DNA from: Crassostrea angulata
Lineage: Eukaryota
Direction: 5' to 3'
Length of the DNA stretch: 64,000 nucleotides
NCBI RefSeq assembly: GCF_025612915.1
Contig: NC_069114.1
Coordinates: 49,578,639 to 49,642,638 of the forward strand
The position numbers and the translations under genes are program-made. How positions within the stretch are numbered: the first letter of the stretch is position 1; every line of letters begins with the position of its first letter. Positions 1 to 64,000 of this stretch are shown here, piece after piece. Under the pieces are notes generated by a model. That model saw only the letters and a list, made by a program, of their open reading frames with translations, made no database searches and was not told the DNA's origin.

Positions 1-272
1 CTTGAGCTGACCTGGGCTCTATACTTCCAAATGCAAAATATAAAGCAAAAATGAAACTATTTTTATTTGTTTACAAATTTGCAGGAATTAGGTCATTTAG
101 TTGACGTCATAGATAAATAGCGAATGAGCAATGATGACTAAAATCTAGATTAAAGTGATAGGCGTCCACTGTACAATGATTGATAAAGATTTGATTTTTA
201 TATGACACTATTTTAAAATTGGTAAAAATTGGGGCAAATATTTGACCATTCCGCACATAGTCCTTTGTTTAA

Positions 273-518
<246 letters not shown>

Positions 519-860
519 TGAAAATAAGTACATATATGTTCTGTAATAAGTTATTTAGATTCTGTAAATAGATATGATGATTGAATTCAGGTATACTGTA
601 GATTCCTAATTAAACGCGAGGAATTAATATCCGCATAAAATCGTGAGAAGCATTATTCGCGTATATAAAAATCTCGCCATTATTTGTCTTAGAGTTGATA
701 ACTATAAGAAATAAGGTTAAAAGTTCTGTATTCACAATTTTATTTTCTCGAAATTTGATACAAAACAGCGGGATCACGGAATTAAGTACTCGCAAAATAT
801 AAGGAATTTACAGTAGAGAAGATATAATGTATTTAGATACAATAATTCTCTGTTTTCTAG

Positions 861-977
<117 letters not shown>

Positions 978-1093
978 TAGTATAGTGAGAACAAGGTAAT
1001 GTTATCAGTGAATACCTAGTTTTTGTCTCATTAAGATACAATTTAGATACAGATTATTTGTCATTGTCAGTTAACTTTTCTTGTTTAACATAG

Positions 1094-1344
<251 letters not shown>

Positions 1345-1456
1345 TTTAAAAAAAAAACATTACCAGGTTTTATCTCAAAATTTACCATATAGCTGCACAG
1401 GTTGAAAAAATTGTTTAAGTCAGAGGCTCAGCTGTAAATGTTTTCTTTGCTCACAG

Positions 1457-1563
1457 ACGGAACAAGCTTCCGGGCCAAGATGTACGACATCACACAGCAC
1501 AAGAAGTTCAAGGCTGGCACCGTGTTCTTGATCCTGATCAACTGCGCTCTGCTCGGGGTGCCG
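1457..1563 (+). CDS. NALCN: NALCN exon (DGTSFRAKMYDITQHKKFKAGTVFLILINCALLGVP; DIV S1)
   Basis: ctcacag acceptor, gtgagt donor, phase 1->0; matches human DNDGFRAKMYDITQH... Confidence 0.9.
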
Positions 1564-1890
1564 GTGAGTGTCAGATGCTCTGTAGCTAGAGCTGTCAAAG
1601 AACCAGACGGAATCTTAGCTGTTCATATAAAATTTGGTTTTTTATATTTTTAGTGGAAATGACTGTTTGCCAGAAGATAAAGAATTCAGCAAATCTGTTT
1701 TCCTCTGTTTAATTGCAAAATAAAAGCTATTCAACAGAAGTTGGTTAACAGTACTAAGATATTGATGATAAATTAAAGAATTGTTATTTAGTAAATGATC
1801 AAACATTATTAAATGTCAATTGTCTATGACTCTTTTTTCCATTATGTGTACTGGCGCCTAGTATATTCTGAATGTGGTCTGATATTTTAG

Positions 1891-1968
1891 TGGAAGTCAT
1901 CTGATGCCAGACAGACCTTCATCCTGGGCTCCCTGTCTGCAGTTTGTACTCTCCTGTTTCTCTGTGAG
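1891..1968 (+). CDS. NALCN: NALCN exon (WKSSDARQTFILGSLSAVCTLLFLCE)
   Basis: tattttag acceptor, gtaaga donor, 26 codons. Confidence 0.85.
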
Positions 1969-2254
1969 GTAAGATCAGCACCACTAGAAAATATATAGGA
2001 TAAGACATACAGAATATTTCACTACTGGATCAAATGGACTACTGTATATATCTCGTGATGATCCAATGTTTGCGATCACTTAAACATCACATAAAGCAGA
2101 AATGTTTCATAAAGTATGTCATAGACACATTCAAATTGCGAAAAAATGGATTGTGCAAATAATAAAGGTTTCAGATTAACAAGTTTTGTGACACATGAAA
2201 AAGGAAAATAATTACCAGATTACAGTACTTCATGCCTTGTGTTTACTGGTACAG

Positions 2255-2389
2255 GTTGTGATAAAGATGATTGCGCTGACCCCCAAGGGCTACTGGACCA
2301 GTAGAAGGAACCGCTTTGACATGCTGCTGACCTTCCTGGGGATTATCTGGATCATACTACACTTTACATTCAACCTGACTGGACAGGAG
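2255..2389 (+). CDS. NALCN: NALCN exon (VVIKMIALTPKGYWTSRRNRFDMLLTFLGIIWIILHFTFNLTGQE; DIV S3)
   Basis: ggtacag acceptor; weak donor GAG|gtagag; matches human [37 protein letters not shown]. Confidence 0.8.
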
Positions 2390-2663
2390 GTAGAGTGGAT
2401 TAGGATAGGACACAATATGAACATCAACTTGTGCAAAAAGCAAAAATTTGAAAAAACAGAATGCGTGATCAAGGGTGCACTTGATATATCTTGATTTAGA
2501 ATATGTTATAACATGTTCTAACAATATAAAGAAGTTACAAAACTAGACCATGTCAAAGGCAAATGAACTTGAAATTATAGGTCACATAATATCTTTACCA
2601 TTTTGAATTGTGAGGGAACAGGAAAGTGTTCATTATATCAGTGTTTTAATGATGTCTTTTCAG

Positions 2664-2732
2664 AGTGATGCTAACAATGTGTTTGGAGTGATCATCATTG
2701 TCTTGAGATTCTGCACAATCTGTGGAAAACAT
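2664..2732 (+). CDS. NALCN: NALCN exon (SDANNVFGVIIIVLRFCTICGKH; DIV S4 region)
   Basis: tcttttcag acceptor, gtaagt donor; matches human ..ACVIVFRFFSICGKH. Confidence 0.85.
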
Positions 2733-2890
2733 GTAAGTAGACCCAACATTACTTAAACAAACAAACTAAAGATTTACTCAGATTATTGAAACATACATGT
2801 ACAATGCATTTACATGTATTATTTTCCAAGCTTCAGGTAAAGCTGAAAGGTTGATGTGTTTATGAGTTATTAATGGCTTGTTTCTAGTAG

Positions 2891-3091
<201 letters not shown>

Positions 3092-3243
3092 TAAAGTCAA
3101 ATGAACCTGATTGATACAGTGAAAGCTGCTTATAAATTATTTAGTTACTCATATCCTTTTACCACATTCAACAATTCACAATTAAATTTAAAGATTCAAA
3201 GTCCAGAGACATACATGGATGGAAGTGGAATGGTAAGCTTTAG

Positions 3244-3381
<138 letters not shown>

Positions 3382-3797
3382 TAGAGAGGTCTTGGAATAG
3401 GAAATTCTCCTTTGAAAAGTACAGGCAAGTCTTAATATAAATATTGTAGAAATGTGTCATGTTTACGTAGTTTCAGATGGGTGTAGCTTGTTCTGTAGCA
3501 TATCACTTTATTTGTCAAGTTTTAATTCATTTATTGACTACTGTAGATTCCCTATTTTTTTGCGAGTACTTAATTTAGTGTTTCAACTGTTTTGCATTAA
3601 ATTGCTAGAATATGAAATAGCGACCACCAGATTTTTATCATAGTTTCTTTAGTTTACATCTGTCAGAAAAATAAAAGTGAGATTTTAAAATCAGCAAGAT
3701 GTGCCTCTCGCAATTTTAGTCAGATATTAATTCCTTGCGTTTCAATAGGAATTTCTAGTGTTACCTGATGTCTTATCTCTGTACTGTCTGTTTACAG

Positions 3798-3927
3798 GTG
3801 GCCCCTCCTTTCTGTACGATTGAGGGGAACTTTTGGGAGTCGGACTGTGGGAATGTTACAGCCTCCATTGTGTACTTCTTCTCTTTCTACATCATCATCA
3901 CCTACATTGTCCTCAATTTATTAGTAG
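3798..3927 (+). CDS. NALCN: NALCN exon (VAPPFCTIEGNFWESDCGNVTASIVYFFSFYIIITYIVLNLLV; DIV S6)
   Basis: tgtttacag acceptor, G|gtgagt donor; matches human [44 protein letters not shown]. Confidence 0.9.
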
Positions 3928-4221
3928 GTGAGTATAATCTGACCCATTTATGTAAAAAGGTGTGTACTTGAGGATAATTAAAATATGACCCCAATATGTG
4001 TCCATTTTTCAGATTTTGCTATAAGTAACTGTTTGTAGGATGGGGGTTGTTTTGGGGGGTTGTTTTTTATTTCATTTTAAGCTGTCTGTTTCAAATAAAA
4101 TTACATGCTTGAAGAAAAGCTAAAAAGTGCATGCCCCAAAGAAATCTTTAAGAAACTTTTAGTTAAGGCTGAGTTTCCTAAGAATTATCCGTATTCGGTA
4201 ACGCCGTATTCAAGTTAGTAG

Positions 4222-4476
<255 letters not shown>

Positions 4477-4545
4477 TAATAATTTTGAACATATATGTAC
4501 ATTTATGAATAGTCTTTGTCGCTTAGATTAAATGGTTTCTTTTGA

Positions 4546-4833
<288 letters not shown>

Positions 4834-5086
4834 TAAATGTGAAATAGAAATGCTTACTATTCCTTTCGTTCAGCAGTAGTGTAAGTAATTGTTGACACTT
4901 ACACTGAGCAGGAAATCTAGTGTTTACTGTTTAAAAGTGGATTTTTCTGAGTTGGACACTATATTAGTGGATATATTTAAGTTCGCCATTGTTGATTTGG
5001 TAATTTTTGTGCTGGACATTGTTGGATGCAGTGGATATTGTTGAGTTGCGCATTGTTGACATACATGTATTTCTGTCCTGTCTTAG

Positions 5087-5476
<390 letters not shown>

Positions 5477-6519
5477 TAAACAGTCTACTTCTCCATAAAA
5501 TTCATTCTATGTTTTATTGACTTATATAAGTATAGTAATTCTTTGATATTTATGAAACTTGTTAGCATCAGAACTCAAGTCAGGACATTCTTACTCCACC
5601 CACTTTGATTTGGTTATATCTAAATTTTTAAATCCAGTGATTGCTGCCATTATGAATGGTTGAAAACAGTTGAAAACAACAGTACTGTGATACAGACTGG
5701 CCATTTTGTTTGAAATCACTTATCCCTTTAGAATATTCTGCATACATTAAAAAAAATGTTCTTTGATGAAATTGTGGGGGGGGGGGGGGGGAATTTATTA
5801 CAGAGAAAATTTGAGGGAAATTGCACAAAAGTAATAAATGATTATTGGCTTTGGAAGATTATGTCAAAACTTTTCACATTAATAATGAAAGTAAATAATG
5901 ACTTGAAATAAATAAGAACTAAACAAGATAAAAGGAGTGCCATTGGACACTTTAAGAGGGATGATGAATGAATGTGTTTCTGTGGGTACCGTAATGACAT
6001 GTTTTTGGTGTTTCTTTGTAATCACGTTCAGTATGAATTTATTTATGGTATGGTTCAAATTTTTTTGGTGTCAATTTTATATATTACTTTATGGTTACTG
6101 TTCTTCTGAAATCTATGTTAGTGTTTACACACGATCAGCTAATTTTATTTTACTTGATGTCAGCATGGTCCGTTAAGTCAATGTTTATAAGCATGTTTGT
6201 CAATTTATATGATGAATTTCTATGTTATAATTTGCAATGATATATGTATTTTATTGTCATTTTCATCAATATTTAATGTTTTTTTTAGATATACTTTTTA
6301 GGAATGATAATTTAGTCTTTGATTTCTTTTTGTAAAACAAAATCAAAACAATGAACACCTTGACCGCCAGGTGTGTTCACCAGGTGTGTTCACCAGGTGT
6401 GTTCCTGGTTCAGTGGTTCTCTGCTTTTTGTGTTGAGCTACATGTGTTCTTCCTTTGACAGAAAGCTCCTCCACATCAGGTAACGTGTAGGGCAAAATGC
6501 TGCATGTAGACAGGCCTCT

Positions 6520-6910
6520 GTATAGCTTCCCTTGTCTTCTGTTATAGCATTAGTAACATTGATAGGAAAGTATGTATATTAGAACTAAGTCCAGTTAGCA
6601 TTGTTAGTGATGTACATGTATGTACACCAATATTATGTCCTCTGTTATAGATTAGTTAACACTTTAAGGGATATATGTACACCAAATCTATGTCCTCTGT
6701 TTTAGCATTAGCTAACAGTGTAAGGGAAGTACATCTTAGATAACATTGTAACACTGTCAGGGGTGTGTGTGAACTAGAATCCTCTGTTATACCGTTAGTT
6801 AACATCTACACCAAAACTAAGTTCCCTGTTAAAGCATAAGATAACATTTTAAGGGATGTATGTGTATCAACATGAAGTCCTCTGTTTTAGAAATAGTTAA
6901 ACATTGATGT
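6520..6910 (+). repeat. Degenerate ~62-bp intronic tandem repeat (…tacaccaa..tatgtcctctgtt(t/a)tag(c)attagttaaca…), ~6 units
   Basis: read directly; NALCN intron. Confidence 0.6.
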
Positions 6911-7227
6911 TACCTCATTCCTTTGTTCTTGCAGCCTAAATATATACCTCTAGTGGGCTTAATATTAGTCTTATACCACACTTAACATCTTACTGTTTTA
7001 GTGCTGATATCCTTCAAAATTCTGGTAAATTAAAAAAATGATAAATATTGACAGGCAATGTTTTAAGAATGAGATATGCCTCATACACATCTGTATGAGA
7101 AGATGTCAGATGTATACACCAGAACCAAGTCATGTGTTTTAGTATTAGTTAACCAGTGAGGGTATCTGGTATAATAGACCTTTGTCCCCCACTGTTAGTC
7201 CTAGAACACTCACATGTCCATTACCTA

Positions 7228-7312
7228 GCAGGGCCAGTAATGAGGCTCAAATTACCTGGCAGGGCCAGTAATGAGACTCATATTACCTAGCAGGGCCAGT
7301 AATGAGGCTCTC
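7228..7312 (+). repeat. 3 x 27-bp tandem repeat (cagggccagtaatgag(g/a)ctca(a/t)attacct(g/a)g)
   Basis: read directly. Confidence 0.8.
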
Positions 7313-8535
7313 TCTCCTTGTAGTATCATTGTAACTCTATATAGCAAACGATCTATCCATTTGACATGACATTAAATTTTTGTACAACTCCATATTTTAT
7401 TTAGTCTTAATTTTAGGACTTATTACAAAATTTGCTTCAAAGTTTATCTTAAAAATGACAACTTTCCAAACTTGGTTTAACTTGCATATATTGGGTAGCT
7501 ACCGGTACTCATTTCTAAAAAACTTTTAATATTTAATATATTCTGAGTTACTAGAGTTAATTTGTTGATTACTAAATCACAGAGTGTATATTCAGAGAGA
7601 ATATCTCTTTTTCCGACTTTTCCCTCTGCTTATTAGAGCTGTTCTCACCTCACCTCACCTCACCTAACCTCTGCGTGCCCACTGGCACATAAGGCCCGAT
7701 TAGAGCTGTTCTGTGTGTGACTTTTGATGGAGATGACTGAAGACGAGTTCTGTAGTACACGGACACAGTGAACTCTTTGAAGGATACCTAACTCTTCAGC
7801 TTCAGAGCTTTATGTATTCTTGGCTTTAACATTCAGGCATTGTTTGATGTGTGTTTTATCAGGCTTGCTGTGCTGTTTGATGAACTGCGAACTTGATTGA
7901 TGCCATGGCAAACTATATGTATAACTCATCCAGACCCCCTTTTACATTAACTCTTTCATTTATTCAAACTTTTGACTGCTGAGGGATAATGCTTCCTATC
8001 TCACAGTGTCACACAAGTGTGGGTGCTTTAGTTCTCAGTTGAGTGATTATTTTGCCTATAATCTTTGTGCTTTGATTCTTCAAAACATCTTCTCCATTGA
8101 GGGATGATGATCCATTGTCTTCTCATATCAAAATAGGATCATCATCTGAATAGTATTTACTGAGGAGAAGAAATGGTTTTTCCTAGATATTTTTCAGTCT
8201 TTGAATTTTGATATTTTAATATCAGGTAAAAATACATTACATTTTTCTGTGTTAAAATCCAAATACCAGGAGATTGGTACATGAGACTAAAATAATGGTA
8301 TTAATAGACAATTTTCATAACTTTAGTTCTAGTAATTCATACAATATGTACGCAAAAGTTGAAAGAACACAATGTGACACATGGTAGAAGCAATGAGAAT
8401 ACACTTATACTATTACATGTATAATGTAATAATTCATCGGTAGATAGGTATCACAAATAAATCTGTATGAATGTTGTTTGTAATACATTATTAAAATGGG
8501 ATTCCTTTCATATCAATTTGATATATCTGATACTC

Positions 8536-8857
8536 AGCGCCAGGTAGACATTGAGATAGAGTTGTAGTCAGACATAACTTCCTGTATCTCCATTGAGATG
8601 AGAGTTGTAGTCAGACATAACTTCCTGTATCTCACATTGAGATGAGAGTTGTAGTCAGACATAACTTCCTGTATCTCACATTGAGATGAGAGTTGTAGTC
8701 AGACATAACTTCCTGTATCTCACATTGAGGAGAGTTGTAGTCAGACATAACTTCCTGTATCTCACATTGAGATGAGAGTTGTAGTCAGACATAACTTCCT
8801 GTATCTCACATTGAGGAGAGTTGTAGTCAGACATAACTTCCTGTATCTCACCAACAG
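8536..8857 (+). repeat. 44/41-bp tandem array (~7 units, attgagatgagagttgtagtcagacataacttcctgtatctcac) ending at the acceptor of the exon starting 8858
   Basis: period 44 (attga at 8592 and 8636); last unit supplies the polypyrimidine tract ctgtatctcaccaacag. Confidence 0.85.
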
Positions 8858-9058
8858 AAGGAGCACACCAACCTGATCTCCAACCTGCGCGCCACTAATG
8901 AACAGCCACTGTTTACACTGACAGAGCAGCCATCCAGTGCGGCAGAGAGCAGCGAGGACAACCGCAATGAGAGCCCCATCGTCAGGACCAGGAAGAAGGG
9001 AATGGTGGAGCTGCAACCCCCTAACATCCTGGTCCAGCCCCCACCTCCACCATCTTTG
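8858..9058 (+). CDS. NALCN: NALCN C-terminal exon (KEHTNLISNLRATNEQPLFTLTEQPSSAAESSEDNRNESPIVRTRKKGMVELQPPNILVQPPPPPSL)
   Basis: ctcaccaacag acceptor, TTG|gtaagt donor, 67 codons phase 0-0; low-complexity C-tail as in NALCN orthologs; antisense ORF 8762-9067 is spurious. Confidence 0.7.
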
Positions 9059-9127
9059 GTAAGTCATTCAATAACAACCCCCTAACATCCTGGTCCAGCC
9101 CCCACCTCCACCATCTTTGGTAAGTCA
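9014..9127 (+). repeat. 61-bp tandem duplication of exon 3' end + gtaagt donor (CAACCCCCTAACATCCTGGTCCAGCCCCCACCTCCACCATCTTTGgtaagtca x2)
   Basis: copies at 9014-9066 and 9075-9127. Confidence 0.85.
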
Positions 9128-10040
9128 GTTGCAGGGTATGTACAATAACACCCTGGTACATCTGGATCTAGCCTAAACACCTTCAAGCTCTAATAATTCA
9201 ATAACAGCCCCAGTTCAGGTCAGTACCAGGATGCATAACATCCTGGTACAGGTTCAGCTTCGTAACCTCCTGGTCCAGCCCAAACCCCCTCAAGTTCTTC
9301 TTTGTCAATAATAGCCCCTGAACATCCTGGTACAGCACACACATCCCTTAGGCCCTGGTAAGTCAATCAGACCATTCACAGGTACAGAACGTTTTGATAA
9401 AATAACGGCCTCCTGTCAGTTTTAGAATTTTAATGACAGCTACATGTACATAACACATATCCTGGTACATTAGTTATTGCCCCCAAATCTTGGCTCAGCC
9501 CTACTCCTCTAAAGGGGAGATCTGGTAAGTCAGTTTCAGGAACAAAGCATCCTAGTACAGTTAAATCTCCTAACATCCTGGTTCAGCCCCATAACATCCT
9601 GGTACAGCTGAGCCAGCCCTTAACATCCTGGTTCAGATCACCCTCTCCAGCAGTTGTGAGCCAGTTACTGGATATATAACATCCAGGTTTAGTACCTTTC
9701 TAACTTTAAAAGGTCAATGACAGCTACATAACATCCTTGTACATTAGTTAAAGAGGAATACGCCCCACCCCAGCTTCCAGCCTTACTTCCTTGATGAGTG
9801 AGATCTTGTCAGTTACAAGAACAAAACATTTGAGTACAGTTATATCCCCCAACATCCTGGTCCAGCCTCCCATTCCCTCTTGATTTGATGAGTTGGTTAC
9901 ATATTCCCCATCCCAAACATCCAGGTAAAAACCTGGCTCATTCTTCTTAGTTATAACTACATAACATCCCAGAATCCTTTACTTACTCAGCTCAAGTAAG
10001 TCAATCACAGCAATCTAACATCCTGGTCCAGCAACTATCC
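9128..10040 (+). repeat. Dispersed degenerate copies (>10) of exon-derived motif (C)TAACATCCTGGT(C/A)CAGCC through the downstream intron
   Basis: e.g. 9235, 9265, 9318, 9575, 9600, 9625, 9848, 10012. Confidence 0.7.
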
Positions 10041-10338
10041 TTTTCAGCTCATATGTCAGATACAGCATTATAACTCTTGAAACAGCCCCTGAACACCCCC
10101 CCCCCCCCCCCCAAGTTTTGGTAAAGTGTGCTAAAGGTCCCTCAACATCTAAATTTCCCATGCACCCCATCTCTTGTCTTCTGTGAGCACTTGAGTACAT
10201 CTTAGTACAGCCCCCACCCCATCCATTTCATGTAATCCAGATTCATGTTTTTATATTCATTCCATTTTATTGACAATTGTTTTAAGAATACTTGCTTTTA
10301 CCATATGATACATATTGAGATAGGATTTGCTTTTTCAG

Positions 10339-10417
10339 TCTCCCACTCTGAGAACTTCTCCTAGAGTTGAGAAAGACAGACCCACCCTGAAGAAGCGGTC
10401 AGGAAGGCTCTCCTCAG
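10339..10417 (+). CDS. NALCN: NALCN C-terminal exon (SPTLRTSPRVEKDRPTLKKRSGRLSS)
   Basis: ctttttcag acceptor, G|gtcaga donor; frame continuous with flanking exons. Confidence 0.6.
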
Positions 10418-10774
10418 GTCAGAGATAGGTGTAAACTTGATTACACCACAGCAAGCTGTAAAATCAGAGTTATATTTTATCAAATCTGTAATACTGGTAT
10501 AGCATTGAAACAAAAAAATCTTGCTTGCTCATGATACCAGTAATATGCTTGCAATAAAGTACAGGGGTCATTGCAACTTATTAAAGATACGAGAAATATT
10601 GGTCTTTGATGTACTGAAAGAGTGAAGAAATTTCAGAATAGCAAAAGATGTCATTGATCAAATGGCAGAATTTTTTTTCAAAAAGAGAACTCGTCTCAAT
10701 TTCTGTCTCTTGCATTTTTCCTGACATTTCACAAGCTAACCTATGATCGTACCTCCTTGTTTTCTGTCGTACAG

Positions 10775-10962
10775 GAAGTAATTTCAAAGGGCTGACAGTG
10801 AACCTGAGCCAGACCTCAGAGATAAAGGGCGAGACCCTGACCGTGTCGCCCCTACAGAAGACGTTCACCGAGAGCGTGCTAATCGGAGAGAACGTGTCCA
10901 CCAACATACAGTCATGGTGGGGGGACCAGTTCTCCCAGCAGCAACAGGAGCATGAAAACTGA
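10775..10962 (+). CDS. NALCN: NALCN terminal coding exon (...NVSTNIQSWWGDQFSQQQQEHEN*), stop TGA 10960-10962
   Basis: tcgtacag acceptor; conserved WW near C-terminus as in human ...KKWWTRQ; in-frame stop. Confidence 0.7.
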
Positions 10963-11989
10963 CCAAGACTGAGCGGTCAGTGAGTGAGCATTGTATCAAA
11001 CACATGGTATCAAACGGTCAGTGAACGGACATTACACTGTCTGGCCCCGCCGTCGCCAACTTCCAACAAGTTAGTACTCGGGCACAAGTCCGAGTTTTCA
11101 CCTCTAATTTATGTACTCTTCTTTGAGTAGAAAACCAAGTTGAGTGATTAGACAATTTTAATGATGGAGGGACCTGATCAGTGAATTGACATTGCACCAC
11201 TGCTGTAGAATGATATGAAAGGAACAGCAGAAGGGGGCAGAGTTATCATATTCATTCCAGACTTTTGGAGGAGAAATGTCATGTATAAATCATGTTATCC
11301 TGTTTTGATGGACAGGGATGTTTAAGTGGTCATGTGTTCTCTGACTAGTAAATTTGTAATTTTTTTGACAATTGATTGTTAGGTACAACAAGTCATGTTA
11401 AACCTGACGAGTCGTTATCTGTATACATGTAAGTTACCATATGGTAATGAAGTCATAAGGTATTTTGATTTGATTGACAGGCTCAACAAGTTGTGAAATC
11501 TGACAAGTCATAATAATCTGTTTATATCCAAGTTATGGTATTTTGATTGACAGGCATTTTGAGTTGTTAGACAGGTTCAACAAGTCATTGATTTGATTTA
11601 CAGATACAGTAAAATGTTAATAATATTATTGACAGGTACAGATCATGTGGAACTTGAGCAATCAAGATCTATAAGTTATTTGGATTGACGGGTTCAGTTC
11701 TGTGTAAACATGTCCAATGATTGTGTTTAAATGATGTAAGAAAGTTGTGAAGATGTCTATTACTGTAACATGTAGATGTAGTTGGTTTGTGTGGACCGTG
11801 AAGTGAAGAAGTCTGGGCCTCCTGGCCATTACACTGAGGTACTGTTAGCACTTGACTGTAACAGAGTCTATGTATAGGTGGTTATGGGGCACACTGTGTG
11901 AAAGAAATCATAGTGTTAGCTTTGTAGTGTGTGTGTTGTGTTAAGTTGTTACCTGTGTGTGTCCATCTTACCAGGAGAAAGAGGTCTTG

Positions 11990-12016
11990 TTTTTATATAT
12001 ATATATATATATATAT
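11990..12016. repeat. (TA)n microsatellite
   Basis: tatatatatatatatatatat. Confidence 0.9.
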
Positions 12017-12452
12017 TGTATAAAAGGAAATATTGGCCCCCGTTTTATTTTCGCCCCTTTCACCCTTGTTGTCAGAGGGCAAATTCGAGACTGGGCGAAT
12101 TGTAGCAAGACAGAGTAATCTCTTTTAACACAATTGTGTTTGGGCAAATTTAAGATGGGATGAAACTGTTCACATGTGTAGAAGTGCGAAAAAAATAAAC
12201 CTGTATACAGTATATTCATCCTCTACAGGTTCCTCTTTTGATTATTGTTATAAAACATATTTTTATCATACGTCTATGATTTCTATACCTTCAATGGTAG
12301 TGTGAACCAAATAAAGGTGATAAGACTGTGCAATACACTCAAGTGCAATAACTATTTTTACTATGGTCTGAAGTCTCTCAGATAAAGTAATTTACAGTGC
12401 TGTTCATCAGCATGTAAATGCAATGGTTCAGACCTTGATCTCCTTCAATATG

Positions 12453-12716
12453 CATAGGCGTCGGAACCGGAGGGGCTAGGGGGGGCTTAGCCCCCCCCAC
12501 TTTTTTTGCAAAGGTAATTAGGAATTAGGAATTTCATGATTTTGGAAAAAAAAAATTGGTAAATTTTTTTTTTTTTAGAGTGTAGGTATACTCCCCCCCC
12601 CCCCCCCCCCCACGGATTAGGATTTCCATGATTTTTGGAATTACTTTTTTCTCAATATTTCTGAGGATTAGTCTAGCCCCCCCCCCCCCACTTTCAATTT
12701 GCTTCCGACGCCTATG
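12453..12716. mobile_element. MITE copy 1 (264 bp): TIR CATAGGCGTCGGAA / TTCCGACGCCTATG, TSD ATATG, fold-back arms, poly-C/G tracts
   Basis: TIRs read directly; identical 5-bp flanks at 12448-12452 and 12717-12721; left half is reverse complement of right half. Confidence 0.75.
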
Positions 12717-14072
12717 ATATGATATTGGACTAGCTTAATAATCTGTGCTAGTTTCAATGTATTATGTCTATTTATATTGTTCATGCATTGTTTTCTGTGT
12801 TACCAATAAAGTTGGTAGTTTTGTGTTTAGACTTATATATGTTTCATTGGTCCAACGGTCCTTATTTCATTAGGTGAATTCGATCGAGTTCTGACACCCC
12901 CATCCCCTTGAAAAGGATTAAATGGAAATTCACATATCATTATAAACATATGTGCATTTAATTTCAAGTATTCCAATAGATCGTCAAACTTTACAAAATG
13001 GTTGTAGGTTCATGATGACCCTGTATGAAACGGAATATATGATCACGTGATTAGTGTCCTATATCGTCAGTCTGGTCACTGGTGGCGGGTCTTTACCTCA
13101 TTCCAACCCCCAACCTCCCTGCCGTTTGACAAAACCGGTATGTTTGATCATACATGCATGTATGTATGTGAGCGATCGGCCAGTTATTGCTATATCTTGG
13201 GTTATCCACCCGAGTTGTATTCCTTGGACTAGTCACAATATGTTGTTGTTATTCCGGGCCGATATATCGTCTTTAAGATGCTATCAACTTCCGTAATAAA
13301 CGTACGATTGCCTGGGCCTCTTCAATTTACTTGAGTAAAACGCGATGCAATTTCTCCATACTGGCAACCTTTTTCCGCCATACCAATACAATGCCATATA
13401 AAAAGGAATTCCTTTATTTTAAATATAAATTTCAATTGCGCTCATAACAAATTAACCAAGAAGCGCTAAGAAAACTGTGAACTATAGCCAGCAGAGCTAT
13501 TACCGCAGTCATAGCAATGCCAACTGGAAAACACTGCTTATATTGCTGAATAAGTAACACTATATTCTTTATTTATTGATGATACAATTGATGCATGAGT
13601 TGAATACAGGTATAACAGACATGTACTAGTATGTTGCTGCCATCAAAAGACGTCATCTGAAAAAGAAAGAGATAAAAATTTCAACTATCAATGTAATTTT
13701 TCACTAAAGCATAATACCGATTTCATCTGGACGCATCCAGTGACAAGAGATCACAAGGAGAGATGGGGAGCTACAAGCGAGAGAGTGCCAGGGACAGAGA
13801 TCAGGAGTGAAGTAGCTGCAATATTGTAGCCCTCTCCGATTTCTTTTTATCTGACGTTTTCTGAAGATGACTACGTTATTGCAGCTAGGAGAGAAGGGAA
13901 GAGGCACGTGACAGCTTCGTGACTTACATATGCGTGTTTCGGACACTACTGAGTTTCATTCTCACACCAGTGTGCTTGGTTGTGTATGAAAATTGAAAAC
14001 AGGTTTAAATCACCTTAACAATCAATAGCAAGGTTCTAAACAATTGTAAAAGTTAAATAAATGAAATCTTTA

Positions 14073-14317
14073 TCAACGCCCAGTGGGAATTGCGTGTACT
14101 AAACTTTTTCTCCTTCCTAGGTCCACCGACAGATGGCGCTCCGGGACGGGTTTCTTGGGATTGGGCATGAATGGGATGTAGGTCATAAAGCTAGCATTGG
14201 TGACGCGCGCCGGGAGCCAGGGTTTGTAGACCTCGAACCCCTCCTGGTAGTTTCCCGAGGACACGGCCTCCTCGTCTACCGTCTGCCAGGCCGTTATCCC
14301 GCGCTCCTCGGGGGTAC
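14073..14317 (-). CDS. SLC23 terminal coding exon (GTPEERGITAWQTVDEEAVSSGNYQEGFEVYKPWLPARVTNASFMTYIPFMPNPKKPVPERHLSVDLGRRKSLVHAIPTGR*)
   Basis: attacag acceptor; GTPEERGI matches human SVCT C-terminal cytoplasmic tail; stop TGA at 14075-14073. Confidence 0.85.
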
Positions 14318-14397
14318 CTGTAATGTGTGGATTTACAGTCTTATACATGCATACATAGGATACAAGACTAAATAAGTGTTAAAACTGGAGCAAGTAC

Positions 14398-14493
14398 CTG
14401 GTACGGTGTTGTCAAGGAAACAGGAAAGTATGGCACCCACCATGTTTGGGTTTCCTAGTAACATTTTCAGTACATCATCTACATCCGGATATC
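14398..14493 (-). CDS. SLC23 exon (GYPDVDDVLKMLLGNPNMVGAILSCFLDNTVP)
   Basis: tatatag acceptor, G|gtactt donor; matches human [30 protein letters not shown]. Confidence 0.85.
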
Positions 14494-14592
14494 CTATATA
14501 CAAAGACATTAGGGGTTTTATTTTGCTTAAACTTGACATGTACAACAAAATCACCGAATGTTTTAGTTCCATATCATATAATCAGATAATAC

Positions 14593-14866
14593 CTGTATCC
14601 ACCGTATTAGGATATCGCTCAATCCAGTGTGGCAGCATCAAGCCAACCAGCAGAGAGGTTCCGATGATGGCAGAGTTCCGAGTAGACGAGAGATCCACTG
14701 ACTGGAGATTGGAGAGAACTACCCCATTAAACATTCCGAACATGATGATGAGAGCGCCACCGAGCACGGGGTGGGGGATGGTGATGAACACGGCCGAAAA
14801 TTTACCAATAATTCCAAACAGGATGTAAACCAAGGACACGCACACAAACACGTGTCTGCTGGCGAC
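14593..14866 (-). CDS. SLC23 exon (VASRHVFVCVSLVYILFGIIGKFSAVFITIPHPVLGGALIIMFGMFNGVVLSNLQSVDLSSTRNSAIIGTSLLVGLMLPHWIERYPNTVDT)
   Basis: ccacag acceptor, G|gtatta donor; matches human [70 protein letters not shown]. Confidence 0.9.
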
Positions 14867-14989
14867 CTGTGGGGTGATCGTTAAAGAAAAGGTAGTAAAT
14901 AAAGTAAATACGGTCAATTTAAATTAGCCGATTGTTAATGAAAGGGTTACATTCAAGGTCATAACTTGAGCTGCATGTTCTTTATTTAC

Positions 14990-15243
14990 TTTAGTCAAAC
15001 CAATAGCGCCGATGTTCCCTCCGTATGTCGTAGTACCATGCCCACAACCAACGGCTCCAGACAGCGTGGTACACAGGCCCTCCACAGCTATCCCACGATT
15101 CACTGCGTGTGCAGGAGGAGGCGGGACACGGCACGTGGTGGCGCATGCGTAGTAATCTCCGATGGAGTCCAGAATGGAGACAATGGTGGCAATAAAGAAC
15201 CCCACAAAAGCACTGATGCTGAATCGAATCAGGCCAAACTGTC
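14990..15243 (-). CDS. SLC23 exon with NAT-family signature (..[59 protein letters not shown])
   Basis: ctag acceptor, AAA|gtaaat donor; near-identical to human [60 protein letters not shown]. Confidence 0.9.
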
Positions 15244-15331
15244 CTAGATAAAATACTCTTTTAAAATAAGCAACCATTTGGTAATGAGTTTTACTAAAGG
15301 ATAGAATGATTAAAATACATATGATAAAAAC

Positions 15332-15494
15332 CTGGGTAAGGGAACTGAAACCACTTGGCGTTTTTGATGACGTAGTTTCTGGTATCCGTTCTGGCATAAT
15401 ACAGTTTGTCGTTGACTGACGTAGCGCTGTCAAACACTCCGCACTCTGTCAGAACGAGGCTGAAGATCCAGCCAACCACAATGGCGATCAGAAT
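15332..15494 (-). CDS. SLC23 exon (ILIAIVVGWIFSLVLTECGVFDSATSVNDKLYYARTDTRNYVIKNAKWFQFPYP)
   Basis: aaaacag acceptor, CCAG|gttttt donor; matches human [53 protein letters not shown]. Confidence 0.8.
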
Positions 15495-15615
15495 CTGTTT
15501 TTAAAAACACTTGAGTTACATTTAGAGCTTAAAAATATCTCCAAAATACTACAAACGAGACATTCCCGGAAACAAGACAACTTGTGAGACCCAGTACTGA
15601 AAGAAAGGAACTTAC

Positions 15616-15736
15616 AGCAAACACCTGATGCAGAGGATATCTGATCACGTGACAAGATTTTTTCCTGGTCCATACAGGGATGGGCATGTTGTGTTTGGAC
15701 AGGTACAGGGACAGGATGATGGCGATAGCACAGGTC
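15616..15736 (-). CDS. SLC23 exon (TCAIAIILSLYLSKHNMPIPVWTRKKSCHVIRYPLHQVFA)
   Basis: ttgcag acceptor, GCT|gtaagt donor; matches human [39 protein letters not shown]. Confidence 0.8.
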
Positions 15737-16147
15737 CTGCAATTCAAGTCAACTAACCTAAGTACATCATGTATACTGGTCCGCGTTTGTGGTGTCACAA
15801 GTTATAATTGCTTATTGCTTGTGTATATGATACAATCGGAGACCGTACGATGAACATGGTGGATGATAAGCATATATCCACTGGTTTAGCCATTGTGTTG
15901 TGTAGAAACATGTATATACATTGAAGTCATGGCCACGTGTAAATTAAATACAAATGAGGAAATGAGGATCAGTAACGTCTTGCTCTTTTTATATACAAAT
16001 GCCAAAAATATATCTTATCATTGTAATTTAGAATAACAAGTCTATACATTATAATTTTTTATGAACTAGAAATTAGAGAGAATTAATTATTGTCACGTTT
16101 TGATAAATATAAATAAACAAAGCAAAATAATTAGTGACTATACAAAC

Positions 16148-16346
16148 ATGGACGAGATTCCCCAGTGAACTTGCGCGAACTTTGTGACGGATGTGACCAT
16201 GTATATTCCGATCAACAGAATTGTGGGTACTATGGTGACCGGTCCAATGAAGCGCAGCAGGACCCCGACCAATCCAGTGGCGCCGACCACAAAGTGGATC
16301 ACCCCGGCCAGCATCAGACTGCCCTGTAACTGTAGCCCAGAAACTG
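16148..16346 (-). CDS. SLC23 exon (SVSGLQLQGSLMLAGVIHFVVGATGLVGVLLRFIGPVTIVPTILLIGIYMVTSVTKFAQVHWGISSM)
   Basis: acceptor aaag|CAG..., donor AT|gtttgt; matches human [60 protein letters not shown]. Confidence 0.7.
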
Positions 16347-17441
16347 CTTTATGTATCATAAACATCAGTGTATTACTTTTTATAGCATTACATGGTTAAA
16401 ACTGCATCAGACTTCTCTGTAACGGCTCAGCTGGAATACTGCTAAATCGAACACTCCCAGAGTTAAAAGTGTATATGTGCAGGTATTGTTTACAACAGGC
16501 AGTGATATATTAGGAGAAAAATAATTAGCAAAAAACGACTCATTTATGATTAGAATTACACCAGCATTTGTGTCAATGAATTGTGTGTAATTTTTCATCC
16601 ATCAGACTATTTAACAAACATATTCTTTGTAAATACATAAGATTTGTTTAATTAAATAGACATCGTTTAAATTAATTTTTTGTTTGTAAGTAAAGGCCCT
16701 ATTACACCAGGTTGCTTTTCCACAGAGTTATCACAGCATTGTAAAATTTCTGGAAGCGACCGAGGCATTTCTATGTAGCCCACGCGGGGTGCGACTGCGC
16801 TCCTAAAGAATTTTACTTGCATGGCGATTGACAGTGCTTAGACTGAGCGCCCATTACGTGCGAGGAGTTTTCACCTCTGTCATAGTGTTGAATACACTTA
16901 CTTGCGTGCACAAGACTTTTTGTGACGCAGTGACGTCAAATCCAAAAGGACTCCTGGAATTCTCCATGCAAGCGCAATGGCGGCCACAGTGACCCCAATT
17001 GGTTTTACATCATGCTCCTCAGAACACAGATTCACGGCGCGTACTTTGTGCATGCTTAAAGTACGCGCCGTCGAATGTTGTTTTAGGTAACTCTACCGCG
17101 ACTAACGAAGATGCCGCTGTGTTGTTGCGCAGCTGTAAGAGACTCTATTGCATGCACCTTGGTGTTCTGCTCAATTCATGGGCGCAGCATGTACTTTAAG
17201 GACGCAGCCAAGGTGTAACAGGGGTTAAAAGGGTTACTGGTATTGTTCTTACTGTTTGTATATGATAAATAATGACGTCATCGTTACTGGTGTAGATAAG
17301 TTCTGTCGAGTTGGAAGTGGTGTTGAAATCTGAAAGCATAAAAAAATCTGTCGTAAAGACCAAAAAACACAAGATGTCGTTAAGACGAAGAGAGTAGATC
17401 TACGAGTAAAATTGTGATAAAGTGGTGGTCATTGTACTAAC

Positions 17442-17536
17442 ATGTAGTTGTCATGTTGCATCTGTCCTTGTCAATGGCTGCCATGGCAACCAGTGGTGCC
17501 ACATAGTCCGGTGTAGCTCCTTGGTACAGAGGTAAT
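17442..17536 (-). CDS. SLC23 exon (LPLYQGATPDYVAPLVAMAAIDKDRCNMTTT)
   Basis: acatacag acceptor, T|gttagt donor; matches human [30 protein letters not shown]. Confidence 0.75.
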
Positions 17537-17645
17537 CTGTATGTCAGAATGCAGGGATTATATCAATTATTAGAGTTCGAATATTATTTATTGTGTGGTG
17601 CCACATAGTCAGCTGTAGCTCCTTGGTACAGCGGTAATCTGTAAA
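17492..17645 (-). repeat. ~100-bp tandem duplication of SLC23 exon acceptor + first ~50 nt (pseudo-exon copy at 17592-17645 upstream of real exon 17442-17536)
   Basis: gtggtgccacatagtc(c/a)g(g/c)tgtagctccttggtacag(a/c)ggtaatctgta at 17497-17545 and 17592-17642. Confidence 0.8.
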
Positions 17646-17723
17646 AATTCATCACAATAACAGAATGCACTCTCTATATGAAGTATTTGTTGAAAAGAAG
17701 AGTATTGTGTCATGGATAACAAC

Positions 17724-17881
17724 CTTACGCCTATGGTAACCATGAGGAGCGTAGTAATCCCATTCATGAACAATGTGGAGCTCAGCAACCTCGACTTAAA
17801 GTCCTCGTCATGTTCTGCGCATGCGTAGTCAGCAACTAACAAGGATACTGCCAACGACGTTGAGAGAGACAATAGCGCTTG
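17724..17881 (-). CDS. SLC23 exon (QALLSLSTSLAVSLLVADYACAEHDEDFKSRLLSSTLFMNGITTLLMVTIGVR)
   Basis: tttcag acceptor; donor AAG|gttgtt chosen because it yields GVR+LPL continuity matching human TFGCRLPLFQ; matches SVCT2 [38 protein letters not shown]. Confidence 0.75.
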
Positions 17882-17960
17882 CTGAAATAACGGACCATCA
17901 TCATTAAATTAGGCATATTATTGTTATAATACAAAGATTTTTCACTAATTGTTAACTTAC

Positions 17961-18149
17961 TTGCATGGCAAAGAACAGCGTGAGATGGATGGGCGTGGCC
18001 TCACTGATTTTGTAGATCAGTGGGTTGTCCTCCATCTCGATTTTGGGGTCATCGTCTGGAGTCTTCTTTGTAGAGCCCTCTGAGGTCTGGTCAGTACAGC
18101 AATAAGGCTTAAATCCTCCATTATACTGCTGGTCGTTTTCTTCTGGGCT
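17961..18149 (-). CDS. SLC23 (nucleobase-ascorbate transporter/SVCT-like) 5' coding exon (..TPDDDPKIEMEDNPLIYKISEATPIHLTLFFAMQ); possible initiator ATG at 18035, or continues from an unseen upstream exon
   Basis: minus-strand ORF open from acceptor (tag at 18150-18152) to CAA|gtaagt donor (17959-17960); aligns to region just before QHYL motif of human SVCT2. Confidence 0.55.
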
Positions 18150-18519
18150 CTAGGTAAGACAATGTGAAATTAATACATCATTACAAATGTACAGAGTCTA
18201 TACTTTTCTAAACAAAGGTAAACCAGAAAGGTTGAATTATTATTACAATTACTGAACTTTTTGAAACTATGTTGATGTTCGATTTGACGGACCATTGCAT
18301 GTCTGTCGTTATGACGTCATAATCTTTTATCTTTTTGACACACTTTATTAGCTCAACTTAGACTCAATTTAGCTTTAAACACTGTGTCAGATAATTATGC
18401 CAGTGCCAATGTGGCACTTTTGCACCCGTCTAATGTGCATATATCGAAAAATTTAAATATGCCATATGATAGACCATTGCTGAAAGAGTTTACAACCACC
18501 TTTGTTAGCGTTGTATCTC

Positions 18520-19666
18520 ACCTGTCAGGTGGGTTGAAGTTTTACATAGGAATATATAGAGTAAATTTTTATAAAAATCTTCTTCTCAGAAACTAATCAG
18601 CCAGGAAAGCTGCAACTTGTGCCGAAGCATCTTCAGGTAGTGTAGATTCCAAGTTGTGAAAATCATGATCCCTGGGGGTAGGGTGGGGCACAATGGAGGG
18701 TCAAAGTTTTACATAGGAATATATAGAGTAAATATTTAAAATTCTTCATATCAGAAACTAATCAGCCAGGAAAGCTTATTTTTTTTTAAATCTTCTCAAA
18801 AACTAATCAGTCAGGAAAGCTGAAGCTTGTGTGGAAGCATCCTCAGGTAGTGTAGATTCCAAGTTGTGAAAATCATGACCTTGGGGGTCAGGTTGGGGCC
18901 ACAATGGGGGTCGAAGTTTTACATAGGAATATATAGAGTAAATATTTAAAATTCTTCATATCAGAAACTAATCAGCCAGGAAAGCTTATTTTTTTTAAAT
19001 CTTCTCAAAAACTAATCAGTCAGGAAAGCTGAAGCTTGTGTGGAAGCATCCTCAGGTAGTGTAGATTCCAAGTTGTGAAAATCATGACCTTGGGGGTCAG
19101 GTTGGGGCCACAATGGGGGTCGAGGTTTTACATAGGAATATATAGAGTTAATATTTAAAATTCTTCATATCAGAAACTAATCAGCCAGGAAAGCTGAAAC
19201 TTGTGTGGAAGTATCCTCAGGTAGTGTAGATTCAAAGTTGTGAAAATCATGATCCCTGTGGGTAGGATGGGGCCACATTAGTGGGGTGTTTAAGTTTTAC
19301 ATAGGAATATATAGAGTAAATCTTTAAAAATCTTCTTCTCAGAAACTAATCAGCCAGATGATTCTTTATAATTGTTAAGACTTTGGCTCCAGGACAATTT
19401 TTCGGCTTCACAAGAAGGTTCGGAGTTTAATGTAGCTTTATATCCCATATATAAACAATTGTTAAGGATCTTTTTGAGAACTGAAATACTCAACATGTGA
19501 TATGACTATAAAATCATCCTGTTAGAAAAGGGACTAATGATGATAAACATAAGAATATCCAGGGGGGAAAATGGATTTTATTTATACAGGATCAACATGT
19601 ATTATTGTACATTGTCCAGATTGTTTGTATTACGACTCCATTAAGCTGATTTTATTATACCTATTG

Positions 19667-19704
<38 letters not shown>
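18520..19704 (+). mobile_element. Helentron/HINE-like composite repeat copy 1: hairpin head (cacctgtcaggtg) + ~5 units of 167-210-bp satellite (contains AAGCTT) + 340-bp tail ending GGCCCATGGGCCTCTTGTT
   Basis: tandem units at 18541/18708/18918/...; tail palindrome GGCCCATGGGCC; same architecture as copies at 22240 and 29600. Confidence 0.5.
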
Positions 19705-19707
<3 letters not shown>

Positions 19708-21639
19708 AGTCTTGTCAGTATGGACAAGCAATGCGGATACCTGTAATTAATTATAGACGCCTTGACACTGGCATATGTTGTATGTAAACAAGACGGCATC
19801 GTCTGGTCTACACGACTATCAACTTTGTCAATTGAAGTGTCCAACAGGATCTGTACATTTAATTTCGAGATTCAGAAGCGAAATGTCTATGAAATATTTT
19901 CCATCCCTTTGATTGCCCTTTTTTAAAATGATGTCTACAATTTAAAACGATCACGCTATATACCGTGTCTCAATTTATGTACATGGTAATATGAGATATA
20001 CCTGTTATCAAGTAAAAGTACCAACCGGTTAAAGGACCTATTAATAACGGGTTTTTTGTAGAGGGGTGAAAGGGTCAACCATCAGCTTTAGAATTGTACG
20101 AGGGGTTGGTTTTTGTTGACATCTTATCAGATCTCTATAAGATCAGTGTTCATATACAATTTTTAAGACACAGCGCTGCCGTTGGACTGAAGGAAGATCC
20201 TGCAGTGCGTGACACAGTTTTTCAAACTTTGTAATGCTTAATTAAACGTGTCCTAGTTAATATGCAAAATATTATAAATACTACTACAGCCAGCTGATTG
20301 CCGCTCGTCGGCAATAAAGAGGCAAGTGTAGATTCGTAGCTGGTTATAACTTTAAAATGTAGATGTAAATAGAATACTTATAAAAGTATATATAAGTCCA
20401 TTCATCTCCCGCAATTGTCATCAAGTACCGTATACGTAAAAATTCCCGACCAAATAAAAGCAACAAAATCTCAACAATGAAAGCGGCCTCTTTGGGCATT
20501 TTCCTCAACGTTTACGTATACACATTCAAATTTATACACAGTTTTAATATAAGCGGACAGTGGTTGAATTGTTCGCCATCATGGAAATTCCTACCTGATT
20601 CCGTGGTACCGGGTCTTCCAGAAAGCCCGGATTACTGGATGCGTTCACACACTCGTGGTCAGGCCCGGGGGTGGGCGTAAACCTAAGAGGAATCACCGTC
20701 GCGTGTGCAGGCTCCATGTCTGTGCGTGGAACTGGGGGTCCGCACCAGTCCTCCGATCCAATGTGTGCCTCTCAACGCTCTGGTAATTTGACGGGTTTCA
20801 ATAAACCTTAATGCCGTTTATTATTCCTTTTTCTTTATTTTTTTCTTGTTTTGTTGACGCTCCCAAAAAGTTTTATTTTATTTACTTGCACAAGCTGGTG
20901 TCCTATTACTCAACCACTGCAGAAAATAGTTAATTATTTTGTTTACGTAATGCAAACGTTGACACACAACGCATATCCCTTCTTATTGACGCTTTATCAT
21001 AAAAATAAAATCAAAATTTGAACACTTGTTATTTGAATTTAAATCGAATATATTATTACAATTCTTCCAAAAGTATTGAGGAGAATTGTAAAAGAGCTCA
21101 TATACCCCACGCTCGTATATTTTATGACAAATATGCAAGTAACTGATCGGACTTAATGAAAATCCAATAGACTATTTAATCTCACAAGAAAAGGATATTT
21201 TGTTCCATTGAGTGAAAAACAATATATATAGTGTGAATATAGCGTCAGGATACTTTTTGTAGTAAATTATTTTTTAAAACGTCAAGAAGACAGGAAAAAA
21301 GTCGGCATACGGTGACTCTACGTACATGTACCTCGCGCTCTAAATAATATGCTGTCTTCAGAAGTAATATTTTGTATTGAAATTTTCAGCTCTGAATTTC
21401 AACAGGGTACTGACGTTTCGGTGTAATATTTTTGTCACTTTACGCCGAGTTTTTATGACTTTTGGATCAACCCTCGTATAATTTGCCACCTAACGATACA
21501 TTTGATTCAACTTAGATCTTACATAGTTCATTGATATCGTTTGGAGTAAGTGGTTTTGTATAAATATTGCGCAGTGGAATCATTCAACGAAACTAGGAAT
21601 ATTATAGATTGATATATATTATTAATTAAGTTTTTGCTC

Positions 21640-22200
21640 TTGTTAAAAAGTATATTGTTAACGTTATTTGTAGACAGATAAAATTGGATTATCATTCGTA
21701 CAACCGTTAAATATGGTGTTGCAGATAAAAATTATAGTATACTGATCGTTAATTAAAGTTAACGAATCCTTAACTATAGTCTACGAACCGTAAACTATAG
21801 TTAACTATAAACTATTGATAACTATAGTTTAGCGTCCGTAAACGATATTAACGCCGTTAACCTAAAAAAAAACCCACACATCTGTAACATATTTAAATCG
21901 ACCATCTACATGTTTGTTTCAGAAAACAACCATTGGCTATTGCAAAACATGAATTATCTGATAAATATAGTTTCACTATTTTGAAACTATGATTGACAAC
22001 TTTTAACTATATTTAACGAATGTAAATTATAGTTTACAGATATCAACAAAATCTATTGTTGACGTTATTGTATTTGCAGACAAATAAACTTAGATTATCA
22101 TACTTTAACATGTATAGTTTACAACCGTAAAATATAGTTTTACAGATGTTAACTATAGTTAACGAATGAACCTAATTTATAAAATGTGAAACTATGTTTA
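21640..22200. repeat. AT-rich region with ~110-bp direct repeats (21655-21770 / 22055-22170) and many short palindromes (taactatagttaac, gttaacgaa)
   Basis: read directly; immediately upstream of Helentron-like copy 2 head. Confidence 0.5.
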
Positions 22201-22239
22201 GCTCATTTTTCGGAATTTGGCGTGCCATATACCTTTCCT

Positions 22240-22240
22240 C

Positions 22241-22277
<37 letters not shown>

Positions 22278-24095
22278 AATTGGTCTTCGTCCGTCGTCGT
22301 GCGTCTGTGCGTCGTGCGTTAACAATTTTACATTTTTAACTTCTTCTTGAAAACTACCAGGCCAATCGTTACCATTTTTTATGTGAAGCATCTCTATGGT
22401 ACGAAGAATCTAAATTGTGAAATTCATGGCTCTACCACCCTTGGAGTGCCACGGGCGGGGCCAAATGCCAAAAAAGCCAAATTTTCAAAAATCTTCTTCT
22501 CTACTCACACGCATGTGAGGAAAAAACCGGTTGCATGGTTATGATGTCCATGAAGCCCTCTAACAAAATTGTGAAATTTATGGCCCCAGGGTCAGGGGTT
22601 CTGGCTTTAGGATGGGGCCAATATGGCCATATAGTAAAAATGTATTAAATCTTAGAAAATCTTCTTTTTTACTACCATATATATTTTTTAAAAACTAAAT
22701 GCATGATAATGATGTCCATGAAGCCCTCTACCTAAATTGTGAAATTTATGACCCCTGGGTCAGGGGTTCAGGATCTAGGGTGGAGCAAATATGGCCAAAG
22801 AGTAAAAATGTATTAAATCTTAGAAAATCTTCTTCTCTACTCCCATACATGTATATATTTGTTAAAAACTAAATGCATGATTATGATGTCTATGAGGCCC
22901 TCTATCATAATTGTGAAATTCATGACCCCTGGGTCAGGGGTTCAGGCTCTGGGGTGGGGCCAATGTGGCCAAATAGTAAAAATGTATTAAATCTTAGAAA
23001 ATCTTCTTCTCTACTCCCATATATATTTGTTAAAAACTAAATGCATGGTTATGATGTCCATGAGACCCTCTACCAAAATTGTAAAATACATGACCCCTAT
23101 GTTAGGTGTTCAGGCTCTAGGGTGGGGCCAATATGGCCATATAGTAAAACTGTTTTAAATCTTAAAAATCTTCTTCTCTACTCCCACACATGTGAGCAAA
23201 AAACTGAATACATGGTTATGATGTCCATGAGGGCCTCTACTAAAATTGTAAAATACATGACCCCTTTGTTAGGTGTTCAGGCTCTAGGGTGGGGCCAGTA
23301 TGGCCATATAGTAAAACTGTTTTAAATCTTTAAAAATCTTTTTCTCTACTCCCATCCATGTGAGCAAAAAACTGAATACATGGTTATGATGTCCATGAGG
23401 GCCTCTACTAAAATTATGAAATTCATGACCCCTTTGTTAGGTGTTCAGGCTCTAGGGTGGGGCCAATATGGCCATATAGTAAAACTGTTTTAAATCTTTA
23501 AAAATCTTCTTTTCTACTCCCACACATGTGGGCAAAAAACTGAATACATGGTTATGATATCAACAATCTCCTTTACCTAAATTGTGAAATTCATGGCCCC
23601 TTGGTCAGGGGTTCAGGACATGAAAGGGGGGGGGGGCGCAATATGGCAATATAGTGTTAATGCATATAATGTTTAACAATTTTCTTCTCTATTCTCACAC
23701 ACCTGTATTAAAAAAATGACTAATAATTATGTTTACTAGGAAGACCTCTACTGAAATTTAATTTTCATGTCCCCTCAAGGATGGGTTTTGACTCTAGGAC
23801 AGGGCCAAAATGGATGTATAGATGTTTATGCATATAACGTTAAAAATTATATTCTTTACTCCCACACACCTGAAAGGAAAACTGAATTCATGATTTTGTA
23901 GACCAGATCTTAGTTTTTCAACAAAATTATAGGTTTCACAGTTCTTTTTGAAATGTGGTCGTCATTACAAATTTATAATTTTTCTACTCCAGTATGAAAC
24001 CTAATTAATTAGATGCATATATGAGGCTCCGTGACAAGTTTGTGTATGGGATGCATGCTACTCAGGTGACCGTTAAGGCCAGTTGGCCTCTTGTT
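22240..24095 (+). mobile_element. Helentron/HINE-like composite repeat copy 2: 27-bp hairpin aggtcacctgagtcactcaggtgacct + ~7 x 175-bp satellite (22440-23600) + tail ending ggccagttggcctcttgtt
   Basis: head homologous to reverse complement of 31560-31790; tail terminus homologous to copy 1 terminus. Confidence 0.5.
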
Positions 24096-25363
24096 ATATG
24101 CAAAGACTCAATGGGGTGTTCTACATTAATCGTTTATTTTTTGTTAATTTTTAGAAATCTAAAATGGAACATGTGTACATGACTTTAAAGGAATTTCTAT
24201 CAAAAAAGTCAACTACCCCGCGGGGAAAGGAGGGGGGGGGGGGGGGGTCTTGTCCCCAAGCACCTCTGAATGTACCCGGTTTCGTTGTCTATATAATAAT
24301 ATAAGTTATAACTTGGGAGGCCTTGAATATTCCAGGCCCTTGTGGATTCCATCAAAAATAGCAGTTGCGTAATAACGGCAGCGCTGACAGGGTGGGACGT
24401 TACTGACGTCGTCGTGCGGCGTGTGAGCAGACAGTTTACCGCCCGCCTTTATCAACCCATTCACATGAAAGAGAACTCCCATCCTATTGAGATTCCATAT
24501 TTGACGACGTTACATTCATTATGGTCATCAGGTGAGCAAACAAACCTAGCCCCACATTGACCATCATGATTAACGCAATGCCATTGAACAACTTGCATTG
24601 CATATATTGCATAATTATATCGTTTAAATCATCTGGACGTCGTCATGTATCTCAAACTTTTAGGACAACGTTGTCATCTTTCTTCACATGTGCAGAACTT
24701 ATTCACAAGATGCAACGTTTTTACCTTGTTATGTACATGTATATCCTTTTTTCACTCTTTTACACAAAATCAATATCCGTCAATTTTTTGAAGGCCTTTA
24801 AAGGAAAATCGGGGAATGTAAACCGATAAATATTTCAGTATCAAAGCATGGGTCTCTGTGGAATGTCGATTGTATATGTTATAGAAATTCGTGTTGTTTT
24901 AATGATTAAAATAACATGCAAAATTACCTTGGCAACAGCCGGAATGAAAACAGTTTCCTCCTCAGAAGAGGACATTTCCACTGAGCACGTGATTTCAGTT
25001 TTGATCGTATCTCTTTTTCTCTCATTAAAACACAAAGTAGTACTTTATCTCAACACGTGGAAGGCCTGTTGTTATTGAAAACTAGCTCTCTCCTTATCAG
25101 TTGGGGACAACATGACTGTCCCCGCCGGCAAATTGCCTCTCAGATTACATATTTATTTAATAATTACAATATGAACGTTCATGTACCAACAAACATCTGC
25201 TACAATAGCACGAGATCATATACATGTACAATATTGCAAAAAGCCATTGGTGGGAACTTGTCAATTATTGTTTAAGATAAAACCAATTTAAATTAATTTT
25301 ATTTATATGTCAATCAATGAAGTAACCTTCAACTGTCTAAGATAGTAAATTATATAGACATAG

Positions 25364-25565
25364 GAACTTGCGCTTGTTTTGCAAAGTTAAACTAATGGAA
25401 TAAAGATTAATTCTTTATTCCATTAGTCTAACTTTGCAATAAAGATTAATTCTTTGAGTATTATGAGTACGTGATAATTTTGGTCTGGGTGTGGTCAAAT
25501 CCAATAGAGCCCGAAGGGCTTTATGATAGATTTGATCACACCCTGACCGAAATTATCACTTCATA
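25364..25565. repeat. Two adjacent near-perfect palindromes (25364-25440 and 25445-25565)
   Basis: gcaaagttaaactaatggaataaagattaat|attaatctttattccattagtctaactttgc ; gtgataattttggtctgggtgtggtcaaatc...gatttgatcacaccctgaccgaaattatcac. Confidence 0.7.
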
Positions 25566-27030
25566 ATATTCAAAGGCTGATCTTTTAAATATTATATATT
25601 TATATAATTTTTGGCAATTGTACAATTAATTATTTAAATATAAATAAGTAAACCCCGCTTGTGCCCAAATTATAAGTCATTTGAATTTATTGGACTGTAT
25701 AGTAAAAAATTATGTGTAGTGTTATTACGGACAAAGGCACTGAAAATGTAAATATATAACCATAATCCCTTTTTTTTTTGGCTTGTCAAGATTTCCTATA
25801 AGTCTAACACCCCCCCCCCCCCCATCAATTAAGCTTCAACTTATTCATGATCTAAAAAATGTGCAGGGATTATAGACTAGTTGATTCTCTAAAAAAAAAA
25901 AATAGAAACTGTTAACTCCTTCAAAGCTTAAGTCTTTAACATAAATTAAATACATGATGGATTTCTTTTTTAATAATTCATTCTTAGTAAAATCATCGAG
26001 CATGCAGTGAGTGTACAGAAAACAAACAAGATGGCTGATTATTACAAAAATCAAACATAAAGCCATGAGCAGACAAGTCAGAGTTCATTATGGCAGAGAT
26101 ATAAAAAAATGGACGGATTTACAAACATAGGTCAAATGTACATATTGATCAGCAAACAAAAACAGCACAAATATTTTTGCAAGCTTGAATGGATGAGCCA
26201 TAAATTATAGCTGTACATAATTTGTTTCCATATTTCTATTGCTGTAACACAAAAATAGTCATCAGTAAATGAAAGTATTCTTTGATGCTGGTTGATGAAA
26301 TTGTTCATGCTGTAAGTATTTTACGGATGAATTAAACAGACTCAACCATTTTATTTTGTAAATGATACTAAAACAAAACCTAGACAAAATGTATTGTAGT
26401 TGTTTATCCTAACCATTTAAAGAATGTTTCTTTGAAAAACTTGTAACCCGATTTGATAATTAGTCTCCTGTAGTTCAAACATCTAGAAAACAAAATAAAT
26501 ATTTCTTGCAATTCTGTATTACAAATTATTGTTCAATATTCTTGATAAAAATCAGATAAATAGCTTCCTGTGTCAAAGGATACAGTGGTGGCTTTCTAAC
26601 TTTATGTATACTATATAGCACTGTGAAGATAAGACCAACAATATGACAACAAACAAATTTCACAAAGACCAACAGAACATAAACATGGCAAGAGTTGCCG
26701 ACCTCTGTCTGTCGCACAGAGAGAAATGGAAGGTCAGTGATTGGTTAACTACTCTCCAGTTTACAATCTATGTTCTCCTTTAATACAATACAAAAACAAA
26801 AAGCTGATTTGTGAGGAATCTGATTACAATGAAGTCTGTTTCTCTGTTTAAAAATAAGGTTAACTACAACATCTTCTGTACTGGTGCCCTGTCACTACAG
26901 GTTGTCTAGTGGCCCCTCCCGTCCCCTCCCTAAAGGTTACAAGCTTGGTGGCCCCTCCTGTGCAGTGATTGAGTATTCCTGTTTAGTGCGAGTTCCGTGA
27001 GCCCTTGTTCACTCTGGTTCCGATTCCTTT

Positions 27031-27147
27031 TCACCGTCTGAATTGTCCCGTGGGTCGCATGGATTCAACACGACCCTGGAGGTCATCGATCCGGACGTCC
27101 TTCAGGTGAATCAGGTGTTCCAGCCGATGAATTTTTGCTTGTAAAAT
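27031..27147 (-). CDS. SPEF1: SPEF1-like A terminal exon (ILQAKIHRLEHLIHLKDVRIDDLQGRVESMRPTGQFRR*)
   Basis: ctgtaccag acceptor; coiled-coil matches human SPEF1 VLQMKVRRLEHLLQLKNVRIEDL; stop TGA at 27033-27031. Confidence 0.8.
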   Translation of the reverse strand: MLQAKIHRLEHLIHLKDVRIDDLQGRVESMRPTGQFRR

Positions 27148-27639
27148 CTGTACCAGATAAAACAAATGAATAATTAAATGAATGCTTTCATTTGATATAG
27201 ATATCAAATACCTGCCTATTTTACTTATATACTTCTATTTCTTCCCTTTTTTGGTCATCAATTTCTACCATTATAAAGCATTTTTTTTTTACCGTATTGA
27301 TATGAAATCCTTCAAGTTGGCATCTCTTATTCATTTTTCCCATCTTTTTGAATAATTTTTAAAATTATTAAGCCCATTTTCCTAATTCTGAATCCCCTAC
27401 CAATATATAATTTAGCTCCTTTTTCTAATTTTATAGACCCCAATCAATGCCTTTATTTAGCTCCTTTCCCTGATTTTATAGACCCTTGAAGACCTGTACT
27501 AATACCTTTACTGAGCCCTCCCTACACATTATAGACGCCTTCCAATACCTTTACTTAGCCCTTTCTCTGATTTGTAGACTCCTATCAATGCCTTTACTAA
27601 GCCCATTCCTCTATCTAACACACCTTTACCAATACCTCA

Positions 27640-28811
27640 AGTACCACTCCCTTTTATGAGTCCTTCCCTCTACCTTATACCCATGCCATTTCCTTTCAAA
27701 AGCCCCTTCATCTACCTTATACCCCTACCACTCCCCTTCATGAGCCTCTCCCTCTACCTTATACCCCTTCCACTCCCATTCATGAGCCTCTCCCTCTACC
27801 TTATACCCCTACCACTCCCCTTCATGAGCCTCTCCCTCTAAATTATACCCCTTCCACTCCTCTTCATGAGCCCCTCCCTCTACCTTATACCCCTACCACT
27901 CCCCTTCATGAGCCTCTCCCTCTACCTTATACCCCTACCACTCCCCTTCATGAGCCTCTCCCTCTACCTTATACCCCTACCACTCCCCTTCATGAGCCTC
28001 TCCCTCTAAATTATACCCCTTCCACTCCCCTTCATGAGCCCCTCCCTCTACCTTATACCCCTACAACTCCCCTTCATGAGCCTCTCTCTCTAAATTATAC
28101 CCTTACAACTCCCCTTCATGAGCCCCTCCCTCTAACTTATACCCTTACCACTTCCTTCATGAACCACTCCCTCTACCGTTTACCTCTACCACTTACCTTT
28201 ATGAGCATTAACCCCTCCTTTTAACTGGTAAGTCCTACCACACCCATTCAAGAGCCCCACCCTCTACCTTATACCCCTACCATTCCCATAAGGAGCCCTT
28301 CCCCCTACCTTATACCCCTACCACACCCCTTCACGAGCCCCTCCCCCCTACCTTATATCCCTACCACTCCCATTCATGAGCCCCTCCCTCTACCTTATAA
28401 CCCTACCATTCCCATAAGGAGCCCTTCCCCCTACCTTATACCCCTACCACACCCCTTCACGAGCCCCTTCCCCCTACCTTATACCCCTACCACACCCTTT
28501 CACGAGCCCCTCCCCCCTACCTTATACCCCTACCACACCCCTTCATGAGCCCCTCCCCCCACCTTATACCCCTACCACCCCATTCATGAGCCCTACCCCC
28601 ACCTTATACCCCTACCACTCCCCTTCATGAGCCCTACCCCCACCTTATACCCCTACCACCCCCATTCATGAGCCCTACCCCCACCTTATACCCCTACCAC
28701 ACCCTTTCATGAGCCCCTCCCCCCCACCTTATACCCCTACCACCCCCATTCATGAGCCCCTCCCCCTACCTTATACCCCTACCACACCCCTTCAGGAGCC
28801 CCTCCCCCTAC
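27640..28811. repeat. 42-bp minisatellite, ~28 copies (ccttatacccctaccactccccttcatgagcc(c)ctccctcta), in last intron of SPEF1-like A, abutting exon 5 donor
   Basis: period 42 read directly; minus-strand unit contains ATAAGgtagggggagg resembling exon 5 donor ATAAAG|gtagggggagg. Confidence 0.85.
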
Positions 28812-28938
28812 CTTTATGGTCTCATCCTTAGCAAGACACTCTTGGACTTTCTCCTCGAACACAAGGCGGGGTACATGGTCGGCCTCGGAGACATTGCGTA
28901 AAATCTTCTGCCTGGGTTGGTTTGTGTAGTACTCGTGC
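28812..28938 (-). CDS. SPEF1: SPEF1-like A exon 5 (HEYYTNQPRQKILRNVSEADHVPRLVFEEKVQECLAKDETIK)
   Basis: cag acceptor, AAG|gtaggggg donor; paralogous to B exon 5 (..GDHVSRLLFEEKVQESLSKDETIK). Confidence 0.75.
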
Positions 28939-29596
28939 CTGTGAACACCCACACAAAAATCAGACGACAAATCGACTGAAACAGCACTGATAGTACTAGG
29001 CAGAATTTGTATTGACTTGGTTGTCAGAATTTTAATTTTTTATTTTACAATCTAGTAAGTGTGAAACCCAATCCATCAAACCAATCAATTAATAAACAAA
29101 CAAACAAGCATCCTTCTCCATGCTGTTAGGCAGCCCTGTCCATACTCCAAATCAATTTAGTACATTTGATTGTTTCCTCTTGCTTTAATCATTTTTCAAT
29201 TCTTTAGCTCTGTTATGGTAATAATGATTTATAGTTCGATAGGATTGTATTCATTTTTGCATGCAGTGTGTAAAATGATAATTAGAATATCGCATGTATT
29301 TACTAACTATCTAAAATACTATTAGTGTATGCACATTACAGTATAGAAGTATATGTTTAACATTCAGTATGATATACAGCTAAGTACATGCATAACAAAG
29401 GAATATAATATATGTGTATCTTGGTATAAATATACATGTATATGGGATATTTTTTTTTGCTAGATAACCATGACCATGCATAATCTATGTGCAAGTGTTG
29501 TACTGCCAAGTTACAATCATTATATTTTGAAATATACAGGTATAATTATATATATATATGCAGGGTTGTCTCTAAAAATTGAAGTAGAAGGGAGAA

Positions 29597-29599
<3 letters not shown>

Positions 29600-29634
<35 letters not shown>

Positions 29635-31748
29635 GAACAATAGGTATGATAAAGTCAGCTTAATGGAGTCATAATACAAACAATCAGGATAATGTACAAT
29701 AATACATGTAGATCCTGTATAAATAAAATCCATTTTTCCCCCTTGGAACTCGGATAGCCCTGATTGCTGCCAATATTTACAAGAGCAGACTTTAATGACC
29801 GCTTCTGCACATATATAGGGACTCAAAATTACGCAGGCAGGGATGACCGCACACCTACACAACTCAACAGGTACCAATGTTAACGCAAGTAGGGATAAAC
29901 AACTCAACAGGTACCAACGTTAACACAAGTAGGGATAACCGCACACTTGCGCCAACAGCTCAACCTAACGCAAGCAGGCAGTGCCGCACACTTGCACTAG
30001 AAAGGCCAGAACACCAGCAGGGAGGACCATACACAAGTGCTCCGCCCCAACCACCACAAGCAGGTATGACCGCACACTTGTATTAATGCGATACAGGGCA
30101 GGAATGACCGCACACTCTGTATCATAGGTTAGAAAACACGAAAATTAGATAGAGCAGGGGTGTCCACCCACTCAATCTATCCATACCTGTTCAAGCTTAA
30201 CCCCAAACAATCGATAATCTTAATGAAATAGACACTATCCCTATATATGTGCCGGCCTAAAATAATTCATAGTATCTAAAAATTGGAAATCAAAAATAAA
30301 CAAACTTATCCGGCCTTACCCAAAACTACTTATGCAGAACAACTTATATACATTGAATATTCATTATTGTATAAAAATAATCATCACAATAATTGGTTAA
30401 CAGTGGATGCATTAATTAAAATAATCAAGAATCAATAAATCAAGGGCAAAAACTCAATACAGTAATACAAAAAGAGTCTAATGAAAAAATAGCTGCCTGT
30501 TTCAATTTTATAGTCATATCACATGTTGAGTATTGCAGTTCTCAAAAAGATCCTTTACAATTGTTTATATATGGGATATTTAGCTGCATCAAACTCTGAA
30601 CCTTCTTGTGAGGCCAAAGAATTGTCCTGGAGCCAAAGTCTTAACAATTATAAAGAATCATCTTGCTGATTAGTTTCTGAGAAGAAGATTTTTAAAGATT
30701 TACTCTATATATTTCTATGAAAAATTTTAACACCCCCCCCCCCATGTGGCCTCACCCTACCCCAAGGGATCATGATTTTCACAACTTTGAATCTACACTA
30801 CCTGAGGATGCTTCCACACAAGTTTCAGCTTTCCTGGCTGTTTAGTTTCTGAGAAGAAGATTTTTAAAGATTTACGCTATATATTCCTATGTAAAACTTC
30901 GACCCCCAATTGTGGCCCCACCCTACCCCCGGGGGTCATGAATTTCACAACTTTGAATCTACACTACCTGAGGATGCTTCCACACAAGTTTCAGCTTTCC
31001 TGGCTGTTTAGTTTCTGAGAAGAAGATTTTTAAAGATTTACACTATAAATTCCTATGTAAAACTTCGACCCCCCATTGTGGCCCTACCCTACCCCCGGGG
31101 GTCATGAATTTCACAACTTTGAATCTACACTACCTGAGGATGCTTCCACACAAGTTTCAGCTTTCCTGGCTGTTTGGTTTCTGAGAAGAAGATTTTTAAA
31201 GATTTACTCTATATATTCCAATGTAAAACTTCGACCCCCCCATTGTGGCTCCACCCTACCCCTGGGGGTCATGAATTTCACAACTTTGAATCTACACTAC
31301 CTGAGGATGCTTCCACACAAGTTTCAGCTTTCCTGGCTGTTTAGTTTCTGAGGAGAAGATTTTTAAAGATTTACGCTATATATTCCTATGTAAAACTTCG
31401 ACCCCCCATTGTGGCCCTACCCTACCCCCGGGGGTCATGAATTTCACAACTTTGAATCTACACTACCTGAGGATGCTTCCACACAAGTTTCAGCATTCCT
31501 GGCTTTCTGGTTCTTGAGAAGAAAATTTTTGAAAATATCTCGAAATTTTTCATTAATTTCTAATTATCTCCCCTTGAAAACGGGTGTGGCCCTTAATTTT
31601 CACAACTTTGAATCCCCTTTGCCTAAGGATGATTTGTGCCAAGTTTGGTTGAAATTGGCCTTGTAGTTCTTGAGAAGATGTTGAAAATGTGAAAAGTTTA
31701 CGGACAGACGGACGGACAGACGGACGACAGACAAAATGTGATCAGAAT

Positions 31749-31786
<38 letters not shown>

Positions 31787-31790
31787 AGAA
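29600..31790 (-). mobile_element. Helentron/HINE-like composite repeat copy 3 (inverted relative to copy 1), with ~750-bp internal insertion (29745-30490); lies in intron 4 of SPEF1-like A
   Basis: 29600-29760 and 30480-31500 are reverse complements of 19360-19704 and 18533-19360; hairpin agctcacttgagc..gctcaggtgagct at 31749-31779. Confidence 0.5.
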
Positions 31791-33323
31791 GGGGGCTTAT
31801 AGCTAGTTGAAATGCAATACCGGTAATAGCCGGGTAATTACGTCACTTTAGGCAGGGGAATTCCCTGCCTACCGGGTCTTAGAGACAACCCTGTATATGG
31901 TAACATTCAAAACTCTGAGTATTTTAAGAAAAGAAATCGATTGCTTTGATTGCAATAAATATACACACAAGGCAAAGTAAAGTAAGTAAAACAGCAAATG
32001 CACAGAGAGGTGTTTGTAACACAGCAGCATATGTTATAGATATGCATGAAGAAATCTTGTCATAGGACATCTCCCTGACTTATACCTTGATAATTTATCT
32101 AAAGTTATCACTTCCTTGTTTTCAGCAGCAAGCCGAGTAAAATACCTGTAAATCAGCACACAAAGTTATACCAACACCGTATACAGAAAGTGATAAATTC
32201 ACTTCACTGCTAATGACACAGCGAAGCAACCTACAGCGCCCTTGTTCATGCTGTTATGTCTAGAGCATGCATATTCTACAGCACATATATGCCAACTATA
32301 CCTAAACAGTTCATTATAAAATCCAGCATGATTAAGTGACACTTTTTGAATCCTAAATATCAATATAGGATACATTTCAGCTAAAAAGCTAATGCTATAT
32401 TGTGAGGTTCTCACCAATAATGGTCAAATATGTATCTTATTAATATAGTTATAACATTCAAATTTAATATGGTAATTGGTATCAGTGTCGTAGCTAGACC
32501 AGAATCGAAGTGCATGCTTAAAATGCCAGTGGGTCCAGGACGGAGCCTGATGGGGGCCCAGGGGGCGAAGGCCCAGGAAGCTCATGAATTCTGATGATTT
32601 TTAACACTAACACTCATCGCAGAAATTGAAAGGAATGCTCACTATTTAAGCATTTTTAGGCACTTAAAATTGTTTTGGTTATAGTTTAGGCATAAAATCA
32701 CAAAACTTATTAAAAGAAGAAAAAAACTTTTGACACTTGTTTTTGACCCCAGCTTTTATTCTTAAGTTCATTTTCACCTAGTTTATGCTAATGAATATCT
32801 CAATAAAGCTGTGATATTCTATTTGGGGGGGGGGATTTAAAATGATGTGCTTTATTAGATACATGCATTGTGTACTGTTATTTAATAATTATGATACTGT
32901 AAGACCACATTGCGTGTCTATATTTGGTACTTAAGATGTCTTTGTTTAGCATTGATTCCGGATAAAGTAGGACTGGGTGACGGAAACCGTTAAAGAGACC
33001 TTAATATATGTACTTGAAGTTTTTTCCTTTTTCCCCCAAATGATGTGCATGCTCAGGCATATAAGCATACATGGTAGCTACGCCACTGGGTATGATGGAA
33101 ATGCAACAGGAATTCCATGGCATATACTCTTGAGAAAAATCCAAAATCTCTCTTTCACTAAATGTATTTCAACAATTATAGGGAATCAAAGATATATTCA
33201 ATGAAAGCCTTATGGTACATTTTGAACCATTCTGCAGAAAAATAGTACCTTATATGTTTATACAATAGGATTTTTTTTATTGAAGTATATATGAGAACCA
33301 GTGTGAAAGTGAATGGTACTCAC

Positions 33324-33372
33324 CCTCCAGCTCTAGTGGGACTGGTTCCTTTTTTATGTCTCCCTGGAGATC
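33324..33372 (-). CDS. SPEF1: SPEF1-like A exon 4 (GSPGRHKKGTSPTRAG), 49-nt linker exon
   Basis: cttgtag acceptor, GG|gtgagt donor; phase 1->2 consistent with neighbours; homologous to paralog B exon 4. Confidence 0.6.
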
Positions 33373-34581
33373 CTACAAGTTAGTACAAAAATTATTTCAC
33401 ATCTTACAGAGATAAAGCTCTCATTTCACAATTACATTTAAATTATTTGATTTTTTTTTCAAGTTAGCTAGGTCATTCTATTAATATGAGTATTACAGTT
33501 TAAAATTAATTAATTTCAATATACATATATTGCTTTTTGAATAGACGTTTTAGATCTATCACTTTCACATTATGCACACAAATATTCATTTCTGTCAGTA
33601 GCACTATCACTAAATCAAGCATATATACTAGTTCTGAAAAGATATATGGTCATTACATAATTGTAACAATAAACATTAGGACAATTCAAATATGTGGATG
33701 ACTTGACATTATCTGCCTTGTTCTAACACCAAAGTAAACTTACATTGATATGGAAAACATGTACTTGAAGATATTTTCATTTTATATACTAAGCAATATG
33801 AAGTGGAAACACTTGGTCTCTGCTTTGTTTTTTTTCACTCCCTGATGTAGGTAATTTGTATATTCATTTTGATAACTAGACATCATTGAAATGGTAGCCA
33901 TTTCAACAGGTCCCACTTTTAGTGAAGTACATTATGTAAAGACTGTACATACTTTACACCAAACACTCAAGTTGATGTATAATTAAAGTCTAGATCAGAT
34001 CAGGCAAAGAGAAAAGAAGATTTCCAAGCTAGGGAGGATTTTACACAGAGATCTACACTGACTTAAGATTTCACCTATGACTTACACTTCAACCTTTTGA
34101 CACATTTTGAGTAACAGAGGGCCAAGTGAGAGAGATTACTGCCTGGGACAGAGATCTTATTTAAACCTGACTTTCAACCTAAAAACTTAAGGTCTCTGCA
34201 AATTAGTTTCCAACAAGTACCGGTACTTTCTGATTGACTGATCAATACTAGTATGGGCCCTTATTAATATCATTAATAGTTAAATGTGTTACATTTGTAC
34301 ATCTTTTAAATAGCACAACACACAACTACATTTTTAAGATTTTTAAATTCAAAACACTGTGTTGAAAGATCTACAGTTTACAAGTAAGATATTACTGTTG
34401 AAGAGTTTCTTTGATTTAGCAGCAAGACCTTTAGAAAATAGAAGACATCCATTTCACAAATACAACAGAACAATTTTAATATACTGGTACTATGCAAGTT
34501 TTTGGCACATAACATCACTGTTTTTAGCTAACCAATACCTTGTAAATAAAATGATTAATATGCCGTAGGTTTTATACTCAC

Positions 34582-34796
34582 CCATATTTTGGTCGGCCTC
34601 GGGCTGGTCACTGTCGTTCCGCCTGCCCCTCTGAGCCTTCGGCGGGGGGTTCTTCCTACTCCTCATCTCCCACTCGGCTCGCTCAATCTTCATCTTGAGC
34701 ATCTGTAGGAGCAGCTCGATGGTCCCTGGCTTGGCATTTACCAGGTCTCGGATGAGCTCCTCCGATAACTCAAAATTCAATTTCTTAAACACCTTT
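34582..34796 (-). CDS. SPEF1: SPEF1-like A exon 3 (KVFKKLNFELSEELIRDLVNAKPGTIELLLQMLKMKIERAEWEMRSRKNPPPKAQRGRRNDSDQPEADQNM)
   Basis: ccacag acceptor, G|gtgagt donor; matches human KVLKRLNFSVPDDVMRKIAQCAPGVVELVLIPLRQRLEEKQ. Confidence 0.8.
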
Positions 34797-35958
34797 CTGT
34801 GGTACAACAATGAAAAAGTACTTAGTGTAAAGTCATACTATTACAACATTTACTCATATATCTAGAAATAGGTGCTTGTAACTTAAAATTTAATTGCTAC
34901 AAATTTAATGAGTTTAAATTTAAAGTTGTTTTATTTTACATTCTTCATTAAAATGTGCATAGTGTATTAGGGAGCAATAAAAATTGTACCAAAAACAACC
35001 AAATTTACTTTGAAAATAAAGAAAAATTGTGGACACAAAAAAACATAAAAGAAAACATGCATTAATTCAAAAACAAAATTATCAGGAAAATAGAGGGATA
35101 TAGAGCTTTAACTAAACAGAGAGAGTAGACAATCTAGCTTAATTAGAAGCAAAGGGAGACAACTAAGTACATAAAGACTAGAGATATTACAATAAACATT
35201 AAAAAAAAAGATATTATGATAGTAGTATATAATATCAGTCTTGCTTTACACTTGTTAATCAATTATTCGTGTATGCAGTAATTAGGTAACTTGATATTAC
35301 TAGAATTCTTACTTTAATTTCCCTTAATTCTTAAACAAAGATGTTTATAAAATATGCACAATGTCAAACTCTTCGATCAGATTTCAATTTTCATTGTGGT
35401 GCCTCAGTGCCGTTAAGTAACACATGCATTCAGATAAAACCAAGTTCTAGTTACTGGTGCAAGGGGCAGTTCTAGACAGAAAATGGTGAGGTTCAGGGAC
35501 CAACTCCTAGTGTCATTTTCTTAATTGACCATAAATATGGACCCCATAATACCGTAGACAATTCAGAGAAGTAGCTGCTATTGGATTGTCTTCCTCATTA
35601 TTCTATCACAAGGTGTAAAAAAAAAATTAAGAGGCAACAAATGATAAATATTGGTAAAATATTTGTTATTACTTTACTGAATATTGGTATTTTAGAAGAA
35701 GTTAAGCTTTACAAACATAGAAGGGATTATACAATATATTACAATGAATGTACTTAATTGTGTCTTGAACTTAGCCTATAGCAAAGTTTGAGTAACACTG
35801 ATCTATGTATGTATTCATATAGCTCCAGTCTCAGACAGCTCTGTATATTGGGGACAGTCTCTTTGTCAGTGGGGAGGGGTAACTTAAGTATAAGTGGGGA
35901 GGAGTATGTATGTGGGTCGGGGTAACTACGTGGGGGAGGGGGAATTCCTGTTGTTTAC

Positions 35959-36070
35959 CTGTTAAGGTAGTACCAATTTTCCATCTTTTTGGAGGTGGAG
36001 TTTGCCACGCTATAGTTGTGTTTCTGCACCAGATGGGGGAATTTATGATGCATGATCTCAGAAACCAGAA
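35959..36070 (-). CDS. SPEF1: SPEF1-like A exon 2b (VLVSEIMHHKFPHLVQKHNYSVANSTSKKMENWYYLNR), 112-nt tandem duplicate of exon 2a, presumably mutually exclusive
   Basis: ctttcag acceptor, AG|gtaaac donor; same length and phase as 2a; inclusion of both would frameshift (224 nt). Confidence 0.7.
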
Positions 36071-37335
36071 CTGAAAGTAAGCACATGTGTACAACAAACA
36101 GGTCAAACTGAAAGTACGTACTCTGTGATCTAGGTACATGTGGGACGGGCTGTGTTCCTGTTGAGGGTTGGTGCTTTACGCAGTACAAAGATTGCCACAA
36201 ATATCACACAACATTAATTACAATTCACACACACTGAAACCCAATAAAACAAATGGCATTGGTCATTTATCACTTCTCTGGATCTAGGAACTAATCCTTC
36301 AAGTTGGCTCAGAAACAAGTTTCTGCTTGGCCACTCAATACTATAGCTGGTTTGAAGGGTATTAATTGGAAAAAAGGACAGCTAGATGTGTTTTGGTTGT
36401 AAATCAATCGTGCTGGATATAACGATCTCAAGATAAACCAGGTACATTAATTATGATGACCACAAGGAGTACATGTATATGTCTAGGGGCTCTTCATTTA
36501 AATCCTCATATCAGCCGAACTCCAATAGCCCACTGTGTAGATTTTAATCTCTACTGATGGCATCAAAATGATATATAGTGTTTCAGATATAGAATTGACA
36601 TCTCAGGTCCTGGTAACTATAGGCTTGCAGATTGTTCTTAAACTATGGCTACTGGTCCACAGTAATTTAATTGATACAGGATTACGGTACATGCATTATT
36701 TTTGTAGGCTCACTTTATACTAACAGCATAATTCATGTTACTACTTAAAATTAAACACTAGCTAGCTGGCTGAATGCTTTCATGGCTCTCCTAAACCTGT
36801 GCACAGTCTAACACTTTGAATTATAATAAGTTGCAATTTCATAGTCTTGGCCTTTTCAGAAATTTTCCCATTCATTAATAATTCTATCTAAATTTATTCT
36901 AATATATTAAATGAAATATTCTTATAAGAAATAAAAAAGGATATTAAGATGAAATAAAAGAAAAGAAAAATAAATATAAAAGCAATCTGAACTTAATGAA
37001 GTCAAAAGAAAATGTTCACCCAATGGTATATATAAATTATAAAAAGAACTTAATTTTTCACTCAAACATAATGTTATAAGAAAAGTAAGAAAACTAAGAA
37101 CTTAATATGGAATAATTATATGAAGATTCAATACAGATCAGACTAACTTGATCACCTGGATAACTAGTAAAAATTACAACAGACATTAATTTTCTTGCAC
37201 ACTGGCTGATGCGTGGACAAAAACAACAACTTAATTCTAATGTAGTTGTAATGGTGTGGAATTCCAGGTGACGTGAAGTTAGCTACAGCACCAGAAACCA
37301 TGCAGAGACACAGAGAACAGTGCAGCCTTCTGTAC

Positions 37336-37447
37336 CTGTTCAGGAGAAGCCAGTTCTCCTTCTTTTGGCTGCTAGAACTGGCCGTGGTGTAGTTGTGCAT
37401 TTGTATCAGCTTAGGGAAATAGTACTGTACTATTTCAGCCACCAACA
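37336..37447 (-). CDS. SPEF1: SPEF1-like A exon 2a (VLVAEIVQYYFPKLIQMHNYTTASSSSQKKENWLLLNR), 112 nt
   Basis: tcctgcag acceptor, AG|gtacag donor; matches human VLVAEVIKFYFPKMVEMHNYVPANSLQQKLSNWGHLNR. Confidence 0.8.
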
Positions 37448-38483
37448 CTGCAGGACACCAGAGTTAAAATTTAACTTCAAGACAATAGCAAAATTGAGCA
37501 TATGGAGTAAACTCATATACTCTGATACAAAATTTGGAAGAGGTATTTATTTCATCTGTTGGTAAGGTAAACCATTACATGAAAAGAATTTATGCTTTAA
37601 AAAAATTGAAATTTAGTAAACTTGTCAATAAATCAATAATCAAAAAACATATTTTCTGATAATGAAATTAAAGTGTGAATGTGATGTTGAAAGATTCATA
37701 GGACTTTTTAGTCGAGTTTTGGCGATACATATATCAAACAGATACTGGTACTATTTTCAGACCTGAAAGCAATTATTCAAAAACTTTAAATAACACACAA
37801 CAATATCAAGATATACACTGTAAACATAAATAAATAAGCCTTAATGTAAGCTGAAAAACAATTTGAAATTTATTACTGGCTTTTATCAAAATATTGCCCA
37901 TATTGTAATCAATAACAATTTTATGTATTATTGAATTTTCATTAATTTTTTATCACTATAATATGGAGAGGGCAGAATCTTTAAACTTAAGTATTTCATT
38001 ATCGCCACATTTGCAAAAGCTAATTCAAGTCCGTACTCTGATCAAGTTACTGGTCCCTTAGTTTCTGTCATCTAGCACAAAGTCCTTTGATCAGACATTA
38101 CATCATCATATACATGGAATGTTATTACATCATCATATACATGGAATGTTATAATTTGAAACATATTATCTGATGGATGCCACAAATATTACTTTAAGTG
38201 ATAATCATCATGCAGATGAAGCATCAATGCAACGTCTGCATACTTTAACTCTTAACAAAACGCCCATGGTACCAAAATATGAATGGAAATTGAATATGAA
38301 AATAGTCAAAAGCGCTGGAAAATATCGCAAATATACATACAGCTGATCAACTGATTTAATTGGCATTCTTTCTTTTTATTTTTACTCTTTTTTATATTTG
38401 TAAGCAATGTCCAAGAAAAATTAACAAAAAACTGTCATTATTTTTAAAAGTTAAAATCACAAGGCATAATTTGTGTAGCCTAC

Positions 38484-38625
38484 CTCCATCGGAGAAATCT
38501 CGGGCGATATTTTTCTTCGGTCTAGAAAGGGGGATGCTGTCGATCCATGTGTACAGTTGCTCCAACTCGGCGTCATCAAAATCATCTAACCCCGAATCGG
38601 TGGATTGAAGCTTTTGCACGGACAT
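38484..38625 (-). CDS. SPEF1: SPEF1/CLAMP-like paralog A exon 1 (MSVQKLQSTDSGLDDFDDAELEQLYTWIDSIPLSRPKKNIARDFSDG), start ATG at 38625
   Basis: matches human SPEF1 N-terminus EEALHQLYLWVDNIPLSRPKRNLSRDFSDG (CH domain); donor G|gtaggc. Confidence 0.8.
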
Positions 38626-39148
38626 TGTTCGCGGTATCTACATACACAAGTAAGTTTACGACATTGCAATATTGACGAATTTCTCACAATAAATTATCCT
38701 TTTATCACTAAATACATAGAATCGTCCATAGTTGTTTGGGTTGTCAACGAATTTCCCATAAGGCTTCACAAGCAATCGGAAGTTTGACATTTTGTTAAAC
38801 CGTTCTTTGTGTCAATATAGTTTTTTGTTACAATTTGATAATTTGATAAATAATTCATTTAAATGCAATGAAATTTTAAATTAACGTTTTAAATTCTTAG
38901 AAATCATAATACGTTTTTCATTTTTGTACCAAATAAAAGAAAACAAAACTTAGAACACTCTAACCAGTTCAACTTCCTTTTTGATATAGGAACTGTGGGA
39001 ATTTCGTTGCGACGGACGCTTTATTATGATTTTGTGTATTTAACGATAATCGTTTCATTCATTCGTTCGCGGCACCGCAAATAAACTTGATTGTTGATTA
39101 TAAGAGGTGTTTTGGCAAAGTGAACCGTGAATTGATCAAATAACAACC
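38626..39148. promoter_or_regulatory. Putative bidirectional promoter shared by head-to-head SPEF1-like paralogs A (-) and B (+)
   Basis: 523-bp AT-rich interval between the two start codons (38625 and 39149); inference only, no motif recognised. Confidence 0.3.
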
Positions 39149-39284
39149 ATGGATAATTACAAGTCAAATGGAACAAGTATGGCTGAATTCGACGACGCGG
39201 AATTGGAAGAATTATACAACTGGGTGGACAGTATACCACTCAGCAGGCCAAAGAAAAACATAGCTAGAGATTTTTCTGATGGAG
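39149..39284 (+). CDS. SPEF1: SPEF1-like paralog B exon 1 (MDNYKSNGTSMAEFDDAELEELYNWVDSIPLSRPKKNIARDFSDG)
   Basis: ATG at 39149; G|gtaaga donor; matches SPEF1 CH-domain N-terminus. Confidence 0.8.
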
Positions 39285-39948
39285 GTAAGAAACAAAGAAC
39301 TATTTTGAAATGAATTTGATTCATTTGTGTTTAATGACCTGAAACTGTAACCGTACGGGGTTTTTTTTTTCCCCCTTCAACTTAGGTGTAAGGAGTGGTG
39401 GTCACTGTTTATTACAGATATATTGTTTATTTATTTCAATCATTATTGTATTAGCCATTCATTATTATAGATTTTGAAGAAAAGTTTGCATAGTGTTAGG
39501 GAAAAATATTAAAGGATCGAAAGTCTTCCCAATCAAAATCAGTATACATGTAATAATTAAGTAAACAAAGAAATGATTCACTCAATAACTTCATTTGCTT
39601 TATACATGTACTGATTTACAAGGAGACTGATTAAACATGAATCTACATGTCTTGTTTAATTATTTGTAATTATATACAGCTTTAAATAATCACCCAAATT
39701 GGTTTCTAAAAAAATGATTTTCATCATTTGCATGAAGCATGCATTATAGAATTATCACTACAGGAAACAATTTCCATAATTGATCATCCATTTATGCACA
39801 CTTTTGCATATTTAACACTGAAGAATTTAGATTAAAAGCCATTTACTGCTTCTTCTGTGTTTTATGCATGCAATGTGCAACATAAGCTTATAATCACTGC
39901 ATGCTGTTACTGTGTAAGAGACATGAACGGTTGATATTATTGCTGTAG

Positions 39949-40060
39949 TGTTGGTAGCTGAGATTGTCCAACATTTCAAACCACAGTTGATTCAAATGCA
40001 CAACTATACTCCAGCCAGTGGGCTAAGTATTAAGAAGGATAACTGGATGGTTCTCAACAG
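39949..40060 (+). CDS. SPEF1: SPEF1-like B exon 2a (VLVAEIVQHFKPQLIQMHNYTPASGLSIKKDNWMVLNR), 112 nt
   Basis: tgctgtag acceptor, AG|gtatcg donor. Confidence 0.75.
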
Positions 40061-40851
40061 GTATCGGCCACCTCTCTCCACCGTTTGATCGCTTCATGTG
40101 TTGTGTCTTAGATCTGTAGCATATTCATTACCGCATTCATCATCCGGATTTGTAGAAAGTGGGCAGTCAAAAAGTATATACACCTTAAGCATATTTTTTG
40201 CATCAAATAGCATTTCATTTGAGGTATCAATTATTTTTGTTTTTTTTGCATCAGTGTATCATATACATGTGTTAGATTATTTTGGGATTGTGAGACAAAT
40301 TGTTGAAATTTATGAAAAAAACCAATTACTGTAGATATGTATATGCACTATAAATTTTTAATTCAAACTAAGCAAGATAACCTCAGTGGGAACTTTGTCA
40401 AAATGTCAAATCTTTTTGTGTGTGATTTTGGGTTTTTATTTTTTTAATAAAAAATGACTTTTATACCATGCCAAAATTATTTAATACCTGAATAGTTCAT
40501 TCATGCAAACCCCTGCCTCAAGTTTCACCCTAGGATGATGGATGTGCCTGATGTTGCAGTGTTAAGTTCAGAGTGTGTACTGTGTTGTGCTAGCAATGCT
40601 CTTATTTTGCACAGAGATGTTCAAAGACTATAATCATGCATCAATTTCAGATGTTTCATACTAAAATAAAATTCAGTTTTGATCACTGCACTGTCATTCA
40701 CGTTCAGTTTGACATTTTATTGAAGTACCTTTGCATCAAATAAGATTCCTTTTTGCAGACTTTTGAACATCCCTGTGCCAACTCTCTTCTCTATTATCTG
40801 ATCTTAGTTCTTCTTCAGCTCTGGAATTAGTTTGTTGTTGGTTGTTTTCAG

Positions 40852-40963
40852 TCCTGGTAGCAGAGATCATACACTATAAGTTCCCTACACTGGTGGAACT
40901 CCACAACTACTCCCCAGCCAGTGCAACAGATAAAAAGTTGCTGAACTGGGCAGTTCTCAACAG
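40852..40963 (+). CDS. SPEF1: SPEF1-like B exon 2b (VLVAEIIHYKFPTLVELHNYSPASATDKKLLNWAVLNR), tandem duplicate, presumably mutually exclusive with 2a
   Basis: gttttcag acceptor, AG|gtaaag donor; identical length/phase to 2a. Confidence 0.7.
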
Positions 40964-42183
40964 GTAAAGCCCCAATTTGTATCAGACAGGTCAAACAACA
41001 TTGATTTCCTAACGTAATTTCTTTTTTTTCTTTATTTGTTTTTTGGCTTTACAAATCAAACTTATTATTTTAAACTTATGCCATATGTGTTTAGCATCAT
41101 CATTTAATGGTATTTGTAGTTGATAATTGCATGTGCTAGACTATATTTAGGTAAAGGTGAATTGTAAAGATGATTGAATGCCTATAATCTTACATAAATA
41201 GCTGTTCGACATACTGTACTATATATAACTGTGTAGAAGTTTGGAAGCAGGTTAGTCAAAATAAACTTTTAATTCTTCTTAAGGTCAGAATGATATTAGT
41301 ATATAGAGTACATGTATTAAGCCTAGTTAATTACTGTCACAAAAGTAAAGAAAAGAAAATGAATAACGATAGTTTTATAATTCCTTACCTTAAACAGCTG
41401 TTAATAAATGTAAACTTTCAAAATTTCAAAATTATAAATTATAAACGAGTATGAACTTATAAATAGATATAAACATGTATATTCTTTAAAGAGTCATTTT
41501 CAGCAGCTGAAGGGACATCTTCTTGATGTCTACTTTTTCTGATAACATGTCACTTGTCATTCTGCTCTTTGATTTATTTCTCTGACTCATAACCCAGAAC
41601 TTATAAACGGACACGTCACGCTTGATTCTGCAACATTTTCAATTTTCCTAATTCACATTTTTATGACTGTCCAGCTTAATTAAGTATGAAGTGTAGACTA
41701 TGATGACTATATATAATGATAATCCATGTAATAACTATTTTTCTGAAATTAAATAAAAAGACTAAAATTTACAATATGTTCATTCATTAACTTACCTGAG
41801 CATTTACTGGTAACTCTTTGATAACTATTCTATCATCTTTTATGATAATGCATATAAAGGTATAACTCTTTACGTGTTATTTATCGTTTAGGTCAGTTAA
41901 AGTCTGTTTATTTACTCAGTCAATATAATAAGTATCTGTCAAATGTAAACTTCACCTGTAGGCTTATTAATTAAAATTAATAAATTGTTTTATAAATTAT
42001 CTTTATTGATAATATCACATCAAAGAAAAGTAAAATGCAGGGTCAAAAAGTTGGGTTAAATTTAATTAACAATGTGCTGAATACTGTATAAATGTATTTA
42101 TAATTTAAAGTAGAATGGAATCATATCATATGATATACAATTTCATATATCTTAACAATCTTTTATAATTCAATCTGGATCAG

Positions 42184-42401
42184 AAAAGTGCTGAGCAAGC
42201 TGAATTTTAGCCTCTCTGATGAGGTGATTCGTGAGGTGATCGCCGCCAAGCCCGGCGTGATCGAGAAGGTTCTTCTGATGCTGCGTCTGAAGCTAGAGCG
42301 GGCTGAATGGGAGCTGACCAAACAACCCCAGCACGTCAAACACAAAGGGAAAGGGGGGCGCCGCACCGAGAGTGACAAACCCGAGGCCGATCAGTACATG
42401 G
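42184..42401 (+). CDS. SPEF1: SPEF1-like B exon 3 (KVLSKLNFSLSDEVIREVIAAKPGVIEKVLLMLRLKLERAEWELTKQPQHVKHKGKGGRRTESDKPEADQYM)
   Basis: tggatcag acceptor, G|gtaggt donor. Confidence 0.8.
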
Positions 42402-42732
42402 GTAGGTATATAAAGGGGGAGGGGGGGGTTACCCTAGGGTAAGTTAAGTGGTGGGAGAATACAGATACAGGATAGAAATAAATCACAGAGAAAGATTTTA
42501 ATCAAATTGTTATACAGAATTTGATCATTAATGAAATGAAGGTTATGACATTTGAATGGCATTTACCGGTATCTATTTATAAATAATAAGATGCTCTATG
42601 TTTAATTTTGTTGAATTGCTCAGGAATAATGTTTGACTTTGGAAAGTAGAGCTGTTTTAAACAATTTGAGCATAAAAGAGCAAGTATAAAAGAGCAGAGT
42701 ACAACTGTTTCTAAACCTGTCATTCCTTGCAG

Positions 42733-42790
42733 CAACACCTGGCCGAGGGCATGCTGGAAAGATTAAGTCTCACAGTCCCACCAGAGGAGG
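42733..42790 (+). CDS. SPEF1: SPEF1-like B exon 4 (ATPGRGHAGKIKSHSPTRG)
   Basis: ccttgcag acceptor, GG|gtaagg donor; phase consistent. Confidence 0.6.
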
Positions 42791-44991
42791 GTAAGGTCAT
42801 CATGTCTATCTCCCCACCTATACTACCCTGACAAACCCTGACACCTGCAGTTATAGTACCTGTATTCATTAGTACCTGTGTCCATTACTGTCCGCAAGTT
42901 GTGTCGCATCGTTAAAGTTTTGTGCATGTACAAATATCTACTTATTATCATCATACAGTTTTCTTGGATTTTAAAAACTGATGAGACTGAAGAATCAAGG
43001 CAGTTTTTATTATTTAATTGATTTATATTAGGTTTAAATTTAGTGAGATGAAATATGAATTTTTCTAATTTATTAGATTTCAGGGGATGTCCCATTATTA
43101 CCCTGGGCTATATGAACCATCCAAGTTTTCTCAATGGTCTCTTGCAAAATATTAGTAAAAAGTGCATGAGTCTGCTTATAATTAACGTTATTAAAAATAC
43201 TGTATACAGGGTTATTGTTGCCCATGTTATTTTCACCCTAGCTTCTACACATGCAAACAGATTCACCCCATCTTGAAATCGCCATGCAGATGCATTTGTA
43301 TTAAAAGAGATATGAGAAATTAGAATTCGCCCACTGATTATGAGGGAGAAAGGGGTGAAAATAAAATGGGGGCAAATATTTCCCTGTATACAGTATTCAT
43401 CAGGAGCTATGCTAATTAGAACATGTTTTGAGTAATTAACAAACCAATAAAACATAAAAAATGAGGATATTTTGTTACAGAAACATTATTACAATAAAAT
43501 ACAGATGTACAATAAAATGACACCTAAATATACACGTAATATGATACTGCATTTATTCTTTGAATTTTGTAAGACCTTTACCATATTAATCAAGTTATGC
43601 TTATTTTAGTATTCTATTTTCTGTTTTTTCTTCAATAATTAGTTAAACTATTTAGATCAAAATCCAGGAAGCAGAATCAACAATTCCCCTCAACTTGTGA
43701 AAATAAATGCCCAGAGTTTAATGTGTGTAAAATATAATTTTAGATTTTAAAACAATAATCTTTTTTTTGTACCATAGTTGATTTTAATTTAGTAGTACAA
43801 TGTACATAATACCAGGTAAATGGAATTTAGATCATACTAACTAATTAAGTCTTGCCACCCCAATATTAGGGCTAGGTTAGAATCTATTCTAATTGCATTC
43901 CAATTGACAGTTTTAACTGCAGTCATATATTTAGATAAAGAGTTCAAAAATCTTATGAGTTTCAAGGAACAAATTGTGGCAGCGTTATATTCAAAAGATT
44001 TGGTGATTTTCAGGAACTCAATGCCAAATGCTGATTACAAAGAAGTAGTCACATTAGAATCATTGGCCAGGTATCAGACAGGGAGAGTCGCTAAGTCTTT
44101 AGTTCTCTTTAGTATCCTTTCAACTATGCATGTCTATATTCTTTCTACAATTTCCTTGAGTTTTCACTGAAAAAGGAGAGATGGAAATCCTCGGATTTAA
44201 TTCATTTTCTTTATTTACCTTTCTTTGCTTCATTTGGGAACAAGAGATGATATATCAGCCACACAATCTTCTTTTCTATACACTGGCTATTTCTAAATAT
44301 CTAACTGCAGAAACGTAGGTCCACAGGAAATCAGGGTTTCTGAATTCCCAGTGGAGCTACAGTTCTGTAGCTAGAAAATATTGTTATCCCTTTTTTTTTT
44401 CATTTATAATATTGATTTGATATCAGTTTTACAAAAGTGGTATATTGTAAGTGAAAATGAAATATGCTCTATGCTGCAGCACTATCTAACACTACAAACA
44501 TTTTAATTAAACTTGTATTGCACTGGGTGCAAGGATTCTGCAGTGTCATTCTGTGGATCAGGAGTTTTGTTTGGGGAACTTTAAAGTGATTTTTTTTACA
44601 AGGAAGAGGGAATCAAAAGTCTTACTTAATCAGCTATCTACATTTGTACAGATATTTATTGATTAACTGATTAATGAACTGCAAATTAATTAACTTCATT
44701 AATATGATTATTTGATGTATTTAGCAGCATGAGTAAAGTTGTATATTTTTACTGCATGCATGCTTATCATACATAATCATAGTTTATGTTTTTGTCAAAA
44801 AAACTTTTCAAAAGGAAAAATCTGATTTCTTGAATTTTTTTGAAATAGTATGGAATTAAATCCTCTAGAAATTTGGTGAACTTTTAATGTTTAACAGTTG
44901 TGAATGAATTGATAATTGTTGTACTGAGAATCTTAAAATTTACTTTTAAATTTGCTGCAAGTAAATTGATTACTGTCATTAATCAATACAG

Positions 44992-45121
44992 GCCAGATTA
45001 CTTCCCGGATCAATCCAGACATAAAGGTCCGGGCGCCAGTAAAATCGATGGGGACCACGTCTCCAGACTCTTGTTTGAGGAAAAAGTCCAGGAAAGTTTG
45101 TCCAAGGATGAGACGATAAAG
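44992..45121 (+). CDS. SPEF1: SPEF1-like B exon 5 (PDYFPDQSRHKGPGASKIDGDHVSRLLFEEKVQESLSKDETIK)
   Basis: aatacag acceptor, AAG|gtactg donor. Confidence 0.75.
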
Positions 45122-45352
45122 GTACTGAGTGATACATTGTTTACAAGAATCTGAATTGATTTTTATAAAGTGTGTGTTTTATGTTTCCTTAGAGTTGAAG
45201 CATCATTGTAATCTCATATTTCTTAAAACATCCCACATGCATTTATGAAGAGCTGATTTCAAATATCTCAGTTGAGAAACGTACTAGCTGTTTTGATTTT
45301 TTAGCAATGCACAAACTATTAAAGTTTCGTAAACTTTGATGTTTTATTTCAG

Positions 45353-45472
45353 ATCCTACAGGCCAAGATCAATCGCATGGAGCACTTGATTCATCTGAAA
45401 GATGTCCGGATTGATGATTTACAGAACAGAGTAGAAACCATGCGACCCACAGGAAACCTGGTCCGGCGATAA
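45353..45472 (+). CDS. SPEF1: SPEF1-like B terminal exon (ILQAKINRMEHLIHLKDVRIDDLQNRVETMRPTGNLVRR*)
   Basis: ttatttcag acceptor; stop TAA 45470-45472. Confidence 0.8.
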   Translation: MLQAKINRMEHLIHLKDVRIDDLQNRVETMRPTGNLVRR

Positions 45473-46538
45473 AGATCTGTTAAATTACGAAACAGAAAAC
45501 CAAACACACACACCCACACAAACTTGTAAATATCCATGTATTTAATGCTTCCCATTTTATCGACCATTCAAAGTAAGATCAACCGTCAATGTTTGTATCC
45601 ATTTTTAGCCAGAATGTTGCTATTTTGGACCCTATATATATTTATACCATGCATTTATCTATTGGAGTGGCTGAATCACATTCTGGATACACTGAATCTA
45701 TTGAAATATATGTCCCCTGTAGACCAGTATATCACATGCACTGCCTGTCATTGCTAAATGTTGTTATTTGATAATTATGCCGAGAACTTTGATACAAATT
45801 TGTTCTGACTATACTATAGTACCCTCTACGTTTCTGAAATCCCCATTTGATTGTAGAAATACCAAAGACTGTCTGTAGATGTACGTATATTTGTATTGTC
45901 TTAATTTAATATCACTACTGGTTCCAGGGAACGATTCATGTACTATTTATATGTATATTACATAGCTGTACCTTATTTATTTATATCACTTCATACTGTA
46001 CAAGGTATTATATATTTTATTGTTCATGAGAAAATAAATATTGTAAAAGGAAGAATTGAGTATTTAAGAAAAACAGCACTAGACAGAGAGTAAAATTGGT
46101 TTCAAGCTGTTTATCACTACAGAAATGTTCAGTGGGTGAATTTTTCCTTATATGGCACACAGTAAAACAAAAAATTTACGTTTTAAGCAGTCAGTAAAAA
46201 TCCTGTTTCGGTTGACTGGAGTGAAACAGGCAGATCAATGCAGCTCATGAGCTGTTGAGCTACTAAAAATAATAAACAGGGTATAAATGTTGATTTTATG
46301 ATAGGTGTATTCCTATTAGAATAAGATATTCAAAATCCGTGATCTCTGAGTTTGAGAAGTAGCTGCCTATTCAGAATATCTTATTTTCATAGGATATTTC
46401 TGGAGTAGGAGGGAAAGAGGATGCTTTAAAATATTTCATGCCACAAAATGTTATAACATTTAAACAATAAAATGCTTTCTTTGGCAACAAATAGAAATAC
46501 ATAAGCCACGTTCTCACCTATTACATGTATTACATATA

Positions 46539-46934
46539 CAGTAAAACTCCTAAGTAAGTCCTAGGGACCAATAGATTTACTTCGATATATCCGTAATTCG
46601 TTATATCCGTATAATGAATTCATAATAATAACTATAGTGAATTCACTAAATACATGTTTTCTTTCACCAGACTATAATTTTTGCTGATTGAGGCTTAAAA
46701 TTAAAAAATCATATTAATTTGATACCTTTAACATAGGCGTCGGAAGCAAATTGAAAGTGGGGGGGCTAGACTAATACTCAGAAATATTGAGAAAAAAGTA
46801 ATTCCCAAAATCATGGAAATCCTAATCCGTGGGGGGGGGGGGGGGGGGGGGGGGGGGGAATGTATACCTATACTTCCAAAAAAAAATTACTTACCCAATT
46901 TTTTTTTCTCCAAAATCATAAAATTCCTAATCCG

Positions 46935-46965
<31 letters not shown>

Positions 46966-47449
46966 TAGTATGCTTCTGAATCTAACCTCTCAATCTTTCA
47001 AGGTAAATTTAGGAACAATAATCTTTTCTGCGAGAAAAAGTGGGGGGGCTGAACCCTCTATCATGCTATGTTTCTAATGGTTAGGTATAACTTTGCAAAA
47101 AAAAGTGGGGGGGCTAAGCCCCCCCTAGCCCCCCCGGTTCCGACGCCTATGTTTAATAATCGGATTGTGAGTTGATATTAAAATAAATTCATTCAAACTG
47201 TTATGCTAAATGGTAGTGCAATCTTTTTTAACTGTAAAGAAATTCGCTATAAAATTGTTAGATGTCGTTATTATTTACCTCTACGGGGCTCAAAATCAGT
47301 TCGATATATCCGTAAATTCGTTATATCCGAATTCGTTATAACCGTAAAATTTTGCGAAGATTTGTTAAGAATTTGACCGGGGACTCTAAACAACTTCGCT
47401 GTTTCCGAGAATTCGCAACATCCGTGTTTGTACTAAACAAATTTTACTG
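46539..47449. mobile_element. Putative non-autonomous Tc1/mariner-like element (TA|CAGTAAAA....TTTTACTG|TA) hosting MITE copy 2
   Basis: TA flanks + CAGT termini with 8-bp perfect TIR; subterminal direct repeats cgatatatccgtaa(a)ttcgttatatccg at 46588 and 47304. Confidence 0.3.
46732..47150. mobile_element. MITE copy 2 (419 bp), same family, TSD TTTAA; nested inside a Tc1-like element
   Basis: TIR CATAGGCGTCGGAAGC ... GGTTCCGACGCCTATG; flanks TTTAA both sides; two ~32-nt poly-G tracts. Confidence 0.75.
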
Positions 47450-50400
47450 TACTACACAAGGTGTTTTGTTGGGGAGGGTGCATATTTTTTATGTTATGAT
47501 AGCATGAAATTAAAAGAAATAAGAATTGCATAAAAGTAGTAAGCAGCCTAAAGTTGGCAGCTTACGATTGTCTGTCATATTGTGGAATTCCATAATTATC
47601 ACATTATTTTTTTTTAATTCGAATATTTATAGCGGTTTGACTGACAGCGGTAAATGTCGGTTGCTAAACGCTTACCGATTACTGTCAATTGCTAAACGCT
47701 TACTTAAAATATTGGCAACTGACACTTACCAGAAACCTAATCTGGGGGGGGGGGCAGTACATTGTATTTATAATTTTAATTTCTCTCTTATTTCCTTGAT
47801 TTCACTCCCATATTTTTTTACATCTCCCAAAAAAGTGAAGGGGTGGTCCTTGATAATTCTATTTTTAGACGTAAATTTGAGAAACAGTTCGGGGGGGGGG
47901 GGGGGGGTGCTTAACGCTAACTGATTATACTGTCAATTATACAACAATCCATTGCTCATTATCACTCCGTACTAAAGCTTAGTCACCTCAAGAATTATCT
48001 ACTGTTGAGGGGATCACGACAATTCACGGTAGCTAGATTTTCACTGAACTGTTTACACCCCCACCCCCACCGCTAAAAAAGTAAATATGCATATGGAGTT
48101 ATCGCAGATAAGTAAATTACAAGATGAAGAGTTCATTAAAGCATTAACACAGCTCTTTTTAGCTTGGACCATACATTTTCAACGGTTTTAAGGAAATAAA
48201 GAATCGTCTTTGAGTATTATATGAGATGATATTTTCGGTGAGGCGTGATCAAATGAAGTAAAGCCCGATCACGCCGATATAAGTAATGCTTAGCCCAGTC
48301 ACCCATCCAACACTTGCACATATACCCGGTATATAATTTATGTGCACAGTTCTGGTTATAAAAAAACAGGCAACACAAAATGAAGACAATTAACATTACA
48401 CCGATATCTTTTTAGTTGCCTTGTTTATAGCTTTTTGTGCCTTTTTAGCATCTTCCTCAGTTTTTAAGTGAAAATGCACCTCTCACATGATACTTGATTT
48501 TAAAATACATTCTAAGCTTTTAAAAAAAAACTTGTTTTTACCGAAATATGTGACGTATTTTAAACCCCAAAAAATAAAAATTGGCTGAAAACGAGTTATA
48601 AAAAAAGGTAAATAAGACTTATTTTGGATATTCTTGTAAAAAAACAAAAAAGGAGAAGATAGTTAAGACATGAATTTTTGCTGTTATTGGGGGTTTTTTT
48701 ATATTACAAATGATGGCTGTCTAACTAATTATTTCAAGAGAAAAAAAGATCATTCTAACCAAAAAATTGTTGAGTATAGGGACCCGCCTTAAAGTTAAAT
48801 GACAGTTGCCGCTGTTATCCAGGCCCATCATAAAAATAATTTAACATGTACATATTTCACATTGCGTCACCTGACTCTCCAAAAACATGTCAGAGTGAAC
48901 CAGTATTGTGAAAATCAAGGGAAAAACTTGAAATTACCTCCCTTGCATGTATTCAAAATTACAGAATAAATTCAGATTAATTGTATTTGGACATCAAACC
49001 AAAATTTATTCTTTAAGCACAATATTTAAACATCACATTATAAAAGTAATTTAGATGAACCAGATAGATATATGACAAGTTGGTCGAAAAAAGTTATCTT
49101 TGAATCTTACAAAGCCCAAAATGCCTTTTTGTAATAGCTATAGAATAGTGAAATTCCATGACGCACGTCATACGACGACGAACGAAGACCGATAGCAATC
49201 TTTTGCACTTGACGGTGCACCTGAGTATTATAGCTATCTAAGAAATTTTGATGCCCTCAATGAGGGTAATTGTAATTAAATCCATAGATATTAAAGTAAA
49301 AGGACACGTGAAATGATTCCATGTCACTTTCAATATACAGGCAGACATGAAGTAAATTAGTGAAATGTATGCATTGTATAAAACTGTCTTGTTATAATTT
49401 TCTTTTGTCTGTCATTTGATTTCATTTTGACTGTATAACATAGTGATGTCAATAAACCATTCCATTGAATTGAATAATTGAAATCCATTCTTATGTTGCA
49501 ATTTATCTATGTATTAACATGTAGCCTATACAACACACTTGTGATAAAGTAGCTATAGCTAGGGGTGTCAAACATTCAATATACAGTATTATCATTTGCC
49601 AAGCAAATAGTTTTGGTGAGCCATCACCTAAATATCAAGCAATATTGTAAGCTTGATTTTTGGCTATGTGTCTTTACATTTTAAAATATTATAAAATTAA
49701 GAGCACTTAATTAATTAAGGAGTACTATCTTCTATAAAATGTTGTTTGAAAATTAACTGACCAAGCTTTGCCTTCCTGCTATTCAATATATGGTCTCCAA
49801 AATCATATCCATACAACGTACTTTCTCCATTTTTTTAATACTTTATCAAAACAGGGACGTATATACATTTACAACTAGTACGAATACAAATTAAGCTCAT
49901 ATCACAAGTGATATTTGATTTCCATTTAGAATTGTAATAACACCTGTTTGGTGATGATAATTAACCCTGGCACCTTGTGGAAAATATTTCAATGTACGGT
50001 AATACAATCTTCTTGAAATTTTCAATTTAGTAAAAACATATTTCAATCTGACAAAACAGCTTCACTCCTGTGAAGATTTATCCTACAACAGCTGTACAAA
50101 GAGGCAACAGAAGTTTAATATGCTTCATCCAAACCTTTATAGGCGGTTGGGGCCATGGTCATCAAATTACCAATCAGGTATACATCAACATTTTATGAAT
50201 AGCCAATAGTATTTTGGCCATAAACTATAGCTTTTGAATTTGAATAGTTTTGTGTATTTTATATCTTTATCAGTTTATAGAGAGCTTAATTTTCATCTCC
50301 AAGGAGATTATTGGTCTAAAAATGGCCAATACCATGATGATCCAACTCTTTTAAATGGCCATATATACAAATACAAATATTTTATTGGCACAAACACAAT

Positions 50401-50459
50401 TACAATAATTGGCAAAGGCCCAATGAATATATAAGAACATCATTGTATGTTTACAATAG

Positions 50460-53400
50460 TTTCATGTACAGTATATATATTTTTACTGATCTATATAGAT
50501 CAGTTTAACATTTCCTTAGACTAATTGACATCTGTGTTCAAAGCAGTCATTAATGAATTTAACAGTAATATTTAAGATAGTATGTATTTCACTATTTAAA
50601 CATACATGTAAAATGTATCTTTCTTTGTCCAAGTTATTGGCAATATTTATTTTACTTATCTTATAAAAATTACTAAAATAGCTGTTCCTTAGATTAGAAT
50701 AGGCTTTACATTGAAAAAGAAAATGAATTTCATCTTCAATTGCACCAGTTTTACAAGCATTACAATATCTTTCATTCCTAATTGTGGCATTATATCTACC
50801 ACTTTCTATTGCAAGTTTATGTGCACTTAATCTTATTCTACTAATAGAGGATCTCTCAGATCTTTTCCTGAGTATATCAACATAAGGACTTCTTTTTCTC
50901 ATATATAATTTTTGAAAAAATGAAAGTTTTTCTGAACTAAAAATTTTTGATGATTGCTCTTGGATACATTGGTCAATGATTCTTTGCTTTATGTTTGGTA
51001 AAAAGTGTTGGATTGTGCTTTTATAATTACTAATGTTTGAGAATCCCAAATTGTCTAGGATGCCATAAATTTTCATAGTCCAGGAATTGGAATTGATCGT
51101 TCCCTGATATAATTTAAATGCCAAAGAATTAGATGTTATCAAGTGATTCCAATATTTAATGCTTGAGAATGAGATTTTAGACCAAAGTGGTAACCTGTTT
51201 AATTCTGCCAAACAACCAGCATTAGATGCTTTGCAATGTAATCCAAGTATATCTTTAAGAAATTTTACATGAAATTTTTCGATAACTGAAATATCTTTCA
51301 ATGAGAGATCCACTCCCCATATTTCACAACAATAAAGAAGTACAGGAAGTACAATAGAATCAAAAAGTTTTTCTAAGAGCTTACATGGATTATCAATACC
51401 AATTATTTTTTTCATTTTAAAATATGCTTTTCTGGCCTTTTCAACAAGCACAGCTGTTGCTAAATTAAACTTCCCATTACTTTTCAATACAATACCCAAA
51501 TAACAGTATTTTGATACAACTTGCATAGTATTTCCATTGAAAGTGAAATTGATGCTTTGATGTTTACTATTTGAGTTAAAAACCATGATTTTAGATTTAT
51601 CAACATTGACTTGTAATTTCCAATTTGAACAATAGTTGTAAAGAATATCTAAACTAGTTTGTAAACCACTTTTGCTCTCTGATAAAATAACAATATCATC
51701 AGCATAAAGCAGACAGTTTACATTGAGATTATTTACATGTACAGGTTCACATTTTACATTTTGTTTCAAGTCACTGACAATACCATCAATAAATATATTG
51801 AAAAGTGTAGGGCTAAGAACATCCCCTTGTTTGACACCACATTCAGAGTTAAATATTTTACCTAACCCATCAGAAAATTTTATCCTACTGGTTGTGTTGC
51901 TGTACATGGAAAAAAGAATATTAAATAATTTTTGAGAAATATTAGAGTTAAGGAGCTTATAAAATAAACCTTCTCTCCATACAGTGTCAAATGCTTTTCT
52001 AAGGTCAATGAAAGCAGCATATACTTTTTTACTTTTATAATGGTCAATGATAGTTTTTATAGAGAACAAGTGGTCCGATGTTCTACAGTTTTCTTTGAAG
52101 CCAATTTGATTTTCACTTATAAGTGACATGGACTTTACAAATTCAAGTAACCTAGTATGTATTATTCTATTGAAAAGTTTTCCAAGATTTGAGGTAATTG
52201 ATATACCTCTGTAATTGCTAGGGTCAAGCCTATTTCCAGATTTATATAACAAAACTAAATAACTCTCATTCCAGCTTTGAGGAAATGTACCAGAATTTAG
52301 TATAAAATTAAACAATTTTCCCAAGGAATTTAACATTAAATAACCTCCATGTTTTAACATCTCATTTGCTATCATATCTGTAGATGAGCTTTTCCCATTT
52401 TTCAGAGATTTTAAGGCAGTTTTAATTTCATTTATGGTGATTTCTGGTTCAAGGAAATTGCTATGGTGTAGTTTATTTTTCATAGCATGAAATTTTTTTA
52501 ATATATCTTTATGAAACTCACTAAGATTGTTGTCAGCTTTATTGAGGTTTGTAAAAAATTGGTAAAATTCTTCAGAATTAACTTCATGAGACGAAACCTG
52601 TCTTGTGGTAGATTTATCCAGTTTGTTCAATAATTCCCAAAATGATTTAGGATTATTGTTAATATTTTTGTAAATATCATTACAAATTGTGTTTCTATAA
52701 TTTTGTTCCTCAAATTTACAGTCTTCTGTATTTTGCTTTATATGTATAAAACATTTTCCTGTATTCACCATTGAATGGGTGTTTGTTTACAAGTTTCTCA
52801 TAATTTTTAACTGTATTCCTAAGATCAGAGCATGACTGTGAGAACCATGGTTTTTTCCTTGTTTTATGTTTGCCTCTTGATGTTTTCATAATAAATTTGG
52901 TTGATATTCCTGCACATTCAACAAGTATTGAGCTAAAGGCTTTTGAGATTGATTCACTATCAAGAAATTCATTATTCATAAATTCAGAAAATTTAATTTG
53001 AAATAAACTGCTTTGAATATTATTAGTGTATGATTCTATTGCATCATTGTTCCACAGAAATTTTCCGGGAATAGGTTGTAAATTATTTAATCTATCAGAG
53101 CAAGGTTCTGAGCAAAAACTGTCAAATATTGCACAACATATAGGCCGATGGTCTGAGAAGGATGTAAAATCTAAAACTTCAAAGTAACCTACTGAATTCA
53201 GAATATCCTTAGATACAAGACAATAATCAACAAGACTACAGCCGTTATATGTTATACAAGTTGGCTGACCAGTTAGGTCACCTGTTGTTCTACCATTTAA
53301 AATTCGTAAACCAGATTCCTTACAAAGGTTCAAAAGGCATTTGCCACTATTGTTAATATGTTTGTGGTCAAGATTATTTCTTGACATACTGTGGAATCAT

Positions 53401-54070
53401 TAAATTTCGTGGGGGCCAATTTTCGTGGATTGCTTAAATTTTACAGGTTCGTGGGGACGTAATTTCGTGTATTCTCTTAAAACTACAAAAGATATATGAC
53501 TTTATTCTCTAATTTATTCATTCGTGGAGGATATTAATTCATGGATGAGAGGTACCCACGAATTCCACGAAAATTGAGCCACCACGAAATCTAATGATTC
53601 CACAGTAATTCTATCTGGTTGATATAGAACATCATCAGAACTTGTGTGTTCAAAATCAAACATAACAAAATCAGGTTGGGTATTGGTGTACGCATTGAAG
53701 TCACCTTGTATGATTACATCACCATACTTACTATATTTCACAATATCACTTAGCAGAATTGAATATATGTCTTCAATGTCGTTTACATTGCCGTTAGAGT
53801 ATTTAGGAGAAATATAAACAACTCCAAGATAAATATCCCTTTGTAATCTAAAAAAACTTTTATCAAGTTTGATCCATAAAATATCTGGATGATTATTACT
53901 TACTGGTTTTATACCATTTATAATTGTTGTTTTAGCATAGATATGTATTCCGCCTGAATAACGCCTAGCTTTTTTATGTTTTTTCCTAAAACTTGAATGA
54001 ATTAATTGGTGATTAGGAAATCCATTGAATTGGTTTGTTTCACCTGTCCAGGTTTCGACTAGACTAGTTT
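50460..54070 (-). mobile_element. Degenerate non-LTR retrotransposon (LINE): APE endonuclease + reverse transcriptase + C-terminal CCHC (CNACKTGAIEDEIHFLFQC); clade not assigned
   Basis: ORFs 53514-53741 (GDFNA.. APE N-term), 52716-53387 (APE C-term) and 50516-52771 (RT motifs FIDLRKAFDTV, YADDIVIL) in different frames -> at least 2 frameshifts. Confidence 0.8.
50516..52771 (-). CDS. LINE ORF2 reverse-transcriptase segment (751 aa open)
   Basis: RT motifs as above; upstream APE fragment in another frame overlaps by 56 nt. Confidence 0.75.
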   Translation of the reverse strand: MVNTGKCFIHIKQNTEDCKFEEQNYRNTICNDIYKNINNNPKSFWELLNKLDKSTTRQVSSHEVNSEEFYQFFTNLNKADNNLSEFHKDILKKFHAMKNKLHHSNFLEPEITINEIKTALKSLKNGKSSSTDMIANEMLKHGGYLMLNSLGKLFNFILNSGTFPQSWNESYLVLLYKSGNRLDPSNYRGISITSNLGKLFNRIIHTRLLEFVKSMSLISENQIGFKENCRTSDHLFSIKTIIDHYKSKKVYAAFIDLRKAFDTVWREGLFYKLLNSNISQKLFNILFSMYSNTTSRIKFSDGLGKIFNSECGVKQGDVLSPTLFNIFIDGIVSDLKQNVKCEPVHVNNLNVNCLLYADDIVILSESKSGLQTSLDILYNYCSNWKLQVNVDKSKIMVFNSNSKHQSINFTFNGNTMQVVSKYCYLGIVLKSNGKFNLATAVLVEKARKAYFKMKKIIGIDNPCKLLEKLFDSIVLPVLLYCCEIWGVDLSLKDISVIEKFHVKFLKDILGLHCKASNAGCLAELNRLPLWSKISFSSIKYWNHLITSNSLAFKLYQGTINSNSWTMKIYGILDNLGFSNISNYKSTIQHFLPNIKQRIIDQCIQEQSSKIFSSEKLSFFQKLYMRKRSPYVDILRKRSERSSISRIRLSAHKLAIESGRYNATIRNERYCNACKTGAIEDEIHFLFQCKAYSNLRNSYFSNFYKISKINIANNLDKERYILHVCLNSEIHTILNITVKFINDCFEHRCQLV

Positions 54071-55306
54071 AAATTGGGACAATTGCTTTTGAAAATGAGG
54101 ATCTTGGATTTTTTCATTTGATAGACCTTCAACATTCCACATACCCAACTTCAGAAAATCTGCATTACACTGTTTGGAGTGTTTTGAATATTTTTTCATA
54201 CTAAATTGAAATGAAAAGGGATACTGGAAAACCTTGCCGTTATGACATCAGGTAACTGTATGAAATACCAAGGCTCAAACTTGTACTCCATGATCTATAA
54301 TACTACTAAACAATTAACTGTATTTTATTTACTTGGAATTCAACACTTACTAGGCATATGAGATTCCAAAGTTTTATGATATCGAGATGTTTATATAGAT
54401 CATGTCAAAAACAGCCATGAGACACACAACAGAAAAGAGTATGTGGTAGGTAGATTCTGTGTCATGTGACCTTTATACAGATCATGTTATCGCAAAGAAC
54501 AACAACAACAATCAAATCTGGTAGAAAGAGTTTAATTTGAACTTGTAAATAAATATACATCTCTTTTTACATGTAAACAATACTTTATTTTATGAATACA
54601 ATAGATGTCTGAGAAATAAGCTAGGAAAATAAAACATTCCTATATATCTGCTTCTGGATGATCCCTGGGGTCTGGTCAGTGACGGTCACACGGAACAGCT
54701 GTCACATGATACAGGTGACCCAGTGTCCTCATACACACAAACAAAAAATTAAAACATCGCCTCAAAATAATACCACAGCTCAGCATGCATGGACAAATTA
54801 AGTCAAAGAATTACAAAATATAACATATTATTCTGAATTAAGTATGACAGAAAATCTCTGAACAAATCAACAAATTTAGAGAAAAAAAAATGAATTTGTG
54901 AGAAATTCTTCTTTAACACAACAAATAGTGGTATTTTCAGTCAACGATCATATATGCATGGATAAATGCTTTATACAAGACTAGAAAAATAAGAGTTACA
55001 ACATGTCGATTGAAAAAATATAGTTACAGATTTTAAAATTACAGATCTCACAAACTTTTAAAAAAAAACATCATAGGAACAGACAACAAAAGGAACATGC
55101 AAGTAAAAACATGAAAATGAAAAAAGGTATATTTATATACAGAATTAATTCAGAATAAAATAAAAATATATTCCAATCTTTAAAAAGTGAAACATTTGGG
55201 AAAGAACACAGATGAGCCACTCTTGAGAGACATTAAGGCCAAAGAAACCTTTCGTTTAGTTTCTCAGGCAGTGCAATGTCTATTCAATGCTGCAGTTCAT
55301 TATCTG

Positions 55307-55730
55307 CACTGGCGTCGGAAGCAAATTGTAAGTGGGGGGGCTAGACTAATCCTCTGAAATATTGAGAAAATAGTAATTCCCAAAACCATGGAAATCCTAA
55401 TCCTGGGGGGGGGGGGGGGGGGGGGGGGGGAGTATACCTATACTTCCCGTAAAAAAAAAATTTACTTACCCAAATTTTTTTTCTCCAAAAATCATGAAAT
55501 TTCCTATTCGTGGGGGGGAGGGGGGGGGGGGGGGGGGGTAGAATGCTTGTGAATCCAACTTTTCAATCTTTCAAGGTAAATTTAGAAACAATAATCTTTC
55601 CTGCGAGAAAAAGTGGGGGGGGGGGGGGGGGGCTGAACACTCTATATGCTATGTTTCTTTCTAATGGTAAGGTATAAATTTGCAAAAAAAAGTGGGGGGT
55701 CTAAGCCCCCCCTAGCCCCCCCCCCCCCCG

Positions 55731-55829
<99 letters not shown>

Positions 55830-55842
55830 TCCGACGCCTATG
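55307..55842. mobile_element. MITE copy 3 (536 bp), same family, TSD ATCTG; left TIR variant CACTGGCGTCGGAAGC; ~100-nt poly-C tract at 55727-55826
   Basis: TIR + TSD read directly; internal arms homologous to copy 2. Confidence 0.7.
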
Positions 55843-56931
55843 ATCTGAGAGAGGAATAATTTTTTTTTTTTTTTCATTTTTTGAACATGAGTTATTCCCC
55901 TTTTTGAAAGCTAAACCCGCCTGAGAAACTTAAGATTTTTTTGTTAAAGCAGAACCCAAAGAAATCTGACGAGGACTATATACTACCTAAATAATACAGG
56001 TTATTGTAACACTTGTTAACACGGTCAGGTTAAAGAAGTTGGATAACTAACTCTCATCGCGAAGTCTGCCATCTTCAGAGATGGAGGGTATATTAGTTTT
56101 ACTGCCCCCACTATATACATCACTTTGGCAAACATGGAATTTCTATTCTATCTATTCTATGCTAATTCTTTTGAGTAATGGGTCAAGTAATAGGGTAATT
56201 ATATGTACATATATTTTCAGGTTTTTTTATATTCCCCACCAAATTAGTTAATAATATATGTAATTTGTTGTTTACCACTACCCCTTTAAGAAGAAGGAAA
56301 ACTTATAAAAAAGTGAAACAAAAGAAAAATGAATGAATCTACAAAAGGAACTGAAACAGGGAGGCACAAAGCTCCGACATAAAATCTTCATTTCTTGAGT
56401 CAATACTTTCCTGAACTTTTGATACAATGCAATATAAAAACGCAGCAGTGACCAAGTACCGGTAACAAGATTATCTTCATCAAACCAAAAATATCACATA
56501 ACACGCAATGCTTGACAGTTTGAAATACATCACCTCTGTAACAGTAATTGATGCATACACTGACATGGGTGTATATATTTAAACAACTTAACGTGAAACT
56601 ATATAACACATCTTTTGGGGGTTACAAACTCAATATCCATTGAAATGGTTAAGAAATTATGAATATAAATATATACATACAGATAAATCTGAGTTATCAC
56701 AGAACTATATCACAGGCAGTTAGCACAATCCAGACCCAGTGATCATGCATGTTACAAAAGTTAGTAGGAAACTCCCACACACCATTTATTAGGGGACTTG
56801 TGATTGGTTGTATAATGTACATGATGAGACAATACACACAAAGACACAAGCAAGAGAGGACATCCCAAGAAAAAACATTGTGCAATTTCTTTCTGACCCC
56901 ATGCTTTAATCATGCTGCGCAAGGCAGCATT

Positions 56932-57066
56932 TTATTTGACAACATGCTTCCTGCTGGTCACGTAGTATAGACCCTGCTCTCTTGCTATCTGCCCTTGTAG
57001 ATCTAACATTCTGGTATCTTTTAACTGTAAGAGGTGTTCAAGGCGTCGAATTTTTGAATTGAGCAT
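56932..57066 (-). CDS. SPEF1: SPEF1-like C alternative terminal exon T3 (MLNSKIRRLEHLLQLKDTRMLDLQGQIAREQGLYYVTSRKHVVK*)
   Basis: tcatattttgtag acceptor; 135 nt incl. stop; closest to human SPEF1 C-terminus. Confidence 0.55.
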   Translation of the reverse strand: MLNSKIRRLEHLLQLKDTRMLDLQGQIAREQGLYYVTSRKHVVK

Positions 57067-57299
57067 CTACAAAATATGACATGAGAAAAAAAGGTGAACA
57101 TGCAATAGGTTCCCCTGATCCTAATAAAAAGAGGGCGGATGAATCAACCCAAAAACTGAACCAAACAAACAGCCTGGAAATTATGACAAGAAAGTGAAAG
57201 AAGAAACACAATGGAACTGAAATAAAAAAAAAAAAGAAAATTAGCAGAAGTGGTGTTAATAAAACAGAGGATGTTTATAAGGAAGGCACATGTTAGATA

Positions 57300-57434
57300 T
57301 TATCGTAAGAGGTTATTTCTAGCGGCCATATAATACAGCCTTTGCTCGCGCCCATATTGTCCTTGGAGTTCAAGAAGACGCGTATCTTTTAGCTGTATAA
57401 GGTGTTCTAATCGCCTGATTTTGGAATTCAGTAT
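57300..57434 (-). CDS. SPEF1: SPEF1-like C alternative terminal exon T2 (ILNSKIRRLEHLIQLKDTRLLELQGQYGREQRLYYMAARNNLLR*)
   Basis: ctttttttgtag acceptor; 135 nt incl. stop; close match to human SPEF1 QMKVRRLEHLLQLKNVRIEDL. Confidence 0.55.
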   Translation of the reverse strand: MLNSKIRRLEHLIQLKDTRLLELQGQYGREQRLYYMAARNNLLR

Positions 57435-57741
57435 CTACAAAAAAGGAAAATTCTTGAGTTCATAAATACTTTTGTTCCTCCAGGGTATATAGATAATAGA
57501 TTATTTTTTTGTTTTGTTTGATTTTTCAAACAGATATCTGATATTGTTCATCTCAACTTGACAGCTGGTTCTGTCGGGCCCAAAATATTTTTCGAAACCC
57601 TTAAGCACGATGCTAGAAAAATTAAATTCATGAACTCAGTAACTATCCATTAGTTAGAAAGACTCAACAGGAAACAATAAATAAAAATGTTAATCGAGGG
57701 GGTATAGGTGGGAGCGGGGGGCAGGAAGTGCGGGGGTCAAA

Positions 57742-57876
57742 TTATCCCAGGTAGTGTCTCCGATTGGTCAGTCTTAACATTCTATAGTCATTGAATATAT
57801 CGTATTTCATGTCCGCTAGTCTCTCCTCCTTCAGTCTGTTAAGTTGCTCTAATCTCTTCACTTTAGTATTTAACAT
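57742..57876 (-). CDS. SPEF1: SPEF1-like C alternative terminal exon T1 (MLNTKVKRLEQLNRLKEERLADMKYDIFNDYRMLRLTNRRHYLG*)
   Basis: ttattttgtag acceptor; 135 nt incl. stop; coiled-coil KxxRLEQL. Confidence 0.5.
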   Translation of the reverse strand: MLNTKVKRLEQLNRLKEERLADMKYDIFNDYRMLRLTNRRHYLG

Positions 57877-58370
57877 CTACAAAATAATCCAATATTTCTA
57901 CAAACATTTGAAGCAGTTGTTTGTGATTGGCTCTACAGACTACATATTATCAGTGCTAGACAACACGCTACTAAGGTTTGTGTACAGACAGTGAAAGGAG
58001 AGGGAGCTTAATCACTGTAGCTCCGGAAAATATCTCATCCATTGAATGGAAACTCAGTTGTTAGCAATGACACTACATAGTTTATACATGTATATCTACA
58101 TGTCTCGATTCATTACCAGGCTGTGATTTAGCATTAGTTTTTCTTTGGGGCGGGGGTGGGGTGGAGGTAACTTGTGGTCTTATCATCACAAAATTCATAC
58201 TCTGATTCTTTTTTCACAAACTTGAAATGAAAAGAGTATCATTAATCTATTTAATATTATTGAGTTGATAGTACAATTAAACACAAACAAGAGCGTAAAT
58301 TGAAATCAGAAAAAGGTACCAACCAAAAAGTTTTTTTTAGTTTTTATCCAACAAAGTCAAAAGGTTGTGG

Positions 58371-58829
58371 CTTAAGGTCAGACGACACGTTCCTCAATTT
58401 AAGATAACTTTTTCCAGGAATTTGTTAATGGTTTACTACTACCTGGACAAGCTTTCTTGCAAAAAATTAGGGTACCTTACCAGGCATTTCTGCAACATAC
58501 TAGAGTATGCAATATCCTACATAATCTTCTTGAAAATACATTTGAATTGCTGATATAAAAATAAATACTTCTCTAGCACAGTGAAATTCACTATATTAGA
58601 ACAATATCTCTGCCGGAGCGGGGCTTTGAACTCATGACCTCTAGCACCTATACGCTTTTGGCAGTGAGCGGCCACGGTTCTAACCACTCGACCATCTAGA
58701 CATATAACCAAATCCAAGTAAATTTTGATCATTTTTAAAGTAATTATAAAATTAGTATTTTTTATTGGAACTGTTTATTACGAGGAGATACAAAAAAGAT
58801 TTTTGAGGAACGTGTCGTCTGACCTTAAG
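58371..58829. mobile_element. TIR element (459 bp) with 27-bp perfect TIR cttaaggtcagacgacacgttcctcaa carrying a tRNA-derived core
   Basis: TIRs at 58371-58397 and 58803-58829 are exact reverse complements; TTAA at both termini. Confidence 0.55.
58608..58700 (-). other. tRNA-derived sequence (box A TCGAGTGGTTAG, box B GAGTTCAAAGCCC); not foldable as intact tRNA
   Basis: Pol III box A/B-like motifs on minus strand; acceptor stem cannot be paired. Confidence 0.3.
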
Positions 58830-59099
58830 TGGTGCACACTGATAGTAATGGAAACAGGTTCAAATCCTCAATTCCTCTTGATCTTAAAATCAGTAAAATT
58901 AGAAAACTTTGTGATATACTTGTACTTATTTGACAACCTTTGTTGAAGTAATTTATAACTAATCAATATACAAAATGCTCCAAGCCAACAGAATATAGGA
59001 TACAGTCTTATACCAAAAGATAAGGAGTAATGAAATTGGATGAATTAGGAAATTTCTGATGATTCAAAAATATGCCTACATCTGGGGCTGTGATTTACA

Positions 59100-59570
59100 A
59101 TACTGTAGAATAGTAGATCAAAACAGACTGGGTGGAATCACACTGGTACATGTAATACCAACACAGTTATAGGACTAATCATATCTTATAGTACATGTAC
59201 TAACACAGTGTTGTAGGACTTAGCATACCTGGTAGTACTAACACAGTATTAGAAATAGGACTAATTATACTGATAGTACTAATGTACCAACCATAATAGA
59301 AGTAGTACTAACACTGTACATGTACTAGGACTGGTCATCATGGTAATACTAATACAGTTCTAAGACTGGTAGTACATGTACTAATATAGAACTAAGACTG
59401 GTCATACTGGTAGTACATTGTACTAATACAGTTCCGAGACTGATCATACTGGTCGTACTAATACAGTACAAGGACTGATTGTACTGGTAGTACTTTTAAA
59501 GTACTAGGACTGGTCATACTGGTAGAACTAATATAGTACCTGGACTAGTGCAGACTGGTGAAAGAGTGGA
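59100..59570. repeat. ~38-40-bp minisatellite (gtactaatacagt.c.a.gactggtcatactggta), ~11 units, in last intron of SPEF1-like C
   Basis: read directly. Confidence 0.7.
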
Positions 59571-59658
59571 ATAAAAATAGTGCTGCCCCAAGATTGGAAC
59601 ACTGGTCTACCAAACTTGCATAGCAGTTTCTGAGTGGGACAGAGATTTAGATAATTAC

Positions 59659-59788
59659 CCTGATTGTTTCGTCCTTGGCCATACATTCCATCTCTTTCTC
59701 CTCTAGGTAGCTACGTGGGACATTGTCGGAGGTAGGGTAAATGTAGATCGCTGGGTCAAAGTATCCCTTACCCTCAAAATGGTAGGAG
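59659..59788 (-). CDS. SPEF1: SPEF1-like C penultimate exon (SYHFEGKGYFDPAIYIYPTSDNVPRSYLEEKEMECMAKDETIR), 130 nt
   Basis: ttgcag acceptor, AGG|gtaatt donor; same size/phase as exon 5 of paralog B; ..EEKxxExxAKDETI motif. Confidence 0.65.
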
Positions 59789-62700
59789 CTGCAACAGAGA
59801 CAAATTGTCATGGTAACACAGAGTCATCATTCTGTCAAATGTGGCCTGTTGCCATGGATGGCATCAGAGAAACTTTTATCACATTCAGTATACATATAGA
59901 TGCTTGGTGTCTGAGAAGTTTCAAATCTAAGAGATCTCATTCAGCTTTTGTAATCGAGGCTCAAAACTTTTTTATTGCGACATCATAGTATTACATACAT
60001 GAAAACCACTTTAATAGTAAGGACTTTTTTGCTTACCGGTAATTACTTTATCATTACAGCTGATCAACGTCTGACAACTATCACAATTATTATATACACA
60101 CACATCTGTAGTTCTTATTGTTAATTGTTCACTTCCACTAAACAATATCATAACAGAGATTCAGAGTGAAAAGCAAGCATGTAATAATCTGTTAAACAAA
60201 GTTACCCTTAAATTACTCATCATCTAAGAAATACTCTGGTTACATGTGTGAAGGCTTTAAGCAGCTATGATAAGTGATCAAAAGTAGTCTCCCCTAAATT
60301 CCCTGTCGCAGGTGAAGCTCCGATTACATACAAGGGAGATAAGCCGTTAAGTGATCTGCGATTTTGATCCGACTACACGTGATCTTGTTCTAGAACTAAG
60401 AGATTGGAAGAAAGTGCTGGCCTACATACCCCATATCATTGGATCCACCCTTCGTTTTAACACCAATACTTCAAAACACGAGGTAAATGTTTCATAATAA
60501 ATTAACATAATACAAAGTAATGAGCAATGAGTATCTTAATATAGGAATTATTCCTTATTGCTCAAGTACATGTAAAAAGTACACTGTACAATGTTAAGTA
60601 CAACGGATCATTCAATTATCATAAAATAATCATAACTTATTTATTTTTGTTATTATGTACTTATTTTAAGTGCAAAGTTGACGTACTTTTTATTGCAGTT
60701 GACATGTTAATGCAGCACACAGCATGTTTTATAGTTTGCATATTAACTGGTAAGCTAAGCTTTCAACCGTATTTATTGGCATAACAACTACATGTACTTT
60801 AGAGTTATTCAAAAGCATCAGTGTTTGGACTACTTTTAATGGTGTTCAGTCATTATACATTATAAATGTATAGTTTTAGATATTACTACTCATCATTTAT
60901 AAAGAGCTGCTGTCCTCTTTACTCTAGGCACCTATAATTTAGAAACTAATCCATGAGTTGCTTTGCCTGAACATTGCTGTCCATCCAAACTCTTCTTCAG
61001 CATCATTGACAGATTGTTTATTGGTAGAGAAGAGGGTACAAACATTTCAAACCAAAGTTTGTGAAAATTGCATGTTGCCCTAACCCCTGTCAGTCTGTTA
61101 TTCCTTGCCTACAATAATGACCTTGACATGTAATAATCTGACCTTGAACCAAACAATGTATCAATTAATCGTAAGGGCGCTGGTAATACAAAGTAAGAAC
61201 AGACATTGTCTGGTACGACACATGTATTGCATTCCTTTATCTATTACATCTAGAAGTCATTCCATTACCTCTAATTCATGCAATTTAGACTACATGTTCT
61301 ATAGATATATATCATATCTTTATTCATGCATTTAAATTTACTACTTTGACAAACTTTTAAGTTCTGTAAGGTCAGGGGCATGCAGATTATATTACACACC
61401 ACACACAACACTTACATCACAGCATGGTAACCATGGAAACACTCAAAATCCCCCTATCCTAAAATACACCATTTCATCCCTCAAAAATCTCTCAATTTTA
61501 CTGTTTTTAAACTTGATTGATTTATTTATAAACATCCACCTTTGGTGTTAACAATCCATAGTCATATTGTTGAGAAACAAACCTAAATTTTATACCTTGG
61601 TCGTCCCCAGAAATCGTATATCCTGGGGAGATGTGATTCTAGTTTTATTTCTGCAATACTGAAACAATACACATTGGTGTTACTGTTAATCAAATCACAT
61701 CATATGCCAGTGAAGGCAGATAACAACGCCACATAAACATAAAATGTAAAACCCAGGACTGTCACCTCAGTAATTCTGGCGTGTATTCAGCATCAAACAG
61801 ATAACTGAAAAAGAAGCCCTACAGTGATTGAGGAGGGGTGCCCAAGCCTTATAAAGATTGTAAAGGGAATTATAGTATAAAATCTATAACACTGCATTGT
61901 ATCAATAATCAGCTAAATGTCTTTATAAATCAGTACAGCATACACTTTAGAAAGTGAGCTAGTGCATCGTTAGCTGGGGGTTATGATATAACTACGGTGT
62001 TAAGACCTAACTATTTAAATACTCAACTTTTACCGTAAACTACATTTGAAATAATAACTTCAAATCATTAGAAACATTATATTTAAAATACATAAACAAG
62101 GAACCAAATCTACTCATCTCAATGACTCTTACTTTATATGGTAATTATTATACACTAATTAACTCTAAGGGTTAAATTATGCTAACCCTATAACACAGAG
62201 AGTACTGTCCTTCTCAAATAATAATTGCTAAATCATCCTTTTCACCCATTTTGTTATATGAACATTCAAGTATAAAATTCATTTTATCATCTGCTTTACA
62301 AGTGAACTTCTTATTTATAATGAACTTTCTTTAAAAGAAGAAATCAATGGGAAAATTTTTATTTGATTTTGTAAAATATCTCTCCTCTTTCATAAATTTC
62401 AAATTTCTACTCTACATTTAAATGAATGCAGACAAAATATTTGTTCATATAAGACAGGTACATACTGAAAAGCTCCCAGTTATGAAAAGAATCATAGTCA
62501 TATACACATATTAGTTACGTAGGTTATAGATGTGCCAACAGAAAGCAAAGGTGGAGGGGTAACACTAAATATCGTGTGAGCAAATGTTTACTGAGAGCTA
62601 ATTTACTGATCAAGTCATTACCTAAGAAGTTGTTTGTTCTTTTGCCTACAGATAATATTCAGAGGGTACAGGTATAGATGTAAGAACAAAGGTACAGAAT

Positions 62701-63292
62701 AAAAATTAAACAATACTGACATGCGACCAGTTCTCGCCAAGTACCATTTCTCGCCAGTGCATCAATAATCATATTTCTTCATTTGTAGTTTTTTGTGTGA
62801 ACAAAATGACGTAACAATGCACAGGTGAGAAATGGTTCTCTGCAAGAACTGGTCACATGCTAGTATAGTTTCATCAAAGTTCAAGATTCAGTTCAAGATT
62901 GAGATCAAAATCCAACTGGACAATAATTTTCAGAACATAGATGTTTCTACAGGGGGTGAAGCAAAAAAACAAGCATGTAAACTTTCTTCTTTGTCTTTAA
63001 AATGTTTAAGCCAATGAATAAGCTCTATTTGTATCAGATCAAAAAAAACATGTCATTTTATAATTTTTCTATAAAGATCAAGATTATTCTGGTTGAAGCA
63101 ATTTGCAGCTGCCAAAGTTGGTTGGGTTCATATCTTTAATTATCTAATAATGTCTTTCCTGTGAATGATATGATCAGCACAGATAAACTGTAAACCTGCA
63201 TGAGTGTACTGATAAAGTCCTACATGTACATGTTGCCCGATACTGTGCTTATGCCATTGTACTGTCCCGGGCAGACTACGCTGCATACTTAC

Positions 63293-63395
63293 GATCTGTC
63301 AGGGTGATTGTGAGGGATTTCTCCTTTTCCCAGTTTCCGTGGAGATGAAAGTTTGCCTGGAGATGACCTTCCAGTTTTTACTGGAACTAATGCCT
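63293..63395 (-). CDS. SPEF1: SPEF1-like paralog C, linker exon (..ALVPVKTGRSSPGKLSSPRKLGKGEIPHNHPDR..); upstream exons lie beyond window end
   Basis: tttctttcag acceptor, TC|gtaagt donor; only one open frame; S/P/G/K-rich like exon 4 of paralogs A/B. Confidence 0.45.
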
Positions 63396-64000
63396 CTGAA
63401 AGAAACAATTTTTTCTTCCATTACACATCAAATTCTGAAGAAAAAGTTCTACAGTGATTTTTTAAGCTATATACAGATTGAAATTTGTTAGTTGCAATTT
63501 CTTAGAAAGCTTGATTGGAAACGCTCTAGTGCCCATGCAGTTATTGATTTTCTTGCTGAATTTTATACCTTGACATGGTTTTAAATATTATATATATAAA
63601 ACTTTAACATAAAAAGAATAAAACTGTTAAATTTCATCTAGGAGAATAGTACATTGCCCTGAATGTTTGTTTTGGAAATCACATATTTATCGATAACAGT
63701 ATTTTTAACTTCAGTACATGTATTTAAAATATCTTTCTGTGTAGTGGTTACCAGATTTTAAATTTTATTTCAAGTCCTTTAGATAATCATTATTTTCAAG
63801 GTTTCAATCTTCAAGTATACTTATTAAATAGATACTTATTGAAATGATTCTGCAAGTTTCTTTGATTAAACCTTCCTGAAATTATTGAAGAAAATGGAGC
63901 GCACCCATTACTTGAGATTCCTTATATCAATGTGTGGCCTTCACAAGGGAAATTTAAACTCCTAATTCAATGTAAGCAAGTAAACACAAAGGCCATTACA

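What the first reader, a model, noticed from the sequence alone, without database searches (positions are those of the whole stretch)
18520..31790. Helentron/HINE-like elements carrying ~167-bp HindIII-site satellite arrays, two copies forming a 10-kb inverted pair
- All three copies share the same architecture: a 5' hairpin (ggtcacctgagtcactcaggtgacc or variants) followed by TAAAAAG.GAAGG, then a tandem array of 167-210-bp units containing AAGCTT, then a tail ending in palindrome GGCCCATGGGCC + TCTTGTT.
- The termini abut host T's (cttgtt|t.., cttgtt|a..), consistent with Helentron-type insertion at T/T rather than a cut-and-paste TSD.
- The unit length and HindIII site recall oyster Cg170-type satellites, which are known to be carried by Helentron-like elements.
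- Copy 1 (plus) lies 370 bp upstream of the SLC23 5' exon. Copy 3 (minus) lies inside intron 4 of SPEF1-like A. The inverted pair could mediate inversion of the intervening 10 kb.
Basis: partly seen in the sequence, partly recalled or inferred. Interest (0 to 1): 0.55.

Follow-up and report, generated by a model that had tools for sequence, protein, structure and literature searches.

The report
Known oyster satellite-carrying Helentron (HINE) elements

Summary
Three non-coding elements are present: copy 1 (+, about 18501-19704), copy 2 (+, 22241-24095) and copy 3 (-, 31784-29600). Each has a 5' T-run, an 11-12 nt subterminal inverted repeat with a nearby complementary repeat (a hairpin), a central tandem array, a 3' subterminal repeat, a short GGCC...GGCC palindrome and the terminus CTCTTGTT.

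The monomers of copies 1 and 3 are 92-96% identical to the Crassostrea gigas CgiSat01b (Cg170/HindIII) consensus. They are 87-96% identical to published CL1 arrays of Cg_HINE_1 (Repbase Helitron-N2_CGi). Copy 2 is a related element whose 168-bp unit is only 52-62% identical to Cg170.

More than 120 unrelated metagenome contigs carry the same 19-nt 3' end. Homology always stops at CTCTTGTT, and the next base is T in 62% of cases. This fixes the ends and fits Helentron-type insertion next to T.

Copies 1 and 3 are a tail-to-tail pair 9.9 kb apart. They are independent insertions, because homology ends at the element termini.

- HindIII sites occur only in two variant 209/210-bp units of copy 1.
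- The "GAAGG" motif is flank, not element.
- Copy 1 lacks the microsatellite head.

Inversion between the pair is untested speculation. Verdict: interpretation supported, element already known, low interest.

The parts
18501..19704 (+). HINE copy 1: a deletion derivative of the Cg_HINE_1 type, about 1.2 kb. The 5' limit is uncertain within 18501-18516.
   Evidence: The tail and post-array regions are 94% identical to copy 3. The last 60 nt are 95% identical to copy 3.
18517..18533 (+). Copy 1 5' subTIR plus complementary repeat, CTCACCTG t CAGGTGgG, fused directly to the array. There is no microsatellite.
   Evidence: Read from the sequence. The hairpin is weak: -3.7 kcal/mol, z -1.65.
18533..19357 (+). 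Copy 1 array: Cg170-type monomers of 167, 210, 209 and 167 nt plus a partial one. The two long units carry a 42-nt internal duplication and all four HindIII sites.
   Evidence: (units 18780-18986 and 18989-19195 are 99% identical).
19670..19704 (+). Copy 1 3' end: subTIR CTCAGGTGAGC (19670-19680), palindrome GGCCCATGGGCC (19686-19697), terminus TCTTGTT (to 19704). The next base is T.
22241..24095 (+). HINE copy 2: a related family, 1855 bp.
   Evidence: Its head aligns with the copy 3 head (75% over 138 nt). Its tail motif was found.
22247..22271 (+). Copy 2 5' subTIR plus IR, GGTCACCTGAGT c ACTCAGGTGACC, preceded by TTTTTA (22241-22246).
   Evidence: Hairpin -13.5 kcal/mol, z -6.9.
22284..22319 (+). 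Copy 2 degenerate GTC-type microsatellite.
   Evidence: Read from the sequence. It aligns with the copy 3 microsatellite.
22480..23905 (+). Copy 2 array: 6.7 units of 168 bp (alternating variants, 335-bp period), then two diverged units.
   Evidence: The units are 52-62% identical to the Cg170 type and share boxes with it.
24060..24095 (+). Copy 2 3' end: subTIR ACTCAGGTGACC (24060-24071), palindrome GGCCAGTTGGCC (24077-24088), TCTTGTT (to 24095). The next base is A.
29600..31784 (-). HINE copy 3: a full-length element of the Cg_HINE_1 type, 2185 bp.
31750..31784 (-). Copy 3 5' end: TTTTTAG (31784-31778), subTIR GCTCACCTGAGC (31778-31767), IR GCTCAAGTGAGC (31761-31750).
   Evidence: Hairpin -12.5 kcal/mol, z -5.0. 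The boundary is set by the alignment with independent copies.
31701..31732 (-). Copy 3 (GTCY)n microsatellite.
   Evidence: This is the motif class reported for Cg_HINE_1 (PMC7492417).
31535..31678 (-). Copy 3 head-proximal single degenerate monomer. Its relatives form 155-161-bp arrays in other HINEs.
   Evidence: 80% identical to the arrays in L008 and L118, but only 60% to the element's own Cg170 unit.
30662..31534 (-). Copy 3 array: 5.2 Cg170/CgiSat01b monomers of 166-167 bp.
   Evidence: 96.4% identical to CgiSat01b.
29744..30504 (-). A 761-bp internal segment present in copy 3 but represented by an unrelated 46 nt in copy 1 (19515-19560). Whether this is an insertion or a deletion is unresolved.
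29600..29635 (-). Copy 3 3' end: subTIR CCTCAGGTGAGC (29635-29624), palindrome GGCCCATGGGCC (29618-29607), TCTTGTT (to 29600). The next base is T.
29561..29575 (+). One arm of a 15-nt perfect inverted repeat, CAGGGTTGTCTCTAA, that brackets copy 3. It is probably a host MITE into which the HINE inserted.
   Evidence: Exactly 2 matches in the window against 0.08 expected.
31879..31893 (-). The other arm of the CAGGGTTGTCTCTAA inverted repeat.

Best explanation
The region contains three independent insertions of non-autonomous Helentrons (HINEs) of the oyster Cg_HINE group. Copies 1 and 3 belong to the Cg170/CL1-carrying family (Cg_HINE_1, Repbase Helitron-N2_CGi). Copy 2 belongs to a related family with a diverged 168-bp monomer.

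Inferred mechanism, from what is known of Helitron/Helentron elements:
- A Rep/helicase(-endonuclease) protein encoded elsewhere by an autonomous Helentron recognises the 5' T-run plus subTIR hairpin.
- It also recognises the 3' subTIR, GGCC palindrome and CTCTTGTT terminus.
- It mobilises the DNA between them by rolling-circle ('peel-and-paste') transposition.
- It inserts the element next to T in T-rich DNA without a target-site duplication.
- The internal satellite array travels as cargo. Afterwards it changes locally by unequal exchange or slippage; the 99%-identical pair of 209/210-bp units in copy 1 is an example.

What is shown here: the anatomy, the exact ends, the family identity of the monomers and the independence of the insertions. 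What is inferred: the transposition chemistry and the trans-acting partner.
For: - Anatomy was read directly from the sequence.
- The tail motif occurs 3 times against 0 expected.
- The 5' hairpins have z -5 to -7 in copies 2 and 3.
- The ends are fixed by independent copies. In 122 occurrences of GGCCCATGGGCCTCTTGTT on at least 120 metagenome contigs, similarity always stops after CTCTTGTT. The next base is T in 76/122, against 34% T in the background.
- Heads in L001, L009 and L056 share TTTTTAG+CTCACCTGAG with unrelated upstream flanks.
- The monomers are 96.4% and 92.3% identical to the CgiSat01b consensus and 87-96% to CL1 arrays from the Cg_HINE paper's Table S1.
- The (GTCY)n microsatellite matches what is reported for Cg_HINE_1.
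- Homology between copies 1 and 3 ends at the terminus, both arrays end at the same monomer position and the last 60 nt are 95% identical.
- No ORF of 95 aa or more lies in any copy.
- The published definitions of HINE and Cg_HINE match feature by feature.
Against: - No autonomous partner with these ends is known (the Cg_HINE authors could not find one). None was found in the fetched loci.
- No empty site or alternative haplotype could be retrieved, so absence of a TSD rests on the flanks alone.
- Copy 3 is flanked by a recurring 9-mer, CCCTTCTAC, abutting the 5' end and lying 7 nt beyond the 3' end. This is unexplained.
- The LF/RF consensus sequences of Cg_HINE_1 and the Repbase entries are not available as text, so membership rests on monomers, microsatellite class and architecture.
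- The 5' end of copy 1 is degenerate.
- The 3' flank base of copy 2 is A.
- The 3' palindrome is too short to stand out energetically (z about 0).
Confidence: 0.92

Rival explanations
2. Copies 1 and 3 are the two arms of an inverted segmental duplication, and the arrays are ordinary Cg170 satellite blocks rather than transposon cargo.
For: The shared non-array segments are 91-94% identical and lie in inverted orientation 9.9 kb apart.
Against: Similarity stops exactly at CTCTTGTT(T) on the 3' side and at the array or hairpin on the 5' side. The flanks are unrelated. The internal structures differ: 761 nt against 46 nt, with and without a microsatellite head, and different monomer variants. 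The same head and tail modules occur at many unrelated loci.
Confidence: 0.02
3. They are canonical Helitron non-autonomous elements, as their Repbase names (Helitron-N*_CGi) suggest.
For: The Repbase labels are quoted in the Cg_HINE paper. There is a 3' hairpin close to the end and no TSD.
Against: Canonical Helitrons start with TC, end with CTRR, lack inverted repeats and insert between A and T. These elements start with TTTTTAG, end with CTTGTT, have subTIRs and abut T.
Confidence: 0.02

Closest known systems
Cg_HINE_1 (Repbase Helitron-N2_CGi) of Crassostrea gigas; Vojvoda Zeljko et al. 2020, PMC7492417
   Same: Shared features are the 5' subTIR plus IR, a (GTCY)n microsatellite, a variable spacer, an array of about 167-bp CL1 (Cg170-family) monomers, a right flank with subTIR plus palindrome, T-rich ends and no TSD. 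The window monomers are 87-96% identical to published CL1 arrays. The length of copy 3 (2185 bp) is close to the 2310-bp Repbase entry.
   Different: None of substance for copy 3. Copy 1 is a shortened derivative with no microsatellite or spacer, 46 nt in place of 761 nt, and two 209/210-bp variant monomers. The LF/RF consensus could not be compared directly.
Cg170 / HindIII satellite DNA family (CgiSat01b; PMC8268682)
   Same: The unit is 166-167 bp. Identity to the CgiSat01b consensus is 96.4% for copy 3 and 92.3% for copy 1.
   Different: Here the arrays are short (4-5 monomers) and embedded in a transposon, not long heterochromatic arrays. Most monomers lack the HindIII site.
Other group-1 Cg_HINEs (Cg_HINE_4, Cg_HINE_10_13; Helitron-N2e/N2C_CGi)
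   Same: Copy 2 shares head and tail substructures with copy 3. It has a 168-bp monomer that keeps the conserved boxes. Its main array is followed by two diverged units, as in the two-array Cg_HINE_10_13.
   Different: The subfamily could not be assigned. The copy 2 unit has no 11-17-mer match in the 52 CgiSat consensus sequences, and the relevant cluster sequences are not held as text.
pearl (CvA etc.), DTC84 and MgE elements of bivalves, with BIV160 satellite
   Same: They share the modular plan of flank, microsatellite, about 160-bp repeats and flank. The head-proximal monomer of copy 3 is 80% identical to the arrayed units of HINEs on metagenome contigs L008 and L118, which share the same termini.
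   Different: The species and monomer subfamilies differ.
DINE-1 of Drosophila and HINE-Mo of mites (Thomas et al. 2014, PMC4067079)
   Same: The architecture is the same: subTIRs, an IR near the 5' subTIR, a microsatellite, central repeats, a 3' stem-loop, strings of T at the boundaries and TT-type insertion.
   Different: There is no sequence similarity. The 5' subTIR lies 7 nt from the end (2-4 nt in mites) and the 3' subTIR starts 36 nt from the end (38-60 nt in mites).

Membership tests
HINE (non-autonomous Helentron) | 11-15 nt subterminal inverted repeats near both ends | tested here: met
   Copy 3: GCTCACCTGAGC / CCTCAGGTGAGC, 11 of 12 complementary. Copy 2: GGTCACCTGAGT / ACTCAGGTGACC, 12 of 12. 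Copy 1: CTCACCTG / CAGGTGAG, 8 nt.
HINE (non-autonomous Helentron) | Short inverted repeat complementary to the 5' subTIR a few nt downstream | tested here: met
   The spacers are 1 nt (copies 1 and 2) and 5 nt (copy 3). The hairpins have z -6.9, -5.0 and -1.65.
HINE (non-autonomous Helentron) | Short palindrome between the 3' subTIR and the 3' terminus | tested here: met
   GGCCCATGGGCC or GGCCAGTTGGCC lies 7 nt from the end in all three copies. Its sequence is conserved on at least 120 independent contigs, although its folding energy is not distinctive.
HINE (non-autonomous Helentron) | T-strings at the boundaries, insertion at TT or T-rich sites, no target-site duplication | tested here: inconclusive
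   The 5' end is TTTTTAG and the 3' end is ...GTT. The next base is T in 2 of 3 window copies and in 76 of 122 related ends, against 34% background. No TSD is visible at the termini. No empty site was available, and copy 3 has an unexplained nearby 9-mer repeat.
HINE (non-autonomous Helentron) | No coding capacity; microsatellite and central tandem repeats often present | tested here: met
   No ORF of 95 aa or more. GTC-type microsatellites are present in copies 2 and 3. Arrays are present in all three.
HINE (non-autonomous Helentron) | An autonomous Helentron (Rep/helicase/endonuclease) sharing the termini | not testable with these tools
   No Rep/Hel ORF lies in the window or upstream of the 122 related 3' ends. 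The published work also failed to find the partner.
Cg_HINE_1 / Helitron-N2_CGi | Central repeats belong to cluster CL1 (167 bp, clustered at 70% similarity or more) | tested here: met
   Full-length monomer alignments give 87-96% identity to six CL1 arrays copied from Table S1 and 96.4% / 92.3% to CgiSat01b.
Cg_HINE_1 / Helitron-N2_CGi | Left and right flank consensus (more than 80% within the family) | not testable with these tools
   The consensus sequences exist only in a figure and in Repbase. Indirect support comes from the microsatellite class GTCY, a shared array-edge monomer variant with array C28644, and a monomer remnant in the left flank as described in PMC5139131.
Thomas et al. 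family/subfamily rule for Helentrons | [quoted passage not shown] | tested here: met
   Copies 1 and 3 are 95% identical over the last 60 nt, so they are the same subfamily. Copy 2 against copy 3 gives 62%, and only 9 contiguous identical subTIR nt, so it is a different family under this rule.
Canonical Helitron | 5'-TC ... CTRR-3' ends, no inverted repeats, insertion between A and T | tested here: not met
   The ends are TTTTTAG ... CTCTTGTT, subTIRs are present and the flanks are T-biased.
Cg170/HindIII satellite DNA | A unit of about 166-170 bp similar to the consensus, with the diagnostic HindIII site | tested here: met
   Unit length and identity are met. The HindIII site is present in only two variant monomers of copy 1.

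The most novel reading that the evidence does not exclude
The tail-to-tail pair (copies 1 and 3) might act as a recombination substrate. That would give a segregating 9.9-kb inversion, flipping copy 2, a 42-bp minisatellite and the 3' exons of a SPEF1-like gene relative to the SLC23 promoter region. Nothing here supports this: identity is 88-94% and the longest perfect match is 49 bp. Nothing excludes it either, because no second haplotype could be retrieved.
Probability: 0.03. Interest if true: 0.4.

Novelty: already known. Interest (0 to 1): 0.12.

Why it matters
The region is a textbook local example of how Helentron-derived elements scatter satellite-like arrays through gene-rich oyster DNA. 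Here one copy lies about 370 bp upstream of an SLC23 transporter gene's first coding exon and another lies inside a SPEF1-like gene. For annotation, the 13-kb region should be masked as Cg_HINE / Helitron-N2-type repeats and not treated as a new feature. The only general point added is that the 19-nt 3' terminus and the TTTTTAG+subTIR head recur, with sharp boundaries, on many unrelated metagenome contigs with different cargo. That is a handy signature for finding such elements, and possibly their still-unknown autonomous partner.

Tried and rejected
- Species identification by exact-protein look-ups failed. The window ORFs 50516-52771, 14582-14917, 19762-19926 and 19671-19844 are not on record.
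- The protein homology search gave only partial hits. The best was a 111-aa Logan ORF at 98% identity, whose 2.6-kb contig (L121) is 96% identical to the window. The run accession is in no held paper. The organism is therefore inferred only from the satellite identity: Crassostrea, most likely gigas.
- No alternative haplotype or empty site was obtained, so the inversion and TSD questions stay open.
- A search for an autonomous Helentron upstream of 122 related 3' ends found no Rep/helicase ORF, because the contigs are too short.
- Assigning copy 2 to a subfamily failed. Its unit has no k-mer match in the 52 CgiSat consensus sequences, the CL2-13 part of Table S1 is cut off, and the Ostreidae satellitome paper has no held supplements.
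- The 46 nt of copy 1 have no significant similarity to the 761-nt segment of copy 3 (best local score 11), so insertion against deletion is undecided. The 2310-bp length of the Repbase entry mildly favours deletion in copy 1.
- tRNA and Rfam scans of the window found nothing.
- In one search, the third query contained 21 residues that I appended from memory. That row should be ignored; one search repeats it with window-derived residues only.

Full report
**Observation**

Tandem Repeats Finder and the repeat finder show three arrays in the finding's interval:
- 18581-19357, with periods of 209 and 165;
- 22479-23758, with periods of 168 and 335;
- 30665-31530, with a period of 166.

There is extensive inverted similarity between the first and third arrays and between their downstream regions. 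Region 19283-19514 matches 30505-30736 at 94%, and 19561-19705 matches 29599-29743 at 94%.

Reading the sequence shows the same modular plan three times. The tail pattern GGCC-N(2-8)-GGCCTCTTGTT occurs exactly three times in 64 kb, at the three predicted places, against none in 100 shuffles.

**Anatomy of copy 3 (minus strand, 31784-29600, 2185 bp)**

Copy 3 is the most complete. In order, it contains:
- TTTTTAG;
- the subTIR GCTCACCTGAGC;
- a 5-nt spacer;
- the complementary repeat GCTCAAGTGAGC;
- a (GTCY)n microsatellite at 31732-31701;
- one degenerate monomer;
- 5.2 monomers of 166-167 bp;
- a 157-nt post-array segment;
- a 761-nt segment;
- a 144-nt tail ending in CCTCAGGTGAGC-gatgt-GGCCCATGGGCC-TCTTGTT.

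**Anatomy of copy 2 (plus strand, 22241-24095, 1855 bp)**

Copy 2 contains:
- TTTTTA;
- the perfect palindrome GGTCACCTGAGT-c-ACTCAGGTGACC;
- a degenerate GTC-type microsatellite;
- one degenerate monomer;
- 6.7 units of 168 bp plus two diverged units;
- a tail ending in ACTCAGGTGACC-gttaa-GGCCAGTTGGCC-TCTTGTT.

**Anatomy of copy 1 (plus strand, about 18501-19704)**

Copy 1 has only a short hairpin, CTCACCTG-t-CAGGTGgG, fused directly to the array. It has no microsatellite. It has 46 unrelated nucleotides where copy 3 has 761. Its tail is 95% identical to that of copy 3 over the last 60 nt.

**Folding and coding capacity**

As single-stranded DNA, the 5' hairpins of copies 2 and 3 are far more stable than shuffles (z -6.9 and -5.0). 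The hairpin of copy 1 is weak. The 3' palindromes are too short to stand out energetically. No copy has an ORF of 95 aa or more.

**Where the elements really end**

In all 122 occurrences the similarity among copies stops immediately after CTCTTGTT. The next base is T in 76, A in 22, C in 13 and G in 11, against 34% T in the surrounding flanks.

Fourteen of these ends also share the window's CAGGTGAGC-GATGT motif. Three complete heads on those contigs (L001, L009, L056) align with copies 2 and 3 from TTTTTAG onward and have unrelated sequence upstream.

The 5' terminus is therefore the T-run. These features match the published description of Helentron and HINE ends: strings of 2-5 T at the boundaries that belong to the element, and insertion within TT.

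**What the repeats are**

The published C. gigas satellite consensus CgiSat01b (Data S1 of PMC8268682) is 96.4% identical to a copy 3 monomer and 92.3% identical to a 167-nt monomer of copy 1.

Six CL1 arrays from Supplementary Table S1 of the Cg_HINE paper align with the window monomers over their full length at 87-96%. CL1 is the central repeat of Cg_HINE_1. Its flanks equal Repbase Helitron-N2_CGi (2310 bp), and it is a subfamily of the Cg170/HindIII satellite.

Several further details agree with the published descriptions:
- the GTCY-type microsatellite;
- the monomer remnant in the left flank;
- the identical array-edge position in copies 1 and 3;
- an edge-monomer variant shared with published array C28644.

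The window is thus from a Crassostrea oyster, most likely C. gigas. I could not prove the species.

The copy 2 unit is only 52-62% identical to the Cg170 type. It keeps the same length, register and conserved boxes (ATCTTCTTCTC; AATTGTGAAAT.CATGACCCC; TAAATCTT). Its head aligns with that of copy 3 over the first 190 nt or so. It is a related group-1-like Cg_HINE of a different family. Its exact name could not be determined.

- HindIII sites occur only at 18772, 18823, 18982 and 19032. These lie in two 209/210-bp monomers of copy 1 that carry a 42-nt internal duplication. The two monomers are 99% identical to each other, so this is a recent local duplication within the array.
- The arrays of copies 2 and 3 have no HindIII site.
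- Copy 1 lacks the microsatellite head.

**Relationship of the inverted pair**

Copies 1 and 3 are convergent (tail to tail), with 9895 bp between their 3' ends. Their similarity ends at the terminal CTCTTGTT(T) and their flanks are unrelated. They are therefore separate insertions of one subfamily and not an inverted segmental duplication.

The best colinear alignment is 520 columns at 91%, and the longest perfect match is 49 nt. This makes homologous recombination between them possible in principle but unpromising. No other haplotype could be obtained to test it.

**Context**

Minus-strand SLC23-type exons lie at 14.4-18.15 kb:
- The exons at 14.4-15.4 kb are 68% identical to a Tegillarca SLC23 protein (PF00860).
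- The most upstream coding exons, at 17612-18149, match the start of the PF00860 profile at E 1e-5. The score of 24.8 bits is just under the 27-bit cut-off.

Copy 1 therefore sits about 370 bp upstream of that exon, as stated.

SPEF1-like CH_2-domain exons lie at 34.5-38.6 kb on the minus strand (E 2.5e-36 for my inferred splice product). A coiled-coil-like exon lies at about 27.1 kb on the same strand. This places copy 3 inside an intron of that gene. I did not verify the intron number.

Copy 3 is also bracketed by a perfect 15-nt inverted repeat, CAGGGTTGTCTCTAA (2 matches against 0.08 expected), with CATATA on both outer sides. The HINE probably inserted into a small MITE. This agrees with the published remark that Cg_HINEs often sit in other transposons.

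**Mechanism**

Shown here:
- conserved, asymmetric termini with sharp boundaries;
- a T-biased flank;
- no terminal duplication;
- no coding capacity;
- an array inherited as cargo, with the same edge and the same orientation in both copies;
- array change after insertion.

Inferred from established knowledge of Helitron and Helentron elements (PMC4067079, PMC7492417): a Rep/helicase-endonuclease from an autonomous Helentron acts in trans on the 5' subTIR hairpin and on the 3' subTIR, palindrome and terminus. It copies or peels the element as single-stranded or circular DNA and inserts it at T-rich sites. The partner of the Cg_HINEs is still unidentified in the literature. I did not find it either.

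**Comparison, novelty and score**

Every testable defining feature of HINEs is met. Those of canonical Helitrons are not. The monomer criterion for Cg_HINE_1 is met, while its flank consensus could not be compared directly.

This is a known element family in a genome where it makes up a measurable fraction of the assembly: 7,151 arrays in clusters CL1-13, or 0.85%. Gene-proximal and intronic copies have been reported before.

I rate it as already known, with interest 0.12. The residual oddities are the 9-mer CCCTTCTAC on both sides of copy 3 and the 761-nt against 46-nt difference. They are recorded as unexplained but do not change the verdict.

Noticed in passing
window 29561-29575 and 31879-31893: A perfect 15-nt inverted repeat, CAGGGTTGTCTCTAA (hAT-like CAGGG start), brackets HINE copy 3, with CATATA on both outer sides. 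It is probably a roughly 150-bp MITE that was the insertion target. There is no second copy in the window or in the 120 fetched loci.
   Followed up: partly
window 31785-31793 and 29584-29592: The 9-mer CCCTTCTAC abuts the 5' end of copy 3 and recurs 7 nt beyond its 3' end (loosely a 16-17-nt direct repeat). Helentrons should make no target duplication. It may be an internal repeat of the host MITE. This is unexplained.
   Followed up: partly
window 27497-28814: A 42-bp minisatellite of about 28 copies at 85% identity (consensus TACCACTCCCCTTCATGAGCCTCTCCCTCTACCTTATACCCC) lies between HINE copies 2 and 3, inside the SPEF1-like gene region.
   Followed up: no
window 50516-53387 (minus strand): Two adjacent ORFs of 223 aa (Exo_endo_phos_2, E 1.2e-7) and 751 aa (RVT_1, E 9e-41) form a largely intact non-LTR retrotransposon.
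   Followed up: partly
window 34.5-41 kb: Several sets of SPEF1-like CH_2-domain exons lie on both strands (for example 38395-38637 minus and 39131-39310 plus, head to head). They are a cluster of paralogues.
   Followed up: partly
window 55716-55826; 46831-46858; 46936-46964; 55405-55430: There is a 111-nt poly-C run and three poly-G runs of 26-29 nt. They may be assembly or sequencing artefacts, or homopolymer tracts.
   Followed up: no
window 31535-31678; loci L008:217-744 and L118:1-447: The single degenerate monomer in the head of copy 3 is 80% identical to the 155-161-bp arrayed unit of HINEs on metagenome contigs that share the same termini. It is only 60% identical to the element's own Cg170 unit. 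The same backbone therefore carries different amplified monomers in different hosts.
   Followed up: partly
loci L002-L120 (JAAUYG01 contigs): Most metagenome hits belong to another HINE-like family (…AAGCAGAGCGTCAA-GGCCCATGGGCCTCTTGTT) with an extra long palindrome and often 144-bp arrays. It shares only the last 19 nt with the oyster elements. The host organism is unknown.
   Followed up: no
window 5093-5359 and 8548-8851: Two further short tandem arrays (81 bp x 3.3 at 98%; 44 bp x 7 at 96%) are unrelated to the HINE monomers.
   Followed up: no
locus L121 (Logan SRR6063115) against window 13761-16595: A 2.6-kb contig covering SLC23 exons and introns is 96% identical over 2 kb and 89% over 0.5 kb. 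It is either a divergent haplotype or a sister species, so the window's own assembly is apparently not in the protein collection.
   Followed up: partly

Follow-up and report, generated by a model that had tools for sequence, protein, structure and literature searches.

Proteins of the SPEF1/CLAMP family are microtubule binders of the ciliary central pair that combine an N-terminal CH_2 domain with a dimerising C-terminal coiled coil. In the central pair of Tetrahymena, the SPEF1 CH domain binds the seam of the microtubule (bioRxiv 10.1101/2024.12.02.626492), and the coiled coil is a parallel dimer that is needed for function (bioRxiv 10.1101/2025.07.31.667833); in Pacific oyster embryos, spef1 serves as a marker of ciliated cells (PMC12551290). 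The vertebrate protein (human Q9Y4P9; PDB 2ee7 for the CH domain and 9ijx for the coiled coil) has the same architecture as the oyster genes described here: a CH_2 domain with a conserved SRDF arginine (R31 in the mouse), a disordered basic linker and an RLEHLxxLKDxRIxDL coiled coil. A precedent for two paralogs in one organism is provided by Tetrahymena SPEF1A and SPEF1B, which differ in abundance; they stem from an independent ciliate duplication, for which neither a head-to-head layout nor alternative exons have been reported.

The window considered here, 64,000 nucleotides of the Crassostrea angulata genome, contains two complete SPEF1 copies arranged head-to-head, A (coding sequence on the minus strand, 38625 down to 27031) and B (plus strand, 39149 to 45472), and the 3' half of an older relative, C (minus strand, 63395 down to 56932 within the window). 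All three are real, conserved genes of a known family, and their alternative splicing is unusually rich; the family itself is ordinary, and the detail of its splicing and promoters is modestly interesting. The exon models reproduce exactly the coordinates given for the three genes in an initial annotation, the observations of which are confirmed in part and the interpretation of which is supported in part. The account that we consider probable is that of a conserved oyster SPEF1/CLAMP cluster, comprising an A/B pair that was inverted and duplicated together with its promoter, an older C lineage, and alternative splicing in addition.

Splice sites of the gene models are canonical throughout, and the exon chains are backed by transcript contigs. 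The model of gene A equals a C. angulata RefSeq SPEF1-like protein (P0002, isoform X5) at 253/253 residues. All of its exons lie on the minus strand. Exon 1 (38484..38756; ATG at 38625; 5' UTR of at least 131 nt), to which transcript L002 aligns from 38756 to 38484, ending at a GT donor, codes for the N-terminal portion of the CH domain, which contains PLSRPKKNIARDF. The core of the domain is encoded by exon 2a (37336..37447, 112 nt; in transcript L002 and protein P0001) or its alternative, exon 2b (35959..36070, 112 nt; in the RefSeq isoform P0002), both flanked by AG/GT. Exon models and transcript alignment further define exon 3 (34582..34796), with the end of the CH domain and basic linker, exon 4 (33324..33372), with the SPGRHKKGTSPTRAGG linker, and exon 6 (28812..28938), where the coiled-coil region starts. 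A 60-nt cassette exon, YFTRLAAENKEVITLDKLSR (32086..32145, phase 2 to 2), has splice sites and occurs in P0003, which the model including it matches at 271/273 residues. The terminal exon (26080..27147; stop 27031-27033) encodes the coiled coil, and its 3' UTR extends at least to 26080 in the L002 alignment.

Gene B, all on the plus strand, equals the C. angulata RefSeq SPEF1 (P0025, isoform X3) at 276/276 residues. Exon 1 (39038..39284; ATG at 39149; 5' UTR of at least 111 nt) is contained in transcript contigs L003-L005. It is followed by exon 2a (39949..40060, 112 nt, flanked by AG/GT; the 2a type occurs in P0031 and also in a B-type isoform of O. edulis) and exon 2b (40852..40963, 112 nt; in L003-L005 and P0025). 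Transcript alignment defines exons 3 (42184..42401), 4 (42733..42790) and 6 (44992..45121), and two cassette exons lie between the latter two, FQGMSHYYPGLYEPSKFSQW (43077..43136; in the M. gigas isoform P0029) and NSMPNADYKEVVTLESLAR (44014..44070; in the C. angulata isoform P0025). The terminal exon (45353..45932) has its stop at 45470-45472 and a 3' UTR that reaches at least to 45932. The CH_2 domain (Pfam PF06294) is recognised in A with E 1e-35 and in B with E 2e-34, and the coiled coil of A matches the PDB SPEF1 coiled-coil fragment with E 2e-11. The description of A and B as divergent SPEF1 paralogs therefore holds: both combine a CH_2 domain with a coiled coil, and their assembled coding sequences match C. 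angulata RefSeq proteins residue for residue (100%). RefSeq names these genes 'sperm flagellar protein 1-like' (A) and 'sperm flagellar protein 1' (B) in C. angulata and Magallana gigas.

Both A and B carry tandem 112-nt variants, 2a and 2b, of the central CH-domain exon. The two are used singly because inclusion of both or neither shifts the reading frame, which in modelled translations leads to a stop after 48-91 aa; a double copy occurs in 0/120 homologs, and the 2a and 2b versions are each found in database proteins. Between the two genes, like variants are identical at 27/38 (a-a) and 24/38 (b-b) positions, whereas a-b identity within a gene is lower (22/38 and 21/38). In A, B and C alike, the disordered linker includes small cassette exons that preserve the frame, those of C being candidates. 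The exclusive CH exon pair of A and B, these linker cassettes and the three alternative terminal exons of C had been missed in the initial annotation.

A and B share 63% identity as proteins and 72-75% in the DNA of their exons, and no alignment can be made between their introns. The same head-to-head pair, with a spacer of 526 bp, is present at the O. edulis locus L009, and A and B form separate clades in three oyster genera (Crassostrea, Ostrea and Saccostrea), each with 200/200 bootstrap support. That the pair or even the whole cluster arose during assembly, from haplotigs or from collapsed or duplicated contigs, has nothing in its favour except that such errors can occur in mollusc assemblies generally; given this divergence, the distinct transcripts of A and B, the orthologs that each has in the three genera and the inverted pair in an independent O. 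edulis assembly, such an origin has practically no chance of being correct and is already refuted by cross-species conservation. Chance was discarded together with artefact as the source of the pair on the same separate clades and the same O. edulis pair.

Judged from sequence comparison, the A/B duplication is older than the split of Crassostrea, Ostrea and Saccostrea. A and B are monophyletic in 114/200 replicates (57%), as sister to Pinctada (distance tree, 144 columns), and we would place the duplication, with moderate confidence, after the split from pearl oysters. Mollusc synteny shows the head-to-head pair in O. edulis but not in Pinctada, where a C-type gene is followed in tandem by a single A/B-type gene; B is therefore probably the inverted copy, inserted between C and A, and A would retain the ancestral position and orientation. 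An ancestral tandem of C and a single A/B-type gene may thus have been converted into the present C, B, A cluster by inverted duplication of the latter with its promoter, and alternative splicing diversifies the products of all three genes.

The 523 bp between A and B (38626..39148) had been described as a shared intergenic region; the size is exact, but the distance is measured between the two start codons, so that both 5' UTRs and two mirrored proximal promoters fall within it. Transcript 5' ends of A and B, which are contig ends and not mapped transcription start sites, lie at most 281 bp apart. The core motif GGGAAWTTCGTTG, for which 0.16 matches would be expected in 64 kb, occurs only twice in the window; the two matches are inverted relative to each other and separated by ~240 bp: GGGAAATTCGTTG on the A side (38745..38757, minus strand), which is kept in O. 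edulis and related to a Pinctada element, and its inverted partner GGGAATTTCGTTG on the B side (38997..39009, plus strand). A second mirrored promoter/5' UTR element, with a TATCACTAAATACA box on the A side (38688..38723, minus strand), forms the inverted repeat I2 with its B-side counterpart (39028..39063, plus strand); this pair is also present in the O. edulis spacer. Conservation with O. edulis reveals two near-invariant blocks in the spacer, and the ~240 bp between the promoter copies are AT-rich and show no conservation from one oyster genus to another. Each copy contains an ETS-like ACTTCCGG box, a TGGGAnnnCGTTG core and an TGTATTTAGTGATA box, the same motif set as in the Pinctada gene; five promoters can be aligned with the single-copy Pinctada promoter, and, relative to its own ATG, each element copy has the spacing and order found there. 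A canonical RFX X-box is absent from 38626-39148 at up to 1 mismatch, and the promoter motif resembles an X-box only in degenerate form.

The spacer thus appears to consist of one ancestral, unidirectional promoter present twice in mirror image rather than of one shared promoter. A bidirectional promoter with a single set of elements driving A and B, as initially proposed, would fit the proximity of the transcript 5' ends and the ETS-like CCGGAAGT boxes in the spacer, boxes of this kind being typical of mammalian bidirectional promoters; it is nevertheless unlikely, since every conserved element occurs twice in mirrored form, with the spacing and order of the single-copy Pinctada promoter, and since the sequence between the copies lacks conservation. 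Two mirrored promoters are expected because an inverted duplication would have carried the proximal promoter along, and the mirrored pairs in C. angulata and O. edulis, homologous to the Pinctada promoter, indicate that the duplicated unit included it. Inverted duplication is the best explanation of the A/B pair.

Gene C, on phylogenetic evidence, is a second and much older SPEF1 lineage common to bivalves and gastropods and not a recent local copy. The C-type clade (100/100 bootstrap) takes in gastropods and leaves out all A/B-type molluscan genes, and monophyly of A/B and C is obtained in 1/100 replicates. The Pinctada C-type ortholog KAK3095814.1 is full length with a CH_2 domain, as are orthologs from Babylonia, Dreissena, Lymnaea, Bulinus and Plakobranchus, and a single A/B-type gene coexists with a C-type gene in Pinctada, Lymnaea, Bulinus, Babylonia and Dreissena; in Pinctada, C already adjoined the A/B-type gene, upstream and in tandem. 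A single recent burst of local duplication, with C nearest to the ancestral or human form, might be suggested by the adjacency of three genes within 37 kb, by their common exon phases and C-terminal motif and by the exact 9-mer RLEHLLQLK that C has in common with mammals. It is highly improbable and already contradicted by the C-type clade, by the species in which a single A/B-type gene is accompanied by a C-type gene and by the vertebrate comparison, in which A and not C scores higher: 47.2 bits for A and 38.7 bits for C against the mammalian coiled-coil fragment (terminal-exon identity 17/29 for A, 16/29 for B and 14/29 for C5c), and 186 bits for A and 169 bits for the Pinctada C-type protein against full-length frog SPEF1. 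The earlier views of the three genes as one local expansion and of the C coiled coil as closest to human SPEF1 are accordingly not upheld.

The first C exon in the window is e4 (63293..63395, minus strand like all C exons; 103 nt, phase 1 to 2, EALVPVKTGRSSPGKLSSPRKLGKGEIPHNHPDRS), with third-position substitutions among three species; upstream exons lie beyond 64000. The DRS/SYH junction of C is confirmed by P0131 and P0132. Three AG/GT-flanked cassette microexons are sequence-based candidates without transcript support: one of 24 nt (62622..62645, phase 2 to 2; conserved in L006) and two of 39 nt, YLFDAEYTPELL (61766..61804; 8/11 substitutions relative to L006 at third codon positions) and IGVKTKGGSNDMG (60430..60468; conserved with L006). 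A conserved non-coding block in a C intron contains an X-box-like palindrome, GTAACCATGGAAAC (61427..61440), the sole perfect match to GTNNCCNNGGNAAC in the window, with GTTTCCATGGTAAC as its L006 counterpart. Exon C4 (59659..59788, 130 nt, SYHFEGKGYFDPAIYIYPTSDNVPRSYLEEKEMECMAKDETIR), the acceptor of which is conserved in 3 species, shows 15 synonymous and 0 non-synonymous differences from L006 and is spliced to C5c in transcript contig L001. Three tandem alternative terminal exons follow, each with its own version of the coiled coil and its own stop: C5a (57742..57876, 44 codons plus stop; conserved in L006, dN/dS 0.19), C5b (57300..57434, 44 codons plus stop; dN/dS 0.02), the type of tail used in O. 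edulis XP_048744037.2, and C5c (56307..57066, coding to 56932), which is found in L001/P0121 and P0130 and has poly(A) signals at 56936, 56910 and 56790 and a 3' UTR at least to 56307. The KxxRLEHLxxLKDxRxxDL coiled coil noted initially is thus present in A and B and, across these three exons, in C, where it matches the PDB SPEF1 coiled-coil fragment with E 8e-9. With an overall dN/dS of 0.057 for its coding exons relative to L006 and spliced transcripts (L001, P0130), gene C is functional.

A CH domain had been assigned to all three genes; Pfam CH_2 bears this out for A and B, but for C it is unverified in the window because no CH sequence is found there (profile HMM E >30 over 59800-64000, compared with 1e-14 to 1e-26 for A/B exons). 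Oyster C-type products may partly or wholly lack the domain, as the O. edulis RefSeq isoform X16, in which a 138-aa basic, CH-less N-terminus is joined to e4, and the Logan contigs L001 and P0130, which begin unspliced in the intron that precedes C4 and are then spliced to C5c, would suggest. A truncated or re-headed oyster C, reduced to linker and coiled coil behind a new basic N-terminus or an internal promoter, might, instead of binding microtubules, serve as a dimerisation partner or modulator that has no CH domain. It would agree with the conserved X-box-like intron element 1.3 kb upstream of the L001/P0130 starts, with L007, which has no CH exon within ~2 kb upstream of e4, with the O. 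edulis RefSeq name "uncharacterized protein" for the C-type gene, and with database searches, which returned no oyster protein joining a CH domain to a C-type tail, no C. angulata protein or transcript joining CH exons to e4 and no NCBI protein containing C. angulata C exons. We nevertheless consider complete loss of the domain rather unlikely: in L008 a C-type CH exon, e3, precedes e4 by 0.9 kb, e4 retains the ancestral phase-1 acceptor compatible with e3, X16 is the only isoform examined out of at least 16 in O. edulis, and the Logan contigs may represent pre-mRNA that is only partly processed. Since the Pinctada C-type e3-e4 intron measures 5.8 kb, a lack of CH sequence in a 2-kb stretch or in the window carries little weight.

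The cluster may supply oysters with a set of SPEF1 variants distinguished by their surface for binding the microtubule (seam) and by the specificity of their dimerisation; sperm and the various ciliated cell types would presumably employ different variants. Compared with known systems, the oyster proteins are close to vertebrate SPEF1: the product of gene A and frog SPEF1 show 43% identity along the whole protein, and the oyster CH domain matches PDB 2ee7 with E 1e-38. The C tail matches, at 75-97% per exon, O. edulis XP_048744037.2 ('uncharacterized protein LOC125657494'), a C-type gene that the O. edulis annotation does not recognise as a SPEF1 relative. SPATA4 and Chlamydomonas FAP178 (CH_2/DUF1042) have the CH_2 fold in common with SPEF1 (E 1e-12 and 9e-12) and lack the C-terminal coiled coil of the SPEF1 type found in A, B and C. 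Whereas vertebrates have one SPEF1 gene, for which no such alternative exons are described in the literature searched, this oyster combines two A/B-type genes and one C-type gene in one cluster, and the exclusive CH exon pair, the linker cassettes and the three alternative terminal exons of C set it apart from vertebrate SPEF1.

The window consists of AT-rich eukaryotic DNA whose exons are short, and oyster SPEF1 proteins are its top protein matches. Gene A is coded on the minus strand from 38625 to 27031 and gene B on the plus strand from 39149 to 45472, with 523 bp between their start codons, and the part of gene C that lies in the window runs from 63395 to 56932 on the minus strand; these limits and the spacing are exactly those of the initial annotation. 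The exon chains of A and B, with GT-AG introns, are defined by transcript contigs from public RNA data. Both genes are already in the RefSeq annotation: the A model with exon 2b equals the Crassostrea angulata RefSeq protein P0002 at 253/253 residues, the B model with exon 2b and cassette 2 equals P0025 at 276/276 residues, and Magallana gigas isoforms differ from the two models by 4-5 residues. A transcripts extend from at least 38756 down to at least 26080, and B transcripts start at or before 39038 and reach at least 45932. The first 37 nt of the A transcript contig, L002, match nothing in the genome upstream of 38756 and are joined at no acceptor; they are taken as an assembly chimera or a strain difference.

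Membership in the SPEF1 family is clear for both genes. The Pfam domain CH_2 (PF06294; cutoff 27 bits) is found in A with 122 bits (E 1e-35) and in B with 118 bits (E 2e-34), the CH domains of both match the human SPEF1 CH structure (PDB 2ee7, E 1e-38), and both proteins match the mammalian SPEF1 coiled-coil fragment 9ijx. The arginine corresponding to mouse R31, which lies in an SRDFSDG context and to which bioRxiv 10.1101/2024.12.02.626492, citing Zheng et al. 2019, ascribes microtubule binding, is kept in A and B within PLSRPKKNIARDFSDG (ARDF). The caveat that the paralogs might be duplicated in the assembly only (haplotigs) is answered for this pair by its divergence: A and B share only 63% protein identity and 72-75% exon DNA identity and are therefore not haplotigs.

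Within the CH domain, A and B each carry two tandem copies of exon 2, at 37447-37336 and 36070-35959 (minus strand) in A and at 39949-40060 and 40852-40963 (plus strand) in B. Each copy is 112 nt long and has its own AG/GT; lengths and phases are equal, and the copies compared in pairs agree at 21-27 of the 38 encoded residues. As 112 is not divisible by 3, inclusion of both copies or of neither causes a frameshift, with a stop after 48-91 residues in model translations. Exactly one copy is present in 120/120 homologs, and each version occurs in known proteins or transcripts. The exon 2 pairs of A and B are mutually exclusive exon clusters, an assignment that is based on sequence and isoforms; a swap replaces 38 residues of the CH-domain core. 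Identity between the genes (27/38 for 2a-2a and 24/38 for 2b-2b) exceeds that between 2a and 2b of the same gene (22/38 and 21/38), which indicates that the exon duplication is older than the A/B gene duplication. In O. edulis, both copies are found in both genes in unchanged order, and alternative exon 2 versions within one gene occur in C. virginica, O. edulis, Saccostrea, Mytilus, Mercenaria, Ruditapes, Dreissena and the nemertean Lineus.

No more than 281 bp separate the two transcript contigs at their 5' ends, which are at 38756 (A) and 39038 (B), and with starts on opposite strands less than 1 kb apart A and B form a divergent pair. A synteny comparison recovered the head-to-head arrangement in O. 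edulis, where the ATG-to-ATG spacer measures 526 bp. Alignment of the C. angulata and O. edulis spacers reveals two near-invariant blocks amid diverged AT-rich sequence, and the blocks are mirror images of each other. Their core motif, GGGAAWTTCGTTG, is located at 38757-38745 (minus strand) on the A side and at 38997-39009 (plus strand) on the B side; these are its only two matches in 64 kb, compared to 0.16 expected, and 0/100 shuffles reach two. A second mirrored pair of elements, 38688-38723 and 39028-39063, lies just outside the GGGAAWTTCGTTG cores, and both pairs are also present in O. edulis. When the A and B promoters of the two oysters are oriented by gene, they can be aligned to that of the single A/B-type gene of Pinctada, and the common elements keep their order relative to the ATG: an ETS-like ACTTCCGG box, a TGGGAnnnCGTTG(C/A)(G/C)A core and a TTTTGTGTATTTAGTGATAA-like box. 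In four promoters, including those of the O. edulis and Pinctada loci (L009, L010), the ACTTCCGG box precedes the GGGAAWTTCGTTG core by ~20-30 bp: its carriers are the A promoters of both oysters, O. edulis B (TTCCGG only) and Pinctada. In the window, the A-side box reads ACTTCCGA (about 38775-38785), and the box is degenerate on the B side.

The mirrored elements and the alignment with Pinctada indicate that the spacer contains a single ancestral, unidirectional promoter twice, as mirror images. At the sequence level, this arrangement is direct evidence of an inverted duplication that carried its promoter along. Of the bidirectional promoter proposed by the initial annotation, the divergent layout is retained; single elements shared by the two genes are not seen, the elements being duplicated and mirrored instead. 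As to ciliary regulators, the interval 38626-39148, in which a search for RFX X-box or FOXJ1 motifs had been proposed, contains no canonical X-box (GTNNCC N2 GGNAAC-type) at up to one mismatch, and the X-box count over the window is at chance level (11 vs 6.65 +/- 2.83 expected). The conserved core bears only a degenerate resemblance to an X-box (GTTGCGAC... in oyster B, GTTGCGACAACAAC in Pinctada). Forkhead-like TGTTT strings occur in the spacer, but since it is AT-rich and O. edulis lacks an intact copy of the string inside a conserved block, no claim regarding FOXJ1 is made.

Gene C contributes five exons to the window, all on the minus strand: e4 (63395-63293), C4 (59788-59659) and the three tandem alternative terminal exons C5a (57742-57876), C5b (57300-57434) and C5c (56932-57066). 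The e4 donor, ATC/GTAAGT, is in phase 2, as fixed by the DRS/SYH junction in the O. edulis protein P0131 and the C-type database protein P0132, so that no exon is missing between e4 and C4. Each terminal exon follows a ttgtag acceptor and encodes 44 codons and its own stop; the three coiled-coil versions differ, and all are under purifying selection. Canonical poly(A) signals are found after C5c only. At least two terminal-exon copies are present in Pinctada (L010, 24974-25111 and 25443-25574) and likewise in the C-type genomic contig L007 from a third species. Small in-frame cassettes are seen in the disordered linkers of all three genes, as candidates in C: one exon in A (32145-32086, minus strand) and two in B (43077-43136 and 44014-44070, plus strand) run from phase 2 to phase 2 and occur in database isoforms. 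In C, three candidate microexons of 24, 39 and 39 nt (62622-62645, 61766-61804 and 60430-60468, minus strand), picked up by conservation with L006 only, fit as optional phase 2-to-2 cassettes given the phase-2 donor of e4.

A partial gene of this kind might be a decaying fragment, and the pattern of substitution argues against this. Comparison with L006, an orthologous contig from another oyster with ~77% DNA identity overall, yields 53.8 synonymous vs 15.2 non-synonymous differences over 627 coding nt, corresponding to a dN/dS of 0.057 (0.015 without C5a), and the third-position substitution pattern is repeated in L007. The C4-C5c splice occurs in two transcript contigs (L001 and the transcript-derived P0130). 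Together, dN/dS, third-position pattern and spliced transcripts indicate that C is functional. In both of these independent transcripts, the C4-C5c splice is correct and the intron upstream of C4 (60154-59789) is unspliced, which could reflect a retained intron or a transcription start inside the gene. A perfect X-box-type palindrome occurs only once in the window, as GTAACCATGGAAAC (61427-61440) in a C intron, inside a conserved non-coding block (about 61382-61492); L006 has GTTTCCATGGTAAC at this palindrome. As it is located ~1.3 kb upstream of where these transcripts begin, it may be an internal promoter or enhancer. A 44-nt conserved segment holding the X-box-like palindrome (~61467-61424) was considered as coding and dismissed, since every frame is interrupted by stops in L006.

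According to the initial annotation, all three genes encode a CH domain and a C-terminal coiled coil. The domain is present in A and B, and the coiled-coil motif of C is found as described; for the CH domain of C, of which the window holds only the 3' half, a six-frame search of 59800-64000 with a profile HMM of 120 homologs gave no match (all E > 30), while the same profile detects every A and B exon with E 1e-11 to 1e-26. Any CH exons of C would have to be located past position 64000. In Pinctada, e3 and e4 are separated by a 5.8-kb intron, and the C-type genomic contig L008 carries a C-type e3 CH exon 0.9 kb upstream of e4 (SPEF1 profile, E 2.4e-12; Pfam CH_2 positions 60-94, E 6e-4). Signatures of the C-type e1-e3 exons are ...LNGLTRVDMEEYFD... 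and RKVLxKLDxDLSxEV...; a weak e3-like match in L007 (E = 5.8) lacks the shape of an exon and is attributed to chance. One annotated C-type isoform has no CH domain: O. edulis XP_048744037.2 (P0131), deposited as "uncharacterized protein LOC125657494 isoform X16", has a basic, Ser/Arg/Lys-rich N-terminus of 138 aa without CH, followed by e4, C4 and a C5b-type tail. The O. edulis C-type gene is annotated, yet not recognised as a SPEF1 relative.

C-type relatives were collected by an exhaustive HMMER search, word-indexed searches with C peptides having returned only short genomic or unspliced ORFs. Pinctada imbricata KAK3095814.1 combines a CH_2 domain with e4, C4 and a C5c-type tail, and further CH-containing relatives are found in Dreissena, Babylonia, Plakobranchus, Lymnaea and Bulinus. 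The C-type clade is recovered in 100/100 replicates and is nested in molluscan A/B-type genes in 1/100; the species named here also carry a separate A/B-type gene. The clade and the separate A/B-type genes identify C as an old second SPEF1 lineage, which dates back to the bivalve-gastropod ancestor or further. In a bootstrapped distance tree from which alternatively spliced parts were excluded, A orthologs (200/200) and B orthologs (200/200) form separate clades over Crassostrea, Ostrea and Saccostrea, dating the A/B duplication before the oyster radiation. A and B group together in 114/200 replicates as sister to the single Pinctada gene, and the duplication probably followed the split from pearl oysters. 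Gene order suggests a route: in Pinctada, the C-type gene is positioned 8.9 kb upstream of the single A/B-type gene in the same orientation, and in the window C and A are co-oriented with B inverted between them. In the simplest history, an ancestral tandem of a C-type and an A/B-type gene would have undergone an inverted duplication of the latter, including its promoter, which would have placed B head-to-head with A; from this order we infer that B would be the inverted copy.

The surroundings hold several further elements. A Xan_ur_permease (SLC23-type) gene (~13000-18000, minus strand) is located downstream of A in the window and in O. edulis, with which it is syntenic, and the 3' part of an Ion_trans-domain channel gene is found at the left window edge (~288-5500, plus strand). 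Near-perfect X-box-like palindromes are present in the 5' part of the permease region (GTTGCCATGGCAGC, 17477-17490) and at 24923-24936 (GTTGCCAAGGTAAT). The last intron of A is filled by a 42-nt x 28 minisatellite (27642-28814), which accounts for the strongly negative GC skew at 26-30 kb, and another A intron contains a 166-nt x 5 repeat (30665-31530); repeats of 35-44 nt (59146-59546) lie in the C intron beside C4. Between B and C, a non-LTR retrotransposon (50516-53387, minus strand) encodes a 751-aa reverse transcriptase (RVT_1, E 9e-41) and an endonuclease (Exo_endo_phos_2). On either side of this LINE lies one of two similar repeat copies flanked by G-runs (46813-46968 and 55388-55552, plus strand), whose ORF reads ...ILI(R/L)GGGGGGGG...KNYLP(N/K)FFFSK... 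and which are probably copies of a dispersed repeat family; a 111-nt poly-C run occupies 55716-55826.

SPEF1 is required for building and stabilising the central pair of motile cilia, on which bivalves rely heavily in gill, velum and sperm. According to published work, its CH domain attaches to the microtubule seam and keeps central-pair microtubules stable (bioRxiv 10.1101/2024.12.02.626492), its C-terminal coiled coil assembles into a parallel dimer on which function depends (bioRxiv 10.1101/2025.07.31.667833), and in Pacific oyster embryos spef1 marks ciliated cells (PMC12551290). The alternative terminal exons of C alter the dimerisation helix. From the gene and exon sequences we infer that the cluster may supply variants in microtubule binding and pairing to different ciliated cell types and sperm. 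A far more speculative, and rather improbable, extension is a combinatorial central-pair isoform system, in which the exon 2 versions of A and B and the three coiled coils of C, with CH-less C products possible, would form homo- and heterodimers that differ in lattice preference and pairing rules and are divided between sperm flagella and the cilia of gill and larval velum; CH-less C would then act as a dominant-negative or capping partner that tunes SPEF1 bundling or condensates. The alternative CH exons could serve as natural variants for asking about seam-binding residues, and the alternative coiled-coil exons could do so for residues of dimer specificity. The annotation is corrected in that C-type genes, labelled "uncharacterized" in Ostrea edulis, constitute a second molluscan SPEF1 subfamily, and the mirrored promoters offer a clean example of a head-to-head pair born by inverted duplication. 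As a whole, the cluster is an incremental contribution to comparative genomics, a well-behaved expansion of a known family that does not overturn current understanding, and its splicing detail is of interest to cilia and mollusc genomics without being surprising.

In comparison with vertebrates, the coiled coil of C had been regarded as the closest of the three to human SPEF1, which is not borne out: 9ijx_A scores 47.2 bits (E 2e-11) against A vs 38.7 bits (E 8e-9) against C, and the identity of the terminal exon to mammalian SPEF1 is 17 of 29 positions for A, 16 for B, 14 for C5c and 12 each for C5b and C5a. The terminal exons of A and B agree at 25/29 positions, and C only has the 9-mer RLEHLLQLK in common with mammals. 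With full-length frog SPEF1, the score is 186 bits for A, and for Pinctada it is 172 bits for the A/B-type and 169 bits for the C-type protein. In the searched literature, neither molluscan SPEF1 paralogs nor alternative SPEF1 exons are the subject of any paper; a precedent for multiple SPEF1 paralogs is provided by SPEF1A and SPEF1B of Tetrahymena (bioRxiv 10.1101/2024.12.02.626492).

Follow-up and report, generated by a model that had tools for sequence, protein, structure and literature searches.

A long, hypervariable minisatellite derived from a splice-donor junction in an oyster SPEF1-like gene

Introduction

An intron filled with copies of its own 5' splice site raises the question of where those copies came from, which of them the spliceosome uses, and whether they matter to the gene that hosts them. 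Such an intron lies in a gene related to sperm flagellar protein 1 (SPEF1) of the oyster Crassostrea angulata, within a 64-kb stretch of DNA that was analysed as a whole and is referred to here as the window. The initial annotation of this DNA presented the array as unusual; however, minisatellites that span a donor are an already described class (PMC1557585; PMC3087553).

In human, the IVS7 VNTR of F7 has a 37-bp monomer, and its first copy joins the last 4 bp of exon 7 to 33 bp of intron (Borensztajn et al., 2006, PMC1557585). Its pseudo-sites are functional yet silent, the most upstream functional donor always being chosen; repeat number and G triplets were without effect, and only a pseudo-site matching the consensus by 100% could compete (PMC1557585). 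The same report lists further donor-spanning cases in IFI6 (6-16), CBS, LMNB2 and PDGF, with a 12-bp minisatellite at the exon 2/intron 2 boundary of IFI6 and another in IVS13 of CBS; the pseudo-sites of F7 and LMNB2 are silent (PMC1557585). The amphioxus 'mirages' are minisatellite-like tandem duplications of exon-intron boundaries in Adh3 and globin genes, in which splicing is undisturbed, haplotypes differ in copy number, units evolve in concert and edge units are divergent; somatic instability has been reported for the Adh3 mirage (PMC3087553). A search of the literature on oyster intronic minisatellites found nothing relevant.

The host gene and its paralogs

The joined exons match the Pfam CH_2 family (PF06294, 'CH-like domain in sperm protein') with E = 3.7e-26, and the related database entries from Magallana (Crassostrea) gigas and C. 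angulata bear the name sperm flagellar protein 1, isoforms X1-X6. The host of the array, SPEF1-like gene A, occupies 38625-27031 on the minus strand, with one CH-domain exon in two alternative versions and several cassette exons. Wherever the RefSeq proteins of C. angulata and M. gigas differ, its exons in the window agree with C. angulata at 100% of the residues, and the window thus probably derives from C. angulata or from an identical haplotype. Two exons enclose the repeat-bearing intron:

28812-28938, minus strand: penultimate coding exon of gene A, (R)HEYYTNQ...AKDETIK, followed by a phase-0 intron (sequence, tblastn, RNA contig L009)
27031-27147, minus strand: last coding exon of gene A, ILQAKIHRLEHL...TGQFRR, followed by the stop codon (sequence, tblastn, L009)

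The donor-bearing exon had originally been labelled exon 5; it is real, but it is the penultimate coding exon of a gene with more exons than assumed. The placement of the last coding exon downstream of the array agrees with our coordinates (27147-27031, sequence and tblastn).

Two paralogs share the window: paralog B on the plus strand (39149-45469), head-to-head with gene A, and paralog C at ~59730-56986. The exon end DETIK|GT is common to gene A and paralog B, with DETIR in paralog C; at the nucleotide level, the exon ends read GAGACGATAAAG|GTACTG in paralog B (45122) and ...ACAATCAGG|GTAATT in paralog C. Paralog B had been described as lacking an array at 45122+, and we confirmed this, the following intron being ~215 bp long with no array detected by TRF.

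Extent and boundary of the array

The array and the authentic splice site on which it abuts are located as follows:

27642-28814, minus strand: minisatellite of 27.8 copies of a 42-bp unit (TRF, unit alignment, HMM, composition)
28806-28814, minus strand: authentic 5' splice site AAG|GTAGGG, cleavage at 28812/28811, matching 7/9 positions of MAG|GTRAGT

TRF reported a period of 42 bp with 85% matches, 2% indels and a score of 1384, in agreement, for coordinates, period, copy number and start, with the 28-copy, 42-bp array at the exon donor that had been proposed from inspection. The units run head to tail inside the intron, their 42-bp period lies within the unit-size range of 10-100 bp, and their transcript-strand consensus is ATAAG|GTAGAGGGAGGGGCTCATGAAGGGGAGTGGTAGGGGT. 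A 32-nt unit core (≤3 mismatches) gave 18 matches, 18/18 of them within the array, and none in 100 dinucleotide-preserving shuffles; a profile HMM trained on 25 aligned units recovered 27 units and no other match in 64 kb. The tract is longer than the initial annotation had it: the 42-bp array stands as described, but about six decayed, in-phase units extend it to ~27395, so that ~1.42 kb of the 1,664-bp intron in the window is repeat.

On the minus strand, the exon has ...GAGACCATAAAG as its 3' end, at 28812, and the intron sequence starts at 28811 with GTAGGGGGAGGGGCTC; read over a longer span, the exon 3' end is ...GCTAAGGATGAGACCATAAAG at 28812 and the intron opens GTAGGGGGAGGGGCTCCTGAAGGGGTGTGGTAGGGGTATAAG|GTAGGGGG... 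The HMM alignment of the first unit starts at model position 3, at coordinate 28814, and therefore the last three exon bases (AAG) are part of the repeat. The exon share of this unit is 3 nt in an ungapped alignment, and 5/6 nt match if one gap is allowed (ATAAG in the unit, ATAAAG in the exon). Upon realignment, the match between the unit consensus and the exon junction held in the TRF end at 28814, in the HMM and in the unit alignment.

Internal organization of the intron

Reading from the donor to the acceptor, the intron comprises five parts:

28231-28811, minus strand: proximal block of ~14 units of 40-43 bp, very G-rich (GTAGGGGG or GTGGGGGG)
28141-28230, minus strand: disrupted 'break' separating the two blocks, which holds the perfect consensus donor AAG|GTAAGT
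27642-28140, minus strand: distal block of ~12 units, each exactly 42 bp long and of the GTAGAGGGAGAGGCTC type, with a mean identity of 93%
27395-27641, minus strand: about six decayed units of 43-45 bp, homologous to the 42-bp unit and in phase with it (TRF, alignment)
27148-27394, minus strand: repeat-free 3' segment of the intron, which includes the pyrimidine tract and the acceptor (...tttgttttatctggtacag) (sequence, alignment)

The proximal block contains a three-unit higher-order duplication (126 bp, lag 3), with 28398/28272 as its third pair of units; identity, scored for the first two pairs (28482/28439 versus 28356/28313), is 98%. In the distal block, the best unit matches occur at lag 4 (168 bp), several units are identical, and four lack the GT; the last two units of the array are the most divergent (65-81% identity). 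Beyond them, no decayed unit keeps a donor-like GT at the corresponding place; TRF run on this tract detects a period of 43 at 27497-27608, and when the tract is aligned in phase with the 42-bp consensus it scores 12, whereas shuffles give 1.8 ± 2.3 and 0/500 of them reach 12. The remaining segment, 27148-27394, aligns with the complete short intron of a related Crassostrea species and is about equal in size to the relatives' whole intron.

On the transcript strand, the array consists of 49% G and 5% C, with ~3.3 G-runs (≥3 G) per unit; the longest pyrimidine run is 6 nt, and acceptor-like context is absent from this strand. Canonical G-quadruplex (G4) motifs of the form G3+N1-7G3+N1-7G3+N1-7G3+, with loops of ≤7 nt, number zero in the array; with loops of ≤9 nt there are 15, all on the transcript strand and all requiring loops of 8-9 nt. 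G4-aware folding of the first three units (ViennaRNA) yields a purely predicted -72.9 versus -28.1 kcal/mol. Coding potential was rejected for the array, which has stops in all sense frames and internal ORFs of ≤61 aa on either strand; a 63-aa minus-strand read-through ORF is mostly exon, and exact look-ups of the window's read-through ORF and of P0022 returned nothing. A candidate hairpin that pairs ACTTACC (28232) with the perfect donor GGTAAGT (28196) was likewise discarded, its fold being no better than that of shuffles (z = -1.68).

Census of donor-like sites

The unit junctions of the 42-bp array fall into these classes:

AAG|GTAGGG (AAGGTAGGG), 9-mer identical to the true donor: 6, at 28769, 28520, 28477, 28434, 28351 and 28308
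AAG|GTGGGG (AAGGTGGGG): 5
AAG|GTAGAG (AAGGTAGAG): 9
AAG|GTAGAT and perfect-consensus AAG|GTAAGT, single-copy classes (AAGGTAGAT, AAGGTAAGT): 1 each
Junctions without GT: 4 (AAGTTAGAG once, AATTTAGAG three times)

A donor-like site had been attributed to every unit, with a total of about 28 decoys; this count was too high, as 22 decoys keep AAG|GT and four units have lost the GT. The six decoys identical to the true site and the five with AAG|GTGGGG lie in the proximal block. The perfect-consensus 9-mer occupies 28199-28191 in the break region, with its G at 28196, 615 nt downstream of the authentic donor, and it is missing from haplotypes L001 and L022 through an indel of ~16 nt.

The consequences of decoy use would differ between haplotypes. 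In the window, the first unit reads GTA GGG GGA GGG GCT CCT GAA GGG GTG TGG TAG in frame, so that use of any decoy would run into a stop at codon 11. In the L001/L022 haplotype, the first unit has no in-frame stop, and the first decoy, at +42 nt, would insert 14 residues (VGGGAHEREGYWYK) in frame. The unit alignment was examined for selection acting against decoy GTs; conservation is about the same in the GT columns as in the remaining columns of the unit, and consequently there is no selection signal in either direction.

Donor usage in transcripts

The authentic donor is the one used in every transcript found. The RNA-derived contig L009 covers 28944-28812 and continues without a break at 27149-26615, and hence joins the authentic donor at 28812 to the acceptor at 27147. 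The resulting DETIK|ILQAK junction is present in XP_011416273.1, in M. gigas isoforms X1-X6 and in C. angulata isoforms X1-X5, and all inspected full-length ORFs derived from Logan contigs, some of them found on up to 41 contigs, read ...KDETIK|ILQAKIHRLEHL. No decoy-spliced product was found among the RNA contig, RefSeq models, annotated isoforms and inspected Logan-derived ORFs, a comparison of assembled sequences in which low-level decoy use or intron retention may go unseen. Ten hypothetical isoforms, produced by decoy use or intron retention, had no exact match in the protein collection, a search of little power. The initial annotation had suggested effects on splicing fidelity or U1 recruitment, or selection on the array; none of these finds support, the authentic donor being the one in all inspected transcripts, models and ORFs.

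Origin of the repeat unit

The comparison with the orthologous intron of related species, which the initial annotation had proposed, was carried out in 11 samples of a related Crassostrea (L005, L010-L019) with 93% amino acid identity and an alignable intron. In all 11, the intron measures 289-293 bp and lacks the array; it starts ATAAAG|GTAGGGGGAGGGGCTC in single copy, reading ATAAAG|GTAGGGGGAGGGGCTCAAGGTTGGG... at the donor, and TRF detects no tandem repeat in it even at score 30. The related intron also opens with GTAGGGGGAGGGG, which places the donor-adjacent G-runs in the ancestor. Its first 16 nt are identical to the start of the 42-bp unit; since this relative has no array, the unit was copied from the ancestral junction and not the reverse. 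Global alignment places the related species' junction on a decayed unit (ATAATGTGTAGGGAGGGCTC...), and thus even the oldest copies carry junction sequence; the oldest decayed units keep ATAA..GTAGGGAGGGCTC.

The remaining 3' two-thirds of the unit, which follow these 16 nt, presumably also descend from the ancestral intron. Proto-units in the related Crassostrea intron were considered and rejected, similarity past these 16 nt not being significant (p ~0.07-0.17). In a more distant oyster (L008, 79% amino acid identity), the exon ends GAGACGATCAAG|GTGAGT, and the introns of L008 and of paralogs B and C are ~175-215 bp long or unrelated in sequence. Outside 27350-28900, neither a core search nor the HMM detected the 42-bp unit in the 64-kb window or in the fetched unrelated loci. 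With the junction single-copy in the relative and the unit nowhere else in the window, it follows that the array arose in place from the junction. This origin, already suspected in the initial annotation, is well supported by the boundary-spanning first unit and by the single-copy junction with its 16 nt in an array-less relative.

Variation among assemblies and samples

The same gene is present in GCA_963853765.1, an independent chromosome assembly of M. gigas built from long reads, at OY970752.1:3370695-3386835 (locus L022), with flanks 94-97% identical to the window. Its intron measures 2,556 bp and carries a 42-bp array of 49.8 copies, with 39 AAG|GT decoys that are mostly GTGGGG; the proposed check for copy-number polymorphism hence came out positive, with 27.8 and 49.8 copies in two long-read assemblies. 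The two arrays also differ in most of their unit composition, only 237/1658 of the 31-mers of the window intron being present in L022. As the window exons match C. angulata proteins exactly, the alleles of 28 and 50 copies may stem from sister taxa rather than from one population.

Across samples, unit composition defines at least four haplotype families, and short-read (Logan) contigs of other samples add further unit variants, two of these contigs ending inside the array. Some Logan contigs show few units (~10 in L001-L004, ~4 in L006), and their reading as short alleles was rejected under suspicion of collapse: they are the output of a de Bruijn graph with k=31, in which repeated 31-mers are impossible, and none is present. 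They were counted only as evidence for diversity of unit sequence. Of the 31-mers of L001, 854/920 are found in the 50-unit L022 allele, ~40 middle units of which are missing from L001; this contig is probably a collapsed graph path and at best a deletion derivative.

Discussion

We consider it probable that the array is a locus-specific, non-coding minisatellite that was born in place from the donor junction, that it is unstable and neutral, and that splicing takes place from the most upstream donor alone. A segment of ~42 bp, in which 3-6 nt from the 3' end of the penultimate SPEF1 exon are joined to the first ~37-39 nt of the intron, would have been duplicated in tandem; as this segment contains the junction, every new intronic copy would bring a copy of the 5' splice site with it. 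Slippage or unequal exchange, including multi-unit duplications, would then account for the growth and turnover of the array, and the ancestral intron of ~290 bp would have swollen to 1.66 kb in the window and 2.56 kb in the other assembly, while older copies decayed at the 3' edge. In the transcripts inspected the spliceosome takes the authentic, most upstream donor, and the copies would be silent pseudo-sites, by analogy with human F7 IVS7, where the first functional donor after the exon wins through exon definition or 5'-to-3' scanning; this upstream-donor rule was derived from mammalian cells and is applied here to a mollusc. Cryptic exons would not be expected from the array because its transcript strand is purine-rich and has no pyrimidine tract. 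Neutrality and instability are most likely, given that the array is hypervariable and absent in congeners, which is evidence against constraint.

Other readings give the repeats a part in splicing. A selected regulator, whose donor-like sites and G-runs recruit U1 snRNP or hnRNP H/F-type factors to strengthen the donor or protect the intron, would suit an authentic donor that is suboptimal at 7/9 consensus positions, the ~3.3 G-runs in each unit and the ancestry of the donor-adjacent G-runs (the related species starts GTAGGGGGAGGGG), and G triplets are intronic enhancers in vertebrates (McCullough and Berget, as cited in PMC1557585). Nevertheless, congeners and paralog B splice the same junction without an array, the two assemblies differ strongly in copy number (28 versus 50) and unit sequence, the donor columns are not better conserved than other unit columns, and site choice in F7 was unchanged by G-triplet mutation or repeat number (PMC1557585); we regard such a regulator as quite improbable. 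Unlikely, too, is the use of decoys at a low or regulated level, whose products would be transcripts with a PTC or, in certain haplotypes, an isoform with 14 aa inserted in frame, as in IFI6 and CBS. Six decoys do share the true 9-mer, the perfect consensus AAG|GTAAGT stands at 28196, the open first unit of L022/L001 would let decoy 1 at +42 nt add VGGGAHEREGYWYK in frame, and the first two pseudo-sites of IFI6 and CBS are used (PMC1557585); but no such junction occurs in isoforms, RefSeq models or transcript ORFs, 0/10 hypothetical products are in the protein collection, and the window haplotype reads into TAG at codon 11. It is similarly doubtful, and quite improbable in our estimate, that array alleles are functionally non-equivalent through a 14-aa SPEF1 insertion from an open first unit or through lowered expression by long alleles. 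If this were true, a pseudo-donor at +42 nt of the L022/L001 type would place 14 residues just before the C-terminal coiled coil, G4-prone alleles of at least 50 units could cut expression via R-loops, G4 structures or intron retention, and a broadcast spawner would have, in the minisatellite, a natural modifier of a gene for cilia and the sperm flagellum.

The repeat itself might have come from elsewhere or not exist as assembled. Bivalve satellites often derive from transposons, and the window has other arrays, such as 166-168-bp satellites at 22479-23758 and 30665-31530 (TRF), so a fragment of a dispersed satellite or transposon-borne minisatellite could have inserted by the donor, with a likeness to the junction that is coincidental or due to later conversion. 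Against this reading, which is very improbable, neither the window nor any fetched locus has a copy beyond the intron, the first 16 nt of the unit are the ancestral intron start in an array-less species, the oldest decayed units carry ATAA..GTAGGGAGGGCTC, and terminal repeats and target-site features are lacking. The far fewer units in short-read contigs of the locus could suggest an assembly artefact, produced by over-expansion or mis-joined reads, to which we attach practically no weight: short contigs are expected from a k=31 de Bruijn graph (L001 shares 854/920 31-mers with the 50-unit allele), two short-read contigs break within the array, the array at this position is longer still in the independent long-read assembly, and the unit variants and higher-order repeats are structured.

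An in-place minisatellite of this kind belongs with the known donor-spanning minisatellites, namely human F7 IVS7, IFI6 and CBS and the amphioxus mirages. As in F7, the first monomer combines a few exon nt with the intron start (4 + 33 in F7, 3-6 + ~37-39 in the oyster), copies identical to the authentic donor follow it as pseudo-sites, the splice sites are rich in G (TGG|gtgggt and AAG|gtaggg, respectively), the array is length-polymorphic, and mRNA comes from the most upstream site only. The oyster array differs in having 28-50 copies versus 5-9, in its more diverged units, two sub-blocks and decayed edge copies, in that 6/22 decoys equal the true site, and in its mollusc host. With IFI6 and CBS it shares a junction-spanning minisatellite, their donor being reiterated ~15-26 times (PMC1557585); by contrast, their first two pseudo-sites are constitutively used to yield in-frame isoforms (PMC1557585), while none were found in the oyster, whose window haplotype has an in-frame stop in the first unit. 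The likeness to mirages lies in an invertebrate host, in boundary-spanning units of which many, not all, retain the AG/GT signals, and in undisturbed regular splicing, variable copy number, internal units that evolve in concert and divergent edge units; mirage units, however, often include a substantial exon part (150-160 bp in the globins), compared with 3-6 exon nt here.

Human CEB1 is a G-rich, G-quadruplex-prone hypervariable minisatellite. The oyster array resembles this type in its G/C strand asymmetry (49% G, 5% C), in its 3-4 G-runs per unit and in being hypervariable; it differs in that its motifs need loops of 8-9 nt, and G4 formation or G4-driven instability may occur in it.

The locus reveals no new mechanism. 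What it adds is a very long example from a mollusc to the few known minisatellites that originated at a splice-donor junction, and a case of an intron growing five- to nine-fold in a short evolutionary interval. In practice it is a hypervariable marker; short-read assemblies silently collapse the array, and therefore annotation and genotyping at this locus need long reads. Its 22-39 pseudo-donors include several identical to the real one, and these identical and perfect-consensus pseudo-donors, together with the open first units of some alleles, make it a natural non-vertebrate test of the upstream-donor rule.

SPEF1-like paralogs and paired CH-domain exons

Three SPEF1-like paralogs, all with a CH_2 domain, were identified within the window:

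27031-38625, minus strand, SPEF1-like gene A, CH_2 domain
39149-45469, plus strand, SPEF1-like paralog B, CH_2 domain
~56986-59730, minus strand, SPEF1-like paralog C, CH_2 domain, partial at the present level of analysis

Gene A and paralog B are arranged as a head-to-head pair, with ~520 bp between their start codons, and paralog C displays two last-exon-like segments (57434-57357 and 57066-56986). Further, one CH-domain exon is present in both gene A and paralog B as two tandem, diverged versions, of the VLVAEIVQYYFPKLIQMHNY... and VLVSEIMHHKFPHLVQKHNY... types:

37460-37335 and 36074-35958, minus strand, CH-domain exon versions of gene A
39933-40061 and 40848-40964, plus strand, CH-domain exon versions of paralog B

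Either version, one at a time, is used in annotated isoforms and transcript ORFs; therefore, the pairs of both genes look like mutually exclusive exons.

3' flank in the related Crassostrea species

In most contigs from the related Crassostrea species (L010-L016 and L018), extra ORFs of 190-191 aa (minus strand) and 154-159 aa (plus strand) were called downstream of the gene, about 150-1700 nt after the exon, and these were absent from L005, L017 and L019. This points either to an insertion that is polymorphic or to a differing 3' flank.

Other tandem arrays and homopolymers

Satellite arrays with a 165-168-bp period were found at 22479-23758, 30665-31530 and 18581-19357, together with higher-order periods of 209 and 335 bp; the 165-168-bp size is reminiscent of known oyster satellites of ~166-170 bp. 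One of these arrays is housed in an intron of gene A, and at the corresponding place the M. gigas long-read locus (L022) carries a different 166-bp array (10243-11357). Tandem repeats with periods of 35-44 bp also occupy ~400 bp (59146-59546) of the homologous intron of paralog C, beginning ~100 nt past the donor of that intron. These repeats bear no sequence relationship to the gene A array and are not G-rich. Other repeats of the window were as follows:

8548-8851, minisatellite, 44 bp x 7 copies, well conserved (96% matches)
5093-5359, minisatellite, 81 bp x 3.3 copies, well conserved (98% matches)
46831-46858, homopolymer G28
46936-46964, homopolymer G29
55405-55430, homopolymer G26
55716-55826, homopolymer, C run of 111 bases

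The long G and C runs could be real, or could be sequencing or assembly artefacts.

Variation and short-read collapse of the gene A array

The disrupted middle of the 42-bp array contains a perfect consensus donor, 615 nt downstream of the authentic donor of gene A:

28191-28199, minus strand, 5' splice site AAG|GTAAGT

Its candidate pairing with ACTTACC at ~28232 was no better than chance (z = -1.68), and the site is missing from the L001/L022 haplotype, where it was removed by a ~16-nt indel. Within the 50-unit allele of L022, the G-run has grown to 17-19 G in two units (~13165-13185 and ~13300-13320), which is a second level of instability within the minisatellite. In four short-read assemblies (L001-L004) the intron has one and the same ~10-unit form, sharing 93% of its 31-mers with this long-read allele and lacking the ~40 middle units of the latter. 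The array can be bridged and silently collapsed by short-read contigs.

Follow-up and report, generated by a model that had tools for sequence, protein, structure and literature searches.

This locus raises the question of how two neighbouring genes, each with two tandem copies of the same exon, keep those copies apart. SPEF1 is a microtubule protein of cilia and the sperm tail that reinforces the seam of the central-pair microtubules in motile cilia. We analysed a 64-kb stretch of the Crassostrea angulata genome (the window) holding two head-to-head SPEF1 genes, A and B, and conclude with confidence that each carries a tandem-duplicated 112-nt exon pair, 2a-2b, of which a mature mRNA uses exactly one. 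Exons 1 and 3 enclose 2a and 2b in both genes; the two copies share a strand, and each is 112 nt long with AG before and GT after. The coding exons of gene A are as follows.

38484..38625, minus strand: coding part of exon 1, from the ATG at 38625, with phase 1 at its 3' end; its translation MSVQKL...DFSDG, with GT next, is the N-terminus of XP_052706160.1
37336..37447, minus strand: exon 2a, upstream, weaker copy; dN/dS 0.14-0.17
35959..36070, minus strand: exon 2b, downstream copy, assembled more often; dN/dS 0.03-0.12; contained in XP_052706160.1, whose sequence is that of the window translation
34582..34796, minus strand: exon 3, remainder of the CH domain, placed by tblastn/tblastx matches and splice sites
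33324..33372, minus strand: exon 4, with AG/GT; located in the window by the peptide SPGRHKKGTSPTRAG of RefSeq and Logan isoforms
32086..32145, minus strand: cassette exon of 60 nt that keeps the frame (YFTRLAAENKEVITLDKLS), placed by means of P0122 and XP_052706158.1; its gene B homologue is the cassette at 44014-44070
28812..28938, minus strand: exon 5
27031..27147, minus strand: last coding exon, encoding the coiled coil and closing with the TGA stop at 27033-27031

The exon boundaries of gene B were fixed by a spliced transcript contig, L001, which starts at 39074 and joins exon 1 directly to B-2b.

39149..39284, plus strand: coding part of exon 1, from the ATG at 39149, with phase 1 at its 3' end
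39949..40060, plus strand: exon 2a, upstream, weaker copy; dN/dS 0.11-0.35
40852..40963, plus strand: exon 2b, downstream copy, assembled more often; dN/dS 0.07-0.15; present in XP_052706162.1 and XP_052706165.1
42184..42401, plus strand: exon 3 (L001)
42733..42790, plus strand: exon 4 (L001)
43077..43136, plus strand: 60-nt cassette exon (FQGMSHYYPGLYEPSKFSQW)
44014..44070, plus strand: 57-nt cassette exon (NSMPNADYKEVVTLESLA)
44992..45121, plus strand: exon 5 (L001)
45353..45472, plus strand: last coding exon, stop TAA at 45470-45472 (L001)

Each of the four exon-2 copies has one of three frames open, the one continuing the phase-1 exon 1 (phase 1 to 2), and the coordinates, length and phase given for them in a preliminary description of the window proved exact. 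In a tblastn search of the 64-kb window with a human SPEF1 sequence, the four copies matched (E = 4e-11, 5e-11, 2e-8 and 5e-8) and no fifth was found. Amino acid identity is 56% between A-2a and A-2b and 53% between B-2a and B-2b. The pairs show the features that define mutually exclusive exons arising by tandem duplication (PMC3228551): they are neighbouring, equal in length and phase, homologous, flanked by canonical sites and used singly.

Evidence for single use, as the preliminary description had proposed, comes from annotation and from assembled transcripts. Isoforms derived from the window are identical to C. angulata RefSeq proteins. RefSeq, whose X-isoforms are computed models, holds for each gene a pair of proteins in which exon 2 is the sole difference: XP_052706156.1 (2b) and XP_052706157.1 (2a) for gene A, and XP_052706162.1 (2b) and XP_052706163.1 (2a, an exact match to the window-derived isoform) for gene B. 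Logan transcript contigs carry A-2a (n=15), A-2b (~99) and B-2b (~295), counts that are a crude proxy for usage since assemblers favour the dominant isoform. Among the ~190 proteins and ORFs read, none contained both copies or neither. The exon-2 isoforms are already recorded in RefSeq, so the annotation is unchanged, and the splicing is of an ordinary kind; the SPEF1 pair is new as a described case and unpublished. One M. gigas isoform, X6 (XP_065924782.1), has its start within A-2b and may derive from a transcript with a broken frame.

Copy B-2a calls for closer attention. It was found in no assembled Logan transcript of M. gigas or C. angulata (exon 1 plus 2a as the query; the listed members of the B clusters are all 2b), and in these two species its support consists of RefSeq models. 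Together with the weaker splice sites of 2a, this would fit a reading in which each gene has one pseudo-exon, silent or decaying, or in which this holds at least for B-2a in Crassostrea, and the isoforms containing such a copy are artefacts of automated annotation. We give that reading almost no credence. Spliced B-2a occurs in O. edulis RefSeq isoform X3 and in a transcript contig of C. virginica, P0166, and A-2a appears in 15 independent contigs. Magallana gigas, Ostrea edulis and Saccostrea echinata have the same four copies in the same order, and 16 of 16 copies in four oyster species have a length of 112 nt, phase 1 to 2, an uninterrupted frame and AG/GT flanks. In comparisons of Crassostrea, Ostrea and Saccostrea, dN/dS ranges from 0.03 to 0.35 over the four copies, indicating purifying selection; the values for B-2a were obtained at a synonymous divergence of 0.36-0.70. 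The intron flanks of 2a are conserved as well.

What, then, would make two used exons exclusive? Joining exon 1 to 2a, 2b and exon 3, or exon 1 directly to exon 3, shifts the frame and meets a stop within a few codons; since 112 = 3 x 37 + 1, the copies form a frame-shift pair, with a length that is not a multiple of three and a premature stop. The preliminary description had argued from this frameshift that the copies must be spliced mutually exclusively. The frameshift itself is correct, but it forces exclusivity among productive mRNAs only, not in splicing itself. For exons with a length not divisible by three, nonsense-mediated decay (NMD) is an established mechanism (PMC6071210). We propose that productive mRNAs are kept to one copy chiefly by this frame rule, with NMD removing the e1-2a-2b-e3 and e1-e3 products. 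Two other routes find no footing here. Steric hindrance, of the alpha-tropomyosin exon 2/3 type, is at odds with the size of the 2a-2b intron, which measures 1265 nt (gene A) and 791 nt (gene B) in the window and 804-2954 nt in the other oysters. Likewise, U2/U12 incompatibility is not indicated, all sites being GT-AG as judged against the consensus; the B-2a donor is GTATCG in Crassostrea vs GTACAG in Ostrea and Saccostrea, with no conserved U12 donor.

A close parallel is FGFR2 IIIb/IIIc, a frame-dependent pair policed by NMD which, as cited in PMC6071210, likewise has two homologous exons of a length not divisible by three, premature stops when both are in or both are out, and one default and one regulated copy. 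FGFR2 is a different protein in a different phylum, the roles of NMD and of regulators in oyster SPEF1 are proposals, and the oyster pair has itself been duplicated within an inverted gene duplication.

A similar division of labour can be suggested for SPEF1, where 2a and 2b each have their own splice-site signature (strength was judged against the consensus). Exon 2b, which combines a GTAAx donor with a TTTCAG acceptor and good pyrimidine tract, dominates the assembled transcripts and would be the default exon; 2a, with a CTGYAG acceptor and a GTACAG or GTATCG donor, would be the regulated one. Intron conservation in the oyster alignments is confined to the exon flanks and a mid-intron block in gene B. 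Two flanking blocks in gene A are:

37262..37335, minus strand: conserved intronic block immediately 3' of A-2a, one of few intron stretches alignable across Crassostrea, Ostrea and Saccostrea; its local hairpin is weak and without compensatory change
36071..36116, minus strand: conserved intronic block 5' of A-2b, aligned with O. edulis, which probably holds a branch site (TTTGAC, by resemblance to the consensus) and the pyrimidine tract

A conserved block of 70-85 nt just 3' of 2a would bind activators of the regulated exon.

Gene B additionally has two intronic helices, S1 and S2, between its exon copies, which are one new result of this analysis.

40132..40148, plus strand: S1 5' arm, 72-88 nt 3' of B-2a; partner 40530-40546
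40530..40546, plus strand: S1 3' arm, in the mid-intron conserved block
40609..40626, plus strand: S2 5' arm, at the 3' end of the mid-intron conserved block; partner 40761-40778
40761..40778, plus strand: S2 3' arm, 74-91 nt 5' of B-2b, where a long pyrimidine-rich tract begins

Both helices are long-range and conserved, with compensatory changes (S1 in four oysters), although the species compared represent only three independent lineages. In the two helices, 90.7% of cells are paired vs 31-44% when the arms are slid, five pairs are changed on both sides, and covariation is 0.210 vs 0.143, with 5 of 500 shuffles reaching the observed value. Both helices are recovered when the entire gene B 2a-2b intron is folded, in the MFE structure as well as in the centroid; the folding energy of this intron is no better than that of shuffled sequence (z = -0.54). 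In all species compared, they shorten this intron to an effective ~200 nt and would, if anything, bring the 2a donor nearer to the 2b acceptor.

Conserved complementary elements between B-2a and B-2b are what one would expect if exclusivity were imposed by competing RNA structures, with one docking site and two selectors, as in Dscam, 14-3-3zeta and ATE1. The search for such pairings, which the preliminary description had called for, yielded no such arrangement in either gene. S1 and S2 lie on four separate arms, do not compete and can form together, and neither mid-intron arm has a conserved competitor in the upstream or downstream intron. Moreover, the donors of 2a and 2b have different best duplex partners from one species to the next, and gene A follows the same exclusive pattern yet has no conserved long-range pairing. 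Control by competing structures is, on this evidence, very unlikely. ATE1 exons 7a/7b (PMC7797038), likewise a two-exon cluster, also have conserved complementary elements in the intervening intron and near the downstream 3' splice site, but there R1 and R4 compete for R3, whereas the gene B helices are non-competing with no upstream competitor found, and gene A is without helices. The arthropod clusters of Dscam1, 14-3-3zeta and Mhc also consist of homologous exons that arose by tandem duplication and are used singly, but they have a docking site and one selector per exon, often with many variants, an architecture not found in the two oyster genes. The gene B helices offer a small case of RNA structure between alternative exons outside arthropods and vertebrates.

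The shortened intron also bears on whether the exons are truly exclusive. Frequent double inclusion or skipping could constitute regulated unproductive splicing that lowers SPEF1 output, with the helices promoting 2a-2b joining; the premature stops of the both-in and both-out products and the start of M. gigas X6 inside 2b would agree with this. However, none of the ~190 sequences shows both copies or neither, both exons are under purifying selection at the protein level, and four type-specific residues are kept in both genes, which argues for two functional proteins. We consider this explanation unlikely. Under the frame rule that we favour, S1 and S2 probably adjust the 2a:2b ratio or keep 2a from being joined to 2b.

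The two proteins would differ in a structured segment. Exon 2 encodes approximately residues 48-84 of the CH_2 (calponin-homology-like) microtubule-binding domain, and all four predicted isoforms contain a complete Pfam CH_2 (PF06294), scoring 113-122 bits against a cut-off of 27 and covering profile positions 1-95 of 96, in agreement with the proposal that the copies supply alternative cores for the domain. The isoforms match solved SPEF1 chains (E = 1e-35), and residues 198-244 match the SPEF1 C-terminal chain 9ijx_A, a coiled-coil dimerisation helix (E = 2.5e-10). Together with RefSeq identity, these matches bear out the initial assignment of the genes as head-to-head SPEF1-like paralogs in a bivalve.

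Nine tubulin-contact residues have been named in Tetrahymena SPEF1A (PMC11642885), four of which (H55, S62, Y68 and T72) fall within the exon-2 segment in an ungapped alignment (9nw3). In the same alignment, Tetrahymena R25, K28, R32, H55, S62, R76 and K80 correspond to R35, K38, R42, H65, S72, K86 and K90 of gene A. The residues equivalent to S62 and Y68 vary only within the gene B pair, B-2a vs B-2b (position 72 being G in the former and A in the latter), and the one equivalent to T72 only within the gene A pair, A-2a vs A-2b. As judged from these alignments, the exon swap would alter part of the surface contacting tubulin at the microtubule seam. One may speculate that different cilia or flagella receive different seam-binding versions, such as the sperm tail vs gill or larval cilia. 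With three of four exon-encoded contact positions differing between alternative copies in one or other gene, the locus provides a natural variant pair for studying the tuning of seam recognition, including a possible need for distinct versions in sperm flagella on the one hand and epithelial or larval cilia on the other.

Finally, we considered the age of the pair. Four fixed residues separate all six 2a from all six 2b copies across both genes, and in a neighbour-joining tree the 2a copies group together (55% bootstrap), as do the 2b copies (67%). The exon pair is also present in the single-gene species Mya, Biomphalaria and Lingula. The type-specific residues and the pair in single-gene species place the exon duplication before the oyster gene duplication by sequence comparison, the order first suggested from the window itself and matched by the splice-site signatures and the tree; the recommended comparison with other bivalve SPEF1 loci returned the same pair in oysters and Mya. 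Similar cases are known. COQ-2 in molluscs, annelids and helminths (PMC7434440) has an equal-size homologous exon pair that swaps a functional core across lophotrochozoan phyla, although it is a demonstrated rhodoquinone vs ubiquinone switch whereas the SPEF1 pair is known here from sequence. Human tandem exon duplication substitutions (PMC8373072) are likewise ancient, conserved, homologous swaps of a structured segment; SPEF1 does not appear in the main text of that study. A wider reading, possible but doubtful, is that the exon-2 pair is a single ancient switch older than the mollusc/brachiopod split (>500 million years), providing two seam-binding SPEF1 versions for different axoneme types, kept through the oyster gene duplication and tuned in gene B by a previously undescribed intron-bridging helix pair. 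Annotated in bivalves, snails and a brachiopod, the pair is either very old or repeatedly re-invented, and each case would be informative on the persistence of tandem exon duplications. The pair reaches far beyond oysters, and was observed here only in molluscs and a brachiopod.

The two head-to-head SPEF1-like paralogs, gene A on the minus strand and gene B on the plus strand, each hold an upstream (2a) and a downstream (2b) copy of exon 2. Direct reading of the sequence reproduced exactly the coordinates, equal length and phase that the preliminary description had given for all four copies:

37336-37447, minus strand: exon A-2a, 112 nt, AG before, GT after
35959-36070, minus strand: exon A-2b, 112 nt, AG before, GT after
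39949-40060, plus strand: exon B-2a, 112 nt, AG before, GT after
40852-40963, plus strand: exon B-2b, 112 nt, AG before, GT after

Each of the four has a single open frame, the continuation of the phase-1 exon 1. A search of the 64-kb window with a human SPEF1 sequence matched all four (E = 4e-11 to 5e-8) and no fifth copy. Gene B exon boundaries were taken from a spliced 1016-nt transcript contig of a public run (L001), which matches the window at 97–98% identity and runs from exon 1 straight into B-2b, skipping 2a; gene A was modeled by comparison with its paralogue and with RefSeq and Logan proteins (Logan being assemblies of public sequencing runs). When exons were joined conceptually, including both copies ended the frame at a stop after ...NSPGSRDHTL, the frameshift that had been predicted, and skipping both ended it after ...DFSDGEKC. 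An open frame therefore requires exactly one copy.

We then compared the isoforms derived from the window with public proteins. The A-2b isoform was identical to XP_052706160.1 and a B-2b isoform to P0146 (both C. angulata RefSeq), which assigns the window to Crassostrea (Magallana) angulata; the B-2a sequence matched XP_052706163.1 exactly. For both genes in C. angulata and M. gigas, RefSeq contains a pair of isoforms whose sole difference is exon 2.

RefSeq isoform pairs differing only in exon 2
C. angulata gene A: 2b in X1, XP_052706156.1; 2a in X2, XP_052706157.1
C. angulata gene B: 2b in X1, XP_052706162.1; 2a in X2, XP_052706163.1
M. gigas gene A: 2b in XP_065924777; 2a in XP_065924778
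M. gigas gene B: 2b in XP_011443089; 2a in XP_011443090

The inferred alternative use is thus already present in public automated annotation. These pairs, together with Logan contigs carrying one copy each, bear out the proposal that 2a and 2b are used alternatively in both genes.

Sequences carrying each copy
A-2a: 15 Logan contigs with full-length ORFs, in 8 distinct sequences, every one checked
A-2b: about 99 Logan contigs with full-length ORFs
B-2b: about 295 Logan contigs with full-length ORFs
B-2a: 1 Logan contig (C. virginica, P0166), and O. edulis RefSeq X3

No independent B-2a transcript from C. gigas or C. angulata was found among the Logan assemblies. The counts point to 2b as the predominant form of gene A and gene B alike, contig number being a crude proxy for usage because the dominant isoform is what assemblers keep. 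No product with both copies or with neither was seen among the protein and transcript sequences inspected. One M. gigas gene A isoform, X6 (P0244, XP_065924782.1), is N-terminally truncated and begins at a Met within exon 2b; it could reflect the use of another start site or derive from a transcript with a broken frame, such as 2a+2b. Literature searches turned up no publication that treats alternative exons of SPEF1 or these accessions, and the pair appears to be captured by the RefSeq models of the locus yet undescribed in the literature. The first observation is confirmed and its interpretation supported; new here are the selection on all four copies, the breadth of the pair across bivalves, snails and a brachiopod, and the mapping of exon 2 onto tubulin-contact positions along with conserved RNA structure in a gene B intron.

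Across C. angulata, M. gigas, O. edulis and S. echinata, every one of the 16 copies was 112 nt, kept its frame intact and was bordered by AG and GT, and the head-to-head gene pair and the 2a-then-2b order were kept in all four species. Orthologous dN/dS was 0.03–0.35 for each copy (dS = 0.36–1.65). Low dN/dS and intact copies show that none is a pseudo-exon, and prove that all four are under selection. Comparing six 2a with six 2b copies from both genes, we found four residues that separate the types.

Type-separating residues (gene A numbering)
Position 57: 2a aromatic (Y/F); 2b Lys
Position 68: 2a Thr; 2b Ser
Position 75: 2a Gln/Ile; 2b Lys
Position 77: 2a Lys/Arg; 2b Met/Leu

Splice sites also followed type, with a CTGYAG acceptor and GTACAG/GTATCG donor for 2a and a TTTCAG acceptor and GTAAx donor for 2b. 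Amino-acid identity was 69% (A2a-B2a) and 61% (A2b-B2b) for like copies between genes, and 56% (A2a-A2b) and 53% (B2a-B2b) for unlike copies within a gene; a neighbour-joining tree placed the 2a copies in one group (bootstrap 55%) and the 2b copies in another (67%).

Beyond oysters, two exon-2 variants on one backbone occur among RefSeq isoforms of Mytilus, Mercenaria, Ruditapes, Mya and Dreissena. Genomic loci carried tandem copies with AG/GT flanks and lengths of 1 mod 3:

Mya arenaria: three copies, of 112, 118 and 109 nt
Biomphalaria glabrata (snail): copies of 112 and 112 nt
Lingula anatina (brachiopod): copies of 112 and 112 nt

Lingula isoform X2 (XP_013403111.1) is X1 with the downstream copy exchanged and is otherwise exact, and exon 2 is the only difference between X1 and X2 of Biomphalaria and of Physella. 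Since the pair is present outside oysters, the exon duplication is older than the oyster gene duplication; this order of events, previously argued from residues shared by type, now draws on splice sites and on the pairs in Mya, Biomphalaria and Lingula. The suggested comparison with other bivalve loci thus found the pair kept in oysters and tandem copies in Mya. Across phyla the pair may have one ancient origin or several, the 37 residues of exon 2 being too few for a phylogeny to separate these. The HNY motif is missing from the third Mya copy (109 nt; 6607-6715 of its locus, L006), whose frame is open and whose flanks are AG/GT. This copy is either decaying or used as a third alternative, and no isoform with it swapped in occurs in the protein collection.

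All four isoforms contain a complete CH_2 domain and match the solved SPEF1 structures 2ee7, 9ntm and 9nw3, with the C-terminal helix matching 9ijx. Alignment to Tetrahymena SPEF1A (9nw3) is free of gaps, oyster gene A residues corresponding to Tetrahymena residues plus 10. Of the nine tubulin-contact residues named for that protein (PMC11642885), H55, S62, Y68 and T72 map within the exon-2 segment, R25, K28 and R32 to exon 1, and R76 and K80 to exon 3. The H55 equivalent does not vary among the copies; the other three do.

Equivalents of tubulin-contact residues
S62: A-2a S; A-2b S; B-2a G; B-2b A
Y68: A-2a E; A-2b E; B-2a D; B-2b L
T72: A-2a L; A-2b Y; B-2a V; B-2b V

The copies accordingly encode alternative versions of part of the CH domain, as had been anticipated, and from these alignments it is reasonable that the swap may alter seam or lattice binding.

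We next considered how exclusivity is enforced. Steric hindrance is ruled out because the introns are 791–2954 nt long, and comparison of splice sites among oysters revealed no conserved U12 site at the exon-2 copies. Given that the frame rule holds, policing by NMD, described for frame-breaking exon pairs (PMC6071210), is the most economical mechanism: NMD would clear transcripts in which both copies are included or both skipped. The oyster exons are a textbook-type tandem-duplicated, frame-policed, mutually exclusive pair.

Introns of Crassostrea, Ostrea and Saccostrea could not be aligned save for three kinds of conserved block: one of about 70–85 nt downstream of 2a, one of about 45–95 nt upstream of 2b, and one mid-intron in gene B. 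The gene B blocks form two long-range helices between 2a and 2b:

40132-40148 paired with 40530-40546, plus strand: helix S1
40609-40626 paired with 40761-40778, plus strand: helix S2

The homologous elements were top complementary partners in 3/3 lineages, the three independent ones to which this conservation evidence is confined, and S1 is a perfect 16-bp duplex in O. edulis. In a four-species alignment of S1 and S2, 90.7% of cells were paired vs 31–44% with partners slid, five pairs had changed on both sides, and covariation scored 0.210 vs 0.143 shuffled (5/500 shuffles reached the observed value). Folding the entire 791-nt intron also produced both helices unprompted, in the MFE and the centroid structure. 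The S2 complementarity score in single species was no higher than shuffles and the folding energy of the whole intron was unexceptional (z = -0.54), so the case for the helices is one of conservation and covariation only. Neither matched an Rfam family, and no known RNA family was found in the introns.

The docking/selector pairings raised in the preliminary description were looked for in both genes and not upheld: S1 and S2 do not compete with each other, the flanking introns contain no third, competing element and gene A has no equivalent helices, which argues against such a system. In gene A, long-range pairing gave no partner common to species and a local hairpin showed no compensatory change; the block conserved ahead of 2b in this gene resembles a branch site. 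An ATE1-like competitor for the mid-intron arms had only weak matches, at non-homologous places, in the intron preceding 2a and the one following 2b. Pairing of the 2a donor with the block upstream of 2b, seen in an alignment fold, was rejected after each donor was scanned against the whole pre-mRNA, the best partner differing per species. Long duplexes predicted between 100-nt blocks were loose, loop-rich and uninformative.

Several other features accompany the gene pair. Between them, the two first exons make up an inverted repeat of 111 nt (38474-38584 / 39184-39294; 72% complementary, about 600 nt apart), and with start codons only about 520 nt apart a bidirectional promoter is probably common to both genes. 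A motif scan of this 520-bp promoter found no RFX X-box; near-perfect palindromic X-box-like sites lie outside it at 17477-17490 and 24923-24936 (GTTGCCATGGCAGC, GTTGCCAAGGTAAT). Gene A intron 1 has a short tandem duplication at 38090-38155 ('catcatcatatacatggaatgttat' x2). GC skew is strongly negative (-0.31 to -0.43) over positions 26001-30000, which overlap the gene A 3' exons, and G+C there is 0.38–0.44, above the rest of the window.

In-frame cassette exons of 57–60 nt encode disordered linker at 32086-32145 (minus), 44014-44070 (plus) and 43077-43136 (plus); the cassette '..KEV[IV]TL[DE].L..' is homologous in genes A and B and recurs in isoforms of Ostrea, Saccostrea and C. virginica. 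Gene A also has a micro-exon, GLAAKSKKLFNR, in X1/X2. Part of a third SPEF1-like gene lies at 56986-59730 (minus), with an exon-5-like segment at 59653-59730 and its CH-domain exons past the window end; a CH_2 gene is called at the matching place in the M. gigas locus (L003). Its last coiled-coil exon is present in three tandem copies (57805-57876, 57357-57434 and 56986-57066; '...KIRRLEHL[IL]QLKDTR..'), which may together encode a repeated coiled coil or else serve as alternative terminal exons. Heterodont clams (Mercenaria, Ruditapes, Dreissena and Mya; P0171-P0240) appear to have a second homologous alternative exon pair for the segment that precedes the final coiled coil ('..PRIMLEEREQEVLAKDEM.K' vs '..PRY[IV]VEEKEQEVLSRDETIQ'). 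A C-terminal exon is alternative in these clams as well. In P0212, a GenBank model from Mya, both versions of this second pair stand in series, which is probably a modeling error.
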